Of a stretch of DNA of 32,238 nt, positions 1 through 32,238 are shown piece by piece. The translations under genes were made by a program, and so were the position numbers. Positions within the stretch are counted from its first letter, which is position 1, and each line of letters starts with the position of its first letter. The DNA comes from Pseudomonadota bacterium (lineage in GTDB: Bacteria > Pseudomonadota > Gammaproteobacteria > Steroidobacterales > Steroidobacteraceae), in NCBI GenBank assembly GCA_041180705.1, contig JBEGRA010000155.1:1-32238 (forward strand), written 5' to 3'. The notes beneath the pieces are model-generated. The model saw only the letters and a list, made by a program, of their open reading frames with translations. It did not search any database and was not told where the DNA came from.

Positions 1-310
1 GCGCCGGGTACGGCTCGCGGAAGTAGCGCGCCATCACCTCGTTCACCGTGCCGAACTGCCCGAGATCGGTCAGGTAGATGGTGACGCGCACGGCGTCATC
101 CAGCGTGCCGCCCGCGGCCGCGGCCACCGCCTTCAGGTTCTCGAATACGCGGGTGGCCTGCGCTTCGATGCCGCCCTCGACGATCGCCATGGTGGCCGGG
201 TCGAGCGGAATCTGCCCGGAGAGGTAGACCGTGTCGCCGGCGCGGATGGCCTGGGAATACGGACCGATGGCCTTGGGGGCGGCGTCGGAATGAATGGGCT
301 GGCGCGACAT
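1..310 (-). CDS. ridA: RidA/YjgF/TdcF family reactive-intermediate deaminase (partial; 3' end outside window)
   Basis: Not in the ORF track because it runs off the window. Reverse complement of 310..1 reads [62 protein letters not shown]..., a textbook RidA N-terminus ([18 protein letters not shown]). ATG is at 310-308. Confidence 0.85.
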
Positions 311-484
311 GGGGTTTCCTCGGGTTGTCCTCGGCGCGAATGTTAACCCGACAAGGTGTCGGGGTTCAGGGCGCTTGGGGTTGGTGACCATGGGCGAGTG
401 CCTGCGGTTGACAAGCACGGGCGGCAACGCGAACCATCGACCATCGGGCCGCCATTCGCGGCGCGCCTTCCCAAGGCCACTTTC

Positions 485-2212
485 ATGACCACCCGTCGCC
501 ATTTCCTCACCGGCTCTCTCGCTGCGGCGACGCTCGGTGCCAGCCATCTGGCCGGCGCTGGCGTGAAGCGCTTCCTGACTCGTGGCGGCTCTGCCTTGCT
601 CGTGATGGGTGGGCCCATCTACACCGGCGTCGCGAATCACCCCAAGGTGGAAGCGCTGCTGGTGTTGGAGGGGCGCGTCGCCTATGCCGGCTCGCTGGCC
701 GGCGCCCGCAGTCAGGTGCAGTTGCTGGAAAGCGCGGCGGGCAGCGCTTTCCGCACGTTGGATCTGGCCGGCGCCGCGGCGTTTCCCGGCTTCGTCGATT
801 CCCACGCGCATTTCGTGGGCATTGGCCTGCGCGAGATGACGCTGAACCTCGAAGGCACGGCTTCCATCGCCGAATTGAAAACGCGGCTGGCAAAGTTCGC
901 GGCGGAACAGCCGGCCGGGCCCATCACGGGCCGCGGTTGGATAGAAACCCATTGGCCCGAGGGGCGCTTCCCCACGCGGCAGGATCTGGATGCGGTGGTG
1001 AAGGACCGCCCCGTTTATCTGGAGCGGGCGGACGGGCATGCGGGAGTGGCGAACAGCGTGGCCCTGACGCTGGGTGGCGTGACTGCCGGTACGGTGGACC
1101 CCGCGGGCGGGCAAGTGCTGCGCGATGCGGGCGGTCAGCCCACGGGAATGCTCATCGACCGTGCACAGTCTCTGGTGGCGGACCGCATGCCGCAGCCCGA
1201 CACCCCCATGAAGCGGGAAGCGCTGCGCCGTGCCAATCGCTTGTACTTGCAGCGGGGCTGGACGGGGCTGCATGCCATGAGTGCGGCCGCCGAGGACGTG
1301 ACGCTGGCGACGGCGCTGGCTGGCGCGGGCGAACTGAAACTGCGGTCGGAGCATTACCTTGACCCTTCCGGCGCCGAAGAAGTGCTGGCGCGTGGCCCTT
1401 ATGCGGACGCCACGGGCCGCGTGCGGGTGCGCGGTCTCAAGCTTTACGCGGACGGCGCGCTGGGCTCGCGGGGTGCCGCCTTGCTGGCACCCTACGCCGA
1501 CTCCGCGAAGTCTTCGGGTTTGCTGCAGATGGCGAAGGAAGAGGCGCAGGGCTGGATGCGCCGCGCGCTCAAGGTGAATGCCCAGGTGGCGATGCATGCC
1601 ATCGGCGATCGCGGCAATCGGCTGGTGCTGGACTGGTTTCAGGAGTTGCTGGAGGGCGATGGCACGCCCGAGGGCAAGGCATTCGGTTGGGACCGCCGCT
1701 GGCGCATCGAGCACGCGCAAGTGGTGTCCCCGCAGGACATTCCGCGCTTCGCGAAGTTGGGCGTCATCGCCTCCATGCAGCCATCGCACGCCATCGGCGA
1801 TTTGTATTTCGCTGGCGCGCGCCTTGGCCCGCTACGACTGAAAGGCGCCTATGCGTGGCGCAGCTTGCTGGATGCGGGCGCCACCATTTGTGCCGGCTCC
1901 GATGCGCCGGTGGAAAAGGGCGACCCGCTCATCGAGTTCTACGCGGCGGTGTATCGGCACTCACTCGACGGCTTCGCCGGCCCGAGTTGGGGGCTGGACC
2001 AAGTGGTGACGCGGGCCGAGGCCCTGCGCATGCTCACTTGGGCTCCCGCTTACGCCTGCGGCCGTGAACATGAGCTGGGCAGTCTGCAAGTGGGCAAGAT
2101 GGCAGATCTGAGCGTGTTCTCGAAGGACCTCATGACCGTGCCGCCGGCCGAGATACTGCAGGCGAAGGCGGTCTTCACCGTCGTGAATGGCGAGGTGGTG
2201 TTCGGGGGCTGA
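485..2212 (+). CDS. Amidohydrolase-family metal-dependent hydrolase (YtcJ-like), Tat signal peptide
   Basis: ORF 356..2212. The internal ATG at 485 gives [25 protein letters not shown] (twin-arginine motif). Metal-ligand motifs [21 protein letters not shown] and AGSDAPVE are present. Confidence 0.85.
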
Positions 2213-2275
2213 GGGTTGGCGGTGGACCGGCGTTGGTCCAGCCTTCGGTCGAGGTCAAGCCAACAACACGCCAAC

Positions 2276-4480
2276 TCAAGCCAGCGTGCGCGTCACCGAC
2301 AGCACGTCTTCCATGTGACGGATGGCGCGGAGTACGCGCGCCAGATGCTTGCGGTCTTCCACCTGCAGTTGGAAGGTGATGGTGGACGCAGCGCTGTCGC
2401 GCTCGGTGAGCGATACCGTGTCGATGTTGGTATCCGTTTCGGCGATGCGGGTGGCCACGGCAGCAAGCACGCCCACCCGGTTCTGCACATCCACGCGCAG
2501 TTGCGAGGCGAACAGCTTGCCCGGCTCGTTCTTCCAGCTGACCGGAATCCATTTGTCCGGCTGCTTTTGCCAGCCCGACACGCTGCCGCAAGTGCTGCGG
2601 TGAATGATGACGCCGCGGCCTGTGGTGAGGTGCGCGGTGATGGGGTCCCCGGGGACCGGGAAGCAGCAGTGCGCGTAGTCCACTGCCAGGCCTTCCGTGC
2701 CGGCGATAGCCAGCGGCACCGTGCCTTCACCGGGGGCTCCGGAAGTGCTCCGCGGAGCGGGGGCGCCCGGCTGCGTAGGGAGCAAGGAACGCGCCACCAA
2801 CGGCGCAAGGCGCTCGCCGAGGCCGATTTGCTCGAAGAGCGCGTCGCGGTCCGCGAGGCTCGCTTCGCGGGCGGCACGGTCTAGCGCGGCTTCGGGTACC
2901 TGCTTCAGTGGCAGCGAGAACTCCTGCAGCGCTTGGTCCAGCAGGCGGCGGCCCAGTTCCACTGCCTCACCGTGCTTCATGCTCTTCAGGTAGTGGCGTA
3001 CGGCAGTGCGCGCCTTTGCGGTGACCACGAAGTTCACCCACACCGGGTTCGGCGTGGCGCCGCGTGCGGTGATGATCTCCACTGTTTGGCCGTTGCGCAG
3101 TTCGGTGCGCAGTGGCACGAGACGGCGGTCGATCTTGGCCGCCACGCAGCGGTTGCCCACGCCGGTGTGCACGGCGTAGGCGTAGTCGACGCAGGTAGCG
3201 CCGCGCGGCAGTCGCAGGATGTCGCCCTTCGGCGTGAACACGTAGACCTTGTCCGGAAAGAGGTCCACGCGAACGCTTTCCAGGAACTCTTCGGAGGTGC
3301 CGCCCTCCTGAATCTGCATCAGGCCCTTCAGCCATTCGCGGGCCCGTTCCTGCTGCGCGCTCCCGGTGTCTTCATCACCGGTCTTGTACTGCCAGTGGGC
3401 AGCGATGCCGCTTTCCGCCAGACGGTGCATTTCGGTGGTGCGTATCTGCACTTCGAGCGGAATGCCGTTGGGCCCGAACAGCGTGGTGTGCAACGACTGG
3501 TAGCCGTTGATGCGCGGGATGGCGATGTAGTCCTTGAAGCGCCCCGGCATGGGCTTGTAGAGCCCATGCACCAAGCCGAGCACGCGATAGCAGGTGTCCA
3601 CGCTGTCCACGACGACGCGGAAGCCGTAGACGTCGACCACTTCCGACAGCGGCACCTGCTTCTTCAGCATCTTCTGGTAGATGCTGTAGAGGTGCTTCTC
3701 GCGCGCGTCCACCTGGCCCTTCAGGCCGGCTTTTTTCAACGCGCCTTCGATGCTTTCGCTGATGCGCGGCAGGAACTGCTTCTGGTTGCCGCGCGCGCGC
3801 TTCAGTTCGCGTTCGATGACTCGATAGCGCTTAGGGTAAAGCGCCTGGAAGCCGAGGTCTTCGAGTTCGAGACGGACGGAATTGATGCCGAGGCGATTGG
3901 CGATGGGCGCGTAGATGTCGAGCGTTTCGCGTGCGATGCGGCGGCGCTTCGGCGCGGGCATGACGCCGAGCGAACGCATGTTGTGCGTGCGGTCGGCGAG
4001 CTTCACCATGATGACGCGGATGTCCCGCACCATCGCGAGGATCATCTTGCGGAAGCTCTCCGCCTGCGCCTCGGCCTTGCTCTTGAACTGGACTTTGTCC
4101 AGCTTCGACACGCCATCGACGATTTCCGCCACGTCGCGACCGAAGCGGGCGGCGATGTCGTCCTTCGCGGTGGGCGTGTCTTCGATGACATCGTGGAGGA
4201 GGGCAGCGCAGAGCGTCTGCCAGTCCATGCGCAGACCGGCGAGGATGCCGGCCGCGGCGATGGGGTGCGTGATGTACGGTTCGCCCGTCATCCGCTTCTG
4301 GCCGCGGTGGGCCTCGTTCGCTACCTCGTACGCTTCGCGGACACGCTCGATGTCGTCCGGGGGGAGGTAGGTTTCCAGCAGCGTGAGCAGCTGCTGGATG
4401 CCCGGCGACCGCCAGTTACCCGCCCACCCGCTTTTCCAGCTGTCGGGCAGCAGGTTCAGCAGGCTGGACGGCGTGTCCAT
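2276..4480 (-). CDS. spoT: Bifunctional (p)ppGpp synthetase / guanosine-3',5'-bis(diphosphate) 3'-pyrophosphohydrolase
   Basis: 734 aa. HD hydrolase motif LLHDVIEDT, RelA/SpoT synthetase motif NGYQSLHTTL, TGS region VYVFTPKGDILRLPRGATCVDYAYAVHTGVG, C-terminal ACT-like region. Lies 20 nt downstream of rpoZ, as in the classical rpoZ-spoT operon. Confidence 0.93.
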   Translation of the reverse strand: MDTPSSLLNLLPDSWKSGWAGNWRSPGIQQLLTLLETYLPPDDIERVREAYEVANEAHRGQKRMTGEPYITHPIAAAGILAGLRMDWQTLCAALLHDVIEDTPTAKDDIAARFGRDVAEIVDGVSKLDKVQFKSKAEAQAESFRKMILAMVRDIRVIMVKLADRTHNMRSLGVMPAPKRRRIARETLDIYAPIANRLGINSVRLELEDLGFQALYPKRYRVIERELKRARGNQKQFLPRISESIEGALKKAGLKGQVDAREKHLYSIYQKMLKKQVPLSEVVDVYGFRVVVDSVDTCYRVLGLVHGLYKPMPGRFKDYIAIPRINGYQSLHTTLFGPNGIPLEVQIRTTEMHRLAESGIAAHWQYKTGDEDTGSAQQERAREWLKGLMQIQEGGTSEEFLESVRVDLFPDKVYVFTPKGDILRLPRGATCVDYAYAVHTGVGNRCVAAKIDRRLVPLRTELRNGQTVEIITARGATPNPVWVNFVVTAKARTAVRHYLKSMKHGEAVELGRRLLDQALQEFSLPLKQVPEAALDRAAREASLADRDALFEQIGLGERLAPLVARSLLPTQPGAPAPRSTSGAPGEGTVPLAIAGTEGLAVDYAHCCFPVPGDPITAHLTTGRGVIIHRSTCGSVSGWQKQPDKWIPVSWKNEPGKLFASQLRVDVQNRVGVLAAVATRIAETDTNIDTVSLTERDSAASTITFQLQVEDRKHLARVLRAIRHMEDVLSVTRTLA

Positions 4481-4500
4481 GACGGGCTGGCCGGGCGCGG

Positions 4501-4785
4501 TCAGTCACCCAGGCCGAGCTGCGGGGCGCGGAAGTCCGACGGGATTTCCATGCCGAAATCAGCGGGATTCGGCTCGGGCGGCAGTTCCACTTCCTGCAGC
4601 AGCGCGCGGGTGACATGGCCTTCGGCGATTTCACGCAGCGCCACCACGGTGGGCTTGTCGTTGCCGGCGGTCACGTAGGTTTCGGCGCCGTTGGCGATGC
4701 GACGGGCGCGCTTGGCGGCCAGCAGAACCAGCTCGAACTGGTTGTCCACGCTGGAGAGACAGTCTTCGACGGTGATGCGGGCCAT
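4501..4785 (-). CDS. rpoZ: DNA-directed RNA polymerase subunit omega
   Basis: 94 aa. [33 protein letters not shown] is the canonical RpoZ N-terminus. Confidence 0.95.
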
Positions 4786-4917
4786 GGAAAAGCTTCCGGA
4801 AAACGAAATCGGGTCGTGAAGATTACCACCAATTCAGGCACTTACGCCAGTTTTGGGGGCTGGGTTCTGCGGATTTCCCCCGGTAAAATGGGGTCGGACA
4901 CCAAGGAGGGTTGCGAG

Positions 4918-5187
4918 ATGGGTCATATCGATTGCAATATCGTCGTACCAATCGACGATGGATGCGTGCAGCGTATGGATGACGTAGTCACGGTGTCACC
5001 CAAGTTCCAGGTGGTTATCCCGGCCCGGTTGCGGCAACAGCTGGGTTTGCAGCCGGGTGCCAAGTTGCAAGCCATGGTCTACGCCGGGCAGCTCATGTTC
5101 GTGCCGGTGCCTGCGCCACGTTCGCTGCGCGGGGCATTGGCCGGCATCGACACCGCGGTGCCGCGCGACGAACCTGACCGGGTGTAG
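4918..5187 (+). CDS. vapB: AbrB/MazE/SpoVT-fold antitoxin (VapB-like)
   Basis: Core VTVSPKFQVVIPARLRQQLGLQPGAKL is a SpoVT/AbrB swapped-hairpin motif. Its stop lies 2 nt before the PIN gene. The ATG at 4918 has a strong AAGGAGG (4903-4909) 8 nt upstream. An alternative ATG at 4975 (MDDVVTVS...) gives a more typical N-terminus but has no SD, so the start is uncertain. Confidence 0.75.
   Translation: MGHIDCNIVVPIDDGCVQRMDDVVTVSPKFQVVIPARLRQQLGLQPGAKLQAMVYAGQLMFVPVPAPRSLRGALAGIDTAVPRDEPDRV
4925..4959. promoter_or_regulatory. Cluster of symmetric elements at the 5' end of vapB (candidate TA operator)
   Basis: ATATCG direct repeat (4925-4930 and 4937-4942) flanks the perfect palindrome ATTGCAAT (4931-4938). 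Then the inverted repeat ATCGTCG-N7-CGACGAT (4939-4959). The stretch is locally AT-richer than its surroundings. Confidence 0.3.
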
Positions 5188-5189
5188 CC

Positions 5190-5588
5190 ATGGCGGGTTC
5201 CCGGCTCGCGGTCATCGACAGTTCGGCCTGGCTGGAATACTTCGCCGGTGGTCCCAATGCGGAAGCGTTTGCGGCGCCTATCGAAGATTTGCCCAACCGA
5301 TTGGTGCCCTCGCTTACCTTGTTCGAGGTGTTCAAGCGTCTGCTGTTGCAGGTAGGCGAAGCGCAGGCCTTGCGGGCCGTGGCGAGCATGCGGGCGGGGC
5401 AAGTGGTGGAACTGGACGCGGATATCGCTGTGGAAGCGGCGCGCCTGTCTGCGCAAGCCGGGCTGGCCATGGCGGATTCCGTGGTGTTGGCCACGGCGAG
5501 GGTCCATGGCGGCGAACTCTGGACCCAAGACGCAGATTTCGCTGGAATGGCTGATGTTCGCTATTTCCCCAAGCGAACCGCGGCCTAA
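5190..5588 (+). CDS. vapC: PIN-domain ribonuclease toxin (VapC-like)
   Basis: 132 aa. N-terminal acidic motif LAVIDSSAWLEYF, C-terminal LWTQDADF, typical PIN size, immediately downstream of the antitoxin gene. Confidence 0.85.
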   Translation: MAGSRLAVIDSSAWLEYFAGGPNAEAFAAPIEDLPNRLVPSLTLFEVFKRLLLQVGEAQALRAVASMRAGQVVELDADIAVEAARLSAQAGLAMADSVVLATARVHGGELWTQDADFAGMADVRYFPKRTAA

Positions 5589-5621
5589 GGGTAAAAGCGC
5601 GTCCTGATTTCGGACTTTCTC

Positions 5622-6266
5622 TTAACTTTTATCCAGCAATGTCGCCGCGAACGCCGCCAGTCCCGGGCGCGAGGCGCGCAGGTCGTCCACGGCCGCGCCA
5701 CCGCCGGCATCTGCCACGCGGATGAGTTGCGCAAGGGCGTCCTCGAACACGTCATTCACCAGCACGAACCCGAACTCGTGCCAGTGCGATAGCTCCGTGA
5801 CGGAGTCCTGCAGGCGCCTCGCGATGACCTCCGGGCTGTCTGTGCCGCGGCCGCGCAGGCGCTGTTCCAGTTCGGCTCGCGAGGGCGGCAGGATGAACAC
5901 CTGCACCGCCTCCGGCAGCTTCGCCCGCACCTGCTGTGCGCCCTGCCAGTCGATCTCCAGGATCAGGCTCTCGCCGCGCGCCAAAGCCTGCTGCACCACG
6001 TGCAGCCCGGTGCCGTAGTAGTTGTCGAACACACGGGCCCATTCCAGCAGTTCGCCGCGTTCCACCATGGCCTCGAATGTCGTGCGGTCGACGAAGTGGT
6101 AGTCGCGCCCGTCCAATTCGTTGGGGCGCATGGGCCGCGTGGTGTAGGAAACCGAGAACTTCAGCTGTGGCCGCGCCGCCATGAGAGCGCGAACCAGGCT
6201 GGTCTTGCCGGTGCCACTGGGGGCGGCGACCACGTAAAGGTGGCCGCGGGTGGGAGATGAGGGCAC
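5622..6266 (-). CDS. gmk: Guanylate kinase
   Basis: P-loop AAPSGTGKTSL, VSYTTRPMRPNELDGRDYHFV, ELLEWARVFDNYYGT. The longest ORF reaches 6398, but its N-terminal 44 aa are low-complexity and overlap the neighbouring upstream region. The GTG at 6266 (giving PSSPTRGHLYVVAAPSG) yields a normal ~214-aa Gmk. Confidence 0.88.
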   Translation of the reverse strand: MPSSPTRGHLYVVAAPSGTGKTSLVRALMAARPQLKFSVSYTTRPMRPNELDGRDYHFVDRTTFEAMVERGELLEWARVFDNYYGTGLHVVQQALARGESLILEIDWQGAQQVRAKLPEAVQVFILPPSRAELEQRLRGRGTDSPEVIARRLQDSVTELSHWHEFGFVLVNDVFEDALAQLIRVADAGGGAAVDDLRASRPGLAAFAATLLDKS

Positions 6267-6436
6267 GACGCGAGTTCCGTGTTGGCTGGAGCAGGGCTGC
6301 GGCAAAGCCGGCGGGGGTGAAGGGTAGACGCTCGCCGCACGGGGGACAACTGGGCTTTTCTGCCAGTACACAGCCACGGCGCGGCGCGTTACGCTCACCC
6401 GACAACAGACACGGGCGCAGACCCGAAGGGGGCATC

Positions 6437-7672
6437 ATGGCGCGCAAGAAAGACACTCCACCCGCCGACCGTCTGCGTCGGCAGTTCCTGCAGGGAGCGG
6501 GGCTCGCAGGGCTGGCCGGTGCTGGCATGGCCGCCTTCAGCGGTGCTGCGGCCGGCGCGGAAACTTCGCCGGCCTCAACCGTTGGTGGCAGCGCTGCCGC
6601 GGCAAGCAAGGCCAGCGTGGCTGCCGCCAAGCGGGGCAGTTATCTCACGGTGCCTCTGCGTCAGGACGCCATCAGCGTTTCCGCCATCCAGTCACGGGTG
6701 CGTTCGGTGGATGTCCGCAATCTCGCCGCGACCATGCAAGCCAACCTCGACCACGTGCTTCGGCTGGTCGATATCGCGCAGGGGTCCCCTGAAGAGTGGG
6801 GCGGCGAGCAGCGCTGGGGTGGCCACCAGGACCTCATCTGCATGCACGAGTTTCCGCTGCAGGGTTTCCAGCCGTGGACGCGCAAGGAACTGCAGCGCGT
6901 GGCCATCGACCTGCCCGGGCCCGAAACCCAGGCCATCGGTGCGCGTGCGAAGAAGTACAACTGCTACATCGCCTTCGGCTGCTACGCGAAGCTGAAAGAG
7001 TGGCCGGGGCATGTCATCAACATGTCGGTCATCGTAGGGCCCTCCGGCGAAATTGTTTCCACGCAATGGAAGAGCCGCAATGCGCTGGGTCTCTTCGGCG
7101 ACGGCGCGCTCATCGGCACCACCACCTACGACGTGCTGGACCGCTACGTGGAAATGTATGGCTGGGACGCCGTGCTGCCCATTGCGCGCACGGATATCGG
7201 CAACATCGCCATGACTTCGGTAGGCATGGAGCCCATCCTCTACCAATGCATGGCGATGAAGGGTGCCGAGCTGCTCATCCTCACCGTCACCGGCGGATCC
7301 AACGCGGAGACCGCAAAGCAGACGGCGCGCGCAAACCGTTGCTACACCGTTGGCGTGGGCAATTCGGTGTCGCCGGACAACCTCGGCTTCATGGATGCCG
7401 CGGGCGCCAAAGACGAAGGCACGGTCATCTGCGATGCCCGCGGTACGGTGATCGGGCAAACCGAAAACCACCACGAAGACGTTGCTGCAGCGAGCATTCC
7501 CATCGCCAGTTTCCGCAAGACGCGGCGCATGGCGGAAGTGCCCGTGGCCTTGCTGTTGCCGGTGTTGCAGCAGTACGAACCGGTGTTCGGTCCCAACGCC
7601 TTTCTGGATTACCTGCCCACCGACTACAAGGATGGCGGTGCGTATCTGCGGCGGCGGATGGCCGGCAAGTAG
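6437..7672 (+). CDS. Carbon-nitrogen hydrolase (nitrilase/aliphatic-amidase superfamily) protein with Tat signal
   Basis: The ATG at 6437 follows GAAGGGGG. MARKKDTPPADRLRRQFLQGAGLAGLAGAG is a twin-arginine signal. Amidase-like blocks DLICMHEFPLQGF (Glu), IVSTQWKSRN (Lys) and CMAMKGAELLIL are present. The expected nucleophile position reads MTSVG (see findings). Confidence 0.8.
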   Translation: MARKKDTPPADRLRRQFLQGAGLAGLAGAGMAAFSGAAAGAETSPASTVGGSAAAASKASVAAAKRGSYLTVPLRQDAISVSAIQSRVRSVDVRNLAATMQANLDHVLRLVDIAQGSPEEWGGEQRWGGHQDLICMHEFPLQGFQPWTRKELQRVAIDLPGPETQAIGARAKKYNCYIAFGCYAKLKEWPGHVINMSVIVGPSGEIVSTQWKSRNALGLFGDGALIGTTTYDVLDRYVEMYGWDAVLPIARTDIGNIAMTSVGMEPILYQCMAMKGAELLILTVTGGSNAETAKQTARANRCYTVGVGNSVSPDNLGFMDAAGAKDEGTVICDARGTVIGQTENHHEDVAAASIPIASFRKTRRMAEVPVALLLPVLQQYEPVFGPNAFLDYLPTDYKDGGAYLRRRMAGK

Positions 7673-7699
7673 CCGGTACCGCCACCGCAGACGCGGTCT

Positions 7700-8029
7700 T
7701 CAGCGGGCAGCCAGCCTGGCACCACCGATGGCAGCCGCCACGCTGGCGGTGGCTTGTTGCAGCGCTTGGTACCGGCACTCCCGCTCGGCCCGCATCTCGT
7801 TCAGTTCCCGCAGGTCCGGTGGCGGGCCGCACACCGTCTTCACGGCAGCGCGAACTCTGCGCTGCAAGGTACTCACCCCTTCGTGGGTGTTCAGGTTCAG
7901 GTCGGCGTAGCTGACACTTGCGTGGCGGACCACGGGCTCGGCGTGGCTGGTAACCGTAGCGGCCAGCAGCGCTACGGCGATGACGCCGGCAGCGCGGCGG
8001 CGCTGTACGGCACAAGGCATGACGTCCAT
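7700..8029 (-). CDS. UrcA-family secreted protein
   Basis: The ATG at 8029 is preceded by GAGGAG. Signal peptide MDVMPCAVQRRRAAGVIAVALLAATVTSHA, then VSYADLNLNTHEGVSTLQRRVRAAVKTVC, the UrcA-family signature as I recall it. Confidence 0.7.
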   Translation of the reverse strand: MDVMPCAVQRRRAAGVIAVALLAATVTSHAEPVVRHASVSYADLNLNTHEGVSTLQRRVRAAVKTVCGPPPDLRELNEMRAERECRYQALQQATASVAAAIGGARLAAR

Positions 8030-8184
8030 GTGAAACTCCTCGCCCGCATCCTGCGGGCTGCATCGGCTTCGAACTTCACCTGACGGTTTGCCGCTGGCAG
8101 CGGACAACCGTCAGGGAGAGGTTTACGCCTTGGCGTCTCGCACTGTCGCCCTGAATTGCAGCGCCGGGAGTGACCTAAACCGAC

Positions 8185-9474
8185 TTACTTCGCGGACAAG
8201 GCGCGCACGGTCTCGTAGAGGAACACGCGTCCGTCGAGCAGCGACTTCACGCGGATGCGCTCGTTCAAGCCGTGGGCTCGCGGGCCTTCCGCATCGTGGA
8301 ACAGCCCGGAAAGGCCATAGGTGGCAATACCGGCCGCATTCAGGAAGCGACCATCGGTAGCACCGGTGGACATGGTGGGCACCACGGGCACGCCCGGCCA
8401 AAGGCCGGCGGCCACTTGGCGTACGGTGGCCAGCAGGTCATCGCCGATGACCGGGGGCACGGTGGTAAAGCCTTGCTCGCCGCCGAGCGTCACGGCGATC
8501 CGTGCATCGCCCATCGTCGCCACCAGTTGCTGCCGAACGTCCTCGATGGTCACGCCGGGGAAGATGCGGCAGTTCACGTTGGCGCGGGCGCGTTGCGGTA
8601 GCGCATTCGGAGCGTGGCCAGCATTCAGCTGCGTGGCCACGCAAGTGGTGCGCAGCATGCTGTTCCAGCCGGGACTGGCGTTCCAGATGACATCCTGCGC
8701 TGCCAGGTTGTCCGGGTTCTGCAGGACTTCGCGCATGGCCGCTGCCACTTCCGCCGGTGCGGTAGCGGCCTGCGCGGCGAAGTAGGCGCGCGTGGTGAAG
8801 TTCAGAGTCACGGGGAAGCGGTAAGCCGTAAGCTTCACCAAGCCCTGGGCCAGCACGCTGATGGCAGTGGCTTGCTTGGGCCGTGAGTTGTGGCCGCCGC
8901 CGTCCATGACTTCCAGTTGGAAGTCCTGATAGGTTTTCTCGCCGGCTTGAGTCTGCAGGGCCACCGGCTTGCCGTTCGCGTCGAGTTCGCCGCCAGCCCC
9001 TTCATTCAGCGCGAACGCTGCATCGATGAGGTCACGGCGGTTGTCCACCAGCCACTTCACGGTGTTGGAGGTGTCCGAGGTTTCTTCGCCGCAGGTGAGC
9101 GCTAGCTTCATGGGGCGCTGCGGCTGGTAACCCTGCTGCCGGAAGCGGATGAAGGTGTCCGTGAAGATGGCAGCCATGGCCTTGTCATCACTGGCACCAC
9201 GTGCGTAGAACCAGCCACCCTCTTCCACGAGCTTGAAAGGGTCGCGCTCCCAGTCGGCACGCTTTGCCTCCACGACGTCGATATGCGCCAGCAACAGCAG
9301 GGGCTTGAGCGCCGGGTTCTTGCCGCGATAGACCGCCACGAGTCCCCCGTCGTTCGGGAAGCCGGGCACGTCGACCATTTCGGCGTCGGCGGCGGGGAAG
9401 CCGGCAGCGAGCAGGCGCGCGCGCATGGCTGCGGCCGCTTCGGTACACTTGCGGGCGGAGCGGGAGGGCGCAAG
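8185..9474 (-). pseudogene. M20/M25/M40 metallopeptidase, 3' part (catalytic body) of a gene split by the 9475-31043 block
   Basis: Motifs LLLAHIDVVEAKRADWERDPF, ARGASDDKAMAA, LNEGAGGE, MSTGATDGRF. There is no signal peptide or N-terminal region. The frame stays open upstream of ATG 9426 (..RLAPSRSARKCTEAAAAMRARLLAAGF), but GC-rich host-like sequence stops near 9474. Confidence 0.8.
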
Positions 9475-9766
9475 TCTATTTGAACAACAAGCTGAATAAC
9501 CGCCTCATTTCAGATTTCTGGACGAACCGCCCCCACATCTTCCCCACTTTGCGTCGGTCACTACTAAGTCAGCTACGTCCGCCTAGCCGGCAAGGCTCCA
9601 TAAGACGCCCAGTTTGGAAGGCGGCCCCCCCAACCGAGGACCAGCGAGTGAGTATCGCGCCGCGATCCAAGTCACGCGTGCAGCCCAAAGCCTCCTCGGA
9701 TCGATCAATCAAACGGCAGCGTGTTCTCGGCGCTCGCGCGTCGTTAGTCGCTCGACGAAAGCAGGT

Positions 9767-11380
9767 TCAGCCGGCATCCTCCAGGATCATTTCCGCTGCA
9801 CGTTCACCGATCAGGATGCAGGGGGCATTGGTGTTGGTCGAGACCATGGTTGGCATGATCGACGCATCAGCCACCCGCAATCCCTGAAGGCCACGCACGC
9901 GCAGGCGCGGGTCAACCACTGCGTCAGGATCACTGCCCATCCGGCAGGTGCTGATCGGGTGCCACGAAGTTTGCCCGGTTTCCCGCGCATAGGCGAGCAG
10001 GGCTTCGTCGGATATCACGTCTGGGCCAGGCAGCAGTTCGCGCACGACGTGCCCTTCCGGCCCCATTTTTGCAGCTACGTCGCGGATCAGGCGCAGACCT
10101 GAAATGGTATCGCGCTGATCCTGGGAGTGTTGGAGATAATTGGCCACGATCACGGGTGGCTTTCGTGGATCCGCAGAGGCGATATGCACCGATCCGCGCG
10201 AGAGCGGGCGGATCTGGAAAGTCCCCAGTGTCATGCCCGGGCAACTATCTGTCCCCTTGCCGTTGCCGCTGTAGCGATCCGCGCCGCTCATCATGGCAAT
10301 CTGGATCTTGGTATCGGCGGTCTCGCTGTCTGGACGGGATTTCATGATGGCGTGCGAGACAACGGTTGAGGTAGCGAACAGGCCTTTGCGGGTAACGAGA
10401 TATTTCAGCAGTTCGAAGGCACCATGCAACGGGCTGCCGAGAATGTCGTTGACTGTCCGCTCGCCCTCTACTTCGAAGGACATCCGCACCTGCAGGTGGT
10501 CGTGGAGGTTCTCCCCGACCTGCGCCAGTGCATGGTGCGGCGTCACCCCGGCGGCAGCCAGGATGGCTGGGTTGCCGACCCCGGACCGTTCAAGGATCGC
10601 CGGCGATTCGATCGAACCCGCGCACAGGATCACTTCACGCCGCGCACGGACCCGTTTTCGCATGCCGCCATGCAGATAGGCAACGCCGGTGCACCGCGTG
10701 CCATCAAAGGTCAGCGTGTCGGCCAAGGCCCCTGTCAACAGGGTGAGATTGCGGCGCCGCTTGGCCGGCCTCAGGTAGCCGACCGCGGTTGAACAACGGC
10801 GGCCCTTGCGGATCGACATTTGCAGATCGGCGACACCGACATTGTCAACGGCGTTATAGTCTTCAAGCGGCTGTGCCCCGAGCGCTTCGCAGGCCTGCTT
10901 GAAAGCCTCGGACACTGCCGAGCGATGCGCCACATTGGTGACAGTGATCGGCCCGTTCTGACCGCGAAAGGCCGGGTCGCCGCCCGCACGATGCTCCATG
11001 CGGCGAAAGCTGGGCAAGATATCGTTATAGCCCCACCCCTCGCACCCCAAGTCGCGCCACTCGTCCCAGCTGGCCTTGGAACCGCGGACGAACACCATGC
11101 CGTTGACGGAGCTGGAGCCGCCGAGCAGGCGGCCCTTGGGCCAATAGACCGGCTTGTGCGGAGGATCTTGGGTCTCTTCGGTAAAGTACTGCCAGACATA
11201 GCGGGGATCGGTGAGTATCTTGCCTACACCGAGCGGCACATGAATCCAAAGACCCCGGTCTACTTCACCGGCTTCGAGCAGCAGCACCTTCAGGTCTGGA
11301 CGCTCGCTCAGACGTGCCGCAACGACTGCACCCGATGAGCCTGCGCCAATCACCACATAGTCGTATTCATCCTGGCTCAT
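9767..11380 (-). CDS. GMC-family FAD oxidoreductase (choline-dehydrogenase-like)
   Basis: [26 protein letters not shown] (FAD fold), [15 protein letters not shown]-terminal HPISTCRMG and [17 protein letters not shown]. The ORF's first start is a TTG at 11398; the ATG at 11380 is preferred. Confidence 0.88.
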
Positions 11381-11401
11381 TCGCGACCCGTATTTCAAAA
11401 C

Positions 11402-12253
11402 CTATCCCGCGAATACCACTGTCTTGCGCCCATTGAGCAACACCCGGTGTTGCAAATGGTACCGCACCGCCCGCGCCAGTACCCTCCGCTCCACGTCACG
11501 ACCAAGCCGGACCAGATCGTCAGGCGAGTCGGCATGCGTGATCGCCTCTGCGTCCTGGTGAATGATCGGCCCTTCATCCAGATCGCCGGTCACATAATGG
11601 GCGGTGGCACCGATCATCTTGACCCCTCGTGCATGCGCCTGATGATAGGGCTTCGCGCCCTTGAAACTGGGCAGGAAGCTGTGATGAATGTTGATGCAGC
11701 GCCCGCTGTGAAACCCGGCCATCTCATCCGAAAGGATCTGCATGTAGCGCGCGAGCACGATCAGATCGGCACCGCTTTCCTCAATGAGCGTCCGGATTGC
11801 GGCTTCTTGCGCCGGTTTGGTCGCCGGCGTGACGGGCAGATAATGAAAGGGCACATCGCCCAGGATGGTGATGTTGAGAACCTCCTTCGGATGGTTGCAG
11901 ACCACCCCGACGACATCCATCGCGAGGTCACCCGTTCGGCTGCGATAGAGCAGATCGCCAAGGCAGTGATCGAATTTGGACACGAGCAAAAGCACGCGCG
12001 CACGCCGGTCACTGGGCGCCAGCTTCCAGTCCAGCTCGATTTCAGCGGCAATCGCTCCTAGCGCGGTAACCAGATTCGCTTCAGCGGCATTCGTTTCGAA
12101 AACGACCCGCATAAAGAACATGCCGGTCTCGCAATCGCCAAACTGGCTCGAATCAAGAATGTTGCCGCCATTGTCGAGAATCATCCCGCTCACACGTTGC
12201 ACGATTCCCGGCCGGTCGGGGCATGTGATTGTCAGGGTAAACGATTGCGACAT
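11402..12253 (-). CDS. purU: Formyltetrahydrofolate deformylase
   Basis: 283 aa. N-terminal ACT domain ([26 protein letters not shown]) and the formyltransferase motif [20 protein letters not shown]. Lies directly downstream of soxG, as in many sox clusters. Confidence 0.92.
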
Positions 12254-12328
12254 GAGAAAGTCCTTGAAGAATAGGTGCCTGCGATCAGTCGGAACGCAGC
12301 ACTCACGACTGCGAGCTAACGTCGGGCG

Positions 12329-12883
12329 TCAGATCAGACTGGCTTGCGCGGCAAGTGAGAGCATGGCCTGATGAAGGTGGTGCACGGCAGTGCGCGACAG
12401 GCTCTGCAGGACCATGATTTCAAAACCTTGCGCGATCGGGGTGATGATCGCGGGCATGTCTGCCAGCGGCGCACGGGCGGTTTGGCCGATTCCGAAGCGT
12501 TCGGTCCGCAGATCAAGCGGGCAGTACCGCGCAAGCACCTCCGCCGCGCCCGCACCGACCAGATGCATCACCGCCCAGGCGTCGCCCTGGTCGGTGAGAG
12601 CCGCAAATTCTGGAAGCGAAGGGGCTGCAGGCGTTGCACCAATCAGCAGATATTGATCGGTACCGAACCACAACAGCCGATGGTCTGCCGCCGCAGTCAC
12701 CTTGCCGACTTCGGGCAGAGTAAGCCCATGGCTCGCCTGAAGCGCCTTGGCCAGAGCCGAAGACTTGCCCTGGCGTGCCTGGATCGAACTGATGAAAGCC
12801 GGCGCAGCTTCGGTCAATGTCACTTGCCCGGCGCTTCGCGGAAGCAGCCCGGAAAGCGGGCTCTTTGCGACCAGATCAACCAT
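12329..12883 (-). CDS. soxG: Sarcosine oxidase subunit gamma
   Basis: The ATG at 12883 overlaps the soxA stop (ATGGTTGA), indicating translational coupling. Size ~184 aa and position after soxA fit SoxG. Confidence 0.82.
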   Translation of the reverse strand: MVDLVAKSPLSGLLPRSAGQVTLTEAAPAFISSIQARQGKSSALAKALQASHGLTLPEVGKVTAAADHRLLWFGTDQYLLIGATPAAPSLPEFAALTDQGDAWAVMHLVGAGAAEVLARYCPLDLRTERFGIGQTARAPLADMPAIITPIAQGFEIMVLQSLSRTAVHHLHQAMLSLAAQASLI

Positions 12884-15815
12884 GCAGCCTCTCCCCGTCC
12901 GGATCGACATGCACCATCGCACAAACCTCGCAGACAGCCTCGATGCCGCGGGCATTGTCTTTCATGATGATATGTTCGCCCAGCCTCGATCGGCCGTCCC
13001 TGAGGAAAGCCATTGCGATGACATGATCCAGCGAGGGCGAATGGCAATGGCTTGTCACATGGCCTTCCTCGTTGCCGAGCACCTGCCTTGCCCCCTGGCT
13101 GAACAGGAATGCCCCACCGCTGAACTGCTTGAGCGGCGACACCGGTTTCAACCCGATCAGTTCCATCTTGCCCGGACCGACCAGTGCCGAACGCTGGCTC
13201 AAAACCTTGCCGATACAATCCTTCTTGGCCGAGACCATGCCCCCGATCCCCAGAGCATCGGCGGTGTACTGGCCAGTCATCTCGGCGTGGGTGAGGTAGC
13301 CCTTCTCAATCCGAAGCGCGTTGAGCGCCTCCAGCCCGTACCAGCCGCCGCCAAGCGCCGCCGCTCGCTGGCCGAGTTCCCGCGCCAGGGCCTCGCCATA
13401 ACGCGCCGGAATGGCGATTTCATAGCTTCGCTCGCCAGAGAACGAGATACGGAACAACCTGCAGCCAATCCCGCCGATTGTCACCTCGGCGCATGCCATA
13501 TACGGGATGCGTTCGTTCGATATGTCCTCGTCGCACAACCCACTCACCAATTCGCGCGATCGCGGCCCGGCAATCGAGAACTGCGCCCACTGGTCGGTGA
13601 CCGAGAAGAATTGCACGTCGAGTTCTGGCCGCAGCACCTGCGTGCAGAATTCGAGATGGGCGAACACATCGCTGGCGGCCCCTGCGGTGGTCGTCAGCAC
13701 AAAGTGATCCTCGCCAAGCCGCGCGCAGGTCCCGTCGTCGAGCGCCATGCCGTCTTCGCGCAGCATCACCCCATAGCGGACCCGGCCCTGCTTGAGGCTG
13801 GACATGGTGTTGGCGTAGACGAGGTCGAGCAAAACTGCGGCATCCGCACCCTGCACGTCGATCTTGCCGAAGGGCGTGATGTCGGTGATCCCCACGGTCG
13901 AGCGCACCATGCGCATTTCCCGGTCGCAGGTTTGCCGCCAATGGGTTTCGCCGGGCTGCGGAAACAGGCTCGGCCTATACCAGACGCCCATTTCGATGAA
14001 ATGCGCTCCCAGTTCGCGCGCCAATGCATCGGACGGCAGGTAGCGCGATGGCGCGAAATCCTTGCCCGCACCGTGCGCGCCCAGGGCCCCCAGAGCTACG
14101 GGGGAATAGGGTGGGCGGAAGGTTGTCGTGCCGGTTTCGGGGATCGAGCGCTGAGTAAGGTCGGCCATGACCGCCAGCCCGCCGACGTTCGAAGTCTTGC
14201 CCTGGTCGGTCGCCATGCCCAGCGTGGTGTAACGCTTCATGTGTTCGACCGAACGGAAGTTCTCACGGTGGGCCAGCGCGACATCCTTGGTCGTCACATC
14301 GTTTTGCAGGTCAAGCCAGGCGCGGCCCTTGCTGCCTGTGACATGCCAGAACGGCTCAAGCCGGATCGGGGCATCTTCGGCTGCGGGAATGACGGTGGCG
14401 GGCGCCGTCTTTCCAAGATCGCCCAGCACCTCCGCCGCAGCCTCCGCTCCAGCGGAAAGCGCGGCGTGGGTGGAGAAATCACCGTTTGCAGCGCCGGCTA
14501 CCCGCATCCCCGGAATGGCATTGTCGGCCGGAACGAAAGCGGCAATGTCCTCACGCCAGACCGGACGGCCGTTCATGTGGCAAGTGAGATGCACCGACGG
14601 GTTCCAGCCACCGCTGACCGCGAGACAGTCTGTGGCCACCTTCAGCGTTCCCGAGGCTCTGCTGACCGTGATTGATTTCAGGCCGAGGCGGCCTGAGGTC
14701 CCGGTGACCTGCCCCCCGGTGATCAGCGGATAGTCGCCCATCGCCACCACATCGCTGCGGGTATCGACGACCGTGGCGATATCCGCACCGAGCCGCAGCA
14801 GATCAAGCGCGGTACGGTGGCCATCATCGTTGTTGGTGAACAGGCTGATCCGCTGCCCCGGCAACACGGCGAAGCGGTTGGCATAGCTGCGCACCGCGCT
14901 CGCCATCATCACTCCTGGGCGATCGTTGTTCGCAAAGGCGATCGGCCGTTCGATCGCGCCGCCGGCCAGGATCGTCCGCCGTGCCGCGATCCGCCAGAAT
15001 GTCTCGAGCGGAAGATGGTCCGCCGGATCGGCAAGATGATGCGAAACCCGCTGCAACGCCGCATAGGTGCCGCCATCATAGGCGCCGGTCACCGTGGTAC
15101 GCGGCATCAGGCGGACATTGGCCATGCCCGCCAGTTCGGCCGCCACTTGCGCGGCCCACCCAGCCCCGGGTTGACCGGCAATTTCGACGGTTTCGGAGTT
15201 GAGGCGGCCGCCAAAAGCAAAATCCTCGTCGGCAAGGATGACATCGAGCCCGCCGCGTGCCCCAGTCAGCGCAGCCATCAGTCCGGCGGGCCCGCCGCCG
15301 ATCACCAGAAGGTCGCAGTGGGCAAATGCCTTGTCGTAGAGCGCCCGATCGGCCTTGCCGCTGAGCCGCCCGAGTCCGGCGGCACGGCGGATGAAGGGTT
15401 CATAGACCTTCTCCCAGAACGACTTGGGCCACATGAAGGTCTTGTAGTAAAAGCCCGCGCCGAAGAACGGTGCCATCAGATCGTTCACGCTCAGCAGATC
15501 AAAAGCGAGCGACGGAAAGCGGTTCTGCGAAGCAGCGATCAAGCCTTCGTAAAGCTCTTGGGTCGTAGCGCGCACATTCGGCGTAGTCTGGTCGCCCAGC
15601 CCGAGTTGCATCAGCGCATTGGGCTCTTCGGAACCGGCGGAGAGGATCCCGCGCGGGCGGTGATATTTGAAGCTGCGCCCGACCAGACGGATATCGTTGG
15701 CCAGCAGGGCAGAGGCGAGCGTATCGCCCTTGAATCCGGCAAGGCTCTTGCCATCGAAGCTGAACCTGAGCGGCTGGGTGCGATCGATCTGACCGCCGGA
15801 TGTCAGGCGGCTCAT
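12876..15815 (-). CDS. soxA: Sarcosine oxidase subunit alpha
   Basis: ~979 aa from the ATG at 15815, which overlaps the soxD stop (ATGA). RFSFDGKSLAGFKGDTLASALLANDIRLVGRSFKYHRPRGI, dinucleotide fold DLLVIGGGPAGLMAAL, and a C-terminal aminomethyltransferase-like folate domain. Confidence 0.93.
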   Translation of the reverse strand: MSRLTSGGQIDRTQPLRFSFDGKSLAGFKGDTLASALLANDIRLVGRSFKYHRPRGILSAGSEEPNALMQLGLGDQTTPNVRATTQELYEGLIAASQNRFPSLAFDLLSVNDLMAPFFGAGFYYKTFMWPKSFWEKVYEPFIRRAAGLGRLSGKADRALYDKAFAHCDLLVIGGGPAGLMAALTGARGGLDVILADEDFAFGGRLNSETVEIAGQPGAGWAAQVAAELAGMANVRLMPRTTVTGAYDGGTYAALQRVSHHLADPADHLPLETFWRIAARRTILAGGAIERPIAFANNDRPGVMMASAVRSYANRFAVLPGQRISLFTNNDDGHRTALDLLRLGADIATVVDTRSDVVAMGDYPLITGGQVTGTSGRLGLKSITVSRASGTLKVATDCLAVSGGWNPSVHLTCHMNGRPVWREDIAAFVPADNAIPGMRVAGAANGDFSTHAALSAGAEAAAEVLGDLGKTAPATVIPAAEDAPIRLEPFWHVTGSKGRAWLDLQNDVTTKDVALAHRENFRSVEHMKRYTTLGMATDQGKTSNVGGLAVMADLTQRSIPETGTTTFRPPYSPVALGALGAHGAGKDFAPSRYLPSDALARELGAHFIEMGVWYRPSLFPQPGETHWRQTCDREMRMVRSTVGITDITPFGKIDVQGADAAVLLDLVYANTMSSLKQGRVRYGVMLREDGMALDDGTCARLGEDHFVLTTTAGAASDVFAHLEFCTQVLRPELDVQFFSVTDQWAQFSIAGPRSRELVSGLCDEDISNERIPYMACAEVTIGGIGCRLFRISFSGERSYEIAIPARYGEALARELGQRAAALGGGWYGLEALNALRIEKGYLTHAEMTGQYTADALGIGGMVSAKKDCIGKVLSQRSALVGPGKMELIGLKPVSPLKQFSGGAFLFSQGARQVLGNEEGHVTSHCHSPSLDHVIAMAFLRDGRSRLGEHIIMKDNARGIEAVCEVCAMVHVDPDGERLHG

Positions 15816-16084
15816 TTCGCACCTCGCTTCACGTCGGCGGCCAGGCGGGTCGAGGCAAATTCGTGCGAGCCCATGTTCCGTTCGGCGACGATCCAGGACC
15901 GGCACCCCATTTCGTGCAGCCACAATTCGCGGTGCGCGCCGGCGGGGTTCTCACGAAAATAGACATATTCGACAAAGGCCTGTTCGCCCGCATCGGGCGC
16001 AGGCCGGTCCATCAGTACCGCCGTGCCGAGATACTGGAACTCGCGCCGGTCGCGGCTGCCGCAGTTGGGACAATCAATACGCAT
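15812..16084 (-). CDS. soxD: Sarcosine oxidase subunit delta
   Basis: 90 aa. MRIDCPNCGSRDRREFQYLG zinc-ribbon start typical of SoxD, located between soxB and soxA. Confidence 0.9.
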   Translation of the reverse strand: MRIDCPNCGSRDRREFQYLGTAVLMDRPAPDAGEQAFVEYVYFRENPAGAHRELWLHEMGCRSWIVAERNMGSHEFASTRLAADVKRGAK

Positions 16085-16096
16085 GGTTCGTCCCCA

Positions 16097-17347
16097 TCAA
16101 TGCCGTCCGGGCCGCGGGCCGGCACCGGTCTCGTCGATCAGTTCGCCGGTTTCGAACCGCTTCAGCGTGAACTTGTCGGCGGCGGGGTGGTAATTGCCGG
16201 TGGCGATCAGGTGGGCAAAAGCATCGCCGCCGCCGGTAATCGCCTTGAACCCGCCGTAGCACCAACCGGTGTTGATGAAGAAATTCTCGACCGGCGAGCG
16301 ATCGATGATCGGCGAACCGTCCATCGTCATGTCGTTGATCCCGCCCCACGAGCGCAATAGTTTGGACTTGCCGATCATCGGCATCAGCGCCATGCCGGCC
16401 TCGGCGACATGTTCCATCATCGGCAGATTGCCGCGCTGGGCATAGCTGTTGTAACCATCGAGATCGCCGCCGAACACCAGCCCGCCCTTGTCCGACTGGC
16501 TGATGTAGAAATGGCCCATGCCGAAACCGATCACCGTCGGCAGCACGGGCTTCAGACCTTCGGTGACGAACGCTTGCAGGACATGGCTTTCAATCGGCAG
16601 GCGGAAGCCTGCCATCGCCGCCACCTCGCCCGATCTTCCCGCGACAGCCATGCCGACCTTGGTCGTCCGGATGAAGCCGCGCGAAGTCTCTACCCCGACG
16701 ACCTTGCCACCTTCGACCCTGAACCCCTGGACCGCGCAGTTCTGGATAATGTCGACCCCCAGCCGATCCGCGCCGCGGGCATAGCCCCAGACCACCGCAT
16801 CGTGCCGCGCCGTGCCGCCATTCGGGTGCCAGTGCGCGCCATAGATCGGGAAGCGGGGATCGTCGTAATTGAGGTAGGGCATCTGGCGGCGGCATTCCTC
16901 CAGGCTCCACACCTCGCCGCCGTCGCCCTCCAGCTGGCAGAAATTGGCACGGCGGGCCATGGCTTCCATCTGCGCGTCGCTGTGCCCCAGCGCGACCAGA
17001 CCGCGCTGGCTGAACATCACGTTGTAGTTCAGTTCCTGCTCGAGATTTTCCCACAGCTTGATGCAATGCGAATAGAATTTCACATTGGCCGTGCTCATGT
17101 AATTCGCGCGAATGATGGTGGTGTTTCGGCCTGAATTTCCACCACCGATGTAGCCGCGTTCAAGCACCGCGACGTTGCGGATGCCATGCACCTTGGCGAG
17201 GTAATATGCCGTTGCAAGGCCATGCCCGCCGCCGCCAACGATCACCACGTCATAGCGCTGCTTCGGCTCCGGATCACGCCAGACCGGTTTCCAAGCCTTG
17301 TTGCCGGTCAGCCCGTTGCGGAACACTTCCCATGCCGAATAGCGCAT
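16097..17347 (-). CDS. soxB: Sarcosine oxidase subunit beta
   Basis: 416 aa. MRYSAWEVFRNGL..., FAD fold YDVVIVGGGGHGLATAYYLA. First gene of the soxBDAG order. Confidence 0.93.
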   Translation of the reverse strand: MRYSAWEVFRNGLTGNKAWKPVWRDPEPKQRYDVVIVGGGGHGLATAYYLAKVHGIRNVAVLERGYIGGGNSGRNTTIIRANYMSTANVKFYSHCIKLWENLEQELNYNVMFSQRGLVALGHSDAQMEAMARRANFCQLEGDGGEVWSLEECRRQMPYLNYDDPRFPIYGAHWHPNGGTARHDAVVWGYARGADRLGVDIIQNCAVQGFRVEGGKVVGVETSRGFIRTTKVGMAVAGRSGEVAAMAGFRLPIESHVLQAFVTEGLKPVLPTVIGFGMGHFYISQSDKGGLVFGGDLDGYNSYAQRGNLPMMEHVAEAGMALMPMIGKSKLLRSWGGINDMTMDGSPIIDRSPVENFFINTGWCYGGFKAITGGGDAFAHLIATGNYHPAADKFTLKRFETGELIDETGAGPRPGRH

Positions 17348-17523
17348 CTTCTATCCTGAGCCTCTGCGGCCATGGCTGTCTAAATCGAGCGCCGACCCGA
17401 TAGAAATACGACGAATCGCTCCACCCATCCGATCACAAATGTCGGTCCGGTTCTCCGCCCCCCTGAAAAACCAAGGGAGCGGAGCGAGACAATTTGAGCC
17501 GGTTACAATTCTTGCACCGTTGC

Positions 17524-19782
17524 TCAGAAATTGACGGTCAGCGAAGCGCCAAACGTGCGCGGAGTGCGATAGGATTGCTGGATATAACCCAGGTCTCCCG
17601 TGAGATCGAATGCGTAGATCCGATTGACCTTGTTGGTGATATTCCTGACGAAGGCCGCGACTTCGAAATTCTTGTTGGCCGGTGTCCAGGCGACACGCCC
17701 GTTGAGCAGGAAGGTTGACCCTTCCGCAAGGCCCGGCTGGTTGAGATTGTCGAAGAAGATCGACGAGCTGTAATTGCCATCGACCTGGAACGCCAGCGAA
17801 CCACTGTTCGAAAGGTCGACGGTGTAGCGCGCCGAGGCATTCGCTGTGAAATCGGGGGCAAGCACCATCTTGCGGTCACGGATTGCTCCCGAGCCATCCT
17901 GGACATTCTTGACCTTGGTATCGAGCACCGAAACGCCAGCAGTGATCAGCAGGGCGTCGGTCCAGTAGCCGCTATACTCGAGCTCGCCGCCCGTGACCTT
18001 GGCATCGGCATTGAACAGCAGCTGGTTCAGGTTGCGGTAAACAAATGCCTGGCTGTCGTTGTAGTCGTAATAGAAGACGGCCCCGTTGAGGCGGTGTCGG
18101 CGATCGCCAAATTCTGTCTTGAAGCCCACTTCATAGCTGGTCAGCTTTTCCGGCTTAACCGAATAGTTCGCGGGCGCAACCGGACCAAAGCCGCTGTTGA
18201 AAGTGCCTGCCTTGTAGCCGCTGGAAACGCCGCCGTAGAGCAGCACGTTGTCACTCGGCTCCCAGACCAGCTTGGCGAGGTAAGAATTGTTGTCGGTGTC
18301 CTGCTTGGCCAGCGCGCCTATTGTCGTGCTGTCGTAGGCAATCCCGCCCGGCACGACACCCAGCAGGAAGGTTTGCGACATGTCCTTCTTGTCCTGGGTA
18401 TACCGCAGACCGCCGTTGAAGGTGAGCGTCGGTGCCAGCTTGTATTCGAACTGGCCGAACAGCGCCCAGCTCTTCGTCTGGGTGTCAAAGGCGGTAGTTC
18501 CCGAGGCCGTGCCGAAGAAGAATCCGGCTACAGGGCCTGCAAGGGTCTGCGTTCCGTCCGTTTGAAGGTTGAAGTAGTAGGCTCCCAGGTTCCACGTAAA
18601 GGCATCGCTCTTGCCCTGCAGCCGCAGCTCCTGGCTGTATTGCTTGGTATTGGAGGTGTACTGGGTGATGCAGAACACCGCCGGAGCGCTGTCACAGTCC
18701 TGTTGCTGGTTCTTCTTGAAATGCTGGTAGTTGCTGATCGAAACCAGCTCCACCCCGCCAAGATCGACATCCAGCCGCGCGGTGCCGGCATTGTAGTCCG
18801 AATTCACGAACAGGCCCGGGCTGACATTGATGTCGTTGAGGTCGCTCGTGCCGACGACGATATCGCGATGTGCCGTATCGACCCGTGAAAGGCCATCCGC
18901 ACCGAAGAACGAGGGCGCATAGCGATAGGGGTTGCCGCCGTTGTTGCGGTTGTGCGAAGTTTCACCGGACAGCAGCAACGTCGCATTGTCAGACATCTTG
19001 AACTTCAACTGGCCGCGGAACGCATAGAGATCGACCTTGTTGCCATCCTCTGCGCCCGCCGCCGTATTCTGGTTCTGCTGGATACCGCTGTTGCGATGAT
19101 ACATTGCCGAAATGCGCGCTGAAACGCCGGTCCCGAGCGGACCGCCGACTGCGCCTTCAAGATTGACATCACCAAACGATCCGCCGCCAGCGCGCAGGAA
19201 ACCATCGAGTTCATCGGTCGGCTTCTTGGTGATGTAATGAATCAGGCCGCCGGTTGCGTTGCGTCCGAACAGGGTACCCTGCGGCCCCTTGAGAACTTCG
19301 ACCCGGTTGATATCGAACAGCTGGAAGTCGAGGCTCGCGAGCGCGCCCTTGTAGGCTTCATCGACGTAAACCGCCGAGGGGCTTTCGTGGTAGTCGCGAA
19401 AATCGTTGAGGCCCACGCCGCGAATGGCAATGTTCGGGATGTTACCCGCGCCGAACACCGGCGAGATCCTGAGGCCCGGGGTCAGATCAGCCAGGTCGTT
19501 GCTGCTCTTGATCCCGGCCCGCACCAGCGCGTCACCCGAAATGGCGGTGATGGCGATCGGCGTCGACTGGGCCGATTGTTCGCGCTTTTGGGCGGTGACG
19601 ACAATCTCTTCAAGCTGCCCGTCCCGGGCTTCCGCTTGTGCCGCCTCTTGCGCCGAGGCCTGTGAGGCCGGCCAGATCAGGAGGCTGCCCGTAAGCAAGA
19701 GCGCCTTGGCAAGACCGCGGGATGCCCCAGCGATTCGAGCCCGTTCAATCCCGTTTCCGACGATAATGCTACGCTCGTTCAT
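17524..19782 (-). CDS. TonB-dependent outer-membrane receptor
   Basis: 752 aa. Signal peptide ending ASQASAQEA, plug region EEIVVTAQKREQSAQSTPIAITAISGDAL and VEVLKGPQGTLFGRNATGG, C-terminal beta-barrel ending TFGASLTVNF (terminal aromatic residue). Confidence 0.92.
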   Translation of the reverse strand: MNERSIIVGNGIERARIAGASRGLAKALLLTGSLLIWPASQASAQEAAQAEARDGQLEEIVVTAQKREQSAQSTPIAITAISGDALVRAGIKSSNDLADLTPGLRISPVFGAGNIPNIAIRGVGLNDFRDYHESPSAVYVDEAYKGALASLDFQLFDINRVEVLKGPQGTLFGRNATGGLIHYITKKPTDELDGFLRAGGGSFGDVNLEGAVGGPLGTGVSARISAMYHRNSGIQQNQNTAAGAEDGNKVDLYAFRGQLKFKMSDNATLLLSGETSHNRNNGGNPYRYAPSFFGADGLSRVDTAHRDIVVGTSDLNDINVSPGLFVNSDYNAGTARLDVDLGGVELVSISNYQHFKKNQQQDCDSAPAVFCITQYTSNTKQYSQELRLQGKSDAFTWNLGAYYFNLQTDGTQTLAGPVAGFFFGTASGTTAFDTQTKSWALFGQFEYKLAPTLTFNGGLRYTQDKKDMSQTFLLGVVPGGIAYDSTTIGALAKQDTDNNSYLAKLVWEPSDNVLLYGGVSSGYKAGTFNSGFGPVAPANYSVKPEKLTSYEVGFKTEFGDRRHRLNGAVFYYDYNDSQAFVYRNLNQLLFNADAKVTGGELEYSGYWTDALLITAGVSVLDTKVKNVQDGSGAIRDRKMVLAPDFTANASARYTVDLSNSGSLAFQVDGNYSSSIFFDNLNQPGLAEGSTFLLNGRVAWTPANKNFEVAAFVRNITNKVNRIYAFDLTGDLGYIQQSYRTPRTFGASLTVNF

Positions 19783-19870
19783 TCTACGCTCCCTTATAGG
19801 CCAATGGCATGGCTGCTACTTGTTCGCCTCCACGCGATCGGCCTTGACTGTCCGTTCGCTGCAGACGGAA

Positions 19871-19938
19871 ATTTGTGTTGCTAGTGATATCTGCAGGTTT
19901 GCAGATGGAATTGCTCGAACGTGACTATCATTTGTGTT
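19871..19938. promoter_or_regulatory. Candidate operator upstream of the TonB-dependent receptor gene
   Basis: Inverted repeat ATCTGCA-N4-TGCAGAT (19889-19906), flanked by two direct copies of ATTTGTGTT (19871-19879 and 19930-19938). Lies 90-155 bp upstream of the receptor start at 19782. Confidence 0.3.
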
Positions 19939-19980
19939 TACGCGCCACTTCTTGCGAGCCTAAACCGGCCAGACCTGGCG

Positions 19981-21240
19981 CTAGGCTTTTGCTGCAGCAT
20001 CACGACTGATGGCGCGATTGAGCAAGGCCACGCCCCACAAGTTGACCAGACAAACCGAGTAGAAAATCGCTGCGATCAGGAGCGGCAGGGTGAAATCGGT
20101 TTTCGATACGAAGTTGGAAGCGAAGAAGGGGCCGATCGCGATCCCGGCCTTGACCATCAACAGAAACAGCACCGCAGCGCGTCCGGTCCGGTCCATTTCG
20201 ATCGCGAAGGCCAGAAGGTAGGGAAAGGGAAACGTGATGCAGAACACGTAGACCATTAGCGCCAGCACATAGGCGGTTGGCCCAGTGAGGTAGAATCCCA
20301 GTACGCCCAGCGAAGCGAGCTGCAAGGCCAGGGTAATGACACAGGGCCACAGGCGGCCGATCCGGTCGCTGAGCAACCACGCCACAACCGACCCGCCAAT
20401 CCCCGCCAGGAACGACAGCGAGAGCGTCTGGCCGACCGCTTCGACCGACATGCCCGATGCCACGCCAAGACGTTCGATATAGGCCCAACTGGCAGCATAG
20501 GCGACATGGAACCAGAACGCCGGAAGGGTCGCGAACAGCACTACCAGCACCGCGCGAGTCAGTGCAGAGCCCGTCAAACCGCTTTTGGCGACGCTACCTT
20601 CTTCGCTTTCACGGGGCCACTTGCCAGCCGACGGCATCCAGAAGGCAGCAATAAGGGCTGGCATGGCAAGCGCCGCCAGGAAGCCATAGGCACCTGCTAC
20701 GCCATAGCCTTCGATGAAGCGCGGCATAACCAGGAAACCCGCAGAGGCAACCGCCATCTGCATGCCGATAAACAGGGCCGTGTTGCGTTCCGGGCGCGAA
20801 CCGTCGGTCAGCGCAGTTCCGCCCAGTGCCATCATCGACCCGCCGCAGAAACCCGCCAGCAGTCTGACCGCGAGCAGCGGCGCAAAGTGCTGCAATTGCG
20901 AGGATACGACGTGGCACAGGCAAAGGCAGAGCGCCAGTCCAATGGCAAGGCGCCTCCAGTTCGCCCGCCGGATCCAATAGATCGCGGCAATAGCAGCGAG
21001 AAACATGCCAAACATGTCGGCCGAAGCGATCAGCCCGACCTCTCGGGTGGAAAAGTCGAGATGGTCGGTGACAGCCCCCACTACCATCGGCAGCAGCGGA
21101 AAACTGATCGACCCCATGACGAAGACGAACAGTGCTGCGACTATTCTGACGGTCCGATCGACCTCAGTGGCCTGTTCCTGTGTGTCCGGGTTCACCGCGT
21201 CGATCCCTTCGGTTTGATTTTCAAGATACTGGCCAGTCAA
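19981..21240 (-). CDS. MFS transporter
   Basis: 419 aa, about 12 hydrophobic segments in a typical MFS layout. The start is a TTG at 21240 that overlaps the upstream gene by 20 nt, so the exact start is uncertain. Confidence 0.78.
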   Translation of the reverse strand: MTGQYLENQTEGIDAVNPDTQEQATEVDRTVRIVAALFVFVMGSISFPLLPMVVGAVTDHLDFSTREVGLIASADMFGMFLAAIAAIYWIRRANWRRLAIGLALCLCLCHVVSSQLQHFAPLLAVRLLAGFCGGSMMALGGTALTDGSRPERNTALFIGMQMAVASAGFLVMPRFIEGYGVAGAYGFLAALAMPALIAAFWMPSAGKWPRESEEGSVAKSGLTGSALTRAVLVVLFATLPAFWFHVAYAASWAYIERLGVASGMSVEAVGQTLSLSFLAGIGGSVVAWLLSDRIGRLWPCVITLALQLASLGVLGFYLTGPTAYVLALMVYVFCITFPFPYLLAFAIEMDRTGRAAVLFLLMVKAGIAIGPFFASNFVSKTDFTLPLLIAAIFYSVCLVNLWGVALLNRAISRDAAAKA

Positions 21241-22291
21241 TGGTCATTCCATTAAGCATTTCAGCAAGCAACATGATCGCAACAAGGAACGCGGCTTCGG
21301 CTCCAAGCAGGATTGCGGCTTTCCGGCCGACCTGGCGAATTTCGAGCAAGGAAGTCTTCAGGCCGACGGCGGAAATCGCGACGATGAGGCATGCGCGCGA
21401 AGCATGACCCAGTGCAGACTGAACATTGGCCGGAACCCATCCGAGGCTTGCCATGACCACGAGTGCAACGAAGCCAACCAGGAACAGCGGGACAAGCGGC
21501 GCCCGGTTCGCAATGCTGTCAGCCGGGTGGCGAGCCCGAAATGCGGCACCAAGTCCCAATACTACCGGGAGCAGCATGGCTACCCGCAGCATTTTCGTCA
21601 GCACGGCATAGTCACCGGCTTCATGGGAAATGCTGTATCCCGCTCCCGCCACTTGGGCAACGTCGTGAATCGTCCCGCCGATAAAGACCCCGGACTGAGA
21701 GGCAGATAGCCCCAGATGCTTCGCTATGACCGGGTAGAGGATCATCGCTAATGTCGAAAGCACGGTGATCCCGGCTATAGTAAAACTCAGTTGCCGCTCG
21801 GATGATTCATCGCGGGGCAAGACCGCCGCGATCGCCATGGCCGCCGATGCACCGCAGATCGCAGTCGCGCCGCCTGTGAGGATCCCAAGGTTGCGATCAA
21901 GACCCAGGATTCGGCTCATGACGATACCGAAGGCAATGGTGGTGAAAACACCCGCAATGACCAGCCCGCCATTGAACCACCCCAGGCCGCCGATCTGATC
22001 CATGGTGATCCGGGCTCCCAGCAGGGCGACGCCCAGCCGCAGCACCCGCTTGCCAGCAAAGCTGACGCCAGCACAGGCTTTGCCTTCTGCACTGAGCGGA
22101 TGAAGCGCCAATCCCAGAAGGAGCGCAAGCAGCATCACCGGCCCGCCGTAGGTGCCCGCAACGAAGGTAGCCGCAACCGCAATCACGCAAGCCAGAACAA
22201 AGCCGGGCCAGATATCCAGAACGCGATTGGCAATCGTCTGGCGCGCGCCTTCGAACATGATCAAAGACGCCCGGCTGGCAATGACTGCCAA
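21221..22291 (-). CDS. YeiH/UPF0324 family membrane protein (database label: putative sulfate exporter family transporter)
   Basis: 356 aa polytopic protein. WPGFVLACVIAVAATFV..., GVFIGGTIHDVAQVAGAGYS (a conserved YeiH-type block as I recall it). The start is either the TTG at 22291 or the ATG at 22258. Confidence 0.78.
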   Translation of the reverse strand: MAVIASRASLIMFEGARQTIANRVLDIWPGFVLACVIAVAATFVAGTYGGPVMLLALLLGLALHPLSAEGKACAGVSFAGKRVLRLGVALLGARITMDQIGGLGWFNGGLVIAGVFTTIAFGIVMSRILGLDRNLGILTGGATAICGASAAMAIAAVLPRDESSERQLSFTIAGITVLSTLAMILYPVIAKHLGLSASQSGVFIGGTIHDVAQVAGAGYSISHEAGDYAVLTKMLRVAMLLPVVLGLGAAFRARHPADSIANRAPLVPLFLVGFVALVVMASLGWVPANVQSALGHASRACLIVAISAVGLKTSLLEIRQVGRKAAILLGAEAAFLVAIMLLAEMLNGMTIDWPVS

Positions 22292-22503
22292 CGAGGATCC
22301 ATTTCACGCTTGGCAGGCGGTTCCACCATGTCTCAATGTTCTCCCTGAACAGGCAACCTATGGCAGGTCCGGGGATATAAATTGTGATTATGCGTCATTT
22401 TATTGTATTAAGGCGACAAACGGTTTGCCTGTGTGATGCAAGTGCAAGTCGCGGCGACGCACCTCATTCGCATGTTGCGGCGCCCTGTCAGCCCAGCAGA
22501 TGC

Positions 22504-23622
22504 TTAGTTGCCCAAAGCTTCAGCTGACGGAGTATGTTTCAGCCCTAGCGCATCGGCGACCGGGCCGCAGGTAATCCTGCCATTCCAGACGTTCAGACCT
22601 GCGGCCAGGTGATGATCGGACCGAAGTGCTTCGCCCCAGCCAAGATCCGCGATGCGCAGCGCATGGGGCAAAGTAACGTTGTTTAATGCATAGGTGCTGG
22701 TGCGAGCAACCGCGCCTGGCATATTGGCAACGCAGTAATGAACGATCTGATCGACAACATATGTAGGCTCTGCGTGTGTTGTCGGCTTGGACGTTTCGAA
22801 GCAGCCGCCCTGGTCAATCGCAACATCCACTAGCACAGCCCCGGGTTGCATTGTCCCGAGCATGGCCCTCGTCACTAACTTGGGAGCCGATGCCCCAGGA
22901 ACGAGTACGGCTCCAATGACCAGGTCTGCCTGGGCAACACATTCGGCGATGTTGGCCTGATTGGCAAAGCGCGTCTTCGCACTGGCGGCGAAATGTACAG
23001 CCAAGCGTTCGAGCACATCTGGATTGCGATCCAGGATCGTTACGTCAGCACCCAGGCCAACGGCCATTTGCGCTGCATTGAACCCGACAACTCCGCCACC
23101 GATGATGGCAACCTTCGCCGGAAGAACCCCCGGAACACCGCCAAGCAAAACGCCGCGGCCTCCGTGGGCTTTCTCTAGCGCCGTTGCGCCGGCCTAGATC
23201 GCCAAGCGACCGGCAATTTGGCTCATCGGCTTGAGCAGTGGCAAACCATTCGTTCGGTCTGTAACCGTCTCATAGGCAATGCAGGTCGCCCCCGAGGTGA
23301 GCAGATCGCGCGCCTGTTCGGGGTCTGGTGCAAGATGCAAATAGGTGAAGAGAACCTGGCCCTCGCGCAGCATGGCTCGCTCGGCAGCTTGCGGCTCCTT
23401 CACCTTTACGATCAGGTCGGCCCGCTCGAAAACCTCCTTGGCGGTTGCGACGATTTGCGCACCCGCTTTCAAAAAGGCCTCATCACTCGCTCCGATGCCC
23501 ATGCCGGCATTCGTCTCGACCAATACCTCGTGACCATGTGCGCGCAGTTCGGCGACGCTTTCGGGCGTCAGGCCGACACGATATTCGTGGTTCTTGATTT
23601 CTCGGACCGTTCCCACGCGCAT
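22504..23622 (-). pseudogene. ald: Alanine dehydrogenase interrupted by one in-frame TAG (23196-23194)
   Basis: ORFs 23194..23760 and 22504..23148 are in the same frame (the 1257-nt span is divisible by 3). Read together they give MRVGTVREIKNHEYRVGLTPESV...[52 protein letters not shown]..., a full-length ~372-codon Ald. The stop sits where Ald proteins have Gln (CAG to TAG). Confidence 0.85.
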
Positions 23623-23790
23623 AGAACCGCGCCCCCTCCACTCAACCGCATCTTGACCGAGGAATTCGACCATGATCGCGATGGACGGGTGGCTAGTCAC
23701 GCCCAGTTGTCTTGTATTGTCGTTTGGTGACACGCTCTTGCTTAACTGCGCCAGACTCATGGCCGCGACAGCCTTTGGCGGGGCGCGACA

Positions 23791-24810
23791 TCAATGCTGC
23801 TCTTCGTTTCGGCAGTTCTTTCGCCAATCGCCCGGTGTCACCCCGTACCAGCGTTTGAAGGCATGGTTGAATGTGCTCTGTTCACGGTACCCAAGGTGAT
23901 AGGCGATCGTGGACAGCTGCAGGTTTCCATCTTCGAGCAATTCGGTAGCCATCATTTTGCGCGTGTCTTCCAGCAGCTTTTCGTAGGTCATTCCTTCGCG
24001 CGAAAGGCGGCGCTGCAGGGTTCGCTTGTTCGAACAGATCTGGTCGGCAATGATCTCGATCGAGAACTGCCCCGTCGGCAAAAATCGGCGGATCAGGCTG
24101 CGGACATTGTCCGGCAGGTTCTTCCTGCCCCAACCGGTTTGCTCGCCCAGTACCGAGGTTACCAGGGCCAGAACATCGTGATCTTCATTGCGGTTCTTGG
24201 CCTGCAGAACCTCGTCGGAAAACTCGATGCCGTCGATCTCGGTATCAAACTCCGGCACCATGCCGAAATACTCGGCATATTTCCGGATCGGGCTGATTGG
24301 AGAGTGCTTGAAGCGGACGGAACCCGGCGTGAAACTGTTGCCGATGAAAATCCGCGCGACCTTCAAGGTCGTCAGCAGCGATTCCTCAACCCACTGGTTT
24401 GATATCGGCCGGAGCGCCTCGTTGAGGAAAAACTGATAGATGAACGACCCGTCCATATCGACGATATCGGCCTCGTATGCCCCGGCAACATGCACGGACG
24501 AGTACCGTTTGATCTCTAGCAGCGCAGTCTGGAAGTCCGGCGCATACTTCAGGATCAGATTGAGCGGCCCGAAAAAGGCGAAATCGCGCGAACGGGCCAG
24601 TTCCAGCCCGAAACTGGGCAGGTTCGCTTCACGCGCCGCCAGTTCATAGCAGGCCAGAATTCCCCGGAATGGTACCCATCGTTCGGGATCGTGAGCGGGA
24701 TTGAAGCCGATGCCGGCCTTGGCGAGGATTGCGGCCGGATCAACGCCACGGCGCGCCACCGCTTCGGTGAGGCCCAGCAAGGCCCGGCTGCGCCCTAACG
24801 GTTCGGTCAC
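23791..24810 (-). CDS. AraC-family transcriptional regulator (Arabinose_bd-type N-terminal domain)
   Basis: C-terminal HTH LSTIAYHLGYREQSTFNHAFKRWYGVTPGDWR. The GTG at 24810 is preceded by GAAGGA; the longest ORF start is at 24900. Divergent from the aminotransferase gene. Confidence 0.85.
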   Translation of the reverse strand: MTEPLGRSRALLGLTEAVARRGVDPAAILAKAGIGFNPAHDPERWVPFRGILACYELAAREANLPSFGLELARSRDFAFFGPLNLILKYAPDFQTALLEIKRYSSVHVAGAYEADIVDMDGSFIYQFFLNEALRPISNQWVEESLLTTLKVARIFIGNSFTPGSVRFKHSPISPIRKYAEYFGMVPEFDTEIDGIEFSDEVLQAKNRNEDHDVLALVTSVLGEQTGWGRKNLPDNVRSLIRRFLPTGQFSIEIIADQICSNKRTLQRRLSREGMTYEKLLEDTRKMMATELLEDGNLQLSTIAYHLGYREQSTFNHAFKRWYGVTPGDWRKNCRNEEQH

Positions 24811-24958
24811 TCTGAATCCTTCTTTACGGCTAGCGCATACTATCAATTGAGTGGCACGAAAAGGCAATACGATCGACTGTCCGGCGTTAATCTGGGCCAT
24901 GGCGGAAAGCGCTGATCAATTCGTCTGCCAGCGAAGGTCCGGGGAGTTAGGAACAGCC
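24811..24958. promoter_or_regulatory. Divergent intergenic control region between the AraC gene and the class-III aminotransferase gene
   Basis: 148-bp gap between divergent starts. Contains two copies of ATCAATT (24842-24848 and 24915-24921), the first inside a CAATTG palindrome. No promoter hexamers could be assigned with confidence. Confidence 0.35.
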
Positions 24959-26248
24959 ATGGAAACCAAGGGTCGCGATCACATCGAAGCGGTAACGCGC
25001 GACCACATCAATTCCGGCAAGATCGACCTGTTCAAGCAGATCGGTGTCAACCTGATCATGGGTGAGCGATCAGGCTGTGACGTATATGATATCTCGGGCG
25101 CGAAATACCTTGACGTGTTGTGCGATGGTTCGACCTACAATTTCGGACACCGCAATCCAGAGATCATCGATACGCTCAAGGCAGCCCTCGACCGGGTCGA
25201 TATCGGTTGCCAGTTTCTGGCTTCGAGAGAGCGAGCGCTACTGGCCAAAGACATCGTCCGCACCAGCCCCGAGGGGCTGAGCTATGTCCATTTCATTGCC
25301 AGCGGCAGTGAGGCCAACGACGCCGCGATCAAGGCTGCGCGCTTCGCCACCGGGCGGCGCAAGATCGTTTCCATTGCCAAGAGCTTCCACGGCGTAACGG
25401 GACTGGCGGCCAATGCCAGCGACAAGGCTTTCTGGCAGCCCTTCAATGCTGGCCGGAACTCCGACGATTTCGTGACAGTCGCTTGGAACGATCTGGGGCA
25501 GATGGCCGATGCGTTGGCCGGTGAAGACGTCGCCGCGGTGCTGATCGAAACGGTGCCGGCGACGCTGGGCTGGCCGATCCCGGCGGATGACTATCACGCT
25601 GGGGTCAAGGCGCTGTGCGAGCGCCACGGCGCATTGCTGATCATGGATGAAATCCAGACCGGCCTGGGGCGAAGCGGCCACCTGTGGGGGCTTGAGCGCT
25701 GGGGCGCCCGGCCCGACATCATGGTGGTAGCCAAGGGCATCGGCGGCGGGATCTATCCCTTTGCATATCTGGCCATGACCGAACGGGCAGCATCCTGGAC
25801 GCGCGAAGCTCCGCTTGCCATGCCATCGACCTTCGGCGGCAGCGAGCTGGGCTGCGTTGTCGCGCGCAAGGTGCTGGCACTGGCAAGCGCCGACGCCACC
25901 CTTGCCCACGTGCGGGAAATGGCCGCGCTGCTGGGTGCAGGCTTCGACCGGCTCAAGGCCCGGTTCCCCGAGCAGCTGTTGGAGGTTCGCCAGCTCGGCC
26001 TCGCCGCGGGGCTCAAATTTGCCGATCCGGCGGGCGGTGTAAAGATGATGCGATCGCTGTTCCGCCACGGTGTGCTGGCCCTGTTCGCGGGTTACGATCC
26101 TTCGGTCGTCCAGCTGAAACCACCGCTGGTCATAACCGCCGCGCAGATTGGCCAGCTGCTCGATGCGCTCGCCAAGGCGATCGCCGAAATGGATGAACCG
26201 CTGCCATTCACGCAAGGCATGGGCGCGCTGGATGCGCTGCATTCCTGA
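24959..26248 (+). CDS. Class-III (ornithine/GABA/putrescine-type) PLP aminotransferase
   Basis: The ATG at 24959 follows AGGA. FIASGSEANDAAIKAAR, MDEIQTGLGRSG, PLP lysine in DIMVVAKGIGGG. ~429 aa. Confidence 0.88.
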   Translation: METKGRDHIEAVTRDHINSGKIDLFKQIGVNLIMGERSGCDVYDISGAKYLDVLCDGSTYNFGHRNPEIIDTLKAALDRVDIGCQFLASRERALLAKDIVRTSPEGLSYVHFIASGSEANDAAIKAARFATGRRKIVSIAKSFHGVTGLAANASDKAFWQPFNAGRNSDDFVTVAWNDLGQMADALAGEDVAAVLIETVPATLGWPIPADDYHAGVKALCERHGALLIMDEIQTGLGRSGHLWGLERWGARPDIMVVAKGIGGGIYPFAYLAMTERAASWTREAPLAMPSTFGGSELGCVVARKVLALASADATLAHVREMAALLGAGFDRLKARFPEQLLEVRQLGLAAGLKFADPAGGVKMMRSLFRHGVLALFAGYDPSVVQLKPPLVITAAQIGQLLDALAKAIAEMDEPLPFTQGMGALDALHS

Positions 26249-26259
26249 CCGCGCGCGCC
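26177..26259. repeat. 83-bp direct repeat, copy 1 (authentic 3' end of the aminotransferase gene plus 11 nt downstream)
   Basis: Aligns base-for-base with 27247-27329 (offset 1070). I count 7 mismatches, all transitions. Encodes AIAEMDEPLPFTQGMGALDALHS-stop. Confidence 0.9.
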
Positions 26260-26511
26260 ACCCGGTCTGGGCCGCCACTTGTCGATCCTCGCCGCACAAA
26301 AGCTGCAGGAATAGGCGGTGGAATTGGCAGGCGACTACGCAGCTTTAAACCAGTTTGTGGCGCACCAGCCGGGCAGCAATATCCCGCCCATCGGGCCAGA
26401 GGCCGCCCTGACCGGGGTGCCCAGCTATTTCAACGGCAGGGCCGCGTCCAATTAAGGGAGGGGGAGGCCAATGAAATTCTGCACGGGATCATCGCCCAGT
26501 TGGTTCTGAGC

Positions 26512-27159
26512 CTATATAGGCGCGCGTTGTCCTTGGGGGCGGTTGGCGATTTCCCGCGCGCGTGCGGCTGCAAAGCCGGGGCGATCTTTCAGCCGGGCGT
26601 ACCAGCCTTGGGTCAGCGGCCCCAATTCCGCATCATAGCCAAAGCTGGCGCTCAGGTGGACGGCATAGCCCACGCAGACATCCGCGATCGTAAAGCGCCC
26701 ACCAGTCAGCCAATCACGGCCGTCTGCCAGCGCCTCTTCAATGCTCTTGGCGCGGCCTATGAAGAACCCTTTATAATCCGCCACAGCCTGCGGCAGTTGA
26801 CGCGCGTTCGGTTCCAACCGGGTGTAGCGCAGCACGATCGTCAGCGGAAAGGTCAGCGTCGCATCACTGCGGTGCAGCCAGTTGAGAAAGGACAGGTATT
26901 CGCTTTCTTCGGCGCGGATTTCCAGCGCGGTGCCCTGCGCGATCCGTTGGCAGATGGCGGCGCTTTCGGTCAGCAAATGGCCATTTTCTACCCAAGCGGG
27001 GATCGTGCCTAAGGGGTTGATGTCCTTAAATTGCTTGGCAAACCAGCGGGGCGGGAAGGGCCACATTTTTAAATCAAGGTCAAAGCCCGTTTCTTCGGCG
27101 GCCCAAAGGCAGCGAAAGGATCGGGCGCCTTCGCAATGGTGCAAAATGGGCAGGGCCAC
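26512..27159 (-). CDS. Glutathione S-transferase family protein
   Basis: The GTG at 27159 is preceded by AGGA. ALPILHHCEGARSFRCLWAAEETGFDLDLKMWPFPP...INPLGTIPAWVENGHLLTESAAICQRI (thioredoxin-like N-domain), then a helical C-domain. The 314-aa track ORF is this gene plus read-through into repeat copy 2. Confidence 0.85.
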   Translation of the reverse strand: MALPILHHCEGARSFRCLWAAEETGFDLDLKMWPFPPRWFAKQFKDINPLGTIPAWVENGHLLTESAAICQRIAQGTALEIRAEESEYLSFLNWLHRSDATLTFPLTIVLRYTRLEPNARQLPQAVADYKGFFIGRAKSIEEALADGRDWLTGGRFTIADVCVGYAVHLSASFGYDAELGPLTQGWYARLKDRPGFAAARAREIANRPQGQRAPI

Positions 27160-27246
27160 GGCGTCAGTTCCTAGGGTTGGGCAATAGCAGGGCGGTGGTC
27201 GCGCCACGCAAATTACAGGCCTCCTGCAATGATGATGGGCGTGCTT

Positions 27247-27329
27247 GCGATCGCCGAAATGGATGAACCACTGCCATTCGCGCAAGACATGGGCGCGCTG
27301 AATGCGCTGCATTCCTAATCGCGCGCACC
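27247..27329. repeat. 83-bp direct repeat, copy 2 (orphan 3' fragment of an aminotransferase gene)
   Basis: Encodes AIAEMDEPLPFAQDMGALNALHS-stop with no gene body upstream (only MMMGVL in frame). ~92% identical to 26177-26259. Confidence 0.9.
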
Positions 27330-27344
27330 CGATCAGGAATGCAG
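27307..27344 (-). terminator. Stem-loop immediately downstream of the Dabb gene (10-bp perfect stem, 18-nt loop)
   Basis: CTGCATTCCT (27307-27316) is the exact reverse complement of AGGAATGCAG (27335-27344). It begins 5 nt after the Dabb stop (27350-27352). There is no clear U-tract, so it may be a processing or stabilising hairpin rather than an intrinsic terminator. Confidence 0.45.
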
Positions 27345-27349
27345 TCAGA

Positions 27350-27640
27350 TCAAACCGTGTAGTGAACCCTTGCCACGGCTTCTCCCAGGGGAACAAATTG
27401 CTGCGCGAAGGCAATGTGATCGGGATGACCGGCGTAGCCGCGCATTGCAGCCTCATCCGCGAAATCGATCACCAGGGCATAGTCCCAAGTCCCTTCCATC
27501 AGCTTCAGGTTCGGACCGAACTCGAAACGGTGGATACCGGGAACAACGCTTGAAATCGCGGCAAAACCCTCGCCAACCCGGACGATGTCTTCGGCGGTGA
27601 CTTCGGGTTTGAATTTCACCATCGTGATCTGTCGGATCAT
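27350..27640 (-). CDS. Dabb (stress-responsive alpha/beta-barrel, dimeric) family protein
   Basis: 96 aa. MIRQITMVKFKPEVTAEDI...FEFGPNL...WDYALVIDFADEAAMRGYAGHPDHIAF fits the Dabb pattern. GGAGAG lies 10 nt-scale upstream, directly after the aminotransferase stop. Confidence 0.85.
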   Translation of the reverse strand: MIRQITMVKFKPEVTAEDIVRVGEGFAAISSVVPGIHRFEFGPNLKLMEGTWDYALVIDFADEAAMRGYAGHPDHIAFAQQFVPLGEAVARVHYTV

Positions 27641-27650
27641 GTCACTCTCC

Positions 27651-29015
27651 TCAGGCGACGCTCTTGAGCGCCTTGGTAACCGCGGCGGCGATGCGGTCGA
27701 TCTCGTCGCGGGTCACCACCAGCGGCGGGGCAATCAGCAGGATGTTGCAGCGCCCGGGCACGGTGTTGGTATTGCGACCCAGGATCACCCCATCACCCCT
27801 GCAACTTGCCAGGATCTGCATGATCTTGGCTTCGCCGAGCGGCACCTTGCTCTCGCGGTCTTCGACCAGTTCGATTCCCGTGAGCATGCCCAGCCCGCGA
27901 ATCTCACCGACATGGGGGTGCTGGCCCAATTCGCGGCCCAGCACATCGCGCACATGGTCGCCCTGCTCACGGGCATTGCCCGCCAGACCTTCGCGCTCCA
28001 CGATCGCGATCGCCTCCAGCGCGATCGCCGCGCCAACCGGATGACCGCCGAACGTGTTGATCTGGCGCAAGTGTCGCATGCTGTCCGACGCGCCGTCGAA
28101 GCCGGTGAAGACATGGTCCTTCACCACCGTCGCGCCCATCGGGAAGTAACCGCTCGAAAGCCCCTTGGCGAAAGTGTAAATATCCGCCTCGGTCGCCCAG
28201 TGCTCATAACCGAACATGGTCCCGAGCCGGCCGAAACCGGAGACGACCTCGTCGAAGATCAGCAAGACGCCGTACCGATCGCAGATCTGGCGGACCAGCG
28301 GCAGGTAATTGTCCGGGGGCACGATAACCCCGCCGCCCGACATCATCGGCTCCATGATCACCGCAGCCACCGTATTGGCGCCTTCGTGGATGATTGCCTC
28401 TTCAAGCAGGCGGGCGCACTCTGCGCCGTGTTCCAGCGTGCTCAGCTTGGGATGGGCGCGGAACGGGTAGGGCGGCATGACGTGCACGAAGCCCGCCGGT
28501 CCAGGCTCCGATCCGGTCTTGCGCTCGGCCTGGCCGGTGGCAGCCATCGCGCCGGCCGTGTTGCCGTGATAGGCCCGATAGCGTGAGATGATCTTGTAGC
28601 GGTTGTCGCCGGGCTTACCGTTCTGCAGATGATACTGCCGGGCAATCTTGAATGCGGCTTCATTGGCTTCCGAACCGCTCGACGAAAAATAGCTGTGGCA
28701 CTTGAAGCCCAGCATTGTCTTCATCTTTTCGGCAAGCGCCAGCGTGGGCTCACAGGCCATGACCGGCGCCAGGTAGTTGAGTTGCTCCATTTGCCGCGCA
28801 GCGATTTCACCGATCTCGCGCCGGCCATATCCGATGTTGACGCACCACAGTCCGGCCAGACCGTCGAGCAGCTGCGCACCATTGTTCATGGTCAGCGTGC
28901 AGCCCTTGGCAGACTGCATCTGCGGCGGCGTGGTTCCTCGCAGCGCAGCGTGCTGGGTCAGCGGACGCCATAGTTGGTCGGGATAATCGGCGGTCATGCT
29001 TTGCGCGCTGTCCAT
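27651..29015 (-). CDS. Class-III omega-aminotransferase (omega-amino acid:pyruvate / taurine:pyruvate-like subgroup)
   Basis: 454 aa. GLWCVNIGYGRREI, SSGSEANEAAFKIARQYH, ISRYRAYHGNT, ATGQAERK, FDEVVSGFGRLG, PLP lysine in IYTFAKGLSSGY, NTFGGHP. The start lies 11 nt after the ThDP gene stop, with AGGAA in between. Confidence 0.9.
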   Translation of the reverse strand: MDSAQSMTADYPDQLWRPLTQHAALRGTTPPQMQSAKGCTLTMNNGAQLLDGLAGLWCVNIGYGRREIGEIAARQMEQLNYLAPVMACEPTLALAEKMKTMLGFKCHSYFSSSGSEANEAAFKIARQYHLQNGKPGDNRYKIISRYRAYHGNTAGAMAATGQAERKTGSEPGPAGFVHVMPPYPFRAHPKLSTLEHGAECARLLEEAIIHEGANTVAAVIMEPMMSGGGVIVPPDNYLPLVRQICDRYGVLLIFDEVVSGFGRLGTMFGYEHWATEADIYTFAKGLSSGYFPMGATVVKDHVFTGFDGASDSMRHLRQINTFGGHPVGAAIALEAIAIVEREGLAGNAREQGDHVRDVLGRELGQHPHVGEIRGLGMLTGIELVEDRESKVPLGEAKIMQILASCRGDGVILGRNTNTVPGRCNILLIAPPLVVTRDEIDRIAAAVTKALKSVA

Positions 29016-29026
29016 TGGCTGTTCCT

Positions 29027-30775
29027 TTATTCCGCCGCGGTCCTGACCCGCATTTCGATCATGCCCTGTGTCAGTGGCGATTTGACCCCTTGAGTCACCA
29101 CGTCGACGAAGGACGAGATATTCTGGTTGTTGTGCAAGGCGCGCTCGATTGCCGAGCGCAGCTGCGAAGCATCATCGACGCGCTCGGCATAGGCACCGCC
29201 GCCAGAAAAGATCTTGCTGTAATCCATCTTGCGCAGGCTGGTTGCGACGACTTCGCCCCACATTTCCTTCTGCTGTTCCTGGATCATGCCCCACTGCGCA
29301 TTGTTGGCGACAAGCAGTGTAACCGGCGCGTTATGGTCGATCGACGTCTCAAGCGGGGTAACCCCCGGCGAGAGCCCGAGCGAACCGTCACCCGTCACCA
29401 GAACCACGCGCGATTCCGGCGAGGCCATCTTGACCGCAGTGGCATAGGCCGGACCGGTTCCCATCTGCTCCCACGGACCGGGGTTGATGATCGCCTTGAT
29501 CTTCTTGCCTTCAAGCGCCCAGATGCTGAGCGCGGTCTCGAACCAGCAGGCGATGTCGCCGCCGTCGATCACCATGATGTCCTTTTCGCCAAGCGACGAC
29601 AAAGCCTGGTAGCACAGCGCCACAGGGTGGATTGCCCCTTCGCTGGCATCGAGGTGCGGGCGATATTGTTCGACGCTTTCGCGCCGGCGCTCGCGGATGG
29701 AGGCGGGCCAGTCGGCACCGACCGACATGAGGCCTTCTTCAGCCTCCAGCGCTTTGAACAGCATCTTGATGTCGCTGCAGATGCGCGTATCCACCAGCAT
29801 GTTGTCACTCAGTTCACGCGGCGTGGGATTGACCGCGACCATGTGCAAACCAAGCCCAAACAGCGGCGCCTCACCAAAGTTGAGCGGGAAGTCGAGCCGG
29901 CCACCCAGGAACAGCACCAGGTCCACCTCGTCCATCAGGCAGCGTGAACACGGGTTCTGGTGATAGTCGACGATTCCCATGTTGTTGGGATGCGACATGT
30001 CATAGGTCTTGAGATGGGTTGTAGGCACAAAGATCGGCACGTTGTAGCGGGTCGAGAAGTCCTCCATCTCGCGCTCGGCATGCGCGAACCAGACCCCGGG
30101 TCCGGCGATGATGATCGGCTTTTTCGCCTTTGCCAGTAGATTCTTCAGCTCGGCCACGTCGTCAGGATTGGGTGCGGGCTTGTGCACCTTGTGGCGCTTT
30201 GTATCGAACTTGCGTGCGCCTTCGCGCTGCTCGAGACGGATCTTGCCCGAGAACAGGAAGTTGGTCGGGATAACCAGCTGCACCGGCCCGGTCGGCTGGT
30301 TGACGCAGATGTCATAGGCCTTGTCGAAGAACCAGCCGATCCGCTCCGGCGCGTTCACCTCGATCGCATATTTGGTCATGCAGCGGACGACTTCGGCCTG
30401 GGGCATTTCCTTGAAGCCCGCATTGTCGAAATTGTTGGTGTTCGAAGAGGCGCTGATGAAGATCACCGGATCGCCGACGTAGTAGGCTTCGGCCACTGCC
30501 GAGACATAGTTGGTGAAGCCGCTCGGTTCTGCAAGGCAAACGGTTGGCTCGCGCGTCAGCCGGGCATGGGCAGCCGCCATGAAGCCGGCCTCGAGCTCGT
30601 TACGGCAGCCGATGACTTCGATGCCGTATTCCGCGCAGCCCATGTAAATCGGATTGATGAACCCGCCGCACAGCGAATAGACGCGCTTGATCCCCTTGTC
30701 CGCCATGGCCTTGGCGAGCAGCGTTCCGCCGCTGATCTTGCCGCTAAGCGCCTTCTTGGTGTTTGCCGCATCCAT
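29027..30775 (-). CDS. Thiamine-diphosphate-dependent enzyme (acetolactate synthase / oxalyl-CoA decarboxylase / sulfoacetaldehyde acetyltransferase superfamily), specificity unknown
   Basis: ~582 aa from the ATG at 30775 (GGAGA upstream). N-terminal Pyr domain with catalytic Glu context CRNELEAGFMAAAHARL. ThDP motif VTGDGSLGLSPG...LLVANNAQWG (GDG-x-NN). Confidence 0.88.
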   Translation of the reverse strand: MDAANTKKALSGKISGGTLLAKAMADKGIKRVYSLCGGFINPIYMGCAEYGIEVIGCRNELEAGFMAAAHARLTREPTVCLAEPSGFTNYVSAVAEAYYVGDPVIFISASSNTNNFDNAGFKEMPQAEVVRCMTKYAIEVNAPERIGWFFDKAYDICVNQPTGPVQLVIPTNFLFSGKIRLEQREGARKFDTKRHKVHKPAPNPDDVAELKNLLAKAKKPIIIAGPGVWFAHAEREMEDFSTRYNVPIFVPTTHLKTYDMSHPNNMGIVDYHQNPCSRCLMDEVDLVLFLGGRLDFPLNFGEAPLFGLGLHMVAVNPTPRELSDNMLVDTRICSDIKMLFKALEAEEGLMSVGADWPASIRERRRESVEQYRPHLDASEGAIHPVALCYQALSSLGEKDIMVIDGGDIACWFETALSIWALEGKKIKAIINPGPWEQMGTGPAYATAVKMASPESRVVLVTGDGSLGLSPGVTPLETSIDHNAPVTLLVANNAQWGMIQEQQKEMWGEVVATSLRKMDYSKIFSGGGAYAERVDDASQLRSAIERALHNNQNISSFVDVVTQGVKSPLTQGMIEMRVRTAAE

Positions 30776-30998
30776 CCCGAGATCTCCAAGCTGTCCTGGT
30801 TTTTGCCTTTTCCGGATCTCACTATCGCCCGCAGCGATCAACGGACACCGGACCAAGGAATCGTCAGCAAAGGTAGGAAGCGACCCGACTCCCCGTATTA
30901 TGAATGCGCGCCAAAGGTTTGCTTTTAGACGCCAAGAACATTGGCAGCGCCATCAGTAGTTAGCCGAAGGGGAAACGCGGATGATTGACCGATTGGAG

Positions 30999-31012
30999 CC
31001 GGCTATAGCCGG
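30999..31012. promoter_or_regulatory. Perfect 14-bp palindrome CCGGCTATAGCCGG upstream of the ThDP operon
   Basis: Read directly from the sequence. Lies ~225 bp upstream of the start at 30775 and ~30 bp inside the right edge of the inserted block. Confidence 0.25.
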
Positions 31013-31041
31013 AAAGGCGATAGCTCAAGTAACGATGTCAG

Positions 31042-31191
31042 TTAGCTGCGGAACTCGGCTTCACCGGCTGCCGCTGCCACCGTGGCAGCAGGCTTCGCGA
31101 CCGGCTTGGTGGCGGCACTGGCAGCAGGGGCCAACAGCGCGGTGGAAAGTAGCGTGCTGGCGAGCAACAGCGGAGCGGCATGGCGCTTCAT
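31042..31191 (-). pseudogene. M20 metallopeptidase, 5' part (signal peptide and first ~49 codons), terminated by a TAA at the block boundary
   Basis: The ATG at 31191 is preceded by AAGGA. MKRHAAPLLLASTLLSTALLAPAASAATKPVAKPAATVAAAAGEAEFRS-stop is a Sec signal with an ASA-A site. The ...AEFR ending resembles the region just before the conserved N-terminal helix of secreted M20 peptidases. GC-rich sequence ends at ~31045. Confidence 0.65.
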
Positions 31192-31236
31192 GGGCGGTGT
31201 CCTTGAAACAAGAGAATGTCGGGCGGAGACGGGCAA

Positions 31237-32238
31237 CTAGAGGTTGGCTCCATGGCAATGCTTGTAGCGTTGGCCAGAGCCACAAGGGCAAGGCGCATTA
31301 CGCGACAGGTTCGGGTCGAACGCCGGAGCTTGCCGTGGCGGTGCAGAAGCGTGGGGCGTTGCATGGGCTGCCGAGGGGACGCCAGGGTTGCGTGGCACGG
31401 CCACGGGTCCTTGTGCGGGGAGCGCCGCGGCGGCCGTGGTCTTGAGTGGCGGCACGCCTTTCACGAATTGCTCGTGTACGCGCGGCACCACGGCGGCGTA
31501 GCCCACGCGCTCCAGGAATACGCGTTTGGCTTCCACGTCGTTGTTGTTCAGCAGCAGTGGCGGCGTGGTGTCGGGCAGGGCAGCCAGCGTGGCTTTCAGC
31601 AGCGCGTCGTAGTGCAGCCAGCCGGCTTCCTGAATGCCGTACTGGTACCACAGCGCCCGCCAGTCCTTGCAGAACCCGCCGAGCACGCGGGCATAGGTAG
31701 CCACCAGCGCGGGCGCGTTGTCCGGGCGGGAGCTGCAGTCGCGGATGAGGTCCCCGACCAGGTGGTCCACTTCGCCCGGCGACATGACCGTTTGCTGGCC
31801 GTAACGCTCCGTGCGCACCGTGGCCTGCAGGCCTTCCACGTAGGGAATGAACTTCGGCTCCAGCGGCGTGCCGTTGCGTGCCGCTTCATGAGCACGCGCC
31901 GCCATCTCCCAGAAACGCGAAGAACCGGCGGTGTCGATGACCAGGTGGGTACGCGGCTCCCGCCCGCCATTCACGACGCGATGCAGACGCCAGGTATCGA
32001 AAATCCAGCATTCGCCAGCGGCCATGTGCCGCTGTTCACCGCCGCAATGGAAAATGACGCCCGGGTTCGTCACCACCGGCACATGAATGCGCACGCGGTT
32101 GAACCAGTGATGGTGCACGTCGACGTGTTCACTCACCTCGCAGCCCGGCGCCAGGCGCATGAAGCGCGAACGCCCGAACACTTCGTTGAAGCTGGCGATG
32201 ACCTGCCGCAAGTACGGCGAACGGTCCAGCCAGGGCGT
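31237..32238 (-). CDS. Aspartyl/asparaginyl beta-hydroxylase-domain protein with C-terminal SEC-C zinc motif (partial; 5' end outside window)
   Basis: The frame is open to the window edge (..TPWLDRSPYLRQVIASF..). Cupin core EHVDVHHHWFNRVRIHVPVVTNPGVIFHCGG, Pro/Ala-rich linker, then CPCGSGQRYKHCHG at the C-terminus. Confidence 0.85.
   Translation of the reverse strand, partial: TPWLDRSPYLRQVIASFNEVFGRSRFMRLAPGCEVSEHVDVHHHWFNRVRIHVPVVTNPGVIFHCGGEQRHMAAGECWIFDTWRLHRVVNGGREPRTHLVIDTAGSSRFWEMAARAHEAARNGTPLEPKFIPYVEGLQATVRTERYGQQTVMSPGEVDHLVGDLIRDCSSRPDNAPALVATYARVLGGFCKDWRALWYQYGIQEAGWLHYDALLKATLAALPDTTPPLLLNNNDVEAKRVFLERVGYAAVVPRVHEQFVKGVPPLKTTAAAALPAQGPVAVPRNPGVPSAAHATPHASAPPRQAPAFDPNLSRNAPCPCGSGQRYKHCHGANL

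What the first reader, a model, noticed from the sequence alone, without database searches (positions are those of the whole stretch)
9475..31043. A ~21.6-kb catabolic gene block sits inside an M20 peptidase gene, with no integrase, transposase or terminal repeats
- **3' half:** the minus-strand ORF at 8185-9426 is an M20 peptidase body that starts mid-protein. Its frame stays open to 9504, but host-like GC-rich sequence stops at about 9474, where the text turns into tctatttgaacaacaagctgaataac.
- **5' half:** about 21.6 kb away on the same strand, 31191-31045 encodes a Sec signal peptide plus about 25 further residues ending ...GEAEFRS. A TAA (31044-31042) follows exactly where the sequence style changes again.
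- **Geometry:** 5' half at high coordinates, 3' half at low coordinates, both on the minus strand. This is what a simple insertion into one gene would give.
- **Contents:** the 16 genes inside (15 on the minus strand) are all transport, catabolism or regulation. I find no recombinase, tRNA, inverted terminal repeat or convincing target duplication.
- **Possible deletion:** from my memory of this family's N-termini (..FR-x-IY-x-ELVE-x-NTT-x-S-x-G-x-CT-x-AA-x-M-x-RL..), roughly 8 codons may be missing at the joint. That would point to illegitimate or homology-facilitated recombination rather than transposition.
Basis: partly seen in the sequence, partly recalled or inferred. Interest (0 to 1): 0.75.

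Follow-up and report, generated by a model that had tools for sequence, protein, structure and literature searches.

The report
Catabolic gene block splitting a peptidase gene
A 21.6-kb block of borrowed nutrient-degradation genes was spliced into the middle of a secreted peptidase gene by a cut-and-paste accident at tiny sequence matches rather than by any mobile-element enzyme; this is a well-documented example of a known but rarely caught route of gene transfer.

Summary
Intact 464-485-aa M20 peptidases (83-87% identical) align across both window fragments, and relatives have AspH-M20 adjacent with no block.

- **Empty site in the same species.** One contig is 98-100% identical to the window backbone and carries an intact M20.
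- **Not an assembly artefact.** Both junctions recur at 99.8-99.9% identity in separately assembled contigs. The right one comes from two datasets, the left from one.
- **The block is foreign.** It is 60.8% GC against 66% for the host, with a distinct tetranucleotide signature.
- **It occurs elsewhere.** Copies at 92-99.4% identity lie in unrelated 53-57% GC contexts, beside a tyrosine integrase with TrbC, an IS66 remnant or a serine recombinase. A more distant copy (82% DNA) lies beside an IS3.
- **The junctions are not element ends.** Those copies continue past the window's breakpoints. Each junction shows a microhomology (CAGC on the left, TCCGCC on the right), and 36 nt (12 codons) of M20 are missing.

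Best explanation: double illegitimate, microhomology-mediated recombination of a donor fragment, with no transposase or integrase involved. The divergent M20 allele suggests the disrupted locus may then have spread by homologous recombination.

The right boundary is 9454-9460, not 9474. This is a new member of a known kind, of moderate interest.

The parts
8185..9459 (-). 3' fragment of the M20/PRK09133-family peptidase gene. Homology to intact alleles starts at codon 62, and an ORF from an internal ATG runs 9426-8185. It has no signal peptide and lacks the first ~61 codons.
   Evidence: It is 80-85% identical in DNA to the L001, L002 and L003 alleles.
9454..9459 (-). Right-junction microhomology TCCGCC (minus strand). 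It is shared by the end of the donor-type sequence (L091: ...CCCGCTCCGCC|ATTTTC) and by intact M20 alleles (...CGGTCCGCC|GGCAAG).
9460..31044 (-). Inserted foreign block, 21,585 nt excluding the two microhomologies (21,595 nt as 9454-31048). It holds 16 genes and is 60.8% GC.
   Evidence: composition. (92-99.4% identical copies in other contexts).
9767..11380 (-). GMC-family (choline-dehydrogenase-like) oxidoreductase. It is the last gene of the block.
   Evidence: PRK02106, 510 bits, below the 605 cutoff.
11402..12253 (-). Formyltetrahydrofolate deformylase PurU.
   Evidence: TIGR00655, 324 bits against a 286 cutoff.
12329..17347 (-). Heterotetrameric sarcosine-oxidase-family N-demethylase genes: soxG-like 12329-12955 (longest ORF), soxA 12876-15815, soxD 15812-16084, soxB 16097-17347.
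   Evidence: SoxB 634 bits against 529; SoxA 1272 against 1164; Pfam SoxD.
17524..22291 (-). Uptake and export genes: TonB-dependent receptor 17524-19782, MFS transporter 19981-21240, YeiH-family (PF03601) membrane protein 21221-22291.
22504..23622 (-). Alanine dehydrogenase gene with an in-frame amber codon (TAG at 23194-23196; CAG in copy L183). Probably a pseudogene.
23791..24900 (-). AraC-family regulator (QhpR-like, below cutoff).
24959..26248 (+). Class-III aminotransferase, the only plus-strand gene of the block.
26271..27243 (-). GST-gene segment (GST ORF about 26512-27150). It is absent from all 10 other block copies examined and is bracketed by an 83-nt direct repeat (26177-26259 and 27247-27329, 92% identical).
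27350..30775 (-). Dabb-domain protein 27350-27640, class-III aminotransferase 27651-29015, and a thiamine-diphosphate enzyme 29027-30775 that is not Xsc.
31045..31048 (-). Left-junction microhomology CAGC (minus strand). It is shared by donor copies (...GATGTGCCAGC|TAACTG) and by M20 (...TTCCGCAGC|CTCTAC).
31042..31191 (-). 5' fragment of the M20 gene: start codon, Sec-type signal peptide and codons up to S49 (31191-31045). It is closed by a TAA (31044-31042) supplied by the inserted DNA.
31237..32238 (-). AspH-like (Asp/Asn beta-hydroxylase plus SEC-C motif) gene. It is the conserved upstream neighbour of M20 and is cut by the window end.

Best explanation
**What happened.** A linear piece of foreign DNA about 21.6 kb long was joined into the 5' part of a chromosomal M20 peptidase gene. 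The piece was cut out of a longer, lower-GC, mobile-element-rich donor region that carries a catabolic gene cluster. The joining was two illegitimate (microhomology-mediated) events. No enzyme encoded by the block took part.

**The two joints.**
- Left joint: formed at CAGC.
- Right joint: formed at TCCGCC.
- The 36 nt of M20 between them (codons 50-61, LYKELVEVEST(L/R)) were lost.

**Consequences for the gene.**
- The peptidase is split into a 49-codon signal-peptide stub, ended by a donor TAA, and a 5'-truncated body. It is most probably inactivated.
- All but one of the block's genes (15 of 16) are co-oriented with M20.

**What the block encodes.** It looks like uptake and degradation of an N-methylated amine or osmolyte. 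It has a TonB receptor, MFS and YeiH-type transporters, two omega-aminotransferases, a ThDP enzyme, a SoxBDAG-type demethylase with PurU, a GMC oxidoreductase and an AraC regulator. The substrate is not identified.

**Shown versus inferred.**
- Shown: the split, the empty sites, the foreign composition, the other contexts, and the sequence overlaps at both joints.
- Inferred: the direction donor to host at the right joint; the exact pre-insertion allele; how the DNA entered the cell (transformation or conjugation); and a later spread of the disrupted allele by homologous recombination.
For: **1. One gene, split.** Intact homologues span both fragments with a 12-codon gap and no overlap.

**2. 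Empty sites.**
- L001, L003 and L171-L174 have AspH directly followed by an intact M20.
- L002 is 98-100% identical to window 1925-8300 and has an intact 485-aa M20.

**3. Junctions are real.** L086, L089 and L090 are separate contigs that reproduce the junctions at 99.8-99.9% identity. The right junction comes from JGI 3300043446 and SRR35185457. The left junction comes from JGI 3300043446 only.

**4. Foreign composition.** 60.8% against 66% GC, and the tetranucleotide profile switches at both joints.

**5. Left joint is not an element end.**
- Donor-type copies L175, L176 and L181 (98%) and L182 (99.3%) match the block up to window 31048.
- They then share a further 56 nt (...GGGATGTGC|CAGC TAACTG...) in two unrelated contexts.
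- So the window's left end lies inside donor sequence.

**6. Right joint.** L091 (99.4% over 7.9 kb) matches up to 9454, then continues as ATTTTCATTTTG..., an IS66 TnpA remnant, DoxX and an ion-channel gene, all at about 56-57% GC.

**7. Microhomologies.**
- The overlaps between donor and M20 sequence are exactly 4 nt and 6 nt.
- Random joining gives P(>=4) = 0.005 and P(>=6) = 0.0004.

**8. No mobility features.** No integrase, transposase, tRNA, inverted repeats or target duplication in the window.

**9. Known mechanism.** Integration of foreign DNA by double illegitimate recombination at microhomologies is established experimentally in Acinetobacter baylyi. The reference is Hulter & Wackernagel 2008, Mol Microbiol 67:984, as cited in PMC10291446. 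See also bioRxiv 10.1101/2023.11.22.568220.
Against: - **Allele not sampled.** The recipient's own pre-insertion M20 allele is not in the databases; the best intact relatives are 86-87% identical in protein. The microhomology lengths are therefore read from seven related alleles, all with CAG(C/T) and TC(C/T)GC(C/T/G).
- **Right joint rests on one contig.**
  - Only L091 shows the other context there.
  - The 18 nt before the joint match R-type M20 alleles at 13/18.
  - So L091 could in principle derive from a window-type arrangement that was then hit by an IS66-associated event.
- **Unexplained base.** One base next to the right joint differs from every allele (CGC instead of GGC).
- **Size.** 21.6 kb may be large for this route compared with laboratory events (my recollection, not checked here).
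- **Possible two-step history.** The window's M20 fragments are only about 80-85% identical to the same-species L002 allele. The insertion may have happened in another lineage and been imported with its flanks.
Confidence: 0.7

Rival explanations
1. The block arrived as part of an integrative element (genomic island or ICE), inserted by a site-specific tyrosine or serine recombinase. The recombinase module was later deleted, and the deletion took 36 nt of M20 with it.
For: - Near-identical copies sit about 1 kb from a P4-type tyrosine integrase, next to TrbC (L175, L176, L181).
- A 92% copy sits beside a DUF3489-DUF2924-large serine recombinase module (L092).
Against: - The window's left end lies 56 nt inside sequence shared by two different donor contexts, so it is not an att end.
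- There is no att-like repeat and no tRNA.
- Two independent clean deletions ending exactly at microhomologies would be needed.
- Integrase-mediated insertion does not delete target DNA (established knowledge).
Confidence: 0.1
2. The block was carried in by an IS-flanked composite transposon, or by one-ended or IS-adjacent transposition. The IS copies were later lost.
For: - IS3-family genes lie next to a 90% relative of the ThDP-enzyme gene (L087).
- An IS66 TnpA remnant starts about 100 nt beyond the right breakpoint in L091.
Against: - The window has no IS remnant, inverted repeat or target-site duplication.
- Target DNA was lost, not duplicated.
- The IS positions in L087 and L091 do not coincide with the window's ends.
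Confidence: 0.08
3. The insertion into M20 happened in a different, related lineage. The window's organism acquired the already disrupted locus (M20 3' fragment, block, M20 5' fragment, AspH) by ordinary homologous recombination through flanking homology. This concerns arrival in this genome and is compatible with the best explanation for the original event.
For: - Identity to the same-species contig L002 is 98-100% from 1925 to about 8300.
- It then drops to 78-90% within the last ~200 nt of M20 and stays low through the M20 fragment and AspH (84%).
- This is the pattern of a recombination tract boundary.
Against: - The tract could equally be in L002, which has three extra genes between AspH and M20.
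- No third same-species genome is available to polarise the change.
- The left boundary lies outside the window.
Confidence: 0.4
4. The arrangement is an assembly chimera, or the small ORF and the peptidase are genuinely separate genes.
For: None found beyond the a priori possibility for metagenome-derived sequence.
Against: - Three other contigs reproduce the junctions with a few mismatches, so they are separate assemblies of close strains. The right junction is seen in two datasets and the left in one.
- All relatives encode one continuous 464-485-aa protein.
Confidence: 0.02

Closest known systems
Double illegitimate recombination / microhomology-mediated integration of foreign DNA (Hulter & Wackernagel 2008, Acinetobacter baylyi; related to SPDIR, Harms et al. 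2016)
   Same: - Foreign DNA is joined at both ends through short microhomologies (4 and 6 nt here).
- A short stretch of recipient DNA is lost.
- No recombinase, repeats or duplication are involved.
- The donor sequence continues past the joints in its original context.
   Different: - This is a natural event inferred from metagenome sequence, not a selected laboratory transformant.
- The insert is 21.6 kb, which I recall as much larger than the laboratory inserts (not checked here).
- The route of DNA entry and the enzymes involved are unknown.
Homology-facilitated illegitimate recombination (de Vries & Wackernagel 2002; my knowledge)
   Same: - Illegitimate joining at a microhomology, with loss of some recipient DNA.
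- The internal GST segment, with its 83-nt duplicated anchor, resembles this pattern.
   Different: For the main insertion, no homologous anchor between donor flanks and the host was found. Both ends look illegitimate.
Integrase-borne genomic islands and ICEs
   Same: - A compositionally deviant block of accessory catabolic genes, variably present among close relatives.
- Sister copies lie next to integrase, TrbC, IS and serine-recombinase genes.
   Different: - The copy in the window has no integrase, att repeats or tRNA target.
- Its ends are internal to the donor sequence.
- It deleted target DNA.
Sarcosine-oxidase-type (SoxBDAG) N-demethylation clusters with PurU, and taurine/sulfoacetaldehyde (Tpa-Ald-Xsc-TauZ) clusters
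   Same: - SoxB and SoxA pass NCBIfam cutoffs, and PurU is present.
- An aminotransferase, alanine dehydrogenase, ThDP enzyme and YeiH-type exporter mimic the taurine layout.
   Different: - The ThDP enzyme fails the Xsc model (189 bits against a 676 cutoff).
- No pta or sulfite dehydrogenase is present.
- ald is broken.
- The substrate remains unknown.

Membership tests
Microhomology-mediated double illegitimate recombination insertion | Short sequence identity shared by donor and recipient exactly at each joint | tested here: met
   CAGC at 31048-31045 and TCCGCC at 9459-9454. Chance is 0.005 and 0.0004. The recipient allele is inferred from seven relatives.
Microhomology-mediated double illegitimate recombination insertion | Donor sequence continues beyond the joints in its original context, so the joints are not element termini | tested here: met
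   Left: L175-type and L182 share 56 nt more. Right: L091 continues into unrelated DNA of about 56-57% GC. The right joint rests on one contig only.
Microhomology-mediated double illegitimate recombination insertion | Loss (not duplication) of recipient DNA at the target | tested here: met
   Codons 50-61 (36 nt) of M20 are missing relative to all intact alleles.
Microhomology-mediated double illegitimate recombination insertion | Independence from RecA-type homology and from element-encoded enzymes, shown experimentally | not testable with these tools
   This needs genetics in the host or a model recipient.
Homology-facilitated illegitimate recombination | A homologous anchor segment on one side of the insert | tested here: not met
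   blastn of donor flanks (L175, L182, L091, L092, L087) against the host parts of the window found nothing.
Integrase-mediated genomic island / ICE | Integrase gene within the element | tested here: not met
   All 16 block proteins have metabolic, transport or regulatory domains.
Integrase-mediated genomic island / ICE | Direct att repeats at both ends, often a tRNA/tmRNA target | tested here: not met
   No terminal direct repeats. No tRNA or tmRNA. No Rfam hit.
Composite or unit transposon | Terminal inverted repeats or flanking IS copies, and a target-site duplication | tested here: not met
   No inverted repeat pair joins the two ends. The end segments have no plasmid-database matches. The target shows a deletion instead of a duplication.
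M20 peptidase subfamily PRK09133 | Full-length match to the family profile in one ORF | tested here: not met
   The 3' fragment matches profile positions 66-472 of 474 (575 bits). The N-terminal 49 codons lie 21.6 kb away. It is a disrupted member.
Sulfoacetaldehyde acetyltransferase (Xsc) taurine pathway | ThDP enzyme reaching the TIGR03457 equivalog cutoff | tested here: not met
   188.6 bits against a 676.4 cutoff.
Heterotetrameric sarcosine oxidase family | SoxB, SoxD, SoxA and SoxG subunit genes in one operon | tested here: met
   SoxB 634 bits (cutoff 529) and SoxA 1272 (cutoff 1164). SoxD and SoxG are below the NCBIfam cutoffs, but SoxD passes Pfam. Substrate specificity was not tested.

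The most novel reading that the evidence does not exclude
The block is a widely circulating, self-contained catabolic module for an as yet unidentified N-methylated amine or sulfonate. It is built around a ThDP enzyme family that is neither Xsc nor acetolactate synthase. It can move between distantly related bacteria by enzyme-independent microhomology joining as well as on integrative elements. Under this reading, the AspH-M20 locus of this uncultured gammaproteobacterial lineage is a recurrent landing and recombination hotspot.
Probability: 0.2. Interest if true: 0.6.

Novelty: new member of a known kind. Interest (0 to 1): 0.4.

Why it matters
**Reconstructable natural case.** Enzyme-independent insertion of large foreign DNA has been shown in the laboratory. 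It is seldom reconstructable in nature, because donor context, empty site and product are rarely all available. Here all three are at hand, with base-level joints.

**Cargo can escape its vehicle.** Metabolic cargo normally carried next to integrases and IS elements became fixed in a chromosome with no mobility genes. Integrase-based island finders would miss such an island.

**Cost and gain.** The insertion inactivates a conserved secreted peptidase. It also delivers a 16-gene amine-catabolism module whose key ThDP enzyme and substrate are uncharacterised.

Tried and rejected
**Searches that found nothing**
- Terminal repeats, tRNA and Rfam families: nothing at the ends.
- Plasmid database with the whole block: only about 70-74% sarcosine-oxidase matches. 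With the two end segments: no match.
- Exact-protein look-ups of the M20 3' fragment and of PurU: not on record. I therefore could not get more right-end contexts.

**Ideas tested and dropped**
Only TCCGCC (perhaps CG(C/G)TCCGCC) matches M20 convincingly. A 13/18 match to R-type alleles keeps a small doubt.
- *L002 as a 96% relative throughout.* The mean hid a sharp boundary: 98-100% up to about 8300, then about 80-85%.
- *A degenerate copy of TTCCGCAGC... at 9475-9495 as a target duplication.* Those bases are part of the block in L091, so this is rejected.
- *The block as a taurine (Xsc) pathway.* The ThDP enzyme fails the Xsc model.
- *L087's IS3 or L083-85's GST as the natural left boundary.* Their intergenic regions share only a short promoter-like motif with the window.

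**Host identity**
- The SpoT search gave only uncultured Gammaproteobacteria. The nearest named relatives are Steroidobacteraceae at about 70%.
- The 'Planktophila' label on L003 looks like a binning error.
Full report
**1.

The window has 65-68% GC flanks and a 57-64% GC centre.

*The two M20 fragments*
- On the minus strand, 8185-9426 is an ORF with Peptidase_M20 and M20_dimer domains.
- It matches NCBIfam PRK09133 from profile position 66 to 472 of 474, so about 65 N-terminal positions are missing. Its frame stays open to 9504.
- 21.6 kb upstream on the same strand, 31191-31045 encodes a 49-residue signal-peptide stub ending GEAEFRS, followed by TAA.

*Comparison with intact homologues*
- I joined the two pieces and searched 5.8 billion proteins. 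This returned intact 464-485-aa homologues at 83-87% identity, up to 100% coverage.
- In the alignment they read ...AGE(t/a)AFRS-LYKELVEVEST(L/R)SAG-KCTEAAAAMRARLL.... The window's 5' piece stops at FRS and the 3' piece resumes around SA(G/R)KCT.
- The fragments therefore belong to one gene. They do not overlap, and only a dozen codons are missing.

**2. Empty sites exist, one of them in the same species**

- Contigs encoding the intact homologues have the window's gene order without the block. AspH(SEC-C) is directly followed by M20 in L001, L003 and L171-L174.
- L002 has M20, a 109-aa gene, CN_hydrolase, gmk, PIN/MazE, rpoZ and SpoT.
- L002 is 98-100% identical to window 1925-8300. It is effectively the same species, yet it carries an intact 485-aa M20.

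**3. The junctions are not assembly artefacts**

| Contig | Source | Window span | Identity |
|---|---|---|---|
| L086 | JGI 3300043446 | 31576-28975 | 99.92% |
| L090 | JGI 3300043446 | 12173-8493 | 99.89% |
| L089 | Logan SRR35185457 | 15455-8555 | 99.83% |

The few mismatches show they are separate assemblies of closely related strains. The right junction is seen in two datasets and the left junction in one. The insertion is therefore real and is shared by a small population.

**4. The block is foreign and circulates elsewhere**

*Composition.* The block is 60.8% GC against 65.9-66.4% for the host parts. Its tetranucleotide profile switches at both joints.

*Contents: 16 genes, 15 on the minus strand*
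- Oxidation and C1 handling: a GMC oxidoreductase, PurU, and soxG, soxA, soxD, soxB.
- Transport: a TonB-dependent receptor, an MFS transporter and a YeiH-family protein.
- Amine handling: alanine dehydrogenase with an amber codon, and two class-III aminotransferases (one on the plus strand).
- Others: an AraC regulator, a GST, a Dabb protein and a ThDP enzyme.
- There is no recombinase, tRNA, Rfam hit or terminal repeat.

*Other genomic contexts* (all in 53-57% GC surroundings where measured)

| Loci | Identity to block | Neighbouring sequence |
|---|---|---|
| L175, L176, L181 | 95-98% | P4-type tyrosine integrase, TrbC, RHS genes |
| L182 | 97-99.3% | PGA_cap, MFS, TonB receptor, GH3 genes |
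| L091 | 99.4% over 7.9 kb | IS66 TnpA remnant, DoxX, ion-channel gene |
| L092 | 92% | DUF3489-DUF2924-large serine recombinase |
| L087 | 82% DNA (ThDP enzyme 90% aa) | IS3-family genes |
| L083-L085 | about 76% | chromosomal C1-metabolism genes |

The block is a mobile cargo module. The window's copy has lost every associated mobility gene.

**5. Anatomy of the joints**

*Left joint*
- Donor copies in two unrelated contexts read ...CCTGGAGCGGGATGTGC CAGC TAACTGACATCG....
- Intact M20 alleles read ...TTCCG CAGC CTCTACAAG....
- The window reads ...GAGTTCCG CAGC TAACTGACATCG....
- L175-type and L182 share 56 nt beyond the breakpoint before they diverge from each other. The window's left end is therefore internal to donor sequence and is not an element terminus.

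*Right joint*
- L091 reads ...GCGCCCTCCCGC TCCGCC ATTTTCATTTTG....
- M20 alleles read ...GAGTCCACACGG TCCGCC GGCAAGTGC....
- The window reads ...GCGCCCTCCCGC TCCGCC CGCAAGTGT....

*What this adds up to*
- The overlaps are 4 nt and 6 nt. Random joining of these sequences gives at least 4 nt in 0.5% of trials and at least 6 nt in 0.04%.
- Between the two overlaps, M20 has lost CTCTACAAGGAACTGGTGGAAGTGGAGTCCACACGG, which is 36 nt or codons 50-61.
- The TAA that ends the stub comes from the donor.
- The insert is 9460-31044 (21,585 nt), or 9454-31048 counting both microhomologies.
The GC-rich stretch 9474-9454 belongs to the block, as L091 shows.

**6. Mechanism**

The evidence at the joints is:
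- microhomology at both ends;
- a small deletion of target DNA;
- joints that lie inside longer donor sequence;
- no repeats and no recombinase.

This is the signature of double illegitimate, microhomology-mediated recombination of a linear donor fragment. The process is established experimentally for natural transformation of Acinetobacter baylyi (Hulter & Wackernagel 2008, cited in PMC10291446). The related short-patch process is described in bioRxiv 10.1101/2023.11.22.568220. I put this at about 0.7.

Site-specific integration and IS-mediated transposition followed by loss of the enzyme genes are not excluded. Each would need several extra precise deletions, and each contradicts the internal position of the left joint.

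No homologous anchor between donor flanks and the host was found. Classical homology-facilitated illegitimate recombination is therefore not supported for the main event.

**7. A possible second step**

- Identity between the window and same-species L002 falls from 98-100% to 78-90% at about 8300-8430, inside the 3' end of M20. It stays low through the M20 fragment and AspH (84%).
- One possibility is that the M20::block allele was imported with its flanks from a relative about 82% identical, by homologous recombination.
- The other is that L002's side was replaced. L002 has three extra genes between AspH and M20.
- I cannot polarise this without a third genome (about 0.4 for import).

**8. 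Function of the block**

- SoxB and SoxA pass their NCBIfam cutoffs and PurU is an equivalog. This points to tetrahydrofolate-linked N-demethylation.
- The ThDP enzyme fails the Xsc model (189 against 676 bits) and every other model. The taurine-like layout (aminotransferase, Ald, ThDP enzyme, YeiH exporter) is a resemblance only.
- ald is inactivated by a C-to-T amber mutation here. It is broken differently in L183 and absent from several other copies.
- The substrate is unknown. My best guess is an N-methylated amine or amino alcohol taken up through the TonB receptor.

**9. Verdict**

It is a natural, well-resolved example of a known but rarely documented integration route, so I class it as a new member of a known kind and score interest 0.4.

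The host is an uncultured gammaproteobacterium. Its SpoT is about 70% identical to Steroidobacteraceae.

Noticed in passing
window 23194-23196 (minus strand), within ald 22504-23622: The alanine dehydrogenase gene carries an in-frame TAG where copy L183 has CAG. L183's own ald is broken further downstream, and several other block copies lack ald and the YeiH-family gene altogether. The gene appears dispensable and is decaying independently in different copies.
   Followed up: yes
window 26177-26259 and 27247-27329; segment 26271-27243: An 83-nt direct repeat (92% identical) duplicates the 3' end of the plus-strand aminotransferase gene. It brackets a GST gene segment that is absent from all ten other block copies. 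This looks like a secondary insertion anchored on one side by homology.
   Followed up: partly
window about 8300-8430: Identity to the same-species contig L002 changes sharply here, from 98-100% to about 80-85%, inside the 3' end of M20. This marks a homologous-recombination tract boundary.
   Followed up: partly
L002 1258-3377; L001 3595-6184 versus window 6257-7672: The neighbourhood is variable among relatives. L002 has three extra genes (including a Ni_hydr_CYTB cytochrome b) between AspH and M20. L001 has a periplasmic binding protein plus an M24 peptidase where the window and L002 have a CN_hydrolase gene.
   Followed up: no
window about 30885-30945 (minus strand), upstream of the ThDP-enzyme gene: A motif (TTGGCG...AAGCAA...CATAATAC) is conserved upstream of the ThDP-enzyme gene even in relatives at 76-92% DNA identity (L083-85, L087, L177). 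The rest of the intergenic region is not alignable. It is probably the AraC-type operator or promoter.
   Followed up: no
window about 4900-5588 (plus strand): A MazE-like antitoxin and PIN-domain toxin pair sits between gmk and rpoZ. It is conserved in L002 and in the P0005 contigs.
   Followed up: no
L178 1-214: In this 99.2% copy, homology to the block stops at window 30957. It is replaced by AT-richer sequence containing repeated palindromic CGTTTAAACGACA units, possibly a small mobile repeat inserted at the block's left edge.
   Followed up: no
L003 (CALQLF020000013.1): This contig carries the closest genome-collection M20 (89% aa) and the AspH-M20 synteny. It is ~64% GC yet is labelled Candidatus Planktophila lacus, an actinobacterium, which is probably a binning error.
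   Followed up: no

Follow-up and report, generated by a model that had tools for sequence, protein, structure and literature searches.

A conserved operon for a ThDP-dependent enzyme, an omega-aminotransferase and a Dabb protein, and its parallel with Xsc loci

Genes for a ThDP-dependent enzyme, a class-III (omega) aminotransferase (AT1) and a Dabb (stress-responsive alpha/beta barrel) protein lie side by side in the DNA of a member of the Steroidobacteraceae. Which compound is handled by these proteins, and what does the ThDP enzyme do with it? The window, the whole stretch of DNA that was analysed, is 32,238 nucleotides of contig JBEGRA010000155.1. Xsc is the known taurine enzyme, which splits a small aldehyde and releases sulfite. 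A preliminary description of the window had suggested a similar logic, in which an amine is converted to a carbonyl compound that a ThDP enzyme cleaves. We propose that these three genes lie at the heart of a module for the breakdown of a small omega-amino compound, of the kind that includes taurine and beta-alanine.

The operon and its neighbours in the window

The three genes are on the minus strand. The ThDP enzyme (29027..30775, 582 aa; Pfam TPP_enzyme_N/M/C) is followed by AT1 (27651..29015, 454 aa; PF00202, Aminotran_3) and the Dabb protein (27350..27640, 96 aa; PF07876), identities that agree with the preliminary description. The ThDP gene starts at ATG 30775, with a GGAG placed 8 nt before it; a longer open reading frame with a TTG start extends to 30856. 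The gaps are exactly as had been quoted, 11 nt between the ThDP gene and AT1 (TAA-AGGAACAGCCA-ATG) and 10 nt between AT1 and the Dabb gene (TGA-GGAGAGTGAC-ATG). The coupling is beyond chance, because dozens of genomes have the genes in this same order. The GDG...NN motif of the ThDP enzyme and the aminotransferase blocks GLWCVNIGYGR, FKIARQYH, ISRYRAYHG, ATGQAERK and NTFGGHP, all listed earlier, were found in the sequences.

A perfect 10-bp hairpin had also been described after the last gene. It is real (27307..27344, minus strand; ctgcattcct/aggaatgcag) and forms the centre of a longer stem, roughly 15 bp in length (-32 kcal/mol, z = -2.5). There is no U tract at this hairpin (~27344-27307). 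The 56-bp segment that contains it has a second copy at 26201-26256. Thus, the hairpin is part of a repeat and not a unique terminator. These direct repeats flank a strain-specific insertion (26271-27249) that carries a glutathione S-transferase gene (26512..27150, minus strand). Glutathione S-transferases near the cluster were also seen repeatedly in other lineages.

A number of other genes in the window were identified. A second class-III aminotransferase, AT2 (24851..26248, plus strand), resembles putrescine/acetylornithine aminotransferases and is conserved in AT1-type clusters; its true start is probably near 24959. The remaining genes are on the minus strand. The regulator kept beside the cluster (23791..24900) is AraC-type, as had been stated; it has an Arabinose_bd domain, and its closest model is the amine-responsive QhpR. 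A single in-frame TAG (23194-23196) breaks the alanine dehydrogenase gene (22504..23760). This gene shares a window-specific insertion with a PF03601 gene (21221..22291), which encodes a putative sulfate/sulfite exporter of the YeiH/TauZ type. An MFS transporter (19981..21240) and a TonB-dependent receptor (17524..19782), the latter kept in AT1-type clusters, are also present. The slot of the MFS transporter is occupied in other lineages by a conserved 10-TM membrane protein with no Pfam match. Sarcosine-oxidase-family heterotetramer genes and purU (11402..17347) form a tetrahydrofolate-linked N-demethylation module, with soxB (16097-17347), soxA (12876-15923), a gamma-like sox subunit (12329-12955) and purU (11402-12253). 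A GMC oxidoreductase (9767..11398) belongs to a ThDP-associated subgroup. It is orthologous neither to BetA nor to IseJ-like enzymes.

A distinct ThDP family in settings that resemble Xsc loci

Judged by its sequence, the ThDP enzyme founds a distinct, unnamed and uncharacterised orthologous family. Its members are 46-100% identical, and the names of its 147 relatives are all generic. No NCBIfam equivalog model was matched by the ThDP enzyme, with scores far under the cutoff for all, including Xsc (188 bits, cutoff 676), HACL (247 bits, cutoff 600), AruI (141 bits, cutoff 500), AHAS and OXC. ComDE-type models were not among the best 25 NCBIfam matches listed. This agrees with the earlier impression that the protein is unlike AHAS and Xsc, and it falls in no characterised orthologous group. 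The family appears to cluster with the FAD-less enzymes HACL, OXC and BAL and not with FAD-containing ThDP enzymes.

About 100 residues are invariant in the family over all context types, and the AT1-type and GMC-type clades differ at only 10 positions, conservatively. This points to one chemistry for both clades. The family-specific invariant residues are E83-P-S-G-F87, K122, W411/E413 and I498. Those in the predicted active site are mostly acidic or aromatic (E83, E123, E413, F39, F87 and W411), which does not obviously make a sulfonate site.

The neighbourhood survey that had been suggested as a check found a conserved ThDP-Dabb core at about 110 loci in Alpha-, Beta- and Gammaproteobacteria. 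It had been supposed that the ThDP enzyme, aminotransferase and Dabb protein form a triad. The ThDP-Dabb core is indeed present in many lineages, but AT1 is not a constant member. The core is fed either by AT1, as in the window, or by a GMC alcohol dehydrogenase, which takes the place of AT1 in SAR116, Rhodospirillales and Hyphomicrobiales. In the genome set, 19 of 32 loci have a Dabb gene adjacent to or near the ThDP gene, and in the metagenome set 43 of 80 do; none of 80 canonical Xsc loci has one nearby. It is proposed that Dabb is a conserved accessory partner of the ThDP enzyme that is absent from Xsc systems. Its PDB relatives are all proteins without assigned function. Recurrent neighbours of the core are N-demethylases with C1-folate genes, arginase-family hydrolases, importers and the PF03601 gene. 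The last was found at four different positions (the window, L214, L217 and L228), and its recruitment to ThDP loci took place in several independent events.

The 80 canonical Xsc loci were used for comparison. They carry GMC (9 loci), class-III aminotransferase (15), PF03601 (7), alanine dehydrogenase (4), arginase-like (3) and SauS genes (4, two of these with SucCD alongside), all of which also recur at loci of the ThDP family. The amine-to-carbonyl-to-cleavage logic is strengthened by these common accessory modules. In one lineage, the ThDP gene takes the exact position of Xsc, with SauS-SucC-SucD-ThDP-Dabb in L042 and L232 and SauS-SucC-SucD-Xsc in L125 and L131. The PF03601 protein of the window is 48-52% identical to Xsc-adjacent copies, but with E. 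coli YeiH its identity is just 32%.

AT1 passes the NCBIfam subfamily PRK07678 (509.7, above 488), and 3n5m is the PDB entry that matches it best. To the Xsc-adjacent aminotransferases AT1 is non-orthologous, with an identity of only 30-39%. A homologue from Marinobacter, 60% identical, lies in a module with D-amino-acid dehydrogenase, alanine racemase, MMSDH, DUF1330 and a TRAP transporter. By sequence comparison, AT1 appears nearer to beta-alanine-type aminotransferases than to those beside Xsc, and it is probably pyruvate-dependent. A taurine/beta-alanine-like omega-amino compound, converted to an aldehyde, is proposed as its substrate class. Glycine/glyoxylate, which had been among the substrates considered, gained no support.

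Possible reactions of the pathway

To the gene structure, distinct family, conserved neighbourhoods and parallel with Xsc loci observed above, we add a pathway whose substrate, leaving group, product and role for Dabb we infer. The TonB receptor, together with the MFS transporter, would take up the compound, and N-methyl derivatives would first be demethylated by the Sox-like enzyme. AT1 would transfer the amino group to pyruvate to form alanine; the other product would be a 2-substituted acetaldehyde, with sulfoacetaldehyde the likeliest. Alanine dehydrogenase could recycle the alanine to pyruvate. The ThDP ylide would then add to the aldehyde to give an enamine, from which the C2 substituent (sulfite) would be expelled. 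Enol-acetyl-ThDP would become acetyl-ThDP and be released as acetate or acetyl phosphate. Sulfite or sulfate could leave through the PF03601 transporter. This cleavage would be Xsc chemistry run by a non-orthologous family, and the ThDP enzyme probably does the job of Xsc with no close kinship to it.

ThDP chemistry of this kind needs a leaving group on the alpha carbon, as is established for Xsc and phosphoketolase; therefore, a sulfonate fits and a carboxylate does not. Characterised relatives of AT1 and of the GMC feeders act on X-CH2-CH2-NH2 or X-CH2-CH2-OH, and it is argued by analogy that these enzymes make X-CH2-CHO. On the AT1 side, the comparison is with the beta-alanine-type module of Marinobacter; on the GMC side, it is with Gmor/DddA, which act on 3-hydroxypropionate, with BetA and with the flavin-dependent IseJ (PMC12632250, PMC9327192, PMC6453916). 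The preferred reading, a tentative one, is that sulfoacetaldehyde or a closely similar 2-substituted acetaldehyde is the product of AT1, and that elimination of the substituent by the ThDP enzyme leaves an acetyl unit. Some observations count against sulfoacetaldehyde. In L042, canonical Xsc stands at one locus with a member of the ThDP family, and in L037/L109 the two share a MAG; simple redundancy would have to be accounted for. Pta adjoins no ThDP gene in about 110 loci, compared with 15 of 80 Xsc loci; the sole Pta, in the L042 lineage, adjoins Xsc. AT1 is no canonical Tpa, and its 60%-identical homologue is coupled to MMSDH. The acidic/aromatic residues predicted for the active site count against it as well. 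GMC-type operons have an OpuAC-family binding protein and a true choline sulfatase, Tdm or DmdA beside them, which suggests onium compounds or DMSP instead of a sulfonate.

Other hubs can be considered. The OpuAC-type importer family binds DMSP and betaines, and its presence at the loci, the DmdA equivalog and crotonase within GMC-ThDP-...-Dabb operons and the co-occurrence of GMC and Fe-ADH would fit malonate semialdehyde. AT1 would then be a beta-alanine:pyruvate transaminase, GMC/Fe-ADH would be DddA/DddB-like 3-hydroxypropionate dehydrogenases, and ThDP-Dabb would replace the CoA-acylating semialdehyde dehydrogenase (DddC/MmsA) by a novel ThDP chemistry. Substrates could be beta-alanine, 3-guanidinopropionate, N-methyl-beta-alanine/beta-alanine betaine and DMSP/3-hydroxypropionate. 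MMSDH is absent from every ThDP locus surveyed, as such a replacement would have it, and the Marinobacter homologue is coupled to MMSDH, a TRAP transporter and the small alpha/beta-barrel DUF1330 protein. The arginase-family gene of Cribrihabitans is closest to 3-guanidinopropionase, and DddA/Gmor oxidise 3-hydroxypropionate (PMC12632250, PMC9327192). This reading is nevertheless unlikely. Carboxylate does not serve as a leaving group, so a redox-neutral conversion of a beta-oxo acid by ThDP is not plausible chemically. In addition, the family seems to group with FAD-less enzymes, and the repeated PF03601 recruitment and the SauS-SucCD position are left unexplained. It is slightly less probable that the ThDP enzyme is an onium-acetaldehyde lyase, with GMC oxidising choline (from choline-O-sulfate) to betaine aldehyde, or oxidising a sulfonium analogue, and the lyase giving an acetyl unit and trimethylamine (or dimethyl sulfide). 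It would be an oxygen-tolerant counterpart of CutC. An OpuAC-GMC-ABC-ThDP-Dabb operon in four lineages, a true choline sulfatase adjacent in two or three lineages, the TMAO demethylase Tdm adjacent in L039, and an alkylsulfatase with a TauD-like oxygenase within the operon in L021 and L233-235 agree with this, and aromatic and acidic residues would suit a cationic group. However, no natural amine leads to betaine aldehyde by AT1, yet the AT1-type active site is identical. The GMC enzyme is non-orthologous to BetA and the binding protein to ChoX or ProX, and the PF03601, arginase-like and SauS contexts are not explained.

Decarboxylation of a 2-oxoacid after a transaminase is about as improbable as the onium reaction. 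The enzyme set of the arginine transaminase pathway (AruH-AruI-GbuA-GabT) is reproduced by the ThDP enzyme, the two aminotransferases and the arginase-family hydrolase of such loci. An Ehrlich-type route or a non-orthologous sulfopyruvate decarboxylase feeding Xsc would be variants; with sulfoacetaldehyde as the product, both the coexistence with Xsc and the lack of Pta beside the ThDP gene would be explained. OXC, a relative, is itself a decarboxylase. AT1, however, appears to be in the omega-amine:pyruvate group and not among alpha-amino-acid transaminases, no conserved downstream aldehyde dehydrogenase was found at the surveyed loci, the AruI score is far under its cutoff, and ComDE-type models are absent from the best 25 NCBIfam matches listed. 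GMC enzymes oxidise primary alcohols, not 2-hydroxy acids (partly after PMC12632250). Least probable is a C-C lyase or carboligase like HACL, OXC or BAL, acting on a 2-hydroxyacyl-CoA, a 2-hydroxy aldehyde, or formaldehyde or glycolaldehyde from the neighbouring demethylases. Actinobacterial HACL, BAL/formolase and OXC are the nearest sequence and fold neighbours, and C1-generating demethylases and folate genes are often nearby. Against this, Ile invariably stands at the position of the catalytic E493 of HACL, Lys replaces Q128, and four of five mapped CoA-binding residues are not conserved. No conserved CoA ligase/transferase is nearby (the lone SucCD-like pair belongs to the sulfoacetate module), and the anaerobic MttB contexts yield no free formaldehyde.

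Comparison with known systems

The best sequence and fold match of the ThDP enzyme is AcHACL (PDB 7pt1; 190 bits), with OXC and BAL also among the top Foldseek matches. The three-domain architecture and a short helix after the NN motif are common to both. Identity to AcHACL is only ~27%, and the HACL model falls short as given above. E493, Q128 and T88 of AcHACL correspond to I498, K122 and E83, and its CoA-binding R362, R417 and Q255 to Ser, Ala and Thr. AruH-AruI (5-guanidino-2-oxopentanoate decarboxylase) is similar in its enzymes: besides a transaminase and a ThDP enzyme, there are an arginase-family guanidino hydrolase and a further aminotransferase of class III. It differs in that AT1 is an omega-transaminase, no aldehyde dehydrogenase is present here, and the AruI cutoff is far from reached.

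Beta-alanine/3-hydroxypropionate catabolism (BauA or the Marinobacter aminotransferase, MmsA/DddC, DddA/DddB) resembles the module in its AT1 homologue and in a small alpha/beta-barrel protein beside the semialdehyde-consuming enzyme. GMC and/or Fe-ADH dehydrogenases supply the same kind of aldehyde (PMC12632250). The consuming enzyme there is the NAD/CoA-dependent MMSDH, and here it is a ThDP enzyme.

The taurine module, Tpa-Ald-Xsc(-Pta)-TauZ with isethionate entering by way of IseJ, differs in several ways. The ThDP enzyme is ~24% identical to an Xsc fragment and well short of the Xsc cutoff, its loci have Dabb and never an adjoining Pta, and the family coexists with true Xsc. AT1 is distant from the Xsc-adjacent aminotransferases, and the ThDP-associated GMC enzyme is only 37-45% identical to IseJ-like enzymes. 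The likeness is in the plan. In both, an amine:pyruvate class-III transaminase or a GMC-type flavin dehydrogenase gives an aldehyde for a ThDP enzyme of the decarboxylase superfamily, and both kinds of loci repeatedly carry alanine dehydrogenase, PF03601, an arginase-family hydrolase and SauS-SucCD. The ThDP family and Xsc also have two active-site motifs in common, the loop GF(K/Q)E(M)xQ and QWG.

Organization of the operon and its surroundings

The operon is composed of three minus-strand genes, which encode the ThDP enzyme (29027-30775, 582 amino acids), the class-III aminotransferase AT1 (27651-29015, 454 amino acids), and the Dabb protein (27350-27640, 96 amino acids). The ThDP gene begins with an ATG at 30775, and GGAG is found 8 nt upstream. 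The preliminary description had reported these genes as coupled through spacers bearing Shine-Dalgarno sequences, and the gaps are exactly the 11 and 10 nt quoted. Every peptide block quoted is present in the translated open reading frames, and the domain calls, TPP_enzyme_N/M/C, Aminotran_3, and Dabb, were confirmed by Pfam. The perfect 10-bp hairpin 3′ of the Dabb gene was also confirmed, and it forms the center of a longer stem of roughly 15 bp (-32 kcal/mol, z = -2.5) with no U tract. A 56-bp direct repeat (26201-26256 and 27271-27326, 91% identity) carries the 3′ end of a second class-III aminotransferase gene, AT2, and the post-Dabb hairpin.

The window was compared with a contig of Novosphingobium sp. 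UBA6272 (L011), with 95-98% nucleotide identity over three aligned blocks. Two strain-specific insertions were identified. A GST gene segment (26271-27249, 0.98 kb) lies between the 56-bp repeats and is absent from UBA6272. An alanine dehydrogenase gene and a PF03601 gene, for a putative sulfate/sulfite exporter, make up the second insertion (21166-23809, 2.6 kb), which is missing in the otherwise syntenic UBA6272. The alanine dehydrogenase gene (22504-23760, minus strand) contains a single in-frame TAG (23194-23196) at what is presumably a conserved Gln codon of canonical alanine dehydrogenases. This is either a nonsense mutation, which would make the gene a pseudogene, or a sequencing error. 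Synteny stops at 31048. Past this point, and directly upstream of the operon, is a gene for an Asp/Asn beta-hydroxylase-type 2OG oxygenase with a C-terminal SEC-C motif (31237-32211, minus strand). The left part of the window contains housekeeping genes unrelated to the operon, namely those for a RelA/SpoT homologue (2276-4480, minus strand) and guanylate kinase (5622-6398, minus strand).

Family assignment of the ThDP enzyme

The ThDP enzyme belongs to the decarboxylase superfamily (three-domain, AHAS/POX/OXC-like), with PF02776, PF00205, and PF02775 all above their cutoffs. It possesses GDGS...NN at residues 462-492, and the cofactor-activating Glu, E60, is invariant. It scored below the cutoff of every curated NCBIfam model: PRK05858 (273 bits, cutoff 587), actinobacterial HACL (NF058623; 247 bits, cutoff 600), AHAS (TIGR00118; 198 bits, cutoff 538), AlsS (161 bits, cutoff 510), Xsc (TIGR03457, 188.5 bits, cutoff 676.4; PRK07525, 191.6 bits, cutoff 620), and the OXC models (168-181 bits, cutoffs 557-739). 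For comparison, a true Xsc, the sulfoacetaldehyde acetyltransferase of taurine dissimilation, scores 704 bits in surveyed locus L042. Identity to an Xsc fragment is about 24%. Glyoxylate carboligase, IolD, and sulfopyruvate/phosphonopyruvate decarboxylase were not in the best 25 of 53 NCBIfam matches and would score under 136 bits if matching. The ThDP partner had been suspected to be neither AHAS nor Xsc, and it falls far under those cutoffs. It also lies outside every characterized orthologous group for which a curated model was scored.

A search of 5.8 billion proteins recovered 147 relatives at E <= 1e-30. Among the matches listed (120 of 147), identity ranges from 46 to 100%, and the names, where given, are generic (“TPP-binding”, “acetolactate synthase”). 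Those listed with an organism name are mostly MAGs. A tblastn search over 72,556 plasmids found no homologue, and literature searches on choline, trimethylamine, or sulfoacetaldehyde contexts turned up no relevant description of a ThDP enzyme. At present, the family is mislabelled “acetolactate synthase”.

Among solved structures, AcHACL, benzaldehyde lyase/formolase, and OXC match it best in both sequence and fold. An AlphaFold model (pLDDT 80) searched with Foldseek reproduced the sequence ranking and nothing more, and the K122 loop of the model is of low confidence. The enzyme was aligned to AcHACL, for which the catalytic and CoA-binding residues have been defined (PMC8760513). Catalytic E493 of AcHACL is replaced by an invariant I498, Q128 by an invariant K122, and T88 by an invariant E83 within an EPSGFTNY motif. 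CoA-binding Q255, R273/S274, R362, and R417 align with T253, S277/R278, S367, and A420. Since neither the catalytic nor the CoA-binding residues are kept, membership in HACL/OXC was ruled out and the ThDP enzyme, as judged by this alignment, is not an HACL/OXC-type CoA enzyme. With eight full-length Xsc sequences it shares a loop, GF(K/Q)E(M)xQ, and a QWG motif. In contrast to these, it has its own E83-P-S-G-F87 motif, K122, and a 5-residue insertion with W411 and E413.

Gene neighborhoods and partner proteins

The survey covered 38 genome loci, 14 annotated contigs, and 80 metagenome loci, in which three architectures surround a single orthologous ThDP family. Cribrihabitans marinus DSM 29340 was the sole cultured strain with a name among the carriers encountered. 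The neighborhood of the triad is conserved, with AT1-type clusters recurring across many lineages. Type I was found in the window, other Novosphingobium, Burkholderiales, many gammaproteobacterial MAGs, Rhodobacteraceae, Aquincola, and Luminiphilus. Its core order is ThDP-AT1-(Dabb) or ThDP-Cupin_3-AT1-Dabb, and AT2 and an AraC regulator are conserved companions. So is an importer, for which either a TonB receptor with a 10-TM protein without a Pfam match or an SBP_bac_5 ABC system is used. Type I loci frequently have a Sox-like tetrahydrofolate-linked N-demethylase together with PurU/FolD/FTHFS, and genes for an arginase-family hydrolase and a GMC oxidoreductase occur often. The membrane protein, of about 370 amino acids and 10 TM segments, is beside AT1-type clusters in more than 25 loci (for example, L049, 16622-17743; L044, 13478-14572; L052, 2957-4075) and likely represents a new transporter family. 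An MFS transporter takes its place in the window. An FMO-family gene in L044 was considered as the trimethylamine monooxygenase Tmm and rejected, as it is Baeyer-Villiger-like instead. In 11 of the 80 metagenome loci, a Cupin_3 (DUF861, “EutQ-like”) gene of 123 amino acids directly follows the ThDP gene (L052, 2532-2903; L207-L223). It was not accepted as a EutQ-type acetate kinase, as its PDB relatives are all uncharacterized DUF861 proteins.

Type II has the order OpuAC-GMC-ABC-ThDP-Dabb, without AT1, and was found in SAR116/Puniceispirillales, Rhodospirillales, Hyphomicrobiales, and TMED lineages. Genes beside or within these operons encode, among others, a choline-sulfatase equivalog (615-629 bits, cutoff 433), the TMAO demethylase Tdm (1232, cutoff 1100), a DmdA equivalog with a crotonase, a TauD-like oxygenase, an alkylsulfatase, and an Fe-ADH. 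Near one SAR116 ThDP operon (L018) is a 3-sulfinopropanoyl-CoA desulfinase equivalog (17788-19089, 647 bits, cutoff 600), which forms an organosulfur island with choline sulfatase and a TauD-family oxygenase. Type III, from Desulfobacterales, is 46-48% identical and has no Dabb. Its ThDP gene is flanked by an MttB-family methyltransferase, a corrinoid protein, and TRAP transporters, followed by a molybdenum hydroxylase and an amidohydrolase. In L045, L053, and L249-L251, the ThDP relatives lie between this MttB/corrinoid/TRAP cassette and a three-subunit molybdenum hydroxylase with the amidohydrolase, an arrangement suggestive of an anaerobic route, so far undescribed, for a methylated compound.

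In a neighbor-joining tree, Type III is the outgroup and Types I and II are sister clades, and the grouping does not track taxonomy. Some 100 residues do not vary among the three types, and Types I and II differ at 10 conservative positions. As these conservative differences are the only ones, the idea that the AT1-type and GMC-type clades had switched specificity was rejected. Together with the invariant residues, these differences suggest that the chemistry, and probably the substrate class, is common to the three types.

AT1 is a class-III (omega) aminotransferase that by sequence is assigned to the amine:pyruvate subgroup, with pyruvate as the putative acceptor (PF00202, 302 bits; PRK07678, 509.7 bits, cutoff 488; best PDB match 3n5m, 400 bits). 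Many of its orthologues carry an automated JGI label, “taurine-pyruvate aminotransferase”. Compared with 15 class-III aminotransferases adjoining Xsc, AT1 has only 30-39% identity, and orthology to these canonical Tpa (taurine:pyruvate aminotransferase) proteins was rejected. A homologue with 60% identity in Marinobacter sediminicola is found with a D-amino-acid dehydrogenase, alanine racemase, LysR, the semialdehyde dehydrogenase MMSDH (695, cutoff 448), DUF1330, and a TRAP transporter, together making up a beta-alanine-type omega-amino-acid:pyruvate module. Another homologue, in Deltaproteobacterium MED660, is in a polysaccharide locus and was uninformative. Dabb matches PF07876 over residues 2-94 (64.6 bits, cutoff 25). 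It matched no functional subfamily, and its solved relatives are all uncharacterized structural-genomics proteins. DUF1330 is a related small barrel protein, and its position beside MMSDH in Marinobacter hints, by analogy, that Dabb may have a function linked to an aldehyde intermediate.

The same seed proteins were used to score 80 canonical Xsc loci. Pta was found in 15, a class-III aminotransferase (30-39% identical to AT1) in 15, an IseJ-like GMC in nine, PF03601 (48-52% identical to the window copy) in seven, alanine dehydrogenase in four, SauS in four (in the order SauS-SucC-SucD-Xsc in two), an arginase-like protein in three, and Dabb in none. With the exception of Pta, all of these modules found at Xsc loci recur at ThDP-family loci. 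Across about 110 ThDP-family loci, the ThDP gene never has Pta beside it; the sole Pta, in the L042 lineage, is a neighbor of Xsc. The L042/L232 lineage shows the arrangement SauS (764, cutoff 600)-SucC-SucD-ThDP-Dabb, with the ThDP gene in the slot of Xsc. PF03601 occupies four different positions in ThDP clusters: between the AraC and MFS genes in the window, between AT1 and Dabb (L214), after AT1 (L217), and between Dabb and AT2 (L228). Identity between the window copy and E. coli YeiH is only 32%. Both genes of the window insertion, PF03601 and alanine dehydrogenase, are recurrent neighbors of canonical Xsc. The shared accessory genes and the replacement at the Xsc slot lend support to the taurine-like ThDP-transaminase logic proposed in the preliminary description. 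In three canonical Xsc loci (L092, L120, L122), an arginase-family hydrolase immediately upstream of Xsc-Pta is a candidate taurocyamine (guanidinoethanesulfonate) hydrolase.

Possible substrates and comparison with known systems

The ThDP module is supplied by AT1 or by a GMC dehydrogenase, and both are present in the window, L013, L028, L208, and L217. BetA is a GMC relative that acts on choline. The associated GMC enzymes form their own subgroup, with 44-54% mutual identity, 33-42% to E. coli BetA, and 37-45% to IseJ-like proteins. Their assignment as BetA was rejected on this identity and on the TIGR01810 scores (421-433 bits, cutoff 732). Other GMC relatives, Gmor/DddA, oxidize 3-hydroxypropionate (PMC12632250, PMC9327192), and IseJ is a flavin-dependent isethionate dehydrogenase (PMC6453916). 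As AT1 and GMC feed the same module and the GMC relatives act on X-CH2-CH2-OH, the common intermediate is most simply a 2-substituted acetaldehyde, X-CH2-CHO.

For a ThDP enzyme to act on an aldehyde, the alpha-carbon must carry a leaving group, as with Xsc, phosphoketolase, and CEAS, or there must be an alpha-hydroxy/oxo partner. Of the three isosteric candidates for X, sulfonate and onium groups are able to leave and carboxylate is unable. Sulfonate is favored, since the accessory genes resemble those of Xsc loci and the putative sulfate/sulfite exporter was recruited repeatedly. AT1 would then convert taurine or a close analogue to sulfoacetaldehyde, N-methyl and guanidino derivatives would enter via the Sox-like and arginase-like enzymes, and isethionate-type alcohols via the GMC enzyme. 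The ThDP enzyme would eliminate sulfite and yield an acetyl unit. This scheme is tentatively preferred and falls a little short of probable. Counting against it are the canonical Xsc beside the family in the same locus (L042) or the same MAG (L037/L109), the ThDP gene not being adjoined by Pta, the non-orthology of AT1 to Xsc-adjacent aminotransferases, the OpuAC-family binding proteins and choline-sulfatase, Tdm, or DmdA neighbors of Type II, and family-specific active-site residues that are mostly acidic or aromatic.

A consumer of malonate semialdehyde standing in for DddC/MmsA is the best overall match to context, and MMSDH was found in none of the 80 metagenome ThDP loci. However, it offers no plausible ThDP chemistry and is unlikely. 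A betaine-aldehyde or sulfonio-acetaldehyde lyase would have an onium leaving group and would release trimethylamine or dimethyl sulfide; it seems quite unlikely. The same low probability is given to a 2-oxoacid decarboxylase, including a sulfopyruvate decarboxylase feeding Xsc. An HACL/BAL-like C-C lyase or ligase, as found among the nearest solved relatives, is very improbable. Glycine/glyoxylate had also been listed as a possible substrate. A glyoxylate carboligase fed by Sox-derived glycine gained no support: there are no tartronate-semialdehyde genes, and GMC-type clusters are without AT1. It is conceivable, though doubtful, that ThDP-Dabb is an unrecognized two-protein catalyst for a reaction without enzymatic precedent on a 2-substituted (or beta-carboxy) acetaldehyde. 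Under this possibility it could be an oxygen-tolerant C-N/C-S lyase acting on betaine aldehyde or sulfonio-acetaldehyde. Abundant marine bacteria, among them SAR116, Rhodobacteraceae, and OM60, would then release trimethylamine or dimethyl sulfide. Alternatively, it could take the place of DddC in the catabolism of DMSP and beta-alanine by converting malonate semialdehyde in a reaction dependent on ThDP and independent of NAD/CoA.

Should sulfoacetaldehyde or a close analogue be what the family cleaves, the turnover of taurine, isethionate, and N-methyltaurine by estuarine, freshwater, and marine Proteobacteria would be partly overlooked by annotation pipelines that search for xsc only. If betaine aldehyde is the substrate, trimethylamine or dimethyl sulfide would have a new source in abundant marine clades, and if it is malonate semialdehyde, the catabolism of DMSP and 3-hydroxypropionate would have a new exit there. 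The obligatory Dabb partner gives a defined biochemical context to a very large uncharacterized protein family. The ThDP enzyme is in the HACL/BAL/OXC branch, which is under engineering for one-carbon and two-carbon chemistry, and could be a useful catalyst.

The logic is the same as that of the Tpa-Xsc system, which is already known. What sets the operon apart is the ThDP family, which is uncharacterized, non-orthologous to Xsc, and accompanied by Dabb.
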